A stretch of 64,000 bases of DNA from Centroscyllium fabricii (taxonomy: Eukaryota): NCBI GenBank assembly GCA_051313645.2, contig JBNRSN020000003.1, positions 110,794,001 to 110,858,000 of the forward strand. Reading direction: 5' to 3'. Below, one piece after another: positions 1 to 64,000 of this stretch. The position numbers and the translations under genes are program-made. Under the pieces are notes generated by a model that was given only the letters and a program-made list of their open reading frames with translations, did no database searches and was not told where the DNA came from. Every line of letters begins with the position of its first letter. The first letter of the stretch is position 1.

Positions 1-1941
1 AGATGTTAGCTATTTTAGCACCACAATAATGCTGTGCAATGTGTCAAGTTAACGGAATTTCAAAATCAAGCAACTCAATGTCAGCAAATCAAGACATTTT
101 ACACGTTCTGCCCATTGCTCTAATTCAACCATCAAATCCTCTACGAAATGGTTCCATAAACATTGTTTGCAAAAGAAATTAAACAGCAAAATGATTTGTG
201 CCATGTGTCACCAGCCACACATTCACCCTCACTTAATACATATCCGATGTCAAAAACATGCAATCCAATAGTGACTTAAAATCTAGATGATCCAGGGATG
301 ACAGTTTTTAAAGAAATATGCTTCAAAATAAGGCCTTACAAAGAATGTCAAAAATATAACTGCCTTTAATTTTTCTAAAACAAATAATTTTGCCCCAGAA
401 ACTAAGCAGGAATGGACTGGTTTCCCTTACAGGTTTATATTCTACTACATTTCTGATGCTATGGAAAGACAGATCCATCCTTGAGTCACTGTATGTTGTG
501 GAACAATGTAACCTCTGTGTATCTCAATGCAAAAAAAAAACCTAGCTGTGTCTATTTAATGGACTTACAATCTGGGTCACAATTTCTACAGAAAAACTTA
601 TATCTCCATTGGGCTGACCTTGGCAGTAGTGAAAACATGATTTTTGTAGCCTAGCTTCAATTCCGCACAACTCGAGCATGTTTAGCAAAGAATGGGAGTC
701 AAGGCTAAGCAGCAATGTATCATGGGGCCAACAGTCCTTTGATTGAGAAGTACTCCAATAGTAAATTTTTCAACCATTTTAATAAGACTCTAATGAAACC
801 ACAGGCCCATGTGGTATTTCTAAGTACAGCAATTAAATAAAAAGTATTGTCCAATACAGTGCCCCTTCCATATTTATTTCCACAATTCTGGTGCAGCCAC
901 CTGACCGCCATCAATCTTTGAAAAGTCTGAAATCTAGATCGTTTTATCTGATATTTTAAACTAACGCCAATTGGAAGATCCAGGCTCAAGAATCCAGCCT
1001 TGGAGCGCATCACAGAAAAATGCTGAATAGCAGCAGTGCAAACCGAATTTCAGAAATGAAGCACTGTCAGGCCGTCATGGTCAGCACATTCTTGATGGGG
1101 AGGGCGGTCTGCTAGTATGCAAAGGTGGTGTAAAAAAATGGTACCCAATCGCTCACAGTATCAACACTGTGAGTAAGTGAAATTGCATTTTTACTACAAT
1201 TATTTAATTCTATCATTGTATATAAGGGATTAATAATCAGCTTCATTCACAGAAAATATTTCTAACTTAGCTTATTTCTAATAAAATAGTTGCAACAATT
1301 AGTCGTTTTTGTCTTAGTTAGGTGTCTAAGGGAAGGGTCAAGTCATTCAATTCAAATATAAAGAAACATCTTCTGGGACAGATTCAACTTATTTTTAATT
1401 GGCTTCTTTTTTGAGTTTAACAGAGATATTTAAATCTGTTTGGTCATGTTACTTTATGGAAAATACTTCTCAGCCAGACTGATTCAACAGACTGATTCAA
1501 ATCAGAGAGTCAATCGAAAGTCTTTGGAGAGTGATAGCCAGGCAAAATAGCTGCTGTGGAAGGTAAGAACAGAAAAAGAACCACCATTTAAGAAAACATA
1601 GTTTAGCACAGCAGTCACAACTATGAGTTATTTCCTACTTACACAAATAAATATTAAATAACTATTGTAAAACTCCAAAATTTGAGTCTGCTACTGTTCA
1701 CTCATTCTTTTACTGTTTAATAAATCTGTGTGGCAGTTAATGTCTAAATCAAGGTCTAGTGTAATGTTATTCAGCCACCTTCCAAAGTCAGCGAAGATGA
1801 CTTGAGGGCACATGATGAATCCAGAAAACCAAAACAAAGTGAAGAGAGTTCTCTGTTCAATTCCAAGGCATAGTGTAAATTCACCTAGATAACTGCGAGC
1901 GAAAGCACTCTCTGGGATATCGGGAGCAAGGACTCACACAT

Positions 1942-2915
1942 GGGTTGACAGGGTAGATGCTGAGAGGTTGTTTCCCCTGGCAGGAGTGTCTAGAACTAGG
2001 GAGTATAGTCTCAGGATAAGGGGTAGGCCATTTAAGACGGAGATGAGGAGGAATTTCTTCAGCAGATGGTTGTGAATCTTTGGAATTATCTACCCCAGAG
2101 AGCTGTGACTGCGGAGTCTTTGGAGGAAAAATTCAGTTGCATGGCGCTAATGGGGCGCAAAGCAACTAGTGCCCGGGCACAGTGCCGCCAACGCCTCCTG
2201 TGAAATTCAGCGGGAGGTTAGTGGTGACAGCACTAACCGTTAGTGCCCCACAATGTTGCGCTGCTGGTGATGACATCATCGTCTTGCACAGCGCCCCAGC
2301 CACGATCTTCGGTAGTGCCCCCTGACTTACCACCGGATGCCATGTCTGACGGGGTCAGGGGGGCCTAACTGTGGCCGGGGTGGTGCTACTTAAAGGTGAG
2401 GTGCCAGGCAGCCATTTTTGTTGCTGAACGCCTGCCAGCATATGCCTCTGCTGCCGTCCCTGGCCTCCTGACCTGACACCCCCACGGAGTGCCAGCTACG
2501 CTCCGTGAGCCCGGCACTTCTCGAGTGCCGGGCTGCTTTGCCGGCACTCTAATCCCCGGTGGCCCAGCTGGGCCCCTTTAAGAAGGGGAGGAAGGCCTGC
2601 ACATAGCGCCGCGATATTCCCTCGCAGCGCCCCAAGAGGGAGGCGGGGCACTTCCAGTATTTTGGCTGCGGGGGGAGCTACTTTTGCCAGGGCACTAAGT
2701 TAGTGCCCCAAAGGGGACGCAACTCAATATTTCCCCCTTTGAGTATATTCAAGGCTCAGATTGATAGATTTTTGGACTGATGGGGAATCAAGGGATGTGG
2801 AGATCAGGCAGGAAAGTGGAGTTGAGGTCGATGATCAGCCATGATCTTACTGAATGGCAGAGCAGGCTCGAGGAGCCATATGGCCTACTCCTGTTCTTAT
2901 TTCTTATGTTCTTAT
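1942..2915 (+). mobile_element. CR1 LINE 3' fragment, split by a MITE at 2122-2737
   Basis: Typical CR1 ORF2 end and 3' UTR (gatcagccatgatcttactgaatggc...ggcctactcctg) with ttcttatg tail; sequence rejoins across the insert. Confidence 0.85.
2122..2737. mobile_element. GC-rich non-autonomous DNA transposon (PIF/Harbinger-type MITE)
   Basis: TIRs ggaggaaaaattcagttgc / gcaactcaatatttccccc (16/19), 3-bp TSD ttt, interrupts a CR1; homologous to 36213-36935 in opposite orientation. Confidence 0.8.
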
Positions 2916-3514
2916 GGGAGCGGATGATGATGTTGATGCCCAAAAAGTTAAGTATCCCAAAAATGTAAGAGCATTATGAGACTGTTAACAGCAGAATGAA
3001 AATTAAATCATTCAATTGTTATTTTCTGTTCCTTTAGCTGTCTTACCATTTTTTTTTTAAAGTCCAGAGGAAAAAGCAAAGCTAGTTGGGAAGATGTTCC
3101 ATATTAAAAGGCAAAAAATGTAGTTGGTTAATGGAGAGGGTCAGGGTCACGTGGTTTAACAGCGTCAGGAGGTGGAAGTAGTACAAACATCTGGAAGAAC
3201 TGGTAGGAGATAGTGGAGTGTGGGAGGAGCAGAAGTATTGGGGGCTGGGTGTGATAAAATTAGGGAGTTCCAACTTTTTTTAGCCTTGTATAGGCTTATT
3301 TAATTCAGTTACTACGCCACCTCTTGAGATCCCCACCATCACAGAAGCCAGTTTTCAGCCAATTTGATTAATTCCACATAATATCAAGAAACGGCTGAGC
3401 ACACTGGATACAGCAAAGGATATGGGCCCTGAAAACAGCCCAGCTGTCATGCTGAAAACATGTACTCCAGAACTAGCTGCGCCGCAAGCTATTCCAGTAC
3501 AGTTACAATATGGC

Positions 3515-5197
3515 CATCTTCAGCCAGAAGTGCTGAGTGGATAATCCATATCGGCTTCCTTCTGCGGTCCCCACCATCACAGAAGCCGGTCTTCAGCCAA
3601 TTCAATTCACTCCACATGATATCAAGAAACGGCTGAGCACACTGGATACAGCAAAAGCTATGGGCCCTGACAACATTCCGGCTATCGTGCTGAAGACTTG
3701 TGATCCAGAACTAGGCGCGCCTCTAGCCAAGCTGTTCCATACTGTTACAACACTGGCATCTATCTGACAATGCAGTACACTGCCCAGATGTCCTGTCCGC
3801 AAAAAGCAGGACTAATCCAATCTGGCCAATTACCGCCCCATCAGTCCACTCTCAATCATCAGCAACGTGATGGAAGGCATCATCGACAGTGCTGTCAAGC
3901 GCCACTTACTCACCAATAACCTGCTCACTGATGCCCAGTTTGGGTTTCGCCAAGACCACTTGGCTGCCAACCTCATTACAGCCTTGGTCCAAAAATGGAC
4001 GAAGAAGCTGAATTCCGGAGGTGAGGTGAGAGTGACTGCTCCTGATATCAAGGCAGCATTTGACCGAGTGTGGCATGAAGGAGCCCTAGTAAAACTGAAG
4101 TCAATGGGAATTGGGGGGAAAACTCTCCATTGGCTGGTGTCATACCTAGCACAAAGGAAGATGGTTGTGGTGATGGAAGGTCAATCATCACAGCCCCAGG
4201 ACATCGCTGCAGGAGTTCCTCATGGCATTGTCCTAGGCCCAACCATCCTCAGCTGCTTCATCAATGACCTTCACTCCAGCATAAGGTCAAAAATAGGGAT
4301 GTTCGCTTATGACTGCACAGCGTTTAGTGCCATTCACAACTCCTCAGATAATGAAGCAGTCCATGCCCGCGTGCAACAAGACCAGGATGACGTTTAGGCT
4401 TGGGCTGGTTAAGTGGCAGGTAAGTGGCCACACAAGTGCCAGGCAATGACTATCTCCAACAAGCGAGAGTCTAAACACCGCTCCTTGACATTCAATTGTA
4501 TTACCATCACCGAATCCCCCACCATCAACATCCTGGGGGTCACCATTGACCAGAAACCTAACTGGATCAGCCACATAAATACTGTGGCAACAAGAGCAGG
4601 TCAGAGGCTGGGTATTCTGTGGTGAGTGACACACCTCCTGACGCCCCAAAGCCTTTCCACTATCTACAAGGCACAAGTAAGGAGTGTGATGGAATACTCT
4701 CCACTCGCCTGGATAAGTGCAGCTCCAACACCACTCAAAACACCATCCGGGACAAAGCAGCCCGCTTAATTGGTAGCCCCTTTACCAGCTTAAACATCCA
4801 CTCCCTCCACCACTAGCGTACCGTGGCTGTAGTGTGTACCCTCTACAAGATGCACTGCAGCAACTCACCAAAGTGTCTTTGACAGCACTACACAAACCCG
4901 CGACCACTTCCACCTAGAAGGACAAGTTCAGCAGGCTTATGGGAACACCATTACGTGCAAGTTCCCCTCCAAGTTACACACCATCCTGACTTGGAAATAT
5001 ATCGCAGTTCCTTCATCGTCGCTGGGTCAAAATCCTGGAACTTATTTCCCAACAGCACTGTGGAAGTACCTTCACCACACGGACTGCAACGGTCCAAGGC
5101 GGCGGCTCACCACCACCTTCCCAAGGGCAATTAGGGAGGAGCAATAAATGCTGGCCTTGCTAGCGACACCCAGGTCCCAGAAACGAATTTTAAAAAA
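3515..5197 (+). mobile_element. 5'-truncated LINE-B copy inserted into a copy of its own family
   Basis: Degenerate RT ORFs 3537-4816; own 3' end (gagcaataaatgctggcc...ttttaaaaaa) at about 5197. Confidence 0.8.
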
Positions 5198-6444
5198 TCC
5201 AATCTGGCCAATTACCGCCCCATCAGTCTACTCTCAATCAGCAGCAAAGTGATGGAAGGTGTTGTTGACAGTGCTATCAAGCGGCACTTACTCACCAATA
5301 ACCTGCTCACTGATGCTCAATTTGGGTTCCGTCAGGATCACTCGGCTCCAGACCTCATTAGAGCCTTGATCCAAACATGGACAAAAGAGCTGAAATCAAG
5401 AGGTGAGGGGAGAGTGATTGCCCTTGACATCAAGGCAGCATTTGATCGAGTGTGGCATCAAGGAGCCCTGGCAAAATTGAAGTCAATGGGAATCAGGGGG
5501 AACTTCTCCACTGGTTGGAGTCATACCTAGCACAAAGGAAGATGGTTGTGGTTGTTGGAGATCCATTATCTCAGCCCCAGGATATCGCTGCAGGAGTTCC
5601 ACAGGGCAGTGTCATAGGCCCAACCATCTTCAGATGCTTTATCAATGACCTTCCCTCCATAATAAAATCAGAAGTAGGGATGTTCGCTGATGATTGCAGT
5701 GTGTTCAATTCCATTCGCAATTCCTCAGATAATCAAGCAGTCCATGCTTGCATGCAGCAAGACCTGGACAACATACATGGCAAATAACATTCGCGCTACA
5801 CAAATGCCAGGCAATGACTATCTCCAACAACCAAGAATCTAACCTACGCCCCATCACATTCAATGGCATTACCATCGTGGAATCACCCATCAATATCCTG
5901 GGAGTCACCACTGACCAGAAACTTAACTGGACCAGCCACATAAATACTGTGACTAAAAGAGGTCAGAGGCTGGGTATTTTGCGGCGAGTGTCTCACTTCC
6001 TGACTCCCCAAAACCTTTCTATCATCTACAAGGCACAAGTAAGGAGTGTGATGGAATACTCTCTATTGGCCTGGCTGAGTGCAGCTCCAACAACACTCAA
6101 GAAGCTTGACACCATCCAGCACAAAGCAGCCCGCTTGATTGGCACTCCGTCCACCACCTTAAACATTCATTCCCTCCATCATTGGCACACTGTGGCTGCA
6201 GTGTGTACCATCTACAAGATGCATGGCATCTCGCCAAGGCTTCTTTTTCTAAATTGGGGGAAGGATGATTTTAATGTAAGGGGGGATCTGGCTAAAGTGG
6301 ACTGGGATCAGCTACTTGTAGGAAAATCCACATCAGAGCAGTGGGAGTCTTTCAGAAAGGAAATTGAGAGAGTACAAAGGCAACATGTTCCCGTAAAGGT
6401 CAAGGGTGGGACCAACAAGCCCAGGGAATCCTGGATGTCAAGGG

Positions 6445-6682
6445 TGACGTATCGTCAATTAAAACGCAAAGATGAGTAGTTACCTAAACTACAGGCTTTT
6501 ATTAACTAACAATGGAGCTGGTCTCCTGATGAGTTCAAGGCGAAGAATGAGCGGGGGCAGGGCAGCCCTCACCTATATGCTCCGACCTGAGGGGAGGAGT
6601 TAGGGGTGTGGCTGACCTGGCCTACAATACAATACAAGGTGAGCCATCAACTATTTACAGTGGTATTTATACGATTACCACA
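6445..6682 (-). mobile_element. Solo LTR of the PBS-less Gypsy lineage
   Basis: TG...CA ends, 5-bp TSD aaggg; reverse complement begins tgtggtaa and ends gacgatacgtca like the LTRs at 49582/53716; near-identical empty site in the CR1 copy near 25890. Confidence 0.92.
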
Positions 6683-7493
6683 AAGGGATATACGAGAATG
6701 GATTAAGAAAAAAAGGGAGGCTTTTGGCAAATACAAAGGACTAAAGACAGAGGAAGCCCCAGAGGAGTATAAAAAGTGCAGGGGGGTACTTAAAACAGAA
6801 ATAAGGAGAGCGAGAAGGGGCCTTGAAATAACACTGGTGAGCAAAATAAAGTAAAATCCTAAGGTGTTTTATAAGTATATTAAGGGCAAGAGGATAACCA
6901 AGGAAAGATTAGGGCACATTAGGGACCAAAGTGGCAATTTGTGTGTAGACCCGGAGGATATAGGTGAGGTTTTAAATTAATATTTTGCATCTGTGTTCAC
7001 GATGGAGAAGGCCGATGTAGACATAGAAATCAGGCATGGGGACTGTGATTTCCTTGAACAAATTAGTATAGAGAGGGAGGAGGCATGAGTAGGTTTAGCG
7101 GATAAATTTCCAGGCCCAGATGAGATGTATCCCAGGCTGCTGTGTGAGGCAAAGGAGGAGATTGCAGGGGCTCGGACACAAATTTTCAGAACCTCTCTGG
7201 CCACAGGGAATGTGCCAGAGGACTGGAGAACAGCTAACGTAGTACCATTATTCAAGAAGGGTAGCAGGGATAAACCGGGGAACTACAGGCCAGTGACCCG
7301 GACATCAGTGGTAGGGAAGTTATTGGAAAACATTCTGAAGGACAGAATTAGCCTCCACTTGGAGGCAAGGATTACTCAAGGATAGTCAGCATGGCTTTGT
7401 CAAGGGAAGATCATGTCTGACCAATTTGATTGAATTTTTCAAAGGGGTGACTAGGTGTGTGGATGAGGGTAGTGCAATGGATGTGGTACACAT

Positions 7494-10132
7494 ATGTAGA
7501 TACATAGAAGATAGGAGCAGGAGTAGACCATTCGGTCCCTCGAGCCTGCTCCGCCATTCGATGAGATCATGGCTGATCATCCAAACTCAGTACCCCGTAC
7601 CTGCCTTCTCCCCATATCCCTTGATACCTTTAGCTCCAAGAACTATATCTAACTCCTTCTTGAATATAGTTAATGACTTGGCCTCAACTACATTCTGTGG
7701 TAGAGAATTCCACAGGTTCACCACTCTCTGGGTGAAGAAATTCTTCTGCATCTCTGTCCTGATTGGCCTACCACTTATCCTTAGACTGCGCCCCCTGGTT
7801 ATGGACTCTCCGACCATCGGGAACATGCTTCCTGCATCTAGTTTGTCCAGACCTGTCAGAATGTTATAAGTTTCGATGAGATCCCCGCTCATTCTTCTAA
7901 ACTACAGTGAGTATAAGCTCAATCGACCCAATCTCTCTTCATACGTTATAGCTGCCATCCCAGACATCAGCCTTGTGAACCTTCGCTGAACTCCTTCCAT
8001 GCCAAGAACATCCTTCCTCAGATAAAGCGACCAAAACTGCACACAATACTCAAGGTGTGGCCTCACCAAGGCCCTGTACAACTGCAGCAGGACATCCTTG
8101 TTCCTGCACTCAAACCCTTTCTCTATGAAGGCCAACATGCCATTTGCCTTCTTCACCGCCTGCTGCACCTGCATGCTTACCTTCATTCAACGACTGGTGC
8201 ACAAGAACGCCCAGGTCTCGTTGCACTTCCCCGTCTCCCAATCTATTTCCATTCAGATAATACTCTGCATTTTTGTTTCTGACACCAAAGTGGATAACCT
8301 CGCATTTATCCACGTTATATTGCATCTTCTGCCCAATCACCCAACCTGTCAAAATCATCCTGGAGTTTTTCGGTATCCTCCTTGCAGCACACACGCCCAC
8401 CCAGCTTTGTGTCATCTGCAAACTTGGAGATATTACATCTAGTTCCCTTATCTAGATCATTAATGTATATTGTGAATAGCTGGGGTCCAAGGACCAATCC
8501 CTGTGGTACCCCATTTGTCACTGCCTGCCACTCGGAAAAAGACCCGTTAATTCCTACTCTCTGCTTTCTGTCCTCCAACCAGTTCTCTATCCAAGTCAAT
8601 ACCTTGCCCCCAATCCCATGTGCCTTAACTTTACACACTAATCTCTTATGCGGGACCTTATCAAAAGCCTTTTCAAAGTCCAAATATACCACATCTACTG
8701 GTTCTCCCCTATCTATTTTCCCAGTTACATCCTCAAAAAACTCCAGTAGATTAGTCAAGCATGATTTACCTTTAGTAAATCCATGTTCACTTTATCCGAT
8801 CCAGTCACTGTTTTCCAAGTGCTCAGCTATTACATCCTTTATAATGGACTCCAGCATTTTCCCCCACTACCGATGTTAGGCTTACCGGCCTGTAATTCCC
8901 CGCTTTCTCTCTACCACCCTTTTTGAATAGTGGGGTAACATTAGCTACCCTCCGATCCATGGGTACAGTTCCAGATTCCAGCGAATGTTGAAAGATGATC
9001 ATTAATGCATCTACTATTTCTAGGGACACTTCCTTAAGTACCCTAGGATGTAGATTATCCGGCCCTGGGGATTTATCGGCCTTTAATCCGGTCAGTTTCC
9101 CCAACACCATTTCCCTACAAATACTGATTTCTTTCAGTTCCTCCCTTTCATCAGACCCTATGTTCTCCAACATCTCTGGGAGGTTATTTGTGTTCTCCTT
9201 TGTGAAGACAGAACCAAAATATGCATTTAATTGGTCTGCCATTTCTTTGTTCCCCATTATAACTTCACCCGCTTCTGACTGCAAGGGACCTACACTTGAT
9301 TTCACTAATCTTTTTCTCTTCACATATCTATAAAAGCTCTTACAGTCAGTTTTTATGTTCCCTGTGAGCTTACTTTCAATTATATTTTCCCCTTCTTAAT
9401 TAATCCCTTTGTCCTCCTTTGTTGAATCATAAACTGCTCCCAATCCTCAGAGTTACTGCTTTTCTGGCCAATTTATATGCTCTCTCCTTGGATCTTATGC
9501 TATCCCTAATTTCCCTTGTTAGCCACGGTTGAGTCACCCTTTTTGTTTTATTCTTATGCCAAACCGGGATGAACAAATTCTGTAGTTCATCCATGCAGTC
9601 TTTGAATGTTTGTCATTCCCTATCCACCGTCAACCCTTTGAGTGACATTCCCCAATTGATCCAACCCAATTTACGCTTCATACCATCGTAGTTTCCTTTA
9701 TTTAAATTCAGGACCCTAGTCTCTGAGTCAACTACTTTGCTCTCCATGCTAATGAAGAATTCTATCATATTGTGATCACTCTGACCCAAGGGGCCTCGTA
9801 CAACAAGATTGCTAATTAATCCTTTCTAATTACATAATACCCAGTCTAATATGGTTTGATTTCTGGTTGGTTCCTCAACATACTGTTTCAGAAAACCATC
9901 CCATAAACATTCTAGGAATTCCTCCTCCACAGTATTTTTACTAATTTGGCTAGCCCAATCTATATGTAAATTAAAGTCACCCATGATGACAGCTGTGCCC
10001 TTACTGCACGCTTCTCTAATTTCCCTATAAATGCCATCCCCAACCTCCGTATTACTGTTTGGAGGTCTATATACTACTCCCACTAACATTTTCTGCCCCT
10101 TGCTATTTCTCAGTTCTACCCATACAGATTCC
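7494..10132 (-). mobile_element. CR1 LINE (subfamily B), 5'-truncated in the endonuclease domain
   Basis: Minus-strand ORF fragments from APE endonuclease (GDFN) through RT (FADD) to 3' UTR; TSD acacat at 7488-7493 and 10133-10138. Confidence 0.92.
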
Positions 10133-10137
10133 ACACA

Positions 10138-11237
10138 TGGATTTCAGTAAGGCTTTTGATAAAGTCCCGCATAGGAGACTGGTCAAGAAGGTAAGAGCCC
10201 ATAGGATCCAGGGCACCTTGGCAAATTGGATCCAAAACTGGCTTAGTGGCAGGAGGCAGAGGGCGATGGTCAAAGGTTGTTTTTGTGACTGGAAGCCTGT
10301 GTCCAGTGGGGTACCGCAGGGATCGGTGCTGGGTCCCTTGCTGTTTATAGTCTACATTAATGATTTAGATATGAATGTAAAAGGAATGATGAGTAAGTTC
10401 GCAGACAACACGAAAATTGGTGGGGTGGTAAATAGCGAGGAGGGAAGCCTCAGTCTGCGGGACGATATAGATGGGATGGTCAGATGGGCAGAACAGTGGC
10501 AGATGGAATTTAACCCTGAAACGTGTGACGTGATGCATTTTGGGAGGACTAACAAGGCAAGAGAATACACAATGAATGGTAAGACCCTAGGAAAGACAGA
10601 GGATCAGAGAGACCTTGGTGTGCATGTACATAGATCTCTGAAGGCAGCAGGACAGGTAGATAAGGTGGTTAAAAAGGCATATGGGATACTTATATTATAT
10701 GCCTCGGCTAATGAAGGCAAGAGCAGGGAGGTTATGATGGAGCTGCACAAAGCGCTAGTAAGGCCACAGCTGGAATACTGTGTGCAGTTCTGGTCACCAC
10801 ACTATAGGAAGGATGTGATTGCTTTGGAGAGGGTGCAGAGGAGATTCACCAGGATGCTACCTGGGCTGGAGCACTTCAGCTATGAAGAAAGACTGGACAG
10901 GCTGGGGTTGTTTTCCTCAGAGCAGAGAAGGCTGAGGGGGGACCTGATTGAGGTGTACAAAATTATGAGGGGCATAGATAGGGTAGATAGAAAGGAACTT
11001 TTTCCCTTAGTAGAGGGGTCAATAACCAGGGGGCATAGTTTCAAGGTAAGGGGCAGGAGGTTTAATGGCGATTTGAGGAGGAACTTTTTCACCCAGAGGG
11101 TGGTTGGAATCTGGAACTCACTGCCTGAAAGGGTGATAGAGGCAGGAACCCTCACAACATTCAAGAAGCATTTAGATGAGCACTTGAAACGCCATAGCAT
11201 ACAAGGCTATGGACCAAATGCTGGAAAATGGGATTAG
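10138..11237 (+). pseudogene. Open C-terminal half of CR1 ORF2 reverse transcriptase
   Basis: Part of ORF 10059-11237 from [12 protein letters not shown]; catalytic motif reads FADN here versus FADD in the sister copy; upstream part separated by insertion. Confidence 0.85.
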
Positions 11238-12744
11238 AATGGAAAGGGCTTGATGGCCAGTGTGGACACGATGGGCCGAACGGCCTCTTTCTGTGCTGTA
11301 TAACTCTATGATTCTTTGATTCTTCAACAGCACCTCCCAAATCCGCGACCTCTACCAGCTAGAAGGACAAGGGCAGCAGGCGCATGGGAACACCATCACC
11401 TCCAAGTTCCTCTCCAAGTTGCACTACATCCTGCCTTGGAAATATATCGCCGTTCCTTCATCGTCGTTGGGTCAACATTCTGGAACTCCTTCCCCAACAG
11501 CACTGTAGGAGTACTTTCACCACACAGATTGCAGTGGTTCAAGAAGGCAGCTGACCATCACCTACTCAAGGTCAATTAGGGATGGGCAATAAATGCTGGC
11601 CTTGCCAGCGATACCCACATCCCATGAACAAATAATAAAAAAATAAAAAGATGTGAAAAAAATCTAGCTACAAATTAGAATTTTGTCCCAAGTTTAACTC
11701 AATACAGATGTTTCACGTTCTGTTAGTTAAGCAAAGCATTGAATGATGAACCAAGCTACTTTTGAGCAAACACAAGCTGTGTGATTTGTTCAGCTTTGTG
11801 AATGACAGCCATTATTTTCAAACGTGCTCAACAGTTATTTGAATCCAAGAAGTCCCAGTGGTCGTTTTATGGGGTATTTAAGCTGTTTGAATCTGAGTCA
11901 GTTTGGAAATTCCAAGAAATATCAGGGTCAACTTTCTTTTCCCCTCCTCTCCATACAGCCAAAAGTGCACCAACTTACAAGTTGGTGAGTCCATCAGTAT
12001 TTCTAGGTTCAACTCATTCACATGCAGTAAGGGTGCTTCGTACATTGGGTGCATGCACGCCTACTTTACAGAGAAAGTTGGCATGTTGCTTAAAGAGGAA
12101 TTTCTTCTTGTACTGATCTGCTGGACTTGTGGGCTTCTTGAATTCTTTCAGAATCTACTGATATCTGGTCGGATTGGTTGTCTTTAATTTAGTAGTCTGG
12201 CTGCTTTGGTTGCTTTTTCTCCTGTATTCTGGCTCCATTTGGTGTCTTTATTTTGTGCTGAAAGGCACTGTTTACTGGTTAGGGAAGTCACTTCTTCTGT
12301 CTGGCTGCAAGTCTGGAATAGGCAGGGCACCCTGCTTTGAGAACAGTACATTACAATGTTGTTACAGGAAATGCAAGAGAATAGAGAGTTACTGTTTCCA
12401 CACCAGGGTCAAATGATGCCTAAAGCTGCCTGCAAAAGAGCATAGAATTATAGAATCATACAGCATAGAAGGAGGCCATTCGACCTGTCATGCCTGTACC
12501 AGCTCTTTGAAAGAGCTGTCCAATTTAGTCCCACACCCCAGCTTTTTCCCCATAGCTCTGTAAATTATCCCCTTCAAGTACACGTCCAGTTGTCTTTTGA
12601 AAGTTCCTATGGAATCTGCTTCTACCACCCTTTCAGTTAGTGCGTTCCAGATCATAACAACCCTCTGTGTGAAAACATTTCACCCCATTTTCCCTCTAGT
12701 TCATTTGCCAATTATTTTAAATCTATGACCGCTGGTTACCAACC

Positions 12745-15700
12745 TCTGATGAACTTTTTGGTGTGGTTCACACTGTACGGTTATTGTATTTATTCTGTTT
12801 AATGTGTTTGCATATATCTTGTTATATATCTGTTAATGCCTTTATCTTTCTGAAAGGACCTGTACCGGCTGACCCCGCCTCTGGGTGCTAGTATAAAGGA
12901 GAACGCTCCGCCAAACTTATCTCTCATTCCAGACAGACTCATCGGGGACACGGTTCAGTTCCTTGTTAATAAAAGCCTCTTTATTAAGAAACTCGCTACC
13001 GTCATAATTTGAGGTGTCTCAATTTTATTAACAAGAATTTTAAAATGAGACAACAGCAGCAGAACGAAAATCAGCAGCCAGCAGCATCGGAGAGTTGGAA
13101 GACAATTCTAAAACCGAAAACTCTCGACCTCAAACCCCAGGCACCGAACGCGTCGAATGATTTTGAATACTGAATAAGCTGTTTCGAGTCGTACCTCGTC
13201 GTGGCCGGAGTCAGCGATGCGCACACAAGAGAAGAGTCCTGGTCTCCTGCATGAGTGGCAGGGTGTATTCCCTAATTAAGAACGCCATGGAATACAATGT
13301 GATGGAGCTACTGAAGGCTCGATATCTCCAGCCAGTCAACGCGGTCTATGCTCGCCATCTACTCACCACGCGGCGGCAACAGCATGGTGAGTCGAATGAG
13401 GAGTACCTGGAGGCTCTTCAAGCTCTTATTCTGCACTGCGGATGCGCCCCTGTTAACACCTAGGAGCACATGGACCTCATCGTCCGCGATGCCTACGTGG
13501 CAGGCATCAGAACGGCCCCAGCCCGCACCCGCCTGCTCGAGCAGGATAACTTATCCCTTAATGAGGCGGTGAAACTTTCCAACGCGGTGGATGGGACCCT
13601 CCAGAGCCTAGATTCGTACTCGGGGCACGGCTCCCACGCGGTTTCTCCTGGGCCTTGGGACTCACGTTCGACGCCCTAGACGGCGACTGTTGCGGCCACG
13701 ACACCATCTAGACAGCCAGCGCCTCCAAAATGCTTCTTTTGCAGCCAGAAACGGCATCCATGAAGGTCCTGCCCAGCGAAGGAGTCTTCATGCTCCAGAT
13801 GTGGCAAGAAGGGCCATTTTGCAAAGGTCTGCCGATCGGCCCCGGAATCAGCCTGGAAAATGGCAGCGGCCTGCGATGTCCACGCCACAGAGTGGCCTCA
13901 GGTACCTAGCGCACCCAGACAGCGACCCTCGCAGAAATTGCGGCCCTCACAGAACTCGCCGAAATCGCGGCGCTTGCAACAATCGCTACAGCGGCCCTCT
14001 GAACGATCGCCACCTACCCTACCTCAAATGCGGCCTGCCATCGTCGTTTCCCGTGCTCCGCCACCTTTGGGGGTGCGGGCATCTTCATCGCGATTTGGCG
14101 TGAATCGCGGACGCCATCTTGGATCCTGGCAGCAGCGGCCCCGTCCCAGCCCAGGGCGCCACCATCTTTGATCCAGTCAACTCGGATCCTGGCAGCAGCG
14201 TCCCAGCCCAGGGCGCCGCCATCTTTGATCCAGTCATGTCTACCGATGCTGGCAGCAGCAACAGGCAGCTCAGGAGCAGCTCCACTGATCCTGGCAGCAG
14301 CAACAGGCAATTCCGAGGCAATACAGCATTCTGGCACTTGTTCGCCATGAGCCCTTCAGTCCTCCCAACGGCTTTCCCAGTGACCCACCCAGCGGTCCTC
14401 CCAATGGGCCAAAACGCCACCGCGGCCCGCCGCGTGCGAATCACAGGCGCCGCCATCGTTCGCAGACCTGATAACGCCAGACCCTGCATTGCACAAGGGC
14501 CCAGCGCGCACACCACACTTGCCTCTACGGCCCTCAACCAGTCTCTACCTCATCCTCTCATGTCATCGATGATGCCCATCCGGGTAGAGGGGCACCTCAC
14601 CCGATGTCTGTTCGACACTGGGAGTACGGAGAGCTTCAAACACCCTGATACGGTGTGCCGTTATTCCCTCAGGGTTAGGCCCACACATTGTAAAATCTCC
14701 CTCGCCTCAGAGTCCCAGACTGTGGACGTCATCGGCTGCTGTACAGTCACCATTACCGTGAAGGGGTCGACATGCCGCGACTTTCAACTGTACGTCCTCC
14801 CACAGCTCTACGCCCGTGTTGCTTTGCCTGGACTTCCAGTGCAACCTGCAGAGCGTGACGATGGCATACGGCGGTCCCCTGCCTCCTATCACGGTCAGCA
14901 GCCGCGACTGCCCTGCCTCACAACCACACTCCTCTTGCGGTCTGTCTACCTTGAAGATAGACCCCCCCTTGCTGTTCGCCAACCTTGACCCTGACTGCAA
15001 GCCCATTGCAACCAAGAGTCGACAATACAGCACGGGGGACCGGACCTTTATCAAGGCAGAGGTTGCTCGGTTGTTGCGGGAGGGCATCATTGAGGCCAGT
15101 AACAGCCTGTGGCGGGCCCAGGTGGTGGTGCTTAAGTCTGGTAACAAAAAGCGCATGGTCATTGACTATAGCCAGACTATTAACCGCAAACACTGGGCTT
15201 GACGCTTATCCGCTTCCTAGAATCAATGACACGGTCAATCAGATTGCCCAGTATAAGTTCTTCTCCACCATTGACCTTAAGTCGGCCTATCACCAGCCCC
15301 CCATCAGAGCTGAGGACTGTAAATACACTGCCTTCGAGGCAAATGGGCGCTTTTTTCACTTCCTCCGGGTCCCCTTTGGGGTTACCAACGGAGTTTCGGT
15401 TTTCCAACGCGAGATGGACCGAATGGTTGACCAGTATGATTTGCAGGCCACATTCCCGTATTTGGACAATGTCACGATCTGCGGCCATGACCAGCAAGAT
15501 CATGATGCCAATTTGGACAGTTTTCTCCGTACGGCCCAGCGTCTGAACCTCACTTACAATGAGTTGGCTATCCTCAGCTATGTGGTTGAGAATGGGGCCC
15601 TCGGCCCAGATCCTGAACGTATGCGCCCCCTTCAGGAGCTGCCCCTACCGCACTCCCCCAAAGCTTTGAGGAGATGCCTGGGGTTTTTCTCTTACTATGC

Positions 15701-16761
15701 ACAATGGGTTCCCCATTATGCTGATAAGGCCCGGCCTCTCCTCAGGGCTACCTCCTTCCCACTCCTGTTAGAGGCCCAATTTGCTTTTTCTCACATCAAG
15801 CAAGACATCACCAAGGCTACCATGCATGCCATTGATGAGTCTCTCCCCTTCCAGTTTGAAAGTGACGCCTCCGACTTCGCCCTGGCCGCCAGCCTTAACT
15901 AGGCAGGCAGGCCCGTCGCTTTCTTCTCCCGTACCCTGCAGGGCCCTGAAGTCCACCACTCTTCAGTGGAAAAGGAGGCCCAAGCAATCGTGGAAGTAGT
16001 GCGCCACTGGCGCCACTATTTGGCCGGTAAACGATTTACTCTTCTTACTGACCAGCGGTCAGTAGCGTTTATGTTCCACCATAAACAGAGGGGTAAAATC
16101 AAGAATGACAAGATCCTCAGGTGGTGGATCGAACTCTCCGCTTTTGAGAGGGAAGCTTAACGATCCCCAGACGCCCTGTCCCGAGGAACGCGTGCCAGCG
16201 CCCAGTCGGGTAGTCTGAAAACCCTCCACGCTAACCTCTGCCACCCGGGGATCACCAGGCTCGCTCATTTCGTTAAATCACGCAATCTCCCTTATTCCAT
16301 TGCGGAGATCAAGGCGATGACGCAGGAGTGCCCTGTCTGTGCTGAGTGCAAGCCCCAGTTTTACAGGCCTGACAGGGCGCACCTCATCAAGGCCACCCGC
16401 CCATTCGAGCGCCTGAGTGTGGACTTTAAAGGTCCCCTCCTCTCTACCAACCGTAACTCGTACATTCTCACTGTGGTCGACGAGTTCTCCCGTTTCCCTT
16501 TTGCATTCCCATGCCCAGATATGATGAGTGCAACAGTGATAAAGCATCTGATCATGCTATTCGCCATTTTCGGCCTTCCTGGCTTCATACACAGCGACCG
16601 GGGGTCCTCATGACCCCGCCTCTGGGTGCTAGTATAAAGGAGAACGCTCCGCCCACTTATCTCTCATTCCAGGCAGACTCATCGGGGACACGGTTCAGTT
16701 CCTTGTTAATAAAAGCCTCTTTATTAAGAAACTCGCTACCGTCATAATTTGAGGTATCTCA
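12745..16761 (+). mobile_element. Ty3/Gypsy LTR retrotransposon A (PBS-less, YLDN lineage), internally deleted
   Basis: 5' LTR 12745-13021, partial 3' LTR 16611-16761, TSD caacc; domain order gag, PR (FDTGS), RT, RNase H, IN. Confidence 0.93.
13045..16610 (+). pseudogene. gag-pol of Gypsy A, with stops and frameshifts; integrase truncated after HSDRGSS
   Basis: Fragments include zinc knuckles, LFDTGS, DAYPLPRI, YLDNV, SDAS, CPVCAEC, VDFKGP. Confidence 0.9.
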
Positions 16762-17112
16762 CAACCCACTTGCCAGAGGAAACAGTTTCTTCTTACTTGC
16801 TCTATCAAACCATTCATAATTTTGAATACCTTACTAGGTCTCCCCTTAACCTTCAATGCTCTAAGGAATCACAGCTTCTCCAAACTCTCCACATAACTGA
16901 AGTCCCTCATCACTGGTATCATCCTGGTAAGCCTCCTCTGCACCCGCTCCAAGGCTCGACATTCTTCCGAAGTCCGGTGCCCAGGATTGTACACAATACT
17001 CCAGCTGAGGCCTAACCAGTGATTTGTAAAGGTTTAGCATCACATTCTTGTTTTTGTACTCAATGCCCCTATTTTCAAAGCCAAATATACCACACACTTT
17101 GTTAACCGCCTT

Positions 17113-17301
17113 ATAAGAATATAAGAACACAAGAATTAGGAGCAGGAGTAGGCCATGCAGCCCTTCAAGCCTGTTCCACCATTCAATAAGATTATGGCTG
17201 ATCTTCAGCCACAACTCAACGTTCCCGCCCAATTCCCCTGGAGTCCAAAAATCTATCTATCTCAGCCTTGAATATAATCAATGACTCAGCATCCACGGCC
17301 C
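17113..17301 (-). mobile_element. CR1 3' UTR fragment
   Basis: ataagaa tail followed by aggagcaggagtaggcc...atggctgatc. Confidence 0.8.
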
Positions 17302-17329
17302 TTTAAGGTAGTGATACAGGGCTACAGGA

Positions 17330-17420
17330 AATTGTAGAGTGAGGTCATAGAGAGATTTAAAGATGAGGACAAGGATTTGAAATATAATGTATTGGGGGAT
17401 GTAGGTTAGTGAAGATAGAG
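17330..17420 (-). mobile_element. Decayed L2 LINE fragment
   Basis: Peptide IPQYIIFQILVLIFKSLYDL resembles the L2 ORF2 C-terminus (LPV..RI.FKIL.L.FKSLHGL). Confidence 0.5.
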
Positions 17421-17649
17421 ATGGTATTATTCTGCATAAAGGCTGTGTAGTTTTCACTCCTGATATTAACAATTTTTAATGAAAACAAAGAAATTATTAC
17501 GAGAAAGACAAAGAAACATCTCTTCTTCTCAAGCCTGCAACTATCAAAACTTTCTAAATTGTACGGAGACAGGCTTCTGGCTTAAGATGGGATGGAAGGA
17601 AGCAAGGAAGGAAAGGGGGAAAGAAACAAAAAGAAAAAAATTAATGGAT

Positions 17650-17895
17650 TTTTGGATGTCCCAAAGCACTTTACATCTGATGAAGTACTTTTTGCAGTGT
17701 TGCCACTATTGTAATGTAGGAAACGCAGCAGCTAATTTGTGCAGAGCAGTATCCCACAAGCAGCAATATGATAATGACTAGGTAATCTGTTTCAGTGATA
17801 TTGGTTGAGGGATAAACATTGGCCAGAACACTGGGGAGAACTTCCCTACTCTTCTTCAAAAGAGTGCCATGAGATCTTTTACATCCCCAAGAGCT
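17650..17895 (-). mobile_element. Deu-domain SINE fragment (SacSINE1/AmnSINE-like)
   Basis: ttggccagaacactggggagaacttccctactcttcttcaaaagagtgccatgagatctttta resembles the Deu core as recalled; L2-type tail gtaaagtgctttgggacatcc on the minus strand. Confidence 0.7.
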
Positions 17896-18719
17896 GCCCT
17901 GTTGGCCAATTTACGTGTGTAAATTTAAATCCAAGGTTCCTTTTCCAGAGCCGTTGCATTCCATAAATTATATTATCCCCCCCCTTGTTAAACATCTTAT
18001 AGGCTTCGGCCTCAAAAAGTGTTGTTTATTTCTGGTTAAAACTTTCAAGCCTGAAGGAGTCCAAAGATTGTCCTCACCCCAGAAACATATTTTTAATTTA
18101 ACACCAATATATTTCTGACTTATCTGTTGAAACAATGAGAAAACTCTCCTCATATACAACCCAAACTCAGCTGATCCCCAATTTAACCCAATTATGGAAT
18201 ATTGTTAGCCTGTGATCTATATCAAAATAAGGATTGATCCACATAAGGGAAGTGTCATAGTATGTGATAATCCCATCTTAAATCAATAATTATATGCATG
18301 TAGATATTTACAAGAGTCGTGTAATACTTCAATTGAAGACTTCAAACGTGTGGTCCGAGTGCAGTTTCATAAACCACACTTCTCTCCAGCTCACGTCTAC
18401 CCACATCATTTGCTGTACGGCAAATCCAGTGTGCCATGTATTGAAGTTGAAATATCCACTCAATCATGCAGTTTTGGATGCAGCAGGTCCAATCCATCAT
18501 TTGTGTATTTTGGTTCAATTTAATTTGAGCGGCTTCACCTCCCAAAAGTAGTACAGGAACATCTTCTTCAACCAATGTACCTGCACCGAGAGGAACATCC
18601 TCCCTTTAATTTAAAACTTTGCATAAACAGTAGCATTCTTCACTCCACCTTTCAGAACATCCTTGCAAGGCAATCCGTCTGGTTAATGGAAGTTCATCCT
18701 TCCAGTTAGAAATAATTTC

Positions 18720-18892
18720 AAAGCCTTGGAGAGGGTGCAGAAGAGATTTACCAGAATTATACCAGGGATGAGGGGCTTCAGTGTGTGGAGAGACTAGAGA
18801 AGCTGAGATTGTTCCAGAGCAGAGCAGAGAAGGTTAATGTAAGATTAAATAGAGGTGTTCAAAATTATGAAAGTGTTTTCATAGAGTAAATA
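18720..18892 (+). mobile_element. CR1 ORF2 fragment
   Basis: Encodes ALERVQKRFTRIIPGM-like sequence. Confidence 0.75.
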
Positions 18893-19458
18893 ATTCTCAC
18901 TTTTAACAGGTGCACGGATAAGCGACTGGCTCCCTTTTAAAATGCAGTCATCCTGCACACTGTTCCTCTGGGAGGTTCAGGTATAATGTTCTGTTCCTGA
19001 ATACCCACATGTTATAATGCCTCCAGCACCCTCTTCTTGCAGCCTATGCAGGTTTTTGCTACCTTCCTTGCTGCTACTGCTCCTCCTCTTGATTTGTGAG
19101 CCTTAATTACATAGAATTTACAGCACAGACACAGGCCATTCGGCCAAACAGGTCCATGCCAGGGTTTATGCTCCACAGAAGCCTCCTCCTACACTATTTA
19201 CTTCATCTCAACATATCAACATATCATCTATTCCTTTCTAGCCCATGTACTTATCTGGCGTCCCCTTAAATGCATCTATACTAATTGCATCAACCACTCC
19301 CTGTAGTAGCAGGTTCCAGATTCTCACCACTCAGCGTAAAGAAGCTTCTCCTGAATTCCTTATTGGATTTATTCATGACTACCTTATGTTTATGGCTCGT
19401 GGTTTTGGACTCCACACAACTGGAAACATCTTTTCTATGTCTACCCTATCAAACCCCT

Positions 19459-19741
19459 TCATAGAAACATCGAAGATAGGAGCAGGAGTAGGCCACTTGG
19501 CCCCTTGAGCCTGCTCCGCCATTCAATGAGATCATGGCTGATCATCCACATTCAGTACCCTGTCCCTGCCTTCTCTCCATATCCCTTGATCCCTTTAGCC
19601 TTAAGAACTATATCCAACTCCTTCTTGAATATATTTAATGAATTGGCCTCTACTGCCTTCTGTGGTAGAGAATTCCACAGGTTCACCACTCTCTGGGTGA
19701 AGAAATTCCTCCTCATCTCTGTCCTAAATGAGGAGGAATTT
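19459..19741 (-). mobile_element. Short CR1-B 3' end nested in the old CR1
   Basis: Close match to 7500-7760; ends in a 14-nt fold-back (aaattcctcctcat / atgaggaggaattt). Confidence 0.85.
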
Positions 19742-20499
19742 TAAAGACTTGCATCAGGTCATCTCTCTATCTTCTCTTTTCTAGAGAAGAGACCTAATCT
19801 GTCGAATTTTTCCTGATAGCTGTAACCTCTCAGTTCTGGTATAATCCTTGTAAATCTTCTTTACACTTTATCCAGTGCGTCCATATCCTTTTTATAATAT
19901 GGAGTCCAGAACTGTGCACAGTACTCTTAGTGTGGCCTAACCACAGTTCTATATAAGTTTCACATAACTGCCGCGAAATTCGGCACATTAGTGCCAGTAG
20001 CTATGGCCGTTTTAAAAAAGGTTATCCGCCTTGCTTCCGCCCACTTCCAACAAAGCCGGTCATCTCGGTGAGGGCGATAGCGCGGGCGGTACGTGCGTGC
20101 ACTGGCAGTATGCAGAGTAGGCAGATCGTGACATCAGTCAACGAGTAACGCTGACTTGATGTATGACCTGCCATTTTTGACATCGCTGCTGCATTCAACA
20201 CCCTCTCCTAAACATGCACAGCGGAACATGCACTCCGGTGCATGAGGAACCCTCCCCTACCAGCACAATTTAAAGGGATACATCCAACCTGCATGTAAGT
20301 TGCTTTTTGCTTTAATACTGGCTCTTGAAGCATTTGTATGAGTACTGAGTTGCTGGAAGACAGAGTCTTGATGGACATTGGGAATGCGTTGGCTGCTACT
20401 GGAAGGCCTCCGAGAACACCACTTGCTCCCAGTCATGGGGGCTCCAGTTGCAGGCCCCCTCACACTGCACCACAACAAGGAGATGGAGCAGAGGCAATA

Positions 20500-20848
20500 A
20501 AGAAGACAAGCTGTGTGCAGAGGGAGGAGGGGCAGGAGGAGAGCTCTCAGCAGAAGGCCTAACCCACCCAGAGTCTTCAGGGAGCACGTCTCCTACCTAC
20601 ACCTAAGCCAGGAGCAGTGTATTTGGTGGCTCCACCTCACCAGGGAGGTGGTCGCAGAACTCTGCCACCACCTCACCAGGGAGGTGGTCGCAGAACTCTG
20701 CCACCTCTTGGACCAGACTTACAGCCTCAGAGCAGGGCGACAATGGCTCTGCCAGTGCCCATCAAGGTGACCATGGCCCTGAATTTTGTCGCCAGCTGAT
20801 CCGTCAAGGCTGGAACAGGCGACATAGCAAACATCTCGCAGTTCGCCA
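20500..20848 (+). pseudogene. Harbinger transposase N-terminal fragment
   Basis: PRVFREHVSYLHLSQEQC...DLQPQ..ALPVPIKVTMALNF.AS....GDIANISQ; 36-bp in-frame tandem duplication at 20632-20703; catalytic domain missing. Confidence 0.8.
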
Positions 20849-21115
20849 AAGCGATGCCTCAGCAATCCTAGTAAAGGCATCAAGGGATATGGAGAATGAG
20901 AGGGGATCTCATTGAAGCATACAAAATTATTACAGGGCTTGATGGGGTAGATGCTGGGAAAATGTTCCCCTTGGCTGGGGAGTCTAGAACCAGGATATGG
21001 CGATAGGGCCGGTGAATGGAGTTGAGGCAGAAGCTCAGCCATGATCTCATTGAATGGTGGAGTAGGCTCGAAGGGCTGAATGGCCTACTCCTGCTCCTAT
21101 TTCTTATGTTCTTAT

Positions 21116-23135
21116 GCTACCCCAGTGGCTGCAGAATGGCTGGTGGAAGGCTGCTGACTTTCAGTGGGGGAGACTGCAGATGGCCTTGCAGGAGGGCCTC
21201 GAGCGTCTCTGGGCCTAGAAGGCCTGGCTGTAGACTGCGCCACCTCAGCATGGGCAGCAGCAGTCTGGGCGGGCTGGCTGACAGGCAACATCAAGGGCAC
21301 TGGCAGACTGGCAGTGGTGGAAGTACGAATGCTGTCTTCCTGAGAGGACAACAAGTTTGTGCTCCACGGAGCCACTGCCACTCCCCCAAAGCGGTGCCTC
21401 AGCAATCCTAGTAATCTGTTGGAGGACAGATTGCTGGACTCCTGCGACAGTCTGCAAGCCCCTTTCCACACTCGTAAATGATGGCAGCAGTCTGAGCTTG
21501 CGTGGCAGAAGTTTGAGCTTCCTCTGCAGCACTCTGACGTCGAGTCGCCTCCGCTTGTGCTGCAATGGAAGCGGAGACATCGGCATCAGACTCTGCATCA
21601 TGGTGGAGTCCACAAGTGCTCTAATGCAGTTGCCCATCACTTCCATCCTGAAAATCATGGGCACCAAGCTCTGCACAAAGCTGGAGCTGGACTCCTCCAT
21701 GCTCCTTGACAGTGACAACAGGTTCTTTGGCAGGCTTGCCAATGCACCAAGCATTTGTGTGCATGCCCATCACCCTTCTTCTGAAGGCCACACCATTGAA
21801 ATCCTCATCGGTTAGGTTGATTGGCCTTGATAAATTAACCCTTAGTGTTAGGGCGATTGAATAGGTGGGGTTGCGGGATAGGGTGGGATATGTGTCAATG
21901 CAGGCTCGATAGGGATCGAGGGATGTGGGGAGAGGGCAGGGGCGGGGTGCTGGGTTTGGATGATCAGCCATGATCTCATTGAATGGCGGAGCAGGCTCGA
22001 AGGGCCGAATGGCCGACTCCTGCTCCTAGTTTCTATGTTTCTATCGGAGTCCTCTGCAGCAGAACTTGTGTGCGGCCTCACCCCCCAGGGAGCTGGCACC
22101 TGTGCTAACCTTTCACTTTGCCTATGCTGCAGGTTACTCATGCCCACTGGCACACCATGTGCAAATCCCACCTCTAAACTACCCTCTAAAGTGTGTGTGT
22201 CAGATCAAGTGACAGTGTCTCTTCTCCATCACTCTCCTTGTTCTTCCTGCACTGGCTGGGAAGCTTGAAGTTCTTGGGTAGCTGAAAGGAGAAAGGAACA
22301 AGGGTAGGGTTGTGGTGAGGGGAGGGGCCGAAAGAAAGATGTGCATGCTTACACCATCAGCAGCTTGTAAGGGAGAATGATTGTGGGATGAAGGGAAAGT
22401 CGAATGTGAAAAGGAGGATTAGGTATGAGCATACCATCATCATCAATGGTTTCTGCCTCGCTGATCGCCACAGCCTCAGTGATGACTCCTCCAATGATGT
22501 CTAGCATAGCCTCCTCCAGCTGGGTCACAATATGCAGCTGTGCCTGTCCCCCGCCGGTTAGCTGCAGCTGTCTCCCATTATGCACCACCTTGGCCAGCTC
22601 GTGAAAGGGAAGTGTGTCAGTGAATGGGGTGCAATGTGTTTGGGTGATGTGCCTGTCATGTTTGAATAGCTGGCAGTGTGTGCAAGGTGTGAGGCTTGCA
22701 ACAGTGATCAGTGTGTGAGGGTGAGGTTGTGAGGCTTGCAACAGTGATCAGTGTGCAAGGGTGAGGTGAAGCTATGATTGTGACGTACGAGTCATGATGG
22801 ATAGAGATTGTTGGTAGGTGAGTGATTGGGGGTGTGGTGAATTGAGCAGTGTATGAGGCTAGTGGTGCAGTTGGTGGAATATGGTATTTGAAGATGCATT
22901 CACTGAGCTTGACCACTTGTGTGAGGTCATTAAACTTTGATACTGAATCCAGTTCCTGGGGGAAAGACTACTGGCAGTGCCTGCTTCAGTTATCTAAGCC
23001 CACTGCCTTCTTAGTGAGTCTAGAGAGCCTCCTGGCCCCCTATGGGTAGAGGACCGGTCTCTTCCTTTCAACCCCCTGCACTAAGGCCTCCAGTGCTGCA
23101 TCTGAGAACCTAGGTGCCCTTTCTCTGCCCTGTTG
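21116..23135 (-). pseudogene. Harbinger Myb/SANT-like DNA-binding protein gene, multi-exon, decayed
   Basis: Translates to RERAPRFSDAALEALVQGVE...KFNDL (about 22905-23135) and AKVVHNGRQLQLTGGG..LEE ending at a gt donor near 22432. Confidence 0.75.
21812..22042 (+). mobile_element. 5'-truncated HE1/V-SINE
   Basis: Matches the 3' part of SINE 37056-37440; CR1-derived tail; TSD atcgg. Confidence 0.85.
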
Positions 23136-23333
23136 AGTCAGACAACAATTACAATGAGATGCTTATTTCAGAAAGCACCTCTCGTTTAAGAACTACACAC
23201 TGGGTTTCAAACTGGAGGCTAGCTTTAAAGAGATCATCTCTCACAAACTTGGGCCTCTGCTGAGCGTTCAGCCACGCAGCAGCATTTTCAGTGCTGGGCT
23301 AAACGCAACAATCATGTTAATTAGCATGGAGTA

Positions 23334-23609
23334 TGTGATGAACCTTTTGGTATGGTTCACACTGTACTGTTATTGTATATAGTTCTGTTTAATGTGTTTG
23401 TATATATCTTGTTATATATCTGTTAATGCCTTTATCTTTCTGTGGGGACCTGTCCCGGCTGACCCCGCCTCAGGGTGCTAGTATAAGGGAGTACGCTCCG
23501 CCCACTTGTCTTTCATACCAGGTGGACTCATCGGGGATATGGTTCAGTTCTTTGTTAATAAAAGCCTCCTTATTAAGAAACTCGCTTCAGTCGTAATTGA
23601 GGTATCTCA
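23334..23609 (+). mobile_element. Solo LTR, same family as Gypsy A
   Basis: TG...CA ends, TSD gagta, aligns end to end with 12745-13021. Confidence 0.95.
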
Positions 23610-24899
23610 GAGTACGAATGTCGTTGCTGCCTGCTTTACTTTCAACAGGCATGGGCAGATCGTGCATCAAACTGTTTAGCCCAACTTCTCTACTTTTAAA
23701 TTATATTCCTCCAGTGCTTTGTTTGCATTTTTATGGCTGTTAACCTGCATTGCTAGTTTTAATTTGTGCATCTGTACCCCTAGATCCCATTGCTCCTCTA
23801 CCCCATTTAGATTTATTTTCCAAGGAATAGCTGACCTCTTTATTCATCCTATCAAAATACACCACCTCACATTTATCGATATTAAAATTCATTTGCCATT
23901 TACATTCATATTATGCAAGTTTGTCGATGTCGTCTTGTATTTTGTCACAGTCTTCCTCAGTATCAATCATCCCCTCCAATTTGTTGTCTTCTGCAAATTT
24001 TGATATTATACTTTCGATTCCCAAGTCTAAATCATTTATGTAAAATAGTGAACAACATTGGCCCCAGCACTAACCCTTGTGGACACCACTTCCCACCTTC
24101 CGCCAGTCTGAGTGACTACCTTTAAACCCTGCTCCCTGTTTTCCTATGCTGTAACTTCTCGAAGGCCTTTTGAAAGTCCAAGAACTGTTTCACTGATAGT
24201 AAGCCCAACAGCATGCCAATGTTCAGTAATTCAGAACAAGTAAATTATGTGAAACAGTTCTTGCTCTCCACCAACTCACTCTGCAAAATTATCTCAAACA
24301 TTTTCCAAACTTGCCAAAAGAAGCCTAGAAGCCTAAACTGACTAATAGCTAAAACAACCTCAATATAGGTGAGAATCACTTCAAATACCACTTTTGAAAG
24401 CTGCTTGCCGATTGTTCCTGCCCTGATTTGCTGGGCATGTTAAGGAAATGACATTTGAGGCATGCACAGACAACAATTTAACAAAAGGCCCGATTCAGGA
24501 TCTTTATCATATTTAAATTATGCCTTTGCTTGCTGCTGGCAGCCACCCTGGATGACTGTCGAGCGGCAGGACCAATTTGATGTTGCATGCATTTCTGGCG
24601 CACTTCCAGCACAGAATATTGCATTGCTCATAGTGCCCATTTTGGACCCCAAATGTTACACTTGGCTTGGGTTTCCACCTCTGAATTTTCCAGAGAATCT
24701 TGTTGGAAATATGCATGCGTGATCATTAGGTGAGGTACAGTTTGGGTTAATTTCACATCCTAAAATAGCTGCTGACATTCGATATTTAGGTTCTCACATA
24801 AGGACTGGTGACTTTGATGAAGTTCTGGAGGATGTAGGGCGCAACTTGGCAACAAAGGCAGCAGAGGAGAAATGTGATATAAAAAAGGGGGGGAACATT

Positions 24900-27894
24900 A
24901 AGGAGCTACTTATAGTAGGGGGTGATGCACAGCCAAATATAGAGGAAAAAACAAGTCAGCCTGGAAGGCAGAGCAAATATATAATGGCACAAGGAATATG
25001 GCAAGGCTGGATGGCATTTATTTTAATGCAAGGAGTCTTGCGAGTAAGGTGGATGAATTGAAGGTTGTTGACGAACACATGGGAGTATGATATTGTTGCT
25101 ATCACAGAGACATGGTTGAGGGAGGGGCAGGACTGGCAGCTCAATAGTCCAGGATATAGAATCTTCAGGCGAGACAGAGGGGGGTGTAAAAGGAGGGGGT
25201 GTCGCAATATTAATCAAGGAGTCAATTACTGCTGTAAGGAGGGATGATCTTAGCAGGTTCCTCTAATGAGGCCATATGGGTAGAAATTAAAAATAAAAAG
25301 GGGGCAAGCACTTTGTTGGGAGTGTACTATCGGCCCCCAAACAGTCAGAGGGAGATAGAGGAACAGATATGTAGGCAAATCTCAGAGAAGTGTAGAAACA
25401 ATAGGGTAATAATAGTAGGGGCTTTCACCTTCCCCAATATTAACTGGGATAGCCAGAGTGTGAAAGGCTTAGAGGGTGCGGAATTATTAAAGTGCATCTA
25501 GGAGAGCTTTTTGAGCTAGCGTGTAGAAAGTCCTACAAGAGCGGGGGCGGTACTGGACCTAATTATAGGGAATGTAGCCGAGCAAGTGGTAGAAGTGTAA
25601 GTAGGAGTACATTTTGGTGACAGTGACCATAATTCGGTGAGATTTAAGGTAGTCATGGAAAAGGACAAAGATAGACCGGAAATAAAGGTTCTAAATTGGG
25701 GGAAGGCTGATTTTAATACGATAAGGCAGGATCTGGCCAAATCTGGCCAAAGTGGACTGGGATCAGCTACTTGTAGGGAAATCCACATCAGAGCAGTGGG
25801 AGTCCTTAAGAAAGGAAAGAGAGAGAGAGTACAACGCCAACATGTTCCTGTAAAAGGTCAAGGGTGGGACCAACAAACCCAGGGAACCCTGGATGTCAAG
25901 GGGTATACAAGAATGGATTAGGAAAAAAAGGGAGGCTTTTGGCAGATACAAAGGACTAAAATCAGTGGAAGCCCCAGATGAGTATAGAAAGTGTAGGGGG
26001 TTCTTAAAAAGAAATTAGGAGAGCAAAGAGGGGGCATGAAAAAACACTGGCAGGCGAAATAAAGGAAAATCCCAAGGTGTTTTATCAGTATATTAAGGGC
26101 AAGAGGATAACCAGGGAAAGAGTAGGACCCATTAGGGACCAAAGTGGCAATCTGTGTGCAGAGCCGGAAGATGTAGATGAGGTTTCAAACGAATATTTTG
26201 CATCTGTATTTACTATGGTGAATAACGATGTAGGCATAGAAATCAGGCAGGGGGACTGTGATATACTTGAACAAATTAGTATTGAGAGGGAGTACTAGCG
26301 GTTTAGCGGGCTTAAAAGTGGATAAATCCCCAGGCCCTGACGGGATGTAACCCAGGCTGCTGTGTGAGGCAACAGAGGAGATTGCAGGGGCTCTGACACA
26401 AATTTTCAGAACCTCCCAGGCCACAGGGGAGGTGCCAGAGGACTTGAGAACAGCTAACGTAGTACCACTGTTCAAAAAGGGTAGCAGGGATAAACCAGGG
26501 AAATACAGGCCAGTGAGCCTAACATCAGTGGTAGGGAAATTATTTGAAAAACTTCTGAGGGACAGAATTATTTGCAGGGATTAATCAGGGATAGTCAGCA
26601 TGGCTTTGTCAGGGGGAAATCATGTCTGACCAATTTGATTGAATTTTGAGAGGTGGTGACTAGGTGTGTGGATGAGGGTAGTGCAGTTGATGTAGTCTAC
26701 ATGGGCTTCAGTAAGGCTTTTGACAAAGTCCCACATGGGAGACTGGTCAAGAAGGTAAGAGCCCATGGGATCCAGGACAATTCAGCACATTGGATACAAA
26801 ATTGGCTACAAAATTGGCTTAGTGGCAGGAGGCAGAGGGTGATGGTCAAAGGTTGTTTTTGTGACTGGAAGCTTGTGTCCAGTGGTGTACCGCACTGATC
26901 GGTGCTGGGTCCTTTGCTGTTTGTAGTGTGCATTAATGATTTAGATATGAATGTAGGAGGTATGATCAGTAAGTTCGCAGATGACACAAAAATTGGTGGA
27001 GTGGTAAATAGCCAGGAGTGAAGCTTCAGGCTACAGGACGATATAGACGGGATGGTTAGATGGGCAGAACAGTGGCAAATGGAATTTAACCCTGAAAAGT
27101 GTGAGGTGATGCATTTTAGGAGGACTAACAAGGAAAGGGAATACACAATGGATGGCAGGACCCTAGGAAGGACAGAGGATCAGAAGGACCTTGGTGTGCA
27201 TGTACATAGATCCCTGAAGGCAGCAGGACAGGTAGATAAGGTGGTTAAAAAGGCATATGGGATACTTATATTCTATGCCTCGGCTAATGAAGGCAAGAGC
27301 AGGGGGGTGATGATGGAGCTGTAGAAAATGCTAGTTAGGCCACAGCTGGAGTACTGTGTGCAGTTCTGGTCGCCACGCTTTCGGAAGGATGAGATTGCAT
27401 TGGAGAGGGTGCAGAGGAGATTCACCAGAATGTTACCTGGGCTGGAGCGCTTCAGCTATGAAGAGAGACTGGACAGGCTGGGGTTGTTTTCCTCAGAGCA
27501 GAGAAGGCTGAGGGGGGACCTGATTGAGGTGTACAAAATTATGAGGGGCATAGATAGGGTAGATAGAAAGGAACTTTTCCCCTTCGTAGAGGGGTCAATA
27601 ACCAATGGGCATAGTTTCAAGGTAAGGGGCAGGAGGTTTAGAGTGGATTCGAGGAAGAACTTTTTCACCCAGACGGTGGTTGGAATCTGGAACTCACTGC
27701 CTGAAAGGGTGATAGAGGCAGGAACCTTCACAACATTCAAGAAGCATTTAGATAAGCACTTGAAATGCCATAGCATAGAAGGCTATGGACCAAGTGCTGG
27801 AAATTGTGATTAGAATAGTCAGGGCTTGATGGCCGGCGCAGACATGATGGGCCGAAGGGCCTCTTTCTCTGCTGTATAAATCTATGACTCTATG
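24900..27894 (+). mobile_element. CR1 LINE (subfamily A) with nearly complete, decayed ORF2
   Basis: Endonuclease (NARS, ITETW, YYRPP) to RT (FADD) and ctatga tail; many stops; 5' boundary approximate. Confidence 0.92.
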
Positions 27895-28789
27895 AAAGGA
27901 AATGTCCAGAATGAAACAATATTCAACCTATATTTGGGATGAATTGCTCACAAAGCAGCCATTGTGATACCAATACTCCATCCAAAATTCACTGCAGAAC
28001 AGTCAGATTCAAACATGGCAAATGTCAACTGGATTACTTTCCTCCAAATAGAACAAGAAATGTCCATTCAATGATGAACGAGGGAAAATCCTGACAGGGC
28101 TGCTCTGCCAGCGCCAGCGGGGTGGAGCCGATCTTCCATCCACCTAAATCAAAGGTCACAGATTCCCACCCAAACCCCAGAGACAGGTTCAGGTATATGG
28201 TCGGAGTAGACTTCCTACGGCTGTGAGGGCACTCGCCCTAATCCACCAGTGCAGTATCAGAGAGACTTGGAGAGCCAGCCCATGCCTAAAGAAATATTAT
28301 GGGCTAAAAATTTGGTTGAGCACTACAGGTGTAGTTTTGGGTTGAAAATGGCGCCCGAGCAGCACGCACACACTTCTGGTGTGGGCCATGGTGGATGGCA
28401 TTTTAGTGAGGGCATTAACGTCGATGCTGGGAGCGTGCACCATTTATGCAGAGTACATACACAGTGACGCCAATCAGCATGTAATGCTGATTTGATGCCA
28501 GCGCTGCCATTTCCGACCTGAAACGCTGGAGCTAATGCCCTCTATTAACCTCACACAACTGAACATGCATTCAGCAGCAGGAATTACCCTCCACCAGTGA
28601 TATTTAAAGGGATCATCACTTACTTACAGGTTAGTTGCTGATTGCTTTCTACCATGCTTTCTGTTAGCTGTTGCTGAGTTTGTAGAAGTGATACGTGCTT
28701 TCTAGACTTCTTTAAAGTTGTCTAAAGTATGACACATGCTCAAGGATTTGGTACTGACTTGCAAGGGGTCTGCTCAGATCAGTTGCTCC

Positions 28790-29660
28790 CAGAGGTGCTC
28801 ATTAAAATCTGCCACCTGCTACAGGCAGACCTGCAGCCTCAGTTCAGGTAGAGGACAGTATTGCCAATGGCCATAAAGGTGACCATTCTTTGCAACGGGC
28901 ACCTTCCAGGCTGGAGCAGGCGACATCTGTAACATCTCCCAGTTTGCCATCTACTCCTGCACGGGAGGTGAGTGAGGCTCTGCATTCAGAGAGTTGAATA
29001 CATTTCATTCTCTCTTGCCAGAGAGAAGCAGGCAAAGTGAGCACACAGCTTCGCCAAGATCCCAGGCTTCCCCATATTGCAGGGTGTCATTGACTGCACG
29101 CACGGCACTTTGCAGGTGCCACATCTCAATTCGGAGATGTACCGCAACCTGAAGGGGTTCCACTCCCTCAATGTCCAGCTGGTGTGCGACCACACTCAAC
29201 GTATCATGCAGGTCAATGCTCGGTATCCTGGCAGTAGTCATGATGCTTTCATTCTGCAGCAGTCCGCTGTACCATCAGCATTTGAGCCACTACAACAGAG
29301 GGTGGCTACTGGGTGACAAGGGCTAGCCGCTGGCCACCTGGCTCATGACGTACAATGAAAGCCACGGTGTCACACGGAATCTCAGAGCAGATCATTGGCA
29401 TCATGAAACAATGCTTCCGCTGCCTGGACCGCTCTGGAGGAGCTCTGCAGTACTTGCCAGAGTGAGCCTCAAGATTCGTCGTGGTCTGCTGCATGCTCCA
29501 CAACCTTGCCATGAGGGCAGAGTCCTCAACTAGTCGTATGCCAGCAGGCATACGACTAGTTGAGGAGGAGGAGGAGGAAGGGAAGAGGCAACCCAGAAAA
29601 CCCCTTTCTGCCCAGGATCTCCTTCATTGACTCATCCGACTATGGTATCAGTGAACACAA
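28790..29660 (+). pseudogene. Harbinger DDE transposase (HARBI1-like) remnant
   Basis: GVIDCTH, NLKGFHSLNVQLVCD, YPGSSHDAFIL, LLGDKG, FRCLD, CCMLHNLA motifs, with stops and frameshifts. Confidence 0.9.
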
Positions 29661-30683
29661 CCCCAATTCCCCATTCATCAATAATCTCACACCTTACCTT
29701 CCCTCTGTTACTGACCATCACAGCGTCCTCTTGGCCACAATGCTACTATAAAAGCCACCACAAAACAAACATTCCAAACTAATTTTGAGTCAAACCATTA
29801 TGATATTTCATTCAAAAGTCTACTAATCACCCTAATGCATTCCCTTAGTGCCAGTTTTATATGTACCTTTTCCTGTCTTAGTGCTCCTATGCAGTGCTAG
29901 CCCCAGTGCCTGCAGTATGGCTGGTGGAAGGCTGCTGACTTTCAGTCGGGGAGACTGCAGATGGCCTTGCACAACAACTTCGAGATTTCTCGGCCTAGTA
30001 GGCCCAGCTTCGGATTGCACCACCTCAGCATGGGTGGCAGCAGTCTGGCCTGGCTGTCTGACAGGCAAGGACACTGGCGGAGTGGCAGTGGTGGGAGCAT
30101 GAATGCTATCATCCAGAGAGGGCAGCATGTCCATCCTCTATAGAGCCACTGCCACAGCCCCAGGGCAGCGCCTCACTAATCCCAGTAATCTGTTGGGGGA
30201 CAGATTGCTGGACTGCTGTGACACCCCGGAAGCCCCTTTCAACACTGCTAACCACAGCCATGATGGCAGCAATCTGTGCTTGCGTGGCAACAAGCTGAGC
30301 TTGCATAATTTCAGACTAAGCTTCTATTGCAGCACAAGTAGAAGTCACCCAAAGCTTTGGGTGACTTCTGCTTGTGCAGCAATGGAAGCGGAGACATCAC
30401 CAGCAGACGCTGCATGATGGTTGTAATGTGATCAACACACGGTCACAGACACGGGATGTATTCGTTCAGCCATTAACTCTCTCGAGACTGCTTTTTTATT
30501 TTACTTTCACTTTTTGTTTACCCTCCGTTGCCCCCTACTGGGCGGAGGGTAACTATCACCACATCTCCCTTTCTAAACAGACTTTGAAGACTATTCATTT
30601 ACTGCTAACATTTCAAATGACCTTCTTTCAAATCATTACTTTTTTACTGTGCTTAAGAAATAACAAACTCTAACAAACATAAC

Positions 30684-31493
30684 GAGCCAGAAATTAGCCC
30701 TGGAGCCTTCGTGCGGCTGCAGTGCTGTTATTTGCACATACCCAGCACTTTTTCAGTTTTGAGTTTTTGCACTGTGACTTTCCGAGTTGCACAGCTTGTC
30801 AGAGCTCTGTGCAAGCTCCTTGTGCAACTGAATGGCGTAATTAGTTCGAAATCTCCCACGAGATCACGTGATCGGCAGGGAGCCAATCAATGGAAGCAAT
30901 CCTCCATTAAAAACTTACACGGAGAAATCTGTGTAAGTTTTCAAAAGAGAGATCTTCCAAAACATATCTAAACTCAAAAATAAAAATTTTAAAACACCAC
31001 ATTTTTTAACAGTACTCCAACTATCATAAATTACTTACTTTAAAGAAAAAATAAAAGTTTTGAAAAACTTTTTAAACTCTTTAACAGGCCTAAAAGAATA
31101 CTTACCTGTCTTTAAAGTTAACAATAATTATAAACATAAAAGAACACTTAAAATCAATAAAATAAAGACTTACCTGCTAAAAACGGGTGCTTACGACTGC
31201 TATTTCCAAACGTAGAATCTTCACTACTTACCCCGATGAAAATCTTAGAAAGAAAATTGGAAAGTTACTGCAGCTGCAAACGGCTGCTTCATGCGAGTTG
31301 GAGCTCTGGTGCGCTCGTACCAGAGATCCAACAGGATATCCGCGATCGGAAAGATCGGGCCAACATCTCTAATGCACAACGTATCTCTTCTTTTTCCTTT
31401 TTTTAAACATGAATAATGCAAGCAGAGTAAGGTTGGAGGGACAAGGTGACTGCCTGAACCCTCCACCAAGTACCTCGGGTATTATTCTGACCC
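30684..31493. mobile_element. Probable Harbinger-type non-autonomous element in the 3' UTR of Gypsy E
   Basis: Imperfect TIRs gagccagaaatt / tattctgaccc, flanks aac / aat, non-Gypsy content between pol stop and LTR. Confidence 0.5.
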
Positions 31494-31520
31494 AATGAGG
31501 TGTCTTGGTTCTTAAGCTAT

Positions 31521-34500
31521 TCATGTTGCAAAGTCCTGGAGGAATGAAGGAGGATTGCGGACCCTTTCAGGGTATCGTCTGGAACCCGATGGAGGTGGGA
31601 TATCCCCTGTGGGTGGAGGAGTTCCAGGAACCACATCCCCATTGTAGTCATTCGGAATGGAAGGCTCATCAGCAGCATCTGGTGGCTGCTGTGTAAGTGC
31701 GAGGTGTCTGCGGTTCCTGCGAACAATCTGGCCCTGGATATCAACCAGATACGATCTTGGGGTGTTGGCCTGTTCTTGCACAATGCCTCTTTTGTGGGAG
31801 TCACGTATCCACACATAGTCACCTGGAAGGAGTGGACACAAGGGCTTAGCTCTGTGGCGACTGTTAAAGTTGACCTGTTGTCTTAATTTAGATTGTTTGT
31901 CCTTGTCTGTAAAATTCTGGAAGTTGCGCCAGCCTGGGGCAGGAGTGATGGCATAGTTAGCACAGTTGTACGAAGCTTTCTGCCTTGTAGCAACTCAGCA
32001 GGGCTGAATCCACTAGAAAGAGGTGTGGAGCAGTATGCAAGGAGTGCCCGGTATGGGTCAGGTGACTTTTTAAAAGCTGTTTGGCAGTCTGGACAGCGCA
32101 CTCGGCATCCCCATTGCTTTGAGGATACAGAGGACTGGATGTGACATGAGTGAAGTCCCAGCTGTCGGCAAATGAGCGAAAGGTGACCGAGGCAAACTGG
32201 GGGCCATTATCTGTTCGGACCCGCAGTGGGACCCCTAGGCAGGCAAAGCAGGATTTCATACATTCAACGACTGCATGTGAGGTGGTGGAGAGGAGCTTGA
32301 AAACTTCAATGAACTTAGAGAAGTAGTCAAACATTACCAGGTAAGTTGTTATCCAAATGAAATGGATCAACCCCAACCTTCTGCCATGGGCCCTCAGGGG
32401 TGTCATCTGGAATCAATGGCTCTGGTGGTTGTTGTCTCATTTCGGCACAGCTTGGGCATTGTTGTACTTTACGTTGTAGTTGACCGCTTAACCCAGGCCA
32501 CCAGACAGAACACCTGGCTCATGCTCTGCATTTTGTGATCCCTTGATGGCCATCATGCAGTTTGTTCAGAATGTCTTTCTGCATTGATGCTGGAATGACC
32601 AACCGGCACCCTTGTAGCAGCAATCCTTGTGCAATAGTGAGGGAACCTGAAATAGCTGCGTAAGGTCTAAGAGTGTTGTCAAGTTTCGCATGATCTGGCC
32701 AGCACTCACGGCAGTATGTGAAGACCTGACGAAGTAGTTCATCCATTTCCTGTTCTTGACGAAGTGCAGCCAGGCATTTCTCGGTAATGGGCAGTGCAGT
32801 GAGTATTGAGTGTACATAATTCTCTATGCACTGCACCTCAGAGAAATCATTCACCGGCGGCTGGTAGGGAGCTCTGGAGAGGACATCGACAGTTGCTAGG
32901 CTCTTCCCTGGCACATGTGATGTAGTGAAGTGAAAGTGCATGAGTCGCATCCGAAAGCGCTGAATGCGGGGGGACAACTTGTCCAGGTTTTTAGATCCCA
33001 ATAGTGTAAGGAGGGGCTTGTGATCTGTTTTGACCTGGAATGTCATGCCTATTCGGAAGTCTCTATAGCGCTCACACGCCGATGTGATGGCCAGGGCCTC
33101 CTTTTCAATCTGCGCATAGTGCTGCTCTGTTTTTGAAAGGGCTCGTGAAGCATAGGCTACAGGGTGCCAGTCAGTGTCAGGTCTCTTTTGCAAAAGGACT
33201 GCACCCAAGCCAAATGATGAGGCATCAGCTGACACTTTAGTGAGTGTATTGGGGTCATACAGTGCAAGGCCTGGCGGGGTGGTTCGCTCCGTCTTTATCT
33301 CAGTGAAAGCTTGGGACTGCTGGGGTCCCCAATACCATGAGGTCTGCCTATTGAGGAGATCCCGGAGTGGCTTGGTTTTATCGGCTAGATGGGCTACGTA
33401 TTTGCCCAAGTGATTGACCAGGCCCATGAAGTGTCATATTTCAGATACATTCCTTGGCGTGGCCATGTGTGTGAGGGCCTTGACTTGGTCAGGATCTGCT
33501 CTGACACCGGTCCCGCTGATGATCTGGCTGATATATTTCACCTGTGTTTTGGCAAATTCACATTTGGAGTCGAGTGTAAGTCCAGCTTTCTGTAGTCTAC
33601 CGAGAATTGCAAACAGCTGCCGATCGTGCTGTTCCTGGGTTGCGCCAAACACCAACACATCATCCATTTGGTATAAGACACCATCAAGTCCCTGAAAGAG
33701 GCGGGACATGCGGCGCTGGAAATGCTCCGGGGCGGAGGATATTCCAAAGGGCAGTCTGTGGAAACAGTAACGTCCGAATGGCGGGATGAACGTGGTAAGA
33801 TGTTTAGACTCCTCTGTCAAGGGTATTTGCCAGAAACCAGATTGAGCATCAAGCGTTGTAAAAACCTTTGCATCTTTCAGCTGCCCCAGAGTGTGCTCTA
33901 TGCAGGGTAAGAGATGCTGCTCTCTACAGACACTTTCAATGAGTTTTGTTCAGTCTACGCAGATTCTGATTTTTCCGTTAGGTTTTGGGACTACAACCAT
34001 TCCGGAGCACCAGGCTGTGGGTTCCTCAACTCTTGCAATTATCCCCAGTTGCTCCATGTGGGTTAGTTCCTCCTTAACGTTGGACATAAGGGGGAGCGAG
34101 ACACGTCGGGTGTAGAGCGAGCAAATGGTTTGGCCTCTGGCTTGAGGCGAATGTGATACTCCACTTGCAGTCGCCCAATGCCTTGAAACAGTCTGGGGAA
34201 CGGTTATCTGACCTCCCGTTCGAGGTCCATAGATACTGTCTCAGCTACTTGTGGGTCCACCCTGGACACCAGATGCAGAGAAATGATGGCGGGGCGACCG
34301 CGTACCACATACACAACCTGCTTTGTAGACCGTGGACCATGGGTCATGCTAGCTGAAAGTTTTCCTCTGACATTCAACGGGATGTGACCAGGCCCCTGAA
34401 GAACCTTAGAGGTGCTCTGAAGAGCCTCTTGACCCAAGTTGTTGTAGAGGCACTCTGCGATGACAGCAACATCAGCCCCTGTATCGATTTTGAATTCAGT

Positions 34501-35452
34501 CATGTGACCACACAGGCTTCGGGTGATGGTCTACGGCTGGTCCTGCCCATCTCCAATTGACCCCAGGAAGGCTATCTCATCATTGTCGTCCTCTGATATT
34601 TCAGCAACCGCAGGTGTGGATCGGCAAACTGCAGCAAAATGTCCTTTTTTTCTGGCAATTCCTGCAGCTAACATCTTTGGCTGGACAGATTTGTCTATTG
34701 TGTACACTCCGGCCACACCATCTGCAACTCCGCAGATGTGCTTGGAAATGTGTTCCAGGTTGAGTTCCAGTGCGAGGCCTCTGTACATATTCACGTGAGT
34801 CAGTTTGTCTTGATTTGGTAGAAAAATGTTTTTGGGGGCTTGATTGTCGGGGGGGGGGGGCACTTATGGTTTCAATGGACTCCTCTTCCTCATTACTATC
34901 TTTCTGAAGCATTGATTGCTGTTTCTTTATTATTTCATTTTGGAAAACCTGGGTTTTTGCTTTGTCAACTGTGAGGTCTGGATCCATCTGTAATTTTCCA
35001 GAGAGTTTAAGATCCCTTAGTCCAACAACCAATCTGTCACAAATTAGTTTGTCCCACATAGCTCCATATTCACAGTGTTCTATGAGCTCATATAGTGCTT
35101 TAATGAAGCTATCACCCGATTCCGCTCTCTCCTGCACGCGCCTATGGAATCTTGCGCGTTCAAATATCCAATTCCTCCGCGGGATGAAATGATTAGACAA
35201 CACCGTTTTAACTGTGTCATAGCTTTTCAGTTGATCAGCTGCAATATTCCTGCACCGGACGATCGCTTCAGCCTCCGCTCCCAAAGAACATAATAGCGTG
35301 TTGACCTGTTTTTCCTCTGACTGTTTATCAAGGCCTGAAGCCTGTCTGAAGCGTTCAAATCTGTTGAGCCACAACGGCCACACTTCCGGCCATGTAAAAT
35401 CAAATTCAGAGGGGAGAGAAATCTGAAAGAATGCAGGGCTTTGAGTGGCCAT
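31521..35452 (-). pseudogene. gag-pol of Gypsy E
   Basis: Gag (WLNRFERF), PR (IDTGAD), RT (QMDD), RNase H (ADAS), IN (TDNGPQF); several frameshifts. Confidence 0.92.
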
Positions 35453-36212
35453 GATAGTAAGCAACGTGGGCCAATTACATTTTTGTCTTCTCTCTCAGTC
35501 TCTCTTGTTTATCTCCGTCTTGGCTTAACTAGTTATCGTAAACTTTCACTCACCGGGAGCTGACTGGTTTCACTGGGAAAGTTAGTTCCATTGAGGCGGA
35601 CAGTCATTCACATGGGTATTTTGGGTCCTTGCCACTTCTGTCACCATGTAATGTGATCAACACACGGACACAGACACAGGATGTATTGTTTCTGCCATTA
35701 ACTCTCTCAAGGCTGCTTCTTTATTTTACCTTCACTTTTTGTTTACCCTCCGTTGCCCCCTACTGGGCGGAGGGTAACTATCACCACAATGGTTGGGGCC
35801 ACAAGTATGCTAATACATCTGCCCACCCCTTCCATGTTAGAAAGGTTGGGCTCCATGGTCTGCACAAAGCCCTATGCAAGGTTGGAGCTGGACTCCTCGA
35901 TGCTCCTCGACATGCATTCAGGCTTCCTCGCAGGCGTGCCAATGCACCAAGCATTTTGCTGTGCATACCCATCAGCTTTGTTCTGTAGGCCACCCCATCG
36001 AAGTCCTCATCTGAGTCCTATGCAGCAGAACCCGTGTGCAACCTCGCCGTCCGGGGAGCTGGCACCTGCACTGGCCTTTCCCCCCTGCCCCGGCTGTAGC
36101 CCACTTGACCCCGGTGAGACACCATGTGCAGATCCCGCCCCTAAGCTACCCTCAAGTCTGTACAGTGCCAGTATCTGAACTGGTGGCTGCAAGTGTCAGA
36201 TTAAGCGACTAT

Positions 36213-36935
36213 GAGGGAAAAATTGTGTTGCGCTCCGTTTGGGGCGCTAACCTCAGAAATTAGCACCCTGAAAAAGTTTGCGATGTTGCGCCTAAAACTG
36301 GGTTTTAGTACCCCAAGTAGGAGGTGGGGCACTACTGCAGGTGCCCCACCTCATTCCTTGGGCGCACCAACTCAATTTTGGCCGCTGCGCCACGCTCTGC
36401 AGCACGCCGCGCCATGGCACTGCAGGCCTCCCTCCCCTTCTTAAAGGGGAGTGGCCTAGCATGGCATGGCCCGGAGCCCCGCCGGACCGCCAGGGATCAC
36501 AGTGCCGCCAAAGGAGCCCAGCAGCTGAGGGAAGTGCCGGGCTCATGGAGCACAGCCAGCACTCCGTGGGGGGCATCGGGGAAGTCCGGGGACGACTGGG
36601 GGGGCGGGGGGGCAGGTGCTGGCAGGCGGCTAGCAAGAAAAATGGCCGCCTGGCACCCCCCTTTAAATAGCGCTGACCCGGCTGTTGCTGCGTCCCCCTG
36701 ACCCTGTCGGTGACAGCGTCCGGCGCTACGTCAGGGGGGCGCAAGTGAAGTTAGAGGCCGGGGCACGAGCGAGGTGCTGCGCACGGTAATTATGTCATCG
36801 GCGGCGGCGCAGTGCCATGGGGTGCTACCGGCTGCCGCCGCCACCAGTGCCTCGCTGAATATAACGGGAGACGCCAGCCCAGCCCAGCCCTCTTAGGGCG
36901 CTAACGGCTGGCGCAAGCAACCCAATTCTTCCCCC
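36213..36935. mobile_element. GC-rich Harbinger-type MITE, same family as 2122-2737
   Basis: TIRs gagggaaaaattgtgttgc / gcaacccaattcttccccc; internal homology to the first copy; flanks rejoin to the sequence seen near 22200-22230; TSD decayed (tat / cgt). Confidence 0.8.
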
Positions 36936-36975
36936 CGTGTCTCTTCTTCATCACCACTTTCCTCTTCCACCAGTA

Positions 36976-38035
36976 AGAGGAAGAGGAGGAAGCAGAAGAG
37001 GACGAAGCAATCCAGATAGCACATTTCTGGCCGGGATATCCGCGATCAAATCATCGGCGGCACGGTGGCATAGTGGTTAGCACTGTTGCCTTACAGCACT
37101 AGAGACCCGGGTTCAAATCCAGCCTCTGGTACTATCTGTGTGGAGTTTGCACATTCTCCCCGTGTCTGCGTGGGTTTCCTCCGGGTGCTCCGGTTTCCTC
37201 CCACAGTCCAAAGATGTGCGGGTTAGGTTGATTGGCCATGATAAATTGACCCTTAGTGTTAGTGGGATTGAATATGTGGGGTTACTGGGATAGGGTGGGA
37301 TATGTGTCGGTGCAGGCTCGAGAGGGATATGGGGACAAGGCAGGGACAGAGTTTGGATGATCAGCCATGATCTCATTGAATGGCGGAGCAGGCTCGAAGG
37401 GCCGAATGGCCTACTCCTGCTCCTAGTTTCTATGTTTCTATTCACCTGCAGTACCAGTGAACAAAACCTCAATTCCACTTTCAACATTTGTCTCACAACT
37501 TAACTTCCCATCACAGCATCCGCTTGGCCACAATGCTGAAATAAAAGCCACCAAAAAACAAACTTTCCAATCCAACTTTATCCATATATGTATCCAATAT
37601 TACATCAAAAAATCAACTAATCACCCTTGTGCATTCCCTTAATGAGTTTCTTGCGTGTGAATTTGCCTATCCTCATGCTCTTATGCAGTGCTACCCCAGT
37701 GGCTGCAGTACAGCTGGTGGAAACTGCTGACTTTCAGTGGGGGAGACTGCAGATAACCTTGCAGGACAACCTCAAGGAGCTGGTGGGTGGGAGTGTGAAA
37801 TCAAGTGACAGTGTTGGTTCTTTTTCACTCTCCTCGCCCTTTTCCACTCTTCTCGCCCTTTTCCTGGTCAACCACTGGCTGGTCAGGTTGGATTTCTTGG
37901 GTCTCTGAAATGAGAAAGGCACATTGGTAGGGTTGTGGTGAGAGGAGAGGCGGGGTAGGAGAAAGCAAGATGTGCATGCTTACACCATCTGCAGCTTGTA
38001 AGTCACAAGAGATTGTGGGATGAGGGGGGGAAGTG
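36976..38035. mobile_element. Third Harbinger fragment (convergent 3' ends of transposase and Myb genes)
   Basis: Homologous to 29560-29990 and 22200-22400. Confidence 0.7.
37056..37440 (+). mobile_element. Full-length tRNA-derived V-SINE (HE1-like)
   Basis: A box tggcatagtgg, B box gttcaaatcc (37111-37120), V core tgtggagtttgcacattctccccgtg, CR1-type 3' tail ending ttctatgtttcta. Confidence 0.92.
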
Positions 38036-38518
38036 GAAGGAGGCAGTTCAGAGAAGGTTGACTCAGTTGATTCCTGGGATGAAGGGTTTGCCTCATGAGG
38101 AAAGGTTGAGCAGATTGGGCCTATACTCATTGGAGTTTAGAAGAACGAGAGGTGATCTCATGGAAACATACAAGATTCTGAGGGGGCTTGACAGGGTAAA
38201 TGCTGAGAGAATATTGCCCCTCGTGGGGGAACCTAGAACTAGGAATCATAGTTTCAGAATAAGGGATCGCCCATTTAATGCGCCGACGAGGAGGAATTTC
38301 TATTCAGAGGGTCGTGAATCTTTGGAATTCTCTACCCCAGAGAGCTGTGGAGGCTGAGTCAGTGAATATATTCAAGGCTCAGAGACAGATTTTAGAACTA
38401 TAGGGGAGTCAAGGGTTATGGGGAACAGACAGAAAAGTGTAGTTGAGGCGAAGATCAGATCAGCCATGATCTTATTGAATGGCAGAGCAGGCTCCTGCTC
38501 CTATTTCTTATGTTCTTA
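38035..38518 (+). mobile_element. CR1 3' fragment
   Basis: EAVQRRLTQLIPGMKGL...LGLYSLEFRR peptide and ttcttatgttctta tail. Confidence 0.88.
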
Positions 38519-40045
38519 ATCAATATCCTCTGGGTGGGTGGCAGGCAGGCAGAAGTCTCACCATCTCCCCCGCGCCCCCCCATCCAACCAGTATTTCTTC
38601 CTCAACTTACATATGGTGGAATCTTGGTAGAACCAAGTTCCATCCGAAATTCTGGCTCGTCGAGATGATCCACATGCCCTCTGCCCAGGTGCCAATTGGA
38701 ATTTCAGGCACATAGACTTTAGCCATGGCATTTTAATGACATTTATCAATGTGCCCTAACTACAGTAAAAATGCACTTTCCAACACTGACAAGTTTTTAA
38801 GTTAAAAATCGAAGCAATATCTGAAATATGAATCTAGATAAAAATAGCACTGTGCCAAAATGAGTCGAAATTGCTACAACCTCTCTGCAGGACTGCTGTT
38901 TGCCTTTTAAGTAACCTCAACAAAATCCTCAATCTGCCCTCGTGTATGATCTCTACCTTTTGACTACACAGGTAAATATTTTCCATATAATCAGTTAGCC
39001 TACTGCTCAATGTGTTCCAATGGAAGGAATGCAATTGCAAATATCTTTACTCAATTATTCTAGGCCCCTTTAAAAAAAACTTTGAGAGTTTCCACCTTAA
39101 ATTCCTGAACATACATTAAAACACAGTTCACCGTTATATTGTATGATATTTTTTTTAATGAGCAGATTACTGTTGCAATGCTCTACAAATCTCTTCAAAG
39201 CATTTCAGTATATTAGTCATTAGAGGTAAATTCTTGCATGTGTCAATCAGCCTCTGGTTTGGGATGAAACGTGACACAAAGAGTTAAACTCCACCAACAT
39301 TTGAGATATATAAATTCAATCCTGGAACAATCTTTTTCATTCTTCACTGAACACTCTGTGAAAAGGTTACCTGCCAATCATAATGATACATACCTACTGA
39401 AGTATAGTTTCTAGCCTAGAGGGCGAAATGGGCGGCATGACCAATTATAACTCTTACCTCTGGGAACATGGTATAGATCGGACAAATTTTCAGATGTAAC
39501 AAAAGTCTCCTCTCAATAGTCATCCTTAACCCTAAATTGATTTGACAATTTCATCTGTGGACAGGAGTCCACAGCAAATAAATGTCATCATATTTACTAA
39601 CAATGGTAGTAATGTGTTTAGCAACCTTAATTTGCAAGCGGTCAGAGGGCACGAGTCTGTTCAAAAGAGGAGCAGATGAGCATCCACTGGGAAAGAAGAA
39701 AGAATGGGCTCCAGCATAATAAAAAAAACAGATGAATTCTGTGGTGTAATCTGATAGCATAATGGCAAGGGGCATTATGGGAGGGTCAAAGGTCATTACT
39801 TGAGGTTCTGGGTCACAGAGAACTAGAAGGGAAACTGAAACCAAAAGTACTGGTTAATGTGTGTTCTGGTTGCTGGAATAAAAGACACAAAAGATATACA
39901 CTCTTGATGTTTTTGCCCACGCGCAAGTTTGAATAATACGACATGGTGTCAGAGTGACTTCAAGTGAGTGTAGTTTTGCCGTGTTCTGAAGAAGTTTGGG
40001 CGAGAGTTGTGAAACAGTGCTAGCTAGGCTACTGTGTCGACGGGG

Positions 40046-40778
40046 ATGGCTCAACCACCACCCGTGTCGGGGCCCAGTGCTACATTCAGCATCCAGCCAC
40101 CGGAGCCGTTTGACTTCACCAAACCCCAAGAATGGGAAAAGTGGATACGGAGGTTTGAGCGCTTTTGTCAGGCCAGTAACCTCCATACAACCACACAGGC
40201 GAACCAAGTGAACACTCTTATGTACTGAATGGGAGACGAAGCGGATGACGTTCTGAAAGGACTGAATCTATCCGACGCTCAACAACGACAGTATGACGCA
40301 GTTAAGAGATGGATTTCTGGCATTCTTTGTGTTGAAGAAGAACGTTTTAATATGAGGAAGCAAGGAACAGGTGAAACAATCGATTCTTTTGTGACCGCAT
40401 TGTATACCTTGGCTGAACATTGTAACTATGGAGCTTTGCACGATGAACTGATTAGGGACAGGTTGGCTGTTGGGCTAGCAGACGTGCGCCTGTCAGAGAG
40501 AATGCAGCTGGATAAAGACCTCACGCTAGAAAAAGCGATGGCAATGGCCAGACAGACAGAAGCAGTGAGACAGCAACAGTGCAACCTGCGGGGAGAAAAT
40601 ACTAAGGAGACATGCTCTGTGGATAGAGTCGTGAGTAAAGGCAAACAATTTCAGAGAAATAAGAAGTTTAACAAGCCAAACAAAACGTACACAGAGAAAA
40701 ATAAGACAGTCAAAATCATGCTTCAAATGTGGAAACAGTCCCTCACATCCAAAAACGGAGTGCCCTGCTAATGATGTA
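40046..40778 (+). pseudogene. gag of Gypsy D (in-frame TGA at 40226-40228 and later frameshift)
   Basis: PEPFDF..WEKWIRRFERF, LAEHCNYG, IRDRL motifs. Confidence 0.88.
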
Positions 40779-43700
40779 ATGTGTCATGCATGTGGCAAGA
40801 AAGGCCACTATAAGCGTGTGTGTGCATCCTCCAAAGTTGTGCACGAGGTACAAGAAGAAGAGGAGGACAGCAGCTTATTCCTGGGCACAGTGGCAGCAGG
40901 CAGAGATCCTTGGATGGTGAACCTGAAGATCAAAGACAGAAAGGTCAAATTTAAAATAGACACTGGCGCTGATGTGACTGTTATCCCTGACTTTGTGTTT
41001 AATACTGTATTCAAAGGTGACATTCCAAAACTTCAGCAAGCAAAGAGGCTGATACTGGGACCAGGATGCACTCCACTGGATGTCCTGGGAGTCTCAAACA
41101 TCACGCTAGAGAGAGGAGGACAGCAGATACAAGAGGACGTGTATGTGATAAGAAACCTGCACACAGCGTTACTAGGCAGACCCGCCATCACCAAGCTGGA
41201 GCTGGTGGCACGACTCAACACCGTCGACCTGGACACACTGAAAAACAGTTATCCAAAGCTGTGCAGCGGTCTTGGCCTTATACAGCAGCCATACACTATC
41301 AAGCTGAAACCTGGGGCGGAGCCATTCTCCCTGAAGACACCGCGACGGGTACCTCTTCCACTGATGCCAAAGGTGAAAAAAGAACTTGAGCGCATGGAAA
41401 GGATAGGAGTTATCAGCCGGGTAGAGGAGCCCACTGAATGGTGCACAGGCATGGTAGTAGTGGCAAAAAAGTCAGGAGAGCCTCGCATATGTGTCGATCT
41501 CACAATGCTAAACAAGTCAGTGTATAGGGAGAAGTATATACTGCCTTCGGTAGAGCAGACTCTAGGCTCACTAGCTGATGCTCAGATCTTTAGCAAGCTA
41601 GACGCTAACATGGGCTTCTGGCAAATACCGCTAGCCAAAGAATCAGCTAAACTGACGACCTTTATTACACCATTCGGGAGGTATTACTTTAATAGGTTAC
41701 CCTTTGGGATTGCATCGGCACCCGAGCACTTCCAGAATAGAATGGTCACAGAGATCACTGAGGGCTTAGAGGGCATTGTTTGCCATATGGATGATGTATT
41801 AATATGGGGGCACACGCAGACAGAACATGACTCTCGTCTTCATGCAGTGTTGAGGAAGATAGAGAAGGCAGGAATAACTCTCAACATGGAGAAATGTGAG
41901 TTCTCAGTAAGGGAAGTTAAATTCCTGGGTCACATAATTACAGATGAGGGAGTAAAGTCAGACCCGACTAAAACAGCAGCAGTAAGAGAGATGCAGGAGC
42001 ACACCAATGTAAGTGAGCTACGCTGCTTCCTGGGGATGGTGAATCAGTTAGGAAAGTTTATCCCTCAGCTAGCAGAAAAGGATAAACCACTCAGAGACTT
42101 GCTGTCTAAGAAAAATCACTGGCTCTGGGGAGTCGACCAGGTCAAAGCCTTCAACAGCCTGAAGGAGGAGCTGTCGAGCACACCTGTGCAAGCTCTGTAT
42201 GATCCCAACAAAGAGAGTAAGGTGTCAGCAGACGCGTCCAGTTTCGGACTGGGAGCGGTCCTGCTACAGAAATGGGGCGAGGAATGGAGGCCTGTCGCCT
42301 ACGCTTCCAGATCTCTCTCACCAGTCGCGCAGAGATATGCACAGATAGAAAAAGAGGCGCTGGCACTGACATGGGCCTGTGAAAGATTCAGAGACTTTCT
42401 GATAGGCCAACACTTTGAGTTAGAGACGGATCATAAACCTCTGCTAAGTCTCCTGGGGGCCCAAACTTTGGACGCCTTACCCCCCAGGATCCAGCGTTTC
42501 AGAATGAGACTGATGAGGTATTCTTACATAATATCTCATGTTCCTGGAAAAAGCTTGTGGACCGCAGACACGCTGTCACGAGCACCAATGGAGAACAATG
42601 CAGTAGACACAGACACAGAGCTCATGGAGAGCACAAACATCTATGTGGACAGCATCATGGAGAACCTCCCAGCGACCGTTTCCTACCTGGACAACCTGAG
42701 AGAGCACCTCAAAACGGACAACGTGTGCTCTACCGTCATGCGGATGTGTCGGGATGAATGGCCTGAGTACAACGCATGTGAGGGAACTTTAAAACGGTAC
42801 TGGACGGAGCGCGCCTTCCAAACCGTACAGGACGGTCTTCTACTGAAGGGCACAAGGCTGGTCATTCCTTCACCCCTAAGGAATGATGTCCTCGATAAGC
42901 TACATGAAGGACATCAGGGCGTCGTGAAATGTAGGGAGCGGGCGCGACAGACTGTGTGGTGGCCTGGCCTGAGCCAGCAGCTAAACGAGCTAGTGCTAAG
43001 CTGTAGAACCTGCATCAGGGAACGTACAAACCACGCAGAGCCGCTCATCCAGACAGAACTTCCTGACAGACCCTGGCAGAAGTTAGGGGCGGATTTGTTT
43101 GCACTTAAAGGTAAAACCTACCTGCTGGTGGTGGACTATTACTCGAGGTATGTTGAGATAGCGAACCTCACCTTCACTAAGTCCACTGATGTTACAGTTT
43201 ATCTCAAATCAATGTTCGCGCGTCATGGAATACCTGAGACACTAGTGACTGATAACGGGCCGCAATTCTCATGTGGCACATTCTCAGCCTTCGCTGCGAC
43301 ATATGGATTCCAGCATGTGACCAGCAGCCCGAGATATCCGAAAAGCAATGGAGAAGCAGAACGTGCTGTTCAGACGGTAAAGAATCTCAAGAAAGCCACT
43401 GATCCGTATCTTGCCTTGCTTGCATACAGATCAACGCCACTCCAGAACGGATTTAGTCCTGCTCAGGTGCTCGTGGGGCACCAGCTTCGCACTACTGTGC
43501 CAACCTCTCCATCGCTATTGGACCCAGCACTGCCGAGCAGCACCACAGTTAAGTCGAAGGAGAAGGAGAGGAGGAGCACGGATCTGACACGCTACAACAA
43601 GCGTCACCGAGCGTCTGATCTCAGCAGTCTCCCATCCGGGCAACAGGTGTGGGTGACTGACTCCAAAGTCACTGGGACTGTGGTGAATGAACACTCAGCA

Positions 43701-43928
43701 CCGCGATCCTACATAGAAGATGTGCCTCAGGGGACTGTACGTAGAAACAGGCACCAACTTATTCCTATGGACGGACCGGAGAGTGTCATGGACACAACCA
43801 ACTTACAGGTGCCTGCCCAGACACATACTCCTGTGTCATCCCCGAGACCACAAACACCTAGTCTGGAGCACACTTTCAGAACGAGATCTGGAAGACCTGC
43901 AGTAAAACCCACTAGACTGGACTTTTGA
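40779..43928 (+). CDS. pol: Open 1049-aa frame of Gypsy D: zinc knuckle, protease, RT, RNase H, integrase
   Basis: CHACGKKGH..VC, IDTGAD, HMDD, ADAS...EKEA, HHCC and TDNGPQF...GEAER all in one frame; natural start would be upstream in gag. Confidence 0.95.
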   Translation: MCHACGKKGHYKRVCASSKVVHEVQEEEEDSSLFLGTVAAGRDPWMVNLKIKDRKVKFKIDTGADVTVIPDFVFNTVFKGDIPKLQQAKRLILGPGCTPLDVLGVSNITLERGGQQIQEDVYVIRNLHTALLGRPAITKLELVARLNTVDLDTLKNSYPKLCSGLGLIQQPYTIKLKPGAEPFSLKTPRRVPLPLMPKVKKELERMERIGVISRVEEPTEWCTGMVVVAKKSGEPRICVDLTMLNKSVYREKYILPSVEQTLGSLADAQIFSKLDANMGFWQIPLAKESAKLTTFITPFGRYYFNRLPFGIASAPEHFQNRMVTEITEGLEGIVCHMDDVLIWGHTQTEHDSRLHAVLRKIEKAGITLNMEKCEFSVREVKFLGHIITDEGVKSDPTKTAAVREMQEHTNVSELRCFLGMVNQLGKFIPQLAEKDKPLRDLLSKKNHWLWGVDQVKAFNSLKEELSSTPVQALYDPNKESKVSADASSFGLGAVLLQKWGEEWRPVAYASRSLSPVAQRYAQIEKEALALTWACERFRDFLIGQHFELETDHKPLLSLLGAQTLDALPPRIQRFRMRLMRYSYIISHVPGKSLWTADTLSRAPMENNAVDTDTELMESTNIYVDSIMENLPATVSYLDNLREHLKTDNVCSTVMRMCRDEWPEYNACEGTLKRYWTERAFQTVQDGLLLKGTRLVIPSPLRNDVLDKLHEGHQGVVKCRERARQTVWWPGLSQQLNELVLSCRTCIRERTNHAEPLIQTELPDRPWQKLGADLFALKGKTYLLVVDYYSRYVEIANLTFTKSTDVTVYLKSMFARHGIPETLVTDNGPQFSCGTFSAFAATYGFQHVTSSPRYPKSNGEAERAVQTVKNLKKATDPYLALLAYRSTPLQNGFSPAQVLVGHQLRTTVPTSPSLLDPALPSSTTVKSKEKERRSTDLTRYNKRHRASDLSSLPSGQQVWVTDSKVTGTVVNEHSAPRSYIEDVPQGTVRRNRHQLIPMDGPESVMDTTNLQVPAQTHTPVSSPRPQTPSLEHTFRTRSGRPAVKPTRLDF

Positions 43929-44650
43929 AAAAAAAGGTTAAGATAACTGGGGGGGGGGGGAAACATTGCTGTGTAAAGAATTGAATGTGGGGAATGCATA
44001 TCTTGGTCACTGTTTATGGAAAATTCCTTATATAAGGTGTTCTGATAAAGGGAATTGTTTTGTGACAATATTGTTTTAGAGAAAATACTTATGTTTATGG
44101 CAATGTTAATTTATAAGCCAAAAGTAAACAAAAAAGCAAAGGTATGGTTTTGTTTAACTGAAAAGGGGAGATGTGGTGTAATCTGATAGCATAATGGCAA
44201 GGGGCATTATGGGAGGGTCAAAGGTCATTACTTGAGGTTCCGGGTCACAGAGAACTAGAGGGGAAACTGAAACCAAAAGTACTGGTTAATGTGTGTTCTG
44301 GTTGCTGGAATAAAAGACACAAAAGATATACACTCTTGATGTTTTTGCCCACGCGCAAATTTGAATAATACGACAAATTCCTGTTGAAAATAATGGGTTC
44401 CAAGTTATTTACTGCATCCGCTAGAAAAAAGAACAAATGGTTACGAAAGTGCAAAAAACCAAATGGATGGTGCCAAGCATGACGGTAAACTTAAAACATT
44501 GAAAACGGTGATGGGGGGACAGGAGAGGCTGGTGTTTGGAAAGTTTTGTGGGAAAAAATCCATTTGCACACTAAACTCATGTGTTGTACCCAATATCATA
44601 TCTTCACCTAGGACAGACTGAAAACAAATGCAACCAAGCTCTGGATCTAT

Positions 44651-44789
44651 GGCTGGGAATTTCCTCAGAGCTACTCCCACTGTGCCACTGTAACTTCAAC
44701 AGAAGTGCAGCATAAAAGCAGGGCTTCCATCACACTTTGAGCAAAACTTTGAGCGTGGAATGGGAGCAGCTCTGAGAAAAATCATGGCC
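44651..44789. mobile_element. Short hairpin-shaped MITE
   Basis: About 30-bp imperfect TIRs ggctgggaatttcctcagagctactccca / tgggagcagctctgagaaaaatcatggcc; flanks tat / tgt. Confidence 0.6.
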
Positions 44790-45211
44790 TGTGCGTCCAT
44801 CTCATTTATCAGTGTAAAATGGCAGCTAATATGAAGTATAATTTTTCCTCCCTGCTGCTTTACACTGGAACTACAGATTACATAGAGCCGTGAGAAAATT
44901 CAACCCCTTCCCAGTGCCTCATGTAAAGTTTAGGATAGGAGACAGAAGGCGACTCACTAAAAAGATCAAGGACAGAGGCAGAGACTCACTTATGGATTGG
45001 GGACAGAGGGAGAGATGCACTTAAAAGGAATATTTCCATTGAATTTGAGAGTCTTGCTTTGAAGAGTGCTTTAATGTTTGATGAGGCTGTTGATCCAGTG
45101 CAATTTAGCCCCTGTGGGCTGACACTTGGTTCATTAGATATTGTAACATTTATTGTAACACGAATCTACCAACTGTAATAATTTTTGACGCATCTGGTAC
45201 AAGGCACCTGG

Positions 45212-46842
45212 AATCATAAAATCATAGAAGATAGGAGCAGGAGTAGGCCATTCGGCCCTTCGAGCCTGCTCTGCCATTCAATGAGATCATGGCTGATCTT
45301 ACACGTTCAGTACCCAGTCCCTGCCTTCTCCCCATATCCCTTAATCCCTTTAGCCTGCAGAAATATATCCAGTTCCCTCTTGAATATATTCAATGAACCG
45401 GCCTCCACCGCCCTCTGTGGCAAGTAATTCCACAGGTTCACCACTCTCTGGGTGAAGAATTTCCTCCTCATCTCAGTCCTACAAGGCTTACCCCTTATCC
45501 TTAGACTATGCCCCCTGGTTCTCGACTCCCCGGCCATCGGAAACATCCTTTCTGCATCTAACCTGTCCAAGCCTGACAGAATTTTAGAAGTCTCGATGAG
45601 ATCCCCTCTTAATCTTCTAAACTCCAGCGAGTATAAGCCCAGACTACACAATCTCTCCTCATAAGTCATTCCTGCCATCCCAGGTATCAGCCTGGTGAAT
45701 CGTCGCTGTACTCCCTCCATGGCAAGAACATCCTTCCTCAGATGCGGCGACCAAAACTGCACACAATACTCAAGGTGTGGCCTCACCAAGACCCTGTACA
45801 GCTGCAGCAAGACATCCCTATTCCTATACTCAAACCCTCTTGATCTGAAGGCCAACATACCATTTGCCTTTTTAACCACCTGCTGCACCTGCATGCTCAC
45901 CTTCAGTGACTGGTGCACAAGAACACCCAGATCTCTTTGCACTTCCCCATCTCCCAATCTATTGCCGTTCAAATAATACTCTGCCTTTCTGTTTTTGCTA
46001 CCAAAGTGGATAACCTCACATTTATCCACATTATAGTGCATTTGCCAGGTGTTCGCCCAATCCCCCAATCTGTCCAGGTCGCTCTGGAGCTTCCCGACAT
46101 CCTCCTCAGAGCATACTCCCCCTCCAAGCTTAGTGTCATCTGCGAATTTGGAGATGTTACATCCAATTCCCTCATCCAGGTCATTAATATATATTGTGAA
46201 CAGCTGGGGTCCCAGTACCGACCCCTGTGGGACCCCACTAATCACTGCCCGCCAATCAGAAAACGACCCGTTTATCCCAACTCTCTGTTTTCTATCTGCC
46301 AACCAGTTCTCTAACCACGCCAATACCTTGCCCCCAATCCCATGAGCCTTAATTTTGCCTGCCAATCTCCTATGAGGGACCTTGTCAAAGGCTTTCTGGA
46401 AGTCCAGATAAACCACATCTACTGGCTCTCCCCTATCTATTTTATCGGTTACATCCTCGAAGAATTCCAATAGATTAGTCAAGCACGATTTACCTTTTGT
46501 AAATCCATGCTGACGTTGTCCGATCACATCACTCTTAGTCAAGTGATCTGCTATTACGTCCTTAATAATGGACTCTAGCATTTTGCCCACAACCGATGTA
46601 AGGCTTACCGGTCTATAATTCCCCACCTTCTCTCTACCCCCCTTTTTGAATAGTGGGGTAACATTAGCTACCCTCCAATCCCTGGGCACCATTCCAGAGT
46701 CTATGGAGTTCTGGAAAATGATCCTCAAAGCATCTGATATCTCCAGGGCCACTTCCTTAAGCACCCTAGGATGCAGATTATCAGGCCCTGGGGATTTGTC
46801 GGCCTTTAATCCTTTCAATTTCCAGGACACCATATCCTTAGA
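45212..46842 (-). mobile_element. Young CR1-B with an open RT frame of about 510 codons
   Basis: ORF 45307-47007 from ISKDMV onward contains all RT motifs including FADD; 3' tail at 45212. Confidence 0.95.
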
Positions 46843-47251
46843 AATATTGAGAGGCGATCTCATTGAGACGTATAAAATTCTGAAAGGTCTGGACAGGTTA
46901 GATTCAGAGAGAATGTTTCCAATGGCGGGGGAGTCCAGAACCAGGGGCCACAGTCTAAGGATAAGGGGTAAACCATTTAGGACAGACATGAGGAAGAATT
47001 TCTTCACTCAGAGAGTGGTGGGCCTGTGGAATTCCCTGCCACAGAGGGCGGTGGAGGCCAGTTCATTAAACATATTCAAGAGGGAATTGGATATATTTCT
47101 TCAAGCTAAAGGGATTAAAGGTTATGGAGAAAAGGTGGGGACGGGTTACTAGCTTGCTAAAGATCAGCCATGATCTCATTGAATGGCGGAGCAGGCTCGA
47201 AGGGCTGAATGGCCTACTCCTGCTCCTATCTTCTATGATTCTATGATTCTA
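46840..47251 (+). mobile_element. CR1 3' end joined 5'-to-5' with the preceding copy
   Basis: LRGDLIETYKIL...GTGY stop, (attctatg)n tail. Confidence 0.9.
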
Positions 47252-47533
47252 TGGTGGTAGCATAGTGCTCCTGGCATGCTCTTCCACATTCCTCATTGAA
47301 CCAGGGTTGGTCCGCTGGCTTAATGGTAATGGTAGAGTGAGGGATATGCCGGGCTGTGAGGTTACAGATTGTTGTGGAATACAATTTTGCTGCTGCTGCT
47401 GATGGCCGACAGCACCTCATGGATGCCTAGTTTTGAGCTGCTAGATCTGTTCTGAAGCCACCCCATTTAGCACGGTGGTAGTGCCACACAACATGATGGA
47501 GAGTGTCCTCCGTGTGAAGGCGGGATTTGTCTC
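47252..47533 (-). mobile_element. Internal LINE fragment, probably LINE-B (region after the endonuclease)
   Basis: Antisense translation includes VVWHYHRAKW and QPWFNEEC, typical of the EN-RT linker. Confidence 0.65.
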
Positions 47534-48421
47534 TAAACTCCAACGATTACAAGCCCAGACTACACAATCTCTCCTCGTAGGTCATTCCTGCCATTCCAGG
47601 AATCAGCCTGGTGAAACGCCGCTGCACTCCTTCCATGGCAAGAACATCCTTCCTCAGGCGAGGCGACCAGAACTGTACACAATACTCGAGGTGTGGTCTC
47701 ACCAGTGCCTTGTACAGCTGCAGTAAGGTATCCTTATTCCTATACTCGAACCCTCTTGATATGAAGGCCAACATACCATTTGCCTTCCCAACCGCCTGCT
47801 GCACCTGCGTGCTCGCCTTCAGCGACTGGTGCACAAGAACACCCAGGTCTCTCTGCACCTCCCCATCTCCCAATCTATTGCCATTTAAGTAGTAATCTGC
47901 CCTCCTGTTTTTGCCCCCAAAGTGGATAACCTCACATTTATCCACATTATAGTGCATCTGCCATCTATCTGCCCAGTCCCCCAACTTATCCAAATCGCCC
48001 TGTAACTTCCTGACACCCTCTTCAGAGCCTGCCCCCCCCTCCTAGTTTGGTGTCGTCTGCGAATTTGGAGATATTACATTCAATTCCCTGATCCAGATCA
48101 TTAATATATATTGTAAACAGCTGAGGTCCCAGGACAGACCCCTGCGGTACTCCACTAGTCACCGGCTGCCACTCAGAAAACGAGCCGTTAATTCCAACTC
48201 TCTGTTTTCTGTCTGCCAACCAGTTCTCTATCCACATCAAAACTTTGCCCCCAATCCCATGAGCCTTAATTTTACATGCTAATCTTTTATGTGGAACCTT
48301 ATCGAAAGCTTTCTGGAAGTCAAGGTACACCACATCTACTGGCTCTCCCCCATCTATTTTCCGAGTTACTTCCTCAAAGAATTCCAATAGATTAGTTAAA
48401 CATGATTTACCTTTTGCAAAC
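47534..48421 (-). mobile_element. CR1-B internal RT fragment
   Basis: ORFs 47547-47993 and 48022-48453. Confidence 0.9.
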
Positions 48422-48830
48422 CTGAGGATTGGGAGCAGTTTAGGATTCAACAAAGGAGGACAAAGCGATTAATTAAGAGGGTGGAATAGAGTAGGAGAGT
48501 AAGCTTTCAAGGAACATAAAACATGACTGTAAAAGCTTCTATAGATATGTGAAGAGAAAAAGATTGGTGAAGTCAAGCGTAGATCCCTTGCAGTCAGAAT
48601 AAGGGGAATTTATAATTCCCCTTATAGAATAAATGGCAGACCAATTAAATAGATACTTTGGTTCTGTCTTCATAAAGGAGGACACAAATAACCTCCCAGT
48701 GATGTCGGGGAACAGAGGGTCTAATGAGGGGGAGGAACTGAATGAAATCAGTATTTGTAGGGAAATGGTGTTAGGGAAATTGACAGGATTGAAGCCGATA
48801 AATCCCCAGGGCCTGATAAGTACCCTAGGA

Positions 48831-49438
48831 CAGCGGTCTCCAACCGCCGGTCCGCGGAACAGTTTTACCGGTCCGCGGACGGTCCTGAGAATCCGCGCAT
48901 GCGCCGAATCAACGACCTTGCCGCGGACCGTCGGCTAATGATCGGCGCATGCGCCGCCTCACAGACCCAGCCGCTGGCAACTGAAGGAATTGCAGCGGCA
49001 GGGTCTGTGAATCTACGCATGCGCCGCCTCACAGACCGAGCCGCTGCCCACTGGCAACTGAAGGAATTGCAGCGGCAGGGTCTGTGAATCTACGCATGCG
49101 CCGCCTCAGAGACCCAGCCGCTGCCCGCTGGCAACTGAAGGAATTGCAGCGGCAGGGTCTGTGAATCGTCGCTAGATGTTTCACAAACGCAAGGCAGCTG
49201 CCCAGCAGGTCAGTCTTTTTACCCCGCCAGCCTAGAAAATCTCCGTCAGAACCCCCCCCCCGCTGAGGCTAAAAAGCTCCTTCCGCCCCCCCCCTCCACG
49301 AGGCTAAAAATCTCCGTCAGCCCCCTCCCCCCCACCCCGCTGAGGCTAAAAATCTCCGATCAGAACCCCCCCACCGGTCCGCGAAGAAATTGACAACCTC
49401 AAAACGGGCCGCGAACGCAAAAAGGTTGGGGTCCACTG
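48831..49438. mobile_element. Non-autonomous hAT (Charlie-like) element
   Basis: TIRs cagcggtctccaacc / ggttggggtccactg; perfect 8-bp TSD ccctagga with central TA. Confidence 0.92.
48946..49167. repeat. Three tandem 70-77 bp self-complementary units inside the hAT MITE
   Basis: cgcatgcgccgcctcacagacccagccgctg...cagcggcagggtctgtgaatc repeated three times. Confidence 0.9.
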
Positions 49439-49897
49439 CCCTAGGATGTAGATTAAGGAAGTGGCCCGAGATAGTAGATGCATTGCTGGTCATCTTCCAA
49501 AATTCTATAGGCTCTGGAACAGTACCCATGGATTGGAGGGTAGCTAAAGTTACCCCACTGTTCAAAAAACGTGGTAGAGAGTGTGGTAACCGTTATTCCA
49601 CTGTTATACCACTGTATCACCATGGCTAATGATGGGCTGTGCAGATGTTAGGCACAGCCCCATTTACTGTGACTCTGTTGGGAGCCAGGTCAGCCACACC
49701 CCCGACTCCTCCCCCAGGTGAGGCCCCGATATAGGTGTGGTCTGACCGAGGCTCCATCCATTCCTGTACAGTAGTTCATCTGGAGAGTAGCTCCGTTCTT
49801 TAGTAATTAAAAGCCTTCAGTTTCGGTAACTACTCGTCGACTCTTTTGATTGAAGACCTTGACGATACGTCAATTTTAATTACTAAATTATTTTTAA

Positions 49898-51196
49898 ATG
49901 GATAGCAGCAACGTTAAGCCTGACAAGCTGGACATCAGTCCCCAGGACCCTGCTGCTCCCGCTATCTTCGAACACTGGTTCGGCCTACTGGAAGCCGCCG
50001 AGGTTACAGCAGACAAGGACATGCTACATGTCCTGCGATCTAGGATCTCCAGCAGAGTATTCACCCTCGTCAGGAACGCCACAACCTACGAAAGGACTGT
50101 ACAAATTTTAAAGAAATGCTACGTGCGCCCGGTCCATTCGGTCTACGCCCGACATGTGCTGGCGACCAGACCTCAACTACCGGGTGAGTCAAATGAGGAG
50201 TTTGAGCAAGCGCTCCTGGCCCTGGTACGGGCCTGTGGCTGCAAAGGCACAACTATTGCAGAGGAGGAAGAACGCCTCGTTCGGGACGCTTATGTCACAG
50301 GACTGAGGTGTGTGGAAGCCCGCCAGCGGCTACTAGAGAGAGACAATTTATCCCTCGAGGAGGCAACCACGTTAGCCAAATCGGTAGAGGGGGCCCGCAG
50401 AAAGTTACAGGCGTACAGCGGCACTAACCCGCAAGCCTACAACATATGGGCCGCGCCACAACAGGCCCAGGCCTGGGCGCCACGGGCCGAGACCCCCACG
50501 ATGGCCGCGACGGCCACTGAAGACGTTAAAAGAAAGCGCTGTTACTTCTGCGGCCAAGGACTGCATCCTAGAGCGAAATGCCCAGCCAGGACAGCGACCT
50601 GCGAGAAATGTGCAAAGAAGGGACACTACGCTAAGGTCTGCAAATCAGCTCCAGCAGCGTCTCCAGCAGCGTCTCCAGCAGCGTTTAACAAAAGGTACAA
50701 CAGTGCAGCCTGTGAGAGCACCGACAGTGACCAGGTAAGCTGCATTAGCAGCGCGATCCAGCGACGGTACGGGGGTAAACAACAAGCGCCCCCATCCCCC
50801 ACCCTGATGCAGCAAAGGCCGGCCAAGCGCGACCCTCCAACGCGGCCGGCTGCGTGCGAATCACGGGCACCGCCAACCCGACCACCGCGGTTCACTGCGT
50901 GCGAATCACGGGCACCATTCCCTTCACACAGACACCATTCCCTTCACACGGACACCATTGCCTTCACACGGACACCATTCCCTTCACTCGGACACCATTC
51001 CCTTCACTCGGACACCATTCCCTTCACACGGACACCATTCCCTTCACACGGACACCATTCCCTTCACACGGACACCATTCCCTTCACACGGACACCATTC
51101 CCTTCACACGGACACCATTCCCTTCACACGGACACCATTCCCTTCACACGGACACCTTGCAAGAACTGCCCCTACCTCACAACCCCAAAGCCTTGA
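49898..51196 (+). CDS. gag: gag of Gypsy B (open), reading into the minisatellite
   Basis: RDAYVTGL, CYFCG...H....C and CEKCAKKGHYAKVC; C-terminal part is repeat-derived. Confidence 0.85.
   Translation: MDSSNVKPDKLDISPQDPAAPAIFEHWFGLLEAAEVTADKDMLHVLRSRISSRVFTLVRNATTYERTVQILKKCYVRPVHSVYARHVLATRPQLPGESNEEFEQALLALVRACGCKGTTIAEEEERLVRDAYVTGLRCVEARQRLLERDNLSLEEATTLAKSVEGARRKLQAYSGTNPQAYNIWAAPQQAQAWAPRAETPTMAATATEDVKRKRCYFCGQGLHPRAKCPARTATCEKCAKKGHYAKVCKSAPAASPAASPAAFNKRYNSAACESTDSDQVSCISSAIQRRYGGKQQAPPSPTLMQQRPAKRDPPTRPAACESRAPPTRPPRFTACESRAPFPSHRHHSLHTDTIAFTRTPFPSLGHHSLHSDTIPFTRTPFPSHGHHSLHTDTIPFTRTPFPSHGHHSLHTDTIPFTRTPCKNCPYLTTPKP
50911..51156. repeat. 20-bp minisatellite (gacaccattcccttcacacg) x12 plus partial unit
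   Basis: Head-to-tail copies, no spacers, few substitutions. Confidence 0.97.
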
Positions 51197-51319
51197 GGAG
51201 ATGTCTAGGATTTTTCTCCTATTATGCACAATGGGTCCCACAGTTCGCAGATAAGGCTAGGCCACTCCTCAAGGCTGCCGTCTTCCCCCTCTCTGTGGAA
51301 GCCCAAAGGGCATTCGCAA

Positions 51320-53715
51320 CCCATTGCCACTAAGAGTCGGCGGTACAGTGAGGGGGATCGCACGTTTATCAGGTCGGAGGTCGGGCGGATGCTGAAGGAG
51401 GGGATAATTAAAGCCAGCACCAGCCCCTGGCGTGCCCAAGTTGTAGTGGTGAAGTCTGGCGAAAAACAGCGGCTGGTTATCGATTACAGCCAGACTATCA
51501 ATCGCTGCACCGGGCTCGACGCCTACCCCCTTCCCCGCATCTCAGAAATGGTCAATCAGATCGCCCAGTACAAGGTGTTCTCCACGATCGACCTTAAATC
51601 GGCGTATCATCAATTCCCGATCTGGAAAGCCGACCGCCCCTACACCGCCTTCGAGGCGAACGGTCGGCTCTACCACTTCCTCCGGGTCCCCTTTGGCGTG
51701 ACCAACGGAGTGTCAGTGTTCCAACGGGAGATGGACCGTATGGTTGACCAAAACGACTTGCAGGCCACCTTCCCTTACCTGGACAACGTGACCATCTGCG
51801 GCCACGACCAGCAGGACCACGATGCCAATCTGGCCAAATTCCTCGACACGGTGGCTAAGCTGGACCTCACGTATAACAAAGACAAATGTGTCTTTAATAC
51901 AGCCCGGCTCGCCATCCTCGGATACGTGGTGGAGAACGGGCTCCTCGGCCCCGACCCACAGCGTATACGACCCTTGCAAGAACTGCCCCTACCTCACAAC
52001 CCCAAAGCCTTGAGGAGATGTCTAGGATTTTTCTCCTATTTTGCACAATGGGTCCCACAGTTCGCAGATAAGGCTAGGCCACTCCTCAAGGCTGCCGTCT
52101 TCCCCCTCTCTGTGGAAGCCCAAAGGGCATTCGCAAGGATAAAGGAAGATATTATCAAGGCGACCATGCTCGCTGTTGATGAATCCATCCCTTTCCAGGT
52201 GGAGTGACGCTTCGGACTTCGCCCTTGCTGCCACCCTGAATCAGGCAGGCAGGCCCGTAGCGTTTTTCTCCCGCACCTTACAGGGACCCGAAACTCGCCA
52301 CTCCGCAGTGGAAAAGGAGGCCCAGGCCATCGTGGAGGCCGTGCGCTACTGGCGTCATTACCTGGCCGGTAAGCGTTTTACCCTGCTCACCGACCAACGG
52401 TCGGTAGCGTTTATGTTTAATAATAAACAACAGGGTAAAATCAAGAATGATAAGATCCTGCGGTGGCGGATCGAACTCTCGACTTACGAGTACGACATTC
52501 TTTACCGACCAGGCAAACTCAACGAACCCCCGGACGCTCTGTCCAGGGGACCGTGCGCCAGTGCCCAGCTAGACCGGCTGAAGGACCTCCACGACCGCCT
52601 TTGCCACCCGGGTGTCACCAGACTCGCCCATTTCGTCAAATCCCGTAGCCTCCCCTACTCCATCACGGAGATCAAGGCTATGACCCGAGAGTGCCCTGTC
52701 TGCGCCGAGTGCAAACCCCACTTTTTCCGTCCAGACACGACGTACCTCATCAAGACCACCCGCCCCTTTGAACGTCTCAGCGTGGACTTCAAAGGCCCCC
52801 TCCCTTCCACCGACCGCAACTCATACTTCCTCACGGTAGTGGATGAGTTCTCCCGCTTCCCCTTCGCCTTCCCCTGCCCAGACATGACGAGCGCAACGGT
52901 GATCAAACACTTCACCGCGCTGTTCGCCATTTTCGGTCTCCCCAGCTACATCCATAGCGACCGGGGGTCATCGTTCATGAGCGATGAACTGCGCCAGTTC
53001 CTGCTCCAGAGAGGGGTTGCCACGAGCAGAACGACCAGTTACAACCCCCGGGGGAACGGCCAGGTAGAAAGGGATCATCTGGAGGGTGGTCACCCTGGCC
53101 CTTAAGTCCAGAGGCCTTCCAGTGTCCCATTGGCAGGCAATCCTCCCAGATGCGCTGCACTCTATTCGCTCACTGTTATGTACCGCGACTAACGCCACCC
53201 CGCACGATCTGATTTTTTCTTTTAACAGGAGGTCGACTTCGGGGACAGCTCTCCCTCCATGGCTGACGACGCCGGGGCCGGTTCTGCTTAAAAGGCATGT
53301 CCGGAGCCACAAGATGGACCCCCTGGTGGACAAGGTACAGCTCCTACACGCGAACCCGCACTACGCCTTCGTGCAGTTCCCTGACGGGCGTGAGGACACC
53401 GTGTCCATCAGGGACCTGGCCCCTGCCGGAATCACCACCACAGCGCCCCCTGCTGGCCAGCAGGTCGACCAACCACCAGATGCAGGATGGCCCCTGAGTT
53501 TCCCTGACTACGAACCGGACGGCGGGGACCAGCCGAGCCCACCGCGACCTGAAGCCACAGCGCCGGCAGATGCGGACCATTTGACACAAGAGGCACCGCC
53601 TCCAACACCGGAGCGCCGGCGGTCCTCCAGGCAGACACGACCGCCGGACAGACTAATTATTAACTGTTCGATCCATTCACCCCCCCCGGACTCAAAGTTT
53701 TTAAGAAGGGGTGAA
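51320..53715 (+). pseudogene. pol of Gypsy B (RT, RNase H, integrase); protease absent; frameshifts near 52200 and 53075
   Basis: ORFs 51224-52207, 52176-53105 and 53086-53763 with YLDN, SDAS, HHCC, HSDRG and NGQVER. Confidence 0.93.
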
Positions 53716-54967
53716 TGTGGTAACCGTTATTCCACTGTTATACCACTGTATCACCATGGCTAATGATGGGCTGTGCAGATGTTAGGCACAGCCCCGTTTA
53801 CTGTGACTCTATTGGGAGCCAGGTCAGCCACACCCCCGACTCCTCCCCCAGGTGAGGCCCCGATATAGGTGTGGTCTGACCGAGTCTCCATCCATTCCTG
53901 TACAGTAGTTCATCTGGAGAGTAGCTCCGTTCTTTAGTAATCAAAAGCCTTTAGTTTCGGTAACTACGCGTCGACTCTTCTAATTGAAGACCTTGACGAT
54001 ACGTCAGAGAGAAAACGGGGAATAAAAAGCCTGACATCGGTAGTGGGGAAAATGCGAGAGTCCATTATAAAAGATGCAATAGCTGAGCACTTGGGAAACA
54101 GTGACAGGATCGGACAAAGTCAACATGGATTTACAAAAGGTAAATCATGCTTGACTAACCTACTGGAATTTTGAGAGGATGTAACTGGCAGAATAGATAA
54201 TGGAGAATGTGGTGCATTTTGACTTTCAGAAGGCTTTCAATAAGGTCCTGCATACGAGATTAACATGTAAAGTTAAGGCACATTGGATTGGGGGCAAGGT
54301 ACTTTCTTGGATAGAGAACTGGTTGGCAGACAGGAAGCAAAGAGTTGGAATAAACAGGTCTTTTTCCGAGTGGCAGGGAGTGACTCGTGGGGTACCACAG
54401 GGACCGGTGCAAGGACCCCAGTTATTCACTATATATTAATGATCTAGATGAGGGAACTAGATGTAATATCTCCAAGTTTGCAGACGACATAAAGCTGGGT
54501 GGGCATGCATGCTGTGAGGACGATGCAGAGAAACTCCAGTATGATTTGGACAGGTTGGGTGATTGGGCAGATGCAGTATAATGTGGATAATGGTGAGGTT
54601 ATCCACTTTGGTGGCAAAAACAGGAAGGCAGATTATTATTTGAACAACAACAGATTGGGAGAAGTGGAAGTGCAATGAGACCTGGGTGTAGTTGTGCACC
54701 AGTGGATGAAGGCAGGCAGTTAAGGCGGCAAATGGTATGTTGGTCTTCGTAGCGAGAGGGTTCGAGTACAGGAACAAGGATGTCTTGCTGCAGTTGTATA
54801 GGGCCTGGTGAGACCACATCTTGAGTATTGTATGCAGTTTTGGTCACCTTATCTGAGGCAGGATGTTTATGCCATGGAAGGAGTGCAGCGAAGATTCACC
54901 AGACTGATATCTGGGATGGCAGGAATGACGTATGAGGAGAGATTGGGTCGATTGGGCTTATACTCGC

Positions 54968-55210
54968 TGTGCTAAACCACTGTTGTTGTACTGATGTTCA
55001 CTCTTGCCCGGTATGTACCTTGTCTGTACATGTCTCTGCTGACTCCGCCTCTGGCTCCACCCTCAGGACCAGGTGTAAAGGTGACTGCTTCCCAGCCCCC
55101 TGCATTCAGGACCAGGCGATCAGTAGAGGCAGGCTCAAGATCTTTAGTAAATAAAAGCCTGTTAGTTACTTTCTTAACTGCAGTCTTTTAGTAGTGATTG
55201 ATTGCGCATC
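54968..55210 (+). mobile_element. Solo LTR, probably the same broad PBS-less lineage
   Basis: Starts tgtg, ends gcgcatc (terminal a missing), TSD ctcgc inside CR1, carries aataaaagcc. Confidence 0.82.
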
Positions 55211-55594
55211 CTCGCTGGAGTAATGAGAGGATCTCATTGAAACTTATAAAATTCTAACAGGACTAGACAGACTAGATGCAGGAAGGATGTTCCCGATGGC
55301 CAGGGAGTCCAGAACCAAAGGTCACTTTCTAAGGAGAAGGGGCATTTAGGACAGAGATGAGGAGGAATTTCTTCACCCAGAAAGTGGTGAACCTGTGGAA
55401 TTCTCTACCACAGAAGGCAGTTGAGGCCAATTCATTAAATATATTCAAGAAGGAGTTGGATATATTTCTGAAGGTTAAAGGGATATGGGGAAAAGGCAGG
55501 GGCAGGGTACAGAGATTGGATGATCAGCCATGATCTTATTGAATGGTGGAGCAGGCTTGAGGGACCAAATGGCCTACTCCTGCACCTATCCTCT

Positions 55595-58500
55595 ATGCTT
55601 TTATCTAGCCCTGCAGGTTTATTTCCCTCAAGTGCCGATCCAGTCTCCCCTTGTAAACACAATTGTTAAGCCCGCACTATTGAGGATTAATAACGACAGA
55701 CTCAGTTGTTCAGGTACGAACTAAAGGTGATGTTTACTCAACATGGTACAGTCTGGAACTGACCCGTATCACTCCACGCTTAGACTTATATACAGTAGTG
55801 GCAGACCGCAGTACTGCAGTGTCCTGCCATGGTACAAAGTAGTGCGCAATGATAACCTTGTATTAACAACGTTACATAAACCACATTGCTCCCCACTTAA
55901 TTAGCCTTTACGGTACAACAGTCAGTAAAGGGGGAGGACCAACAATGATATATATACAGATGTCATATGTACAGTTGCAGATTCAGTTTCTGTGGAGGTC
56001 GGCAGTCTCTCGTTGGGTATCGTCTTGCGATGGCCGATGATGAGGTAGTCTTTGTTGACTCGTCATCTGTTTCGACCTCCGGAGAGCCTTCGTCAGGCGC
56101 TTCTTCGTCTGAATTGTTGTCATGGGGGATTGTCCTTTTTGTTGTTGTCTTTGATTTGGGCGAATCAGCACTGGCCACAGTGTCCCTTACAATTTGGTCA
56201 GCGTGTCTTCTGATTTGCCCCTCAGATGTATCTACTGTGTATGATAATGGCCCTTGCCGATGGCTGATTGTTCCAGCCTGCCACTTATGCCTATAGTCTC
56301 TTACTACCACATCCTGACCTACATCAAAGTTTCTGGTTGCACGGGCCGAAGCCTTTCAGTACATTTGGTTTTCTACGTCTCAACGAATGTTGGGTTGCAA
56401 CAGGTCCAGACGATTCCGCAATCTCCTATTAAAGAACAACACTGCCGGAGACTGGCTAGTGGTTGTGTGTACCACATTTCTATAAGCAAAGAGGAAGTTG
56501 TCTATTGTATGTTCTAATTCCAACTTTCCTCCCCCCATGGCTTTTTTGGCCTTTTTGAAGGTCTGCACAAACCTTTCTGCCAGTCCATTTGTGGCTGGGT
56601 GGTATGGTGCCGACTTGTAATGTCGGATCCCGTTTCTTTTTAGAAACGCACTAAACTCCTGAGAGACGAACTGAGGTCAGTTGTCAGAACAGATCTGTTC
56701 CGGTATACCATTTCTGGCAAAAATGGTTCCGAGGACTGAGATTGTCCTCTCAGCTGTGGTGGAGGATATTCTTATCACCTCGGGCCACTTGGAATGGGCG
56801 TCAACGACGATGAGGAACATAGTGTTCATAAAAGGCCCGGCAATATCGATATGAATTCTTTGCCATGGAGACGATGGCCACTCCCATGGGTGTAAGGGTG
56901 CTTGGGGCGGTGCGTTTTGGACCATTTTGCACCTGGTGCATTCACTAGCCAGTGTCTCAATATCTTTGTCAATCCTGGGCCACCATACGTATGGCCTAGC
57001 TAAGGATTTCATTTTAACCCCGCCCAGATGTCCCTCGTGTAGGTCTATCAGAATTTGTTTCCGTAATTTTTCTGGGATTACCACCCGACCTCCGCACATT
57101 AACGTGCCCCAGCAGACCGACAACTGGTCCTTCCTGTTGGCGTAATCAGGCCATAGGTTGGAGGTCCTCTCTGGACCATCCTCGTACTACGACATTAAAA
57201 TTTTTTGACAAACAGGGGTCATTTCTTGTTTCCCTCTCTATCTGTTTGCTAGTGACCGGTAACTGCTCCACTATTGCCGTATGGTACAATTCCAGGGGAT
57301 CTTGTTGTCCCCCCTCCACCATTTCTGGTAGGGGCAATCGTGACAATCCGTCCGCATTACCAGGCCTCTTCGTGACTTTATGTTCAATGGTATATTTGTG
57401 CGTACCCAAGAACAGTGCCCATCTTTGTAGCCTTTGTGCAGTCATCTGGGGTTCCCTTTTTTCTGGGTGGAAAATAGAGACCAATGGTTGGTGGTCGGTT
57501 ATCAGTGTAAACTGTTGGCCGTGTAAGTAATGGTGAAATGTTTTCACCCCCCACACCAGGCTGAGTGCTTCATGGTTTATTTGAGTGTAGTTTTTTTCTG
57601 CCGTGGTGAGGGACTTAGAGGCTATTGCTATTGGTCTTTCGGACCCATCTGGGCATTTGTGGGACAACACAGCACCAATGTCGTAAGGGGAAGCGTCACA
57701 CACTAACTTTATGGGCAGGCTGGGGTTAAAATGCATCAAGACCTCCTTATAGGTGATCATTTGTTTGCTTTTTAAGAAAGCTGTCTCACATGCTTTCTCC
57801 CACTTCCAGGGTATCCCTGCCTGTAGCAGTGTATTTAGCGGGTACAAAACCGTTGATAGGTTGGGCAAAAACAACTTGTGATAATAGTTAATCAGCCCCA
57901 GAAATAACCTTAACTGCGTGACATTTTCTGGCCTTGGGGCGTTTACTACCGCCGCTATCTTGTCAGGCGATTTGTGTAACCCTTCGCTATCAATTTCATG
58001 GCCACAATAAGAAATGTGATTTTAAAAATCTCACATTTTTGCTTATTGGGCCTGAGCCCACACTCAGTCTTTCCAGGACTGTTTCCAAGTTAGACAAATG
58101 TTCCCCATCCGTTCTGCCCATCACTAAGATGTCATCCAGGTAGCATTGTGTCCCTGGAATACCCTGCAGTACCTGGTCCATGGTCCTCTGCCATATGGCC
58201 GGCGCTGATGCGATGCCAAAAACCATTTGGTTATATTGGTACAGCCCTTTGTGCGTATTGATGGTCAGCAGCTTCCTAGAATCCTGCTCCACCTCCATCT
58301 GCAGATACGCTTTGAGAGGTCTATCTTGCTGAACCGTTTCCCCCCTGCTAAGGAAGCAAAGATATCCTCAATTCTGGGCAATGGATACTGTACAATTTTT
58401 AACACCGGATTAATGGTCATTTTAAAGTCCCCGCAAATGCGTACCTTTGTCTTCTCCCCGTTCATGTTTTGTGTTTTTTTATGACTGGAATGATGGGTGT

Positions 58501-61500
58501 GGTCCATTCGTTCCATTCCACCTTGGACAGAACTCCTTCTGCTTCCAAATTTTTGAGTTCTGCCTCCACTGCTGGTCTAATGGCATAGGGTACTGGACGT
58601 GCCTTGGCAAAAATTGGGGTTGCCCCATGCATGATCATTACCCTTGCATTAATGCCTTTTAACTTCCCCAGGCCGGGTTGGAAAACGTCTGGGTTCTTTT
58701 TCAGTATTCTGTCGAGTCTTCTGGTGACCGATAGGTCCTCATCAGTCTTGTGTGAGGCCTTGACATTATGTATTGTGCCCCAGTCGAGGTTGATCCGTCG
58801 GATCCACTCCCTCCCAAAGAGTGGTGCTCCACCATCTTTTAAAACGTAGAGGTACAGACCCTTTGTCTGTTTACCTTGATATCTGACTGTGACGGGCAAC
58901 TTCCTCAATGTCTTAAATTTCTGTCCTGTGTAGGTCTTTAATATTACCGGGGACTATTCTAGGGGTGTCCCACTGAATGTTTTCCTATAGAATGTTTCAT
59001 TAGAGCAGATCCTGTGTGTAGCTCCATAGATATCTCTGCCCCTGCTACTTTTAGGGGTATCCATATTACACTCCGGGCAGTGTGGTCACCCATATTGTGG
59101 ACCTTTAAGCTTCCCAGCCCCCACTGGTCTGTGCCCTGGTCTTCTGATTCGCTTCCCGAATCCTCTTCGGCCATTCTATTTACCTTTCTGGGTTTGGGCC
59201 ATCTGTGTTTGTCTCTGTGTTGGCCTCGCTTGTTTCTCTGACCTACAAGCCGCCACTATGTGGCCTATCTTGCCACATTATCTACAAACTTTGTCCTTAG
59301 CTCAGCACCGATTCTGGTTGTGTGTGGACTTGCCACAGCGGTAGCACTTTTTTGCGTGTCAAGGTTTCATGGGTCTCGAGGGAACCCCCACAGTTTCTAA
59401 TCGCAGCTGCCCCTGCTGCAGCTGCCTCGTGGGCTGCGGCTGTCTCCAGGGCCTGCTCTAAAGTGAGCGTCTTTTAGGTCAATCATTTTTTTTGTGTGAT
59501 ATCATCCCTTATACCACATACAAATCTGTCTCTTAGGTGATTGGACAGTTCCTCCCCAAAGGCACAGTGCTTCAACAACCGTCTGAGTGCAGTAATGTAC
59601 TCAGCCTGTGACTCCCCCTTTTGCTGGTCCCTTTTAAAAAATTTGAATCGTTCCGCTATAAAAGGGGGGTTTGGGTTCAGGTTTTCTTTTAAATTATCCT
59701 TTATCTGTTGTAACGTTTTAGTCGCTGGTCTATCTGGAGACACTAGTGTTCTGAGCAACCCGTATGTTTCAGGTCCCAGGGCATTTAAGAATGTATTTAG
59801 TTTGTTCTCATTTGTGACTGCTTGTACATTACAATAAATAATCGAAGCATTCTAAATACACCTCCCAGTCTTCTTTATCTGGCTGGAAAACCCCAAACCC
59901 GTTCAGTCTGGCCATGTTTATTTTATTTTATTGTGGTCAAGATGGCGTCTCCTCCCGCCTCCCCATGTCTCTTCCGGCGTTTCCCCACCAAAAGATGGTG
60001 TTGGTCCCGCCTTCCCACTTCTTTTCAGGTTTCTTCCCACGCCAAGATGGTGTTTTTCCCGCCTTTGCGCTTCTCTTCCGGCGCTTAGTCCCGCCTTTGC
60101 GCATCTCTTCCGGTGTCTTCCCACCTGTACGCGTCTCTTCCTGTGCTTTTCCCGCTCAAAGATGGCATCTCCCCGCCTCTGCGCGTCTCTCCCCCGCTGG
60201 GCCTCTGATTTCTCCCACGGCTACAGTAAGGATTGCGCTCTACCTGCAAGCTGGTGCGTTCTCCTGGTCGGAGGACCACCCTAGGTCCTCGACAACCACT
60301 CCTGGTGACTGGCTTCATCGCCCAGGATCCTCCTGTTCGACCCCGATGTGCGACTTTGTTTGCCGTTGTTCTGGCCCCACCTCGAGCCGATGTCCGATGC
60401 TTCTGGTGGCTGGGTCCTGCTTCGCGGCCTTCCTGCCGCTGCTGAGCTGGGCACCCGATTCTGATGGCTCCTGCTGCCGATTGCTGCTGCTGCTGATTCT
60501 GCTGGTTCCTGCTGCCAATTTCGGCTGGCTTCTGCTGCCGAATTCTGCTGGCTGCTGCTGCCGATTCCTATTGGCTGGAGCGAAAATGCCTCACCACTCC
60601 CAGTGTTGGAGTGCAGGCCGACTGAGTTCCCTCTGTCGAATCGCTGCCGCTCCCTTTTCTGGAGTGCAGGGTGTGCCTTAGTGGTCGATGGTTGACTTCA
60701 GTTAAAAATGAATCTTTTCATTTCCCGACGTAGCCGATTACACAGCTAGGAGTTCGACCGACCTCGTCGCCATTGTTAAGCCCGCGCTATTGAGGATTAA
60801 CAACAGACTCAGTATTACAGGTACGAACTAAAGGTGATGGTTTTTTTGCTCAACATGGTACAGTCTGGAACTGACCCGTATCGCTCCACGCTTAGACTTG
60901 TATACAGTAGTGGCAGACCGCAGTACTGCAGTGTCCTGCCACGGTACAAAGTAGTGCGCAATGATAACCTTGTATTAACAATGTCTCTGCTTCCACCACT
61001 TCCGTCGGCAGCGAGTTCCAGGTCCTCACCACTCGCTGTGCAAAAATGTTTATCCTCACATTCCCCCCTTGCCCAAAATCTTAAATGTGTGTCCCCTGGT
61101 CCTTTTACCATCAACTACTGGGAACAGCCTTTCCCCGTCGAGCCTATCCAAACCAGTCACAATCTTGTACATCTCTATCAAATCACCCCTCTACCTCCTT
61201 TGCTCTAATGAAAACAAATCCAGCTTCTCCAACCTGCCCTTCTAGCCAAGATCCCCCATCCCTGGAACAATTCTGGTAAATCTCCTCTGCACCCTCTCAA
61301 GTGCCTTCACATCCTTCCTAAAGTGTGACGACCAGAACTGGACACAATACTCCAGTTGTGGCCTAACCAGCGCTTTATAAAGGTTCAGCATAACTTCTCT
61401 ACTTTTGTACTCAATACCTCTATTTATGAAGCCCAAGGTCCCATATGCTTTGCAAACCACTCAATATATCTTGCCACCTTCAGGGTACCTATGCACATCA

Positions 61501-62140
61501 AGTCCCAGGTCCCTCTGTCCCTGCACGCTATTTAAAACTGTGCCATTAAGTGTATATTGCTTCTCTGCTCTTTCTGCCAAAATGCATCACTTCACACTTC
61601 TCTATTAAATTCAATCTGCCAGTTGCCTGCCCATTCTGTTAGCCTATGTCCTGTTGGTCGATTGGTATCATCCTCACTGTTTGCCACACCCTCAAGTTTG
61701 GTGTCATCAGCAAATTTAGAAATTCTACTCTGCATTCCAATATCCAGGTCATTTATATAGATCAAAAAATTCAGTGGCCTCAGCACTGACCCTTGGGGAC
61801 CACCACTGTCTACCATCGTCCAGTCTGAATAACAGCCATTTACCACAACACGCTGTTTTCTGTTCTTAAGCCAATTCCTTATCCAAGCTGCCACTGACCC
61901 ACCTATTCCATGAGCCTCAATTTTGTTAACCAGCATTCTCTGTGGTACTTTGTCAAATGCCTTCCGAAAATCCATGTAGACAACATCCATTACATTCCCT
62001 TCATCAATCCTCCCAGTTACATCATCAAAAAATTAGATTAGATTAGTCAAACACAATCTGCCTTTTACAAATCAATGTTGGCTCTCCTTAATTAGCTTAA
62101 ACCTCTCCAACTCTCAGTTAAGTCATTCCTTGATTATTAA
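55595..62140 (-). mobile_element. CR1 split by Gypsy F (55595-55663 and 60983-62140)
   Basis: ORFs 61242-61460 and 61592-61990 (FADD); flanks rejoin across acaat. Confidence 0.85.
55664..60980 (-). mobile_element. Ty3/Gypsy LTR retrotransposon F (Mag-like), decayed
   Basis: LTRs 55664-55885 and 60774-60980, TSD acaat, PBS tggcgacgagg (tRNA-Ser(GCU)-like) 60762-60772, PPT aagtggggagcaa; gag, RT (YLDD), RNase H and IN fragments. Confidence 0.93.
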
Positions 62141-63002
62141 ACATAGAAGATAGCAGAAGATAGGAGCAGGAGTAGACCATTCGGCCCTTCAATCCTGCTC
62201 CGCCATTCAATTAGATTATGACTGATGTTTCAGATTCAGTACCCTGTCACTGCCTTCTCCCCATGTCCCTTGATCCCTTCAGCCTGAAGAAATATATCCA
62301 ACTCCTTCTTGAATACATTCAATGAACCGGCCTCCACCGCCCTCTGTGGCAGAGAATTCCACAGGTTCACCACTCTCTGGGTGAAGAAATACCCCTCATC
62401 TCAGTCCTAAATGGCTTTCCCCTTATCCTTAGGTTATGGCCCCTGGTTCTGGACTCCCCGACCATCGGGAACATCATTCCTGCCTCCAGTCTGTCCAGGC
62501 CTAACAGAATTTTATAGGTTTCGATAAGATCCCCTCTCAATCGTCTGAACTCCAGTGAGTACAAGCCCAATCGACTAAATGTCTCCCCATACGTCATTCC
62601 TGCCATCCCAGGCATCAGCCTGGTGAATTTTCGCTGCACTCCCTCCATGGCAAGAACGTCCTTCCTCAGATGAGGCGACCAAAACTGCACACAATACTCG
62701 AGGTGCGGTCTCACCAAGGTCCTGTCGAGCTGCAGCAAGACATCCTTGTTCTTATATTCGGACCCTCTTGCTACGAATGCCAACATACCATTTGCCTTCT
62801 TAACTGCCTGTTGCACCTGCATGGTTACCTTCAGTGACTGGTGCACAAGAACACCCAGGTCTCTTTGAAAGTCCCCATCTCCCAATCTATTGCCATTCAA
62901 ATAATAATCTGCCCTCCTGTTTTTGCCACCAAAGTGGATAACCTCATATTTATCCACATTATAGTGCATTTGCCATTTATCTGCCCAATCCCCCAACATG
63001 CC
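62141..63002 (-). mobile_element. CR1-B 3' portion, cut by Gypsy C
   Basis: ORF 62367-62999 and CR1 3' tail. Confidence 0.9.
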
Positions 63003-64000
63003 TGACGTATCGTCAATAGTCTAATGAAACTAAAGACGCGTAGTTACCTTAACTAAAGGCTTTTATTAGCTTACAAAGGAGCTACGCTCCGATCGAACAT
63101 CAGGTACAGAATGAATGGGGGCAGGTCGGACCCCACCAATCAGGCACTCACCTGAGGGGAGGAGTTAGAGGTGTGGCTGACCTGACCCCGCGACAGTGTC
63201 GCAATAAAAAGCAGTGTATCATGCACCCAACCGCTATACATACAGTATAATATTGGTGACAATATTGAGGTGGTAAAAGAGTACATATAACGGTTACCAC
63301 ATTCACCACTTCTTTGAAAATTAAGTCCGGCGGGGTGAATGGACCGAGCAGTTCATGATGAGTTTATCCGGCGGTCGCGTCTGTCTGGTGGACTGCCGGG
63401 TCTCTGTCAGCGGTTCTGGTGCCTGCAGTGTCGGCGGCGCTGGTGTCGGCGGCGCTAGTGCCGGTACTGTAGGTGCTGGTGGTGGCGGTGGGGCCGAGCA
63501 CTGCATTTGCTGCTGTGCCTGCGACTGGTCGTCTGGTTCCTGGTCCTCAGCTGGCAATGGCGGGGGCTCCGATGTGTACGATAGTAGCGGCCAACCTCCG
63601 GTGGGTTGTGGGTGATGTATCGGCCAGTGGTCGAGATGTAGTGGCTGGAGGTGGCTGAAATGTAGTGGCTGGACGGGCTGGGGCACGACCAAGGGCTCTG
63701 CTGTGGTGCTCCCGGCGGGCACTAGGTCCCTGATGGCGACGGTGTCCTCGCGCCCGTCCGGGAACTGCACGTACGCGTACTGCGGGTTGGCGTGCAGCAG
63801 CTGCACCTTGTCTACCAGGGGGTCGGTCTTATGGCTGCGGAGATGCTTCCTAAGCAAGAGCGGCCCCGGCATCGTGAGCCATGGTGGGAGGGCTATCCCC
63901 GAAGTCGACTTCCTGGGGAAGGAAAAGAGTAAATCATGAGGTGTGGCATTGGTGGCCGTACACAACAGAGAGCGGATCGAGTGCAGCGCATCAGGGAGGA
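63003..64000 (-). mobile_element. 3' end of Gypsy C (related to Gypsy B), continuing beyond the window
   Basis: 3' LTR 63003-63301, PPT aagaagtggtgaa, integrase C-terminus (ORF 63321-63965) very similar to that of Gypsy B. Confidence 0.93.

What the first reader, a model, noticed from the sequence alone, without database searches (positions are those of the whole stretch)
12962..49887. Gypsy lineage with no tRNA PBS: the primer site is an exact, co-varying complement of its own LTR poly(A)-signal region (candidate self-priming system)
Seen: in Gypsy A the 5' LTR (ends 13021) is followed after 1 nt by ttttattaacaag (13023-13035), the perfect reverse complement of cttgttaataaaa in the LTR (12962-12974). 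In Gypsy B, whose LTR is otherwise dissimilar, the LTR end (49872) is followed after 1 nt by ttttaattactaaa (49874-49887), the perfect complement of tttagtaattaaaa (49799-49812). Both strands changed together, including AATAAA versus ATTAAA. The other three proviruses here have normal TGG-type PBSs. Established: S. pombe Tf1 self-primes using the first 11 nt of its transcript. Inference: the geometry is that of a PBS, since an RNA 3' end just after ...taaaa would extend straight into U5. In A the pairing segment appears about 35 nt inside R (TATA near 12894), so the primer may arise by internal cleavage, unlike Tf1. The stem could also or instead mask the 5' poly(A) signal. The lineage may already be catalogued; I cannot check that.
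Basis: partly seen in the sequence, partly recalled or inferred. Interest (0 to 1): 0.85.

Follow-up and report, generated by a model that had tools for sequence, protein, structure and literature searches.

The report
Animal Gypsy lineage priming on itself
These jumping genes, and their relatives in other animals, carry at the primer site a perfect complement of a piece of their own end-repeat instead of a tRNA match, so the whole group likely starts copying itself from a piece cut out of its own RNA, a trick proven only in an unrelated yeast element.

Summary
A pairs 13 of 13 and B 14 of 14; 0 of 3000 shuffles reach this, and the window's three TGG elements give 3-5. It is lineage-wide. Across 22 families, positions 1-13 give 278 Watson-Crick pairs, 8 mismatches and no G-U, always starting two bases after the LTR end. 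Families pair with themselves, not each other (permutation 0 of 20000). A predicted compensating base was present in 13 of 13 further 5' LTRs. The lineage is not Tf1/sushi: no chromodomain or SH3 domain in 30 proteins, and RT about 27% identical to this genome's sushi-like elements. Geometry also differs. Sushi-like elements have TATA 41 bases before the primer end; this genome's eight families have it 65-108 bases before, so the primer is probably internal. Best reading: self-priming, with the PBS re-copied from the primer and poly(A)-signal masking secondary. No RNA evidence for start, cut or primer was available. The clade may be Cigr-1 (recalled, untested). Ten literature searches found no description. 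This scan noted the same thing in two other genomes.

The parts
12745..13021 (+). Element A 5' LTR; 5-bp target duplication at 12740-12744 and 16762-16766
12892..12899 (+). TATA-like box of A, 83 bases before the stem end; start site inferred about 30 bases downstream
   Evidence: 7 of 8 match; position inferred, not measured
12962..12974 (+). A: predicted self-primer segment, contains AATAAA
   Evidence: (25 of 30 copies perfect)
12975..13021 (+). A: 47-base loop (rest of R and U5), predicted strong-stop template; a predicted hairpin starts at its first base
13023..13035 (+). A: primer-binding site, exact complement of 12962-12974
13046..16610 (+). A: gag-pol (protease, RT, RNase H, integrase) broken into several frames, integrase end missing
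16611..16761 (+). A: 3' LTR lacking its first part; no PBS follows
23334..23609 (+). Solo LTR of family A with 5-bp target duplication; no PBS follows
49582..49872 (+). Element B 5' LTR; 5-bp target duplication at 49577-49581 and 54007-54011
49730..49737 (+). TATA-like box of B (6 of 8 match), 83 bases before the stem end, with an initiator-like motif 30 bases downstream
   Evidence: motif definitions recalled
49799..49812 (+). B: predicted self-primer segment, contains ATTAAA
   Evidence: (30 of 30 copies perfect)
49813..49872 (+). B: 60-base loop (rest of R and U5), predicted strong-stop template
49874..49887 (+). B: primer-binding site, exact complement of 49799-49812
49899..53655 (+). B: gag-pol in four frames (RT with YLDN, RNase H, integrase); no chromodomain match
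53703..53715 (+). B: polypurine tract
53716..54006 (+). B: 3' LTR
63003..64000 (-). Third member of the lineage: integrase end and 3' LTR (63301-63003); 5' LTR and self-complementary PBS lie beyond the window (L295)
39740..44375 (+). Control element C, TGG-type PBS, no self-complement
30422..35788 (-). Control element E, TGG-type PBS, no self-complement
55662..60984 (-). Control element D, TGG-type PBS, no self-complement

Best explanation
These are members of a non-chromovirus Gypsy lineage whose primer site is a perfect complement of a segment of its own LTR, and they likely prime reverse transcription with that segment after it is cut, probably by the element's own RNase H, from inside the 5' end of the RNA. 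Shown: the roughly 13-base duplex, its fixed register at LTR+2, its covariation, the lack of a tRNA site. Inferred: transcription starts about 30 bases after the TATA box, some 20-65 bases before the segment; the segment folds onto the PBS and hides the 5' copy of the poly(A) signal, while the 3' copy has no PBS and stays free; a cut at the segment's 3' end gives the primer; RT copies the 27-65-base loop; the new DNA transfers to the 3' R through the bases between poly(A) signal and poly(A) site; plus-strand synthesis copies the primer, so the PBS is rewritten from the segment and changes are compensated automatically.
For: A minus-strand primer must sit at the LTR edge (established), and the duplex does: it starts at LTR+2 in all 26 rows (rows anchored on the junction motif, register also found unanchored). 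21 distinct segments in 22 families; own pairing 9.64 against cross pairing 5.66 of 10, permutation 0 of 20000; columns 4-13 each hold 2-4 pair types. No G-U in 278 pairs against 30 of 242 in predicted loop stems (p 4e-11), as expected if the PBS is a copy of the primer; Tf1 cDNA carries such a copy (PMC11042837, passage). L063 differs from L109 at 5 of 239 bases, two of them a paired transversion. Compensating base present in 13 of 13 further 5' LTRs. Held-out set: 5 of 5 loci with a junction. 6 of 22 families pair without a canonical signal. TATA at -65 to -108 in 8 of 8 families of this genome against -41 in 6 of 7 sushi-like controls. Columns 12-13 covary (p 2e-6, 3e-4), beyond an 11-base primer. 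RNase H acidic columns invariant in 30 of 30.
Against: No start site, cut or primer was observed. An internal primer keeps a 5' leader, and nothing here explains why copying would stop at about 13 bases. G at position 10 (24 of 26) and A at 11 (22 of 26) resemble an initiator that would give a Tf1-like 11-base primer. The 15 metagenome rows show no consistent TATA, and L197 has a 7 of 8 match at -40 as well as at -84. The duplex was chosen by maximising Watson-Crick pairs, which biases the G-U comparison; with all 26 rows one G-U appears. Selection alone can also give compensation. In 2 of 22 folds (L185, L102) the duplex is not the dominant structure.
Confidence: 0.55

Rival explanations
1. 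Self-priming exactly as in Tf1: transcription starts at the segment, so the primer is the first 11-13 bases of the RNA and one cut releases it.
For: Initiator-like letters at positions 13-9; a short primer explains why the complement ends near 13; Tf2 uses alternative start sites (PMC5341516, passages); metagenome families lack TATA boxes.
Against: Only 1 of 8 families of this genome has a TATA-like match at -48 to -36, where 6 of 7 sushi-like controls have one. Positions 12-13 covary, and 14-16 pair in 12-14 of 21.
Confidence: 0.2
2. The primer is the copy of the segment at the 3' end of the RNA (same or co-packaged molecule), which pairs with the PBS and is cut free of the poly(A) tail.
For: The segment carries the poly(A) signal and so lies near the RNA's 3' end; sequence data cannot tell the two copies apart; it needs no free 5' leader.
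Against: The 5' copy lies 27-65 bases from the PBS and is predicted to pair with probability 0.87 or more in 20 of 22 folds, blocking the site as it is made.
Confidence: 0.13
3. The duplex is only structural (hides the 5' poly(A) signal) and priming uses something else, such as a tRNA fragment or other host RNA.
For: 16 of 22 segments hold AATAAA or ATTAAA, including all 7 of this genome's families in that set; masking of a 5' signal by a hairpin is known from HIV-1 (recalled). The tRNA test here covered only Cys and Lys genes.
Against: A host primer cannot follow 21 different PBS sequences that each match their own LTR. Pairing persists in 6 families without a canonical signal, 4 of which have a signal-like hexamer in the loop. 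A merely structural stem should tolerate G-U and need no fixed register.
Confidence: 0.11
4. Chance complementarity in AT-rich sequence.
For: Both arms are AT-rich, and positions 1-3 never vary.
Against: 0 of 3000 shuffles, 0 of 20000 permutations, null controls.
Confidence: 0.01

Closest known systems
Tf1/Tf2 (S. pombe), Tj1, Tosmo1-3, Tcry1: self-primed fission-yeast chromoviruses
   Same: No tRNA site; PBS complementary to own LTR; RNase H cut proposed; primer copied into the cDNA end (PMC4600332, PMC10085805, PMC11042837, passages).
   Different: They are chromoviruses with the primer at the very 5' end of the RNA and a three-duplex 'pretzel'; their Gag lacks CCHC. Here: no chromodomain, CCHC pattern in 30 of 30, about 13-base duplex over the poly(A) signal, 27-65 bases from the LTR end, no inward extension of the duplex.
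Vertebrate sushi-like chromoviruses (Tf1/sushi group), sampled from this genome
   Same: Self-complementary PBS of 9-11 bases in L155, L156, L163, L164.
   Different: TATA 41 bases before the primer end; primer 123-218 bases from the LTR end; SH3 and chromodomain present in L156; RT about 27% identical to the lineage; separate clade.
Tcn1 chromoviruses of mosses and TAR (Houba, Osr-1) copia elements
   Same: Self-priming predicted from a 10-base or longer LTR complement at the PBS position (PMC6317226, passages); TAR shows that an independent origin has a precedent.
   Different: Plant hosts; chromovirus or copia; overlap with the poly(A) signal not mentioned in the passages read.
Cigr-1 clade (Ciona) or one of the MolGy clades of molluscs
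   Same: Non-chromovirus animal Gypsy clades (PMC6238403, passages). Recalled: Cigr-1 has one ORF of about 1200 codons and LTRs of about 245 bp, like this lineage; a relative occurs in the ascidian Clavelina.
   Different: No reference sequence was available, so identity is untested; the passages read give no PBS data. I recall, unverified, that the Cigr-1 paper may liken its PBS to Tf1/sushi.
Skipper (Dictyostelium) and fungal GalEa: non-canonical primer sites
   Same: No TGG site (PMC5006619, PMC6934838, passages).
   Different: Skipper has a polypyrimidine stretch with no LTR complement; GalEa has an internal hairpin.

Membership tests
Ty3/Gypsy LTR retrotransposons | LTRs TG..CA, target duplication, PPT, order Gag-PR-RT-RH-IN | tested here: met
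   best PDB match Ty3 RT
Tf1/sushi group | Chromodomain (and Tf2-type SH3) at the integrase end | tested here: not met
   0 of 30 full-length relatives at E 0.01; control L156 has both
Tf1/sushi group | RT groups with Tf1/sushi chromoviruses | tested here: not met
   Quick tree: lineage one clade of 46 rows (SH-aLRT 97), 7 sushi-like rows apart (99); 26-28% identity. No named Tf1 or sushi reference, no outgroup.
Tf1/sushi group | PBS complementary to own LTR, no tRNA site | tested here: met
Tf1/sushi group | Self-primer at the transcript's 5' end | tested here: inconclusive
   TATA spacing argues against it in this genome's families; no RNA data
Tf1/sushi group | Three-duplex pretzel around the PBS | tested here: inconclusive
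   No inward extension; a hairpin starts at the first loop base in 16 of 22 predicted folds; not probed
Tf1/sushi group | RNase H-dependent release of the primer | not testable with these tools
   RNase H domain in 30 of 30, acidic columns invariant; activity not testable
tRNA-primed Gypsy elements | PBS starting TGG, complementary to a tRNA 3' end | tested here: not met
   No TGG site at any of 32 metagenome junctions or this genome's families; controls C, D, E have it
tRNA-fragment-primed elements | PBS complementary to an internal tRNA part | tested here: inconclusive
   Longest match 5-7 bases to 9 distinct tRNA genes, only Cys and Lys; family-specific PBS variation argues against
Cigr-1 or MolGy clade | RT/RNase H groups with the named references | not testable with these tools
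   No reference sequences; motif not found in supplements or text; source paper not held

The most novel reading that the evidence does not exclude
A second, independent and pan-animal invention of tRNA-free priming in Gypsy elements, not yet described: one RNA duplex both silences the 5' poly(A) signal and supplies the primer, which is cut out of the middle of R, and the PBS is rewritten from it each cycle.
Probability: 0.4. Interest if true: 0.8.

Novelty: new variant of a known kind. Interest (0 to 1): 0.63.

Why it matters
Self-priming has been shown only for Tf1 and is treated as a mark of the Tf1/sushi chromoviruses, whose closest relatives use tRNA (PMC10085805). A large non-chromovirus lineage with the same signature implies a separate origin. 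Its proteins occur in sharks, rays, cnidarians, a ctenophore, molluscs, echinoderms, a tunicate, insects and a nematode. An internal primer would need RT to cut RNA at a site not set by the 5' end, and would tie priming to polyadenylation control. The lineage is abundant: one 17-base LTR variant occurs 25,912 times in this genome. Tools that require a tRNA PBS would miss or misclass it, and tRNA fragments could not silence it at the PBS (inference). The predicted cut site is given to the base, so the claim is directly testable.

Tried and rejected
RNA evidence: no RNA holder listed; four contig runs laid on B's 5' end showed no start, end or poly(A) joint; no evidence either way. Viral contigs: no relative. 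tRNA sample covered two isotypes only. Naming the clade failed: motif searches in text and in supplements (one PDF unread, three files unread); five key papers not held. My first stem finder picked wrong stems for families with a long leader and was replaced. Splice acceptor at positions 11-10: dropped, because other dinucleotides occur. An upstream TTACCT motif: only 6 of 26 rows, unexplained. Mapping the strand-transfer point from chimeric LTRs: the two candidates were nested insertions. Start of R right after the segment (RSV-like, recalled): no consistent TATA at the needed place. The careful tree did not finish; the quick tree was used and D was left out (RT piece too short). PDB scores of lineage and sushi-like RTs against Ty3 cover different spans and were not used as evidence. 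PMC9873768 was irrelevant. Searches of earlier findings by sequence and place gave nothing.
Full report
Observation. Both complements are exact and lie one base after the terminal CA of the 5' LTR: 13 of 13 in A and 14 of 14 in B. LTR ends rest on LTR-LTR alignment and 5-bp target duplications. In 3000 dinucleotide shuffles of each LTR none reached the observed length (maxima 11 and 9). Elements C, E and D have TGG sites and score 5, 4 and 3. A third member overlaps the window's end on the minus strand; its PBS pairs 13 of 13 with its 3' LTR copy and 12 of 13 with its 5' copy.

What the elements are. A and B are short Gypsy elements (B is 4.4 kb) with broken gag-pol frames. The genome has 7.2 billion bases and the best named RT relatives are from sharks and rays at 72-77%, so the host is inferred to be a cartilaginous fish. 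Full-length relatives are single ORFs of about 1200 residues. Of 30 aligned relatives, all have RT, RNase H, integrase and a CCHC pattern, and none matches Chromo or SH3_Tf2-1. In a quick RT tree the lineage is one clade (46 rows, SH-aLRT 97), apart from 7 sushi-like rows and from C and E, at 25-28% identity to both; there was no named reference or outgroup.

Copies in this genome. The 30 best copies of B all pair perfectly, and 25 of 30 of A; these are the closest of 1386 and 2362 candidates, not a random sample. Two Gag searches fetched 60 loci and gave further families with different segments. Where both arms could be mapped, 13 of 20 and 20 of 25 copies were perfect; single-copy changes were uncompensated, while subfamily changes were matched on both arms.

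Other animals. Of 80 metagenome loci (hosts not determined), 49 were examined on their 5' side and 32 keep an LTR-gag junction. None has a TGG site. 31 show the duplex with at least 11 of 13 pairs, and L080 is degenerate (8). Of 8 loci from genome contigs, analysed afterwards, 5 have a junction and all 5 pair over 10-14 bases; 3 lack the 5' end.

Covariation. I kept 22 families, dropping L178, L063, L115 and L116 as close kin of kept rows. Positions 1-13 from the stem end give 278 Watson-Crick pairs, 8 mismatches and no G-U; 21 of 22 segments are distinct. Own pairing at positions 4-13 averages 9.64 against 5.66 across families, and no permutation of 20000 reached the observed sum. Columns 4-13 each show 2-4 pair types, and the signal fades after 13-16. 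Families are related, so these counts are not independent events. All 26 rows give 327 pairs, 10 mismatches and 1 G-U. Prospective test: a one-base variant of B's segment occurs 25,912 times. Of the first 30 places, 13 are 5' LTRs followed by gag; all 13 carry the compensating base, 11 pair perfectly over 13-14 bases and 2 have a one-base insertion. L063 differs from L109 by 1.3% in the ORF and at 5 of 239 bases in the leader, two of which are a paired transversion (chance about 0.002, post hoc).

Why priming and not only structure. The duplex starts at LTR+2 and does not extend inwards, where a primer must sit to define the LTR end (established). G-U pairs are absent, against 30 of 242 in predicted stems of the loop (p 4e-11). 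This fits a PBS re-copied from its primer, as for tRNA primers (recalled) and Tf1, where about half of the cDNA carries a copied PBS (PMC11042837, passage). The comparison is biased by how the duplex was chosen. Six of 22 families lack AATAAA/ATTAAA in the segment yet pair, and four of them have a signal-like hexamer in the loop. Masking is therefore probably a second job.

Where the primer lies. Fourteen regions around SH3_Tf2-1 matches were fetched as a control. Four sushi-like elements showed a 9-11-base self-complement, L156 has a chromodomain, and 6 of 7 tested have TATA exactly 41 bases before the primer end, 30 before an 11-base primer. In the lineage, 8 of 8 rows from this genome have their best TATA match at -65 to -108 and only L197 also has one at -40. 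B and L159 have an initiator-like motif 30 bases after it (motifs recalled). So the segment probably lies 20-65 bases inside R. Against this: G at position 10 and A at 11 are conserved in 24 and 22 of 26 rows, like an initiator for an 11-base primer, and the 15 metagenome rows give no consistent TATA. No RNA run was listed. The first loop base is a purine in 26 of 26 rows and opens a predicted hairpin in 16 of 22 folds, possibly the cue for the cut.

Odds. Self-priming of some form 0.88: internal 5' copy 0.55, Tf1-like start 0.20, 3' copy 0.13. Structure only 0.11, chance 0.01.

What is known. Passages read: PMC10085805 and PMC4600332 place self-priming in the Tf1/sushi chromoviruses, a monophyletic group whose closest relatives use tRNA; PMC6317226 adds Tcn1 and TAR copia by prediction; PMC5006619 and PMC6934838 describe other non-canonical sites; PMC6238403 names Cigr-1 and MolGy clades without PBS data; PMC5341516 covers Tf2 start sites; PMC3601003, PMC13524379 and PMC9873768 added nothing on this lineage; PMC8556966 was searched in supplements only. 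Ten searches found no description of this feature in a non-chromovirus animal Gypsy clade. The library lacks most subscription papers and Repbase reports; Simmen and Bird 2000, Lin and Levin 1997 and 1998, Atwood-Moore 2006 and Esnault and Levin 2015 were not held, and four supplement files could not be read. The clade itself is very probably catalogued, perhaps as Cigr-1 (recalled). Two earlier notes of this scan report the same idea in other genomes; I saw them after reaching my reading.

Verdict. Real, lineage-wide, works like Tf1 but is not a member of its group, with a probably different geometry; mechanism inferred. New variant of a known kind; interest 0.63.

Noticed in passing
window 51209-52207 and alignment A1: The RT catalytic motif reads YLDN in B, and ends in N instead of the second D in 18 of 30 relatives; young abundant families carry it, so the enzyme evidently works with it.
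   Followed up: partly
L296 near 6489-7500 and L297 near 4724-7253 (minus strand): Two different foreign LTR elements (ends resemble the rGmr1 motif in PMC3601003) sit at the same base inside the primer segment of the L197 family, with the same 5-bp duplication: 2 of 28 copies, a possible target preference.
   Followed up: partly
L153, L155, L156, L163, L164, L166: Sushi-like chromoviruses of this genome show textbook Tf1 geometry (TATA 30 bases before an 11-base primer), so two self-priming lineages likely coexist in one host.
   Followed up: yes
window 12962-12989; L167 family; L177: The primer segment can also form a local hairpin with the bases just after it, which would compete with the PBS; L177 carries an inversion and extension of that hairpin, like a fold-back template switch.
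   Followed up: no
L061, L063, L065, L082, L102, L129: TTACCT (an antisense splice donor, recalled) lies 30-56 bases before the stem end in 6 of 26 rows.
   Followed up: no
window 50867-51206: A 20-base tandem repeat lies inside B between gag and RT.
   Followed up: no
L287-L294: Animal Gypsy elements of this lineage lie in contigs of several bacterial metagenome-assembled genomes, most likely host contamination.
   Followed up: no
window 16610-16611: A lost its integrase end, PPT and the first part of its 3' LTR in one deletion, yet keeps matching target duplications.
   Followed up: partly
window 7300-11300, 45200-48300, 62100-63020: Many LINE-type RT fragments and repeats fill the space between the LTR elements.
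   Followed up: no

Follow-up and report, generated by a model that had tools for sequence, protein, structure and literature searches.

Asp or Asn at the third carboxylate position of the reverse transcriptase in an animal-wide clade of Gypsy retrotransposons

Two dead LTR retrotransposons of Centroscyllium fabricii carry YLDN at the active site of their reverse transcriptase (RT) and belong to a Gypsy clade in which, judged from alignments, the third RT carboxylate is replaced by Asn or retained as Asp, with no other residue, and in which the Asn enzyme quite probably copies its own element. The clade bears on a question raised by the mutants of Ty1 and Ty3, namely why reverse transcriptases retain a third aspartate that is dispensable in vitro and essential in vivo. 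It provides many natural D/N sister pairs, both states within one genome, and evidence of Asn replication at the scale of a population of copies.

Two dead Gypsy elements with a YLDN active site

The window analyzed here is a stretch of 64,000 nt of C. fabricii (assembly GCA_051313645.2, contig JBNRSN020000003.1, positions 110,794,001-110,858,000 of the forward strand). Elements A (12745..16761) and B (49582..54006) are dead copies of the Ty3/Gypsy group of LTR retrotransposons, and they and all their features described below lie on the plus strand. Element A, which is flanked by the target site duplication (TSD) CAACC, begins with a 5′ LTR (12745-13021) that starts with TC, followed by gag, protease, RT, RNase H, and a partial integrase, with stops and frameshifts throughout; a deletion has joined the integrase to the final 151 bp of the 3′ LTR (16611-16761; 97.4% identity to the 5′ LTR). 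Element B (TSD GAGAG) retains both LTRs (49582-49872 and 53716-54006; 97% identity), gag from position 49898, RT, RNase H, and integrase, as well as a polypurine tract at ∼53703-53715. It has suffered frameshifts and the loss of its protease region, which is replaced by a lesion (50907..51319) consisting of a 20-bp tandem array followed by a copy of 51969-52136 that is 99% identical to it. The source of this duplicated segment is the element's own RT thumb.

An earlier note on this DNA had reported YLDN in both elements, encoded by different codons. We read tat ttg gac aat in A (15459..15470) and tac ctg gac aac in B (51776..51787), both in frame within the Pfam domain RVT_1, so that three of the four codons indeed differ synonymously. 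Both sites align with the YLDD of Ty3 RT (PDB 4ol8), and the catalytic Asp of motif A is intact in A (15273..15275) and in B (51590..51592). A third member of this group is represented on the minus strand by its 3′ end (63003..64000); its RT, ∼1.4 kb outside the window, likewise has YLDN. An LTR copy of A's family (23336..23609, plus strand; 89%) is probably solo. The closest named proteins in the homolog search come from catsharks and rays (73-78% identity).

The window consists almost wholly of repeats, including dense fragments of CR1/L2-type LINEs (e.g., 10020-11237 and 45307-47007), and no tRNA genes were found in it. Further Gypsy elements at 40229-43928, 31521-35494, and 56677-58953, which we take to be Mag-like, have ordinary DD sites where these could be read (HMDD, QMDD). 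The 1,097-aa open frame at 40635-43928 was used as an outgroup.

Assignment to Gypsy is based on direct LTRs with TG...CA ends and a 5-bp TSD in 18 of the 26 YLDN elements for which both LTRs were recognized, on the domain order gag-protease-RT-RNase H-integrase, and on Ty3 as the nearest solved RT structure (E 1e-33). YxDD, a usual but not defining trait of Gypsy elements, is replaced by YxDN in 170 of the 319 clade rows. No env was found as a third ORF between integrase and 3′ LTR; among 16 copies in which both LTRs were identified, 15 have a gag-pol frame that stops no more than ∼130 nt from the 3′ LTR. This argues against an env-bearing endogenous retrovirus or errantivirus, and the Gypsy-type RT and the gag of element B, in which two knuckles and not a triple Cys-His array are read, argue against BEL/Pao. 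A Pfam search of the window elements yielded no chromodomain. The pol region is very compact, with ∼15-25 residues between the last RNase H Asp and the integrase zinc finger in most homologs.

We presume that this group may be what has been named the Cigr-1 clade, the MolGy clade being likewise possible. Cigr-1 has a single ORF of ∼1,200 aa, LTRs of ∼245 bp, and a Mag-like gag, and this fits the invertebrate members of the clade described here (mostly 1,135-1,290 aa). The Cigr-1 clade comprises elements of Ciona, molluscs, and annelids (PMC6238403, PMC8556966). The clade motif was not found in the searched part of the supplements of these papers, and PMC2774666 makes no mention of Cigr.

Asn among the copies of the C. 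fabricii genome

Exact pattern matches in family context were counted across the 7.21-Gb genome, yielding 209,678 for YLDN and 283 for YLDD. Single A-to-G changes in the same codons served as neutral controls and gave 438 matches for YLDS and 788 for YLGN. YLDD thus falls below both controls and is no commoner than neutral damage. Its copies, 0.13% of the N and D matches taken together, are scattered: in a DNA tree from which the D/N codon was left out, and in which three D-labelled stretches are missing, 30 in-family YLDD copies are spread among the YLDN subfamilies. Anchoring the pattern on motif B instead gave 195,098 N versus 364 D. At up to 4.7 kb each, ∼200,000 copies would amount to roughly 0.9 Gb, an estimate to be read with the proviso that not all copies are whole. 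Any annotation filter that requires YxDD would thus discard, as dead, a repeat group that ranks among the largest in this genome.

A sample of young copies was taken from the best 150 matches to the RT of element B, a query that itself holds YLDN, and comprises 20 copies with frames of more than 1,400 aa. Fourteen of these keep all 12 motif checks in a single gag-pol frame and carry YLDN; an LTR pair was recovered in 16 of the 20, and in four the two LTRs are identical. In a comparison of the 110 codons that surround the active site, A and B gave a dN of 0.097 and a dS of 1.62 (dN/dS 0.06), and dN/dS ranged from 0.02 to 0.18 among in-frame YLDN pairs with finite dS, one frameshifted copy having been left out. 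The synonymous codons of A and B would alone be a weak argument for selection, because a change of AAC to AAT in front of G is a CpG transition; what upholds the argument is that A shares its codon string with its subfamily (2 of 40 copies sampled), together with the counts across the genome. Since whole-frame and identical-LTR copies carry YLDN and the polymerases of A and B diverged at a dN/dS of 0.06, the sequence data indicate that Asn is the replicating state, selected and passed on over repeated cycles of replication by several subfamilies. RNA evidence was limited to small shares of words in assembled contigs. Both proposals of the earlier note, that Asn is selected and that the lineage transposes with it, are supported by these data. 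The note had named a predominance of YLDD among young or intact copies as a finding that would refute it, and the scattered 0.13% does not bear this out.

Were YLDN a product of decay, N would have appeared after insertion, by editing or by CpG deamination of GAC GAC. This sequence does contain a CpG whose decay gives GAC AAC, which could explain some single N tips in the trees as well as the first origin of N. However, N accounts for 99.87% of the N and D matches, the adjacent CpG in AAC GTG is mostly intact among the matches listed, subfamilies with GAT AAT are present, and copies with identical LTRs carry N. Moreover, a YLDD family of the same genome, which is encoded by GAT GAC and lacks such a CpG, has one N in 98. 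For this genome, decay can be practically dismissed as the source of YLDN.

The same YLDD family, which came to light through the pattern anchored on motif B and is genuine (97 of 98 matches are D) and of the same clade, could be thought to supply a helper that mobilizes copies with an inactive YLDN enzyme in trans, as could the other Gypsy families with YxDD-type sites in the window. Such a helper is very improbable. The YLDD family is small, uniform, and AT-rich; it has only ∼100 copies, the frames of all 14 copies examined are at most 661 aa long, and its RT is distant from that of B (dN ∼0.36, dS saturated) and from the shark-and-ray YLDN branch as a whole. In addition, the polymerase of the YLDN subfamilies is itself under strong purifying selection, both other aspartates included, whereas loss of pol would be the expected fate of non-autonomous passengers. 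The YLDD family is therefore unlikely as the engine for 200,000 copies; it may represent a separate horizontal arrival.

Switching between Asp and Asn across animals and its candidate background

A first search yielded 120 homologous proteins (97 N and 23 D), and a second one, for which a D member was the query, raised this to 211, of which 112 have N and 99 have D. Among 149 aligned cluster representatives, the 116 with at least 42% identity comprise 59 DN, 52 DD, and five with damaged or cut motifs, while all 33 below 42% are DD. All 319 ingroup rows fall into a single clade of the joint tree (support 100, stem 0.71). N occupies the position in 170 of them and D in the remaining 149, whereas all 34 outgroup rows have D. 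At least 28 state changes are required, compared to a mean of 106 after shuffling, although this number may be inflated by single N or D tips that are mutated dead copies. Close sister pairs differ in state, and D is only slightly favoured over N at the root (28 versus 30 steps). The trees were built with FastTree only, are weak at deep nodes, and contain no named reference elements. Read with these limits, they indicate that the third RT carboxylate of the clade is Asp or Asn and has switched repeatedly across animals. The D-to-N lineage of the earlier note is thus real with regard to Asn but is part of an animal-wide clade whose toggling between the two states the note had missed.

The hosts of the two states could suggest that Asn is favoured rather than neutral in some of them, either through altered handling of metal or pyrophosphate or as a slower, less harmful enzyme. 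Among the 27 listed rows with named hosts, all seven N rows come from marine animals (sharks, rays, coral, anemone, and mussel) and all 20 D rows from insects, spiders, and whipworm; N families outnumber the D family ∼2000 to 1 in this genome; and the Ty1 mutant D211N shows a preference for Mn2+ and a higher affinity for pyrophosphate (PMC2148107). On the other hand, host and element phylogeny are confounded and most rows are unnamed, D is retained alongside N in this genome, and the state can vary even between close sisters. We consider a host-dependent advantage of Asn unlikely.

Apart from the D/N position, the catalytic residues are conserved. The motif A Asp is kept in 208 of the 211 homologs and the first motif C Asp in 210. 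At three further polymerase positions, which we place in the fingers and template grip as the equivalents of HIV-1 P59, R78, and P157, the homologs have Q, S, and V (207, 208, and 208 of 211, respectively) in both the D and the N state, whereas Ty3 and most outgroup rows have P, R or K, and P. The RNase H tetrad is intact and accompanied by TDQ in 103 of 112 N rows and 95 of 99 D rows. Of the outgroup pattern matches, 33 in number, 27 have TDH and one has TDQ. No residue switches together with D/N among the best 15 and best 12 columns listed, a comparison of low power with seven supported-branch pairs. The earlier note had implied compensatory changes; a residue of this kind that travels with Asn was not detected in these pairs.

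Tolerance of Asn needs a cause, because the corresponding mutants of yeast elements are severely impaired. Ty1 D211N polymerizes with a 223-fold lower kpol and its transposition is blocked (PMC2148107), and Ty3 D214N is active in vitro while all Ty3 triad mutants are lethal in vivo (PMC5371799). Chemistry probably relies on two aspartates, that of motif A and the first of motif C, as it does in Ty1 and Ty3 with Asn as the third residue in vitro. More tentatively, we propose a permissive background made up of four clade-fixed candidate changes, three in the polymerase and one in RNase H, although we rate its chance as slightly below even. The loss of rate and processivity that is lethal to the yeast mutants would be absorbed by changes fixed once on the long clade stem, namely Q, S, and V for P, R, and P in the fingers and template grip and TDQ for TDH in RNase H. 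Asp and Asn would thereby become nearly interchangeable, and no fresh compensation would be required at each switch. We favour this permissive background because Ty1 D211N can be partly rescued from the RNase H domain: suppressors located there restore transposition to 5-10% (PMC2148107). Many positions are fixed on the 0.71 stem, and the four candidates are so far markers of the clade. Furthermore, nematode BEL/Pao elements have reached YVDN on an unrelated background, which counts against a need for clade-fixed residues. It is conceivable, again with somewhat less than an even chance, that the RT of this clade has been rebuilt such that the third carboxylate is optional and the Asn form, working at useful speed, built about a tenth of a 7-Gb genome. 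If true, the clade-fixed residues of fingers, template grip, and RNase H would represent nature's full suppressor of the Ty1 D211N/Ty3 D214N defect.

A self-pairing leader and comparison with known elements

Ty3 is primed by a tRNA, and the leader of the elements described here (∼21 nt) lacks a tRNA-type TGG start. Instead, it pairs with the element's own LTR. In element A (12962..13035; fold z −3.85), positions 13023-13035 are the exact complement of 12962-12974 in the poly(A)-signal region of the LTR, and in B (49799..49887; fold z −3.62), 49874-49887 are the exact complement of 49799-49812. Among the 26 YLDN elements for which both LTRs were recognized, 24 show such pairing at 12 or more of 14 bases; 16 of 40 YLDN and 14 of 20 D-labelled stretches yielded no LTR pair. 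Stem positions 5-14 show several Watson-Crick pair types among 28 distinct stems and are compensatory across subfamilies, a covariation that is partly circular in that the best match was picked for complementarity inside a fixed LTR stretch. The LTR arm of the stem nearly always ends just 5′ of a conserved GC(C) that could serve as a cut site. The partner overlaps the poly(A) signal and lies ∼40 nt past the start inferred from a TATA-like box. The leader may prime as in Tf1/Tj1, or it may hide the 5′ poly(A) signal. A metagenome scan for loci with LTRs yielded one 1.2-kb contig.

The YLDD family has the same leader, with 13-14 of 14 bases paired in four copies, while a fifth matches perfectly over 15 bases (14 copies were fetched); two D-labelled rows were kept out of this family, as one came from a mostly-N family and one paired the LTRs of another element. 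The self-pairing site therefore appears to be a trait of the clade as a whole and not a partner of Asn. The earlier note had linked Asn to unusual priming and suggested a check for co-segregation of YxDN with the self-complementary site, which fails in this genome. An adaptation of the active site to self-priming, in which priming by a piece of RNA cleaved from the transcript of the element itself would require or allow a changed site, would fit the match to the own LTR in 24 of 26 elements and the exchanges of pair type in the stem, and self-priming could belong to the clade-wide permissive background. As an explanation of Asn it is nevertheless improbable: the YLDD family shares the site, the third aspartate acts at each nucleotide addition and not at priming alone, and Tf1-type self-primers are not known to depart from YxDD.

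The complementarity to the own LTR is shared with Tf1 and Tj1, where the partner of the primer-binding position is the 5′ end of the mRNA (PMC4600332); here it overlaps the poly(A) signal instead. As to the Tf1/sushi group, Pfam gave no chromodomain match in the window elements.

As to Asn, we found no report of YLDN or YxDN in Gypsy elements in the open literature (subscription journals and Repbase were outside its scope), but only the YVDN of nematodes. This natural motif occurs in the BEL/Pao elements Cer7-Cer12 of C. elegans and in the hookworm element Atlas (PMC554778, PMC9094657), a precedent that the earlier note had overlooked while correctly recognizing a natural D-to-N substitution, which is real in Gypsy here. 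These are intact LTR elements with Asp-to-Asn at the same position, but they belong to another superfamily and some have env. The accessible text of the two papers describes no repeated switching or mass expansion, and that of PMC554778 leaves the activity of the YVDN elements open. The substitution itself thus has a precedent, whereas repeated switching, scale, and natural D/N pairs were not found described.

Ty1 D211N represents the same substitution at the same position and retains polymerase activity, but Ty1 belongs to the Copia superfamily and the mutant has lost transposition, as the earlier note had correctly stated (PMC2148107). The best solved relative is Ty3 RT (PDB 4ol8, 7q5b), which shares the order protease-RT-RNase H-integrase and keeps the RNase H tetrad but has P, R, and P where the clade has Q, S, and V. 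YLDN aligns to Ty3 D213/D214, and while Ty3 D214N is a laboratory mutant, the Asn of the elements described here is natural.
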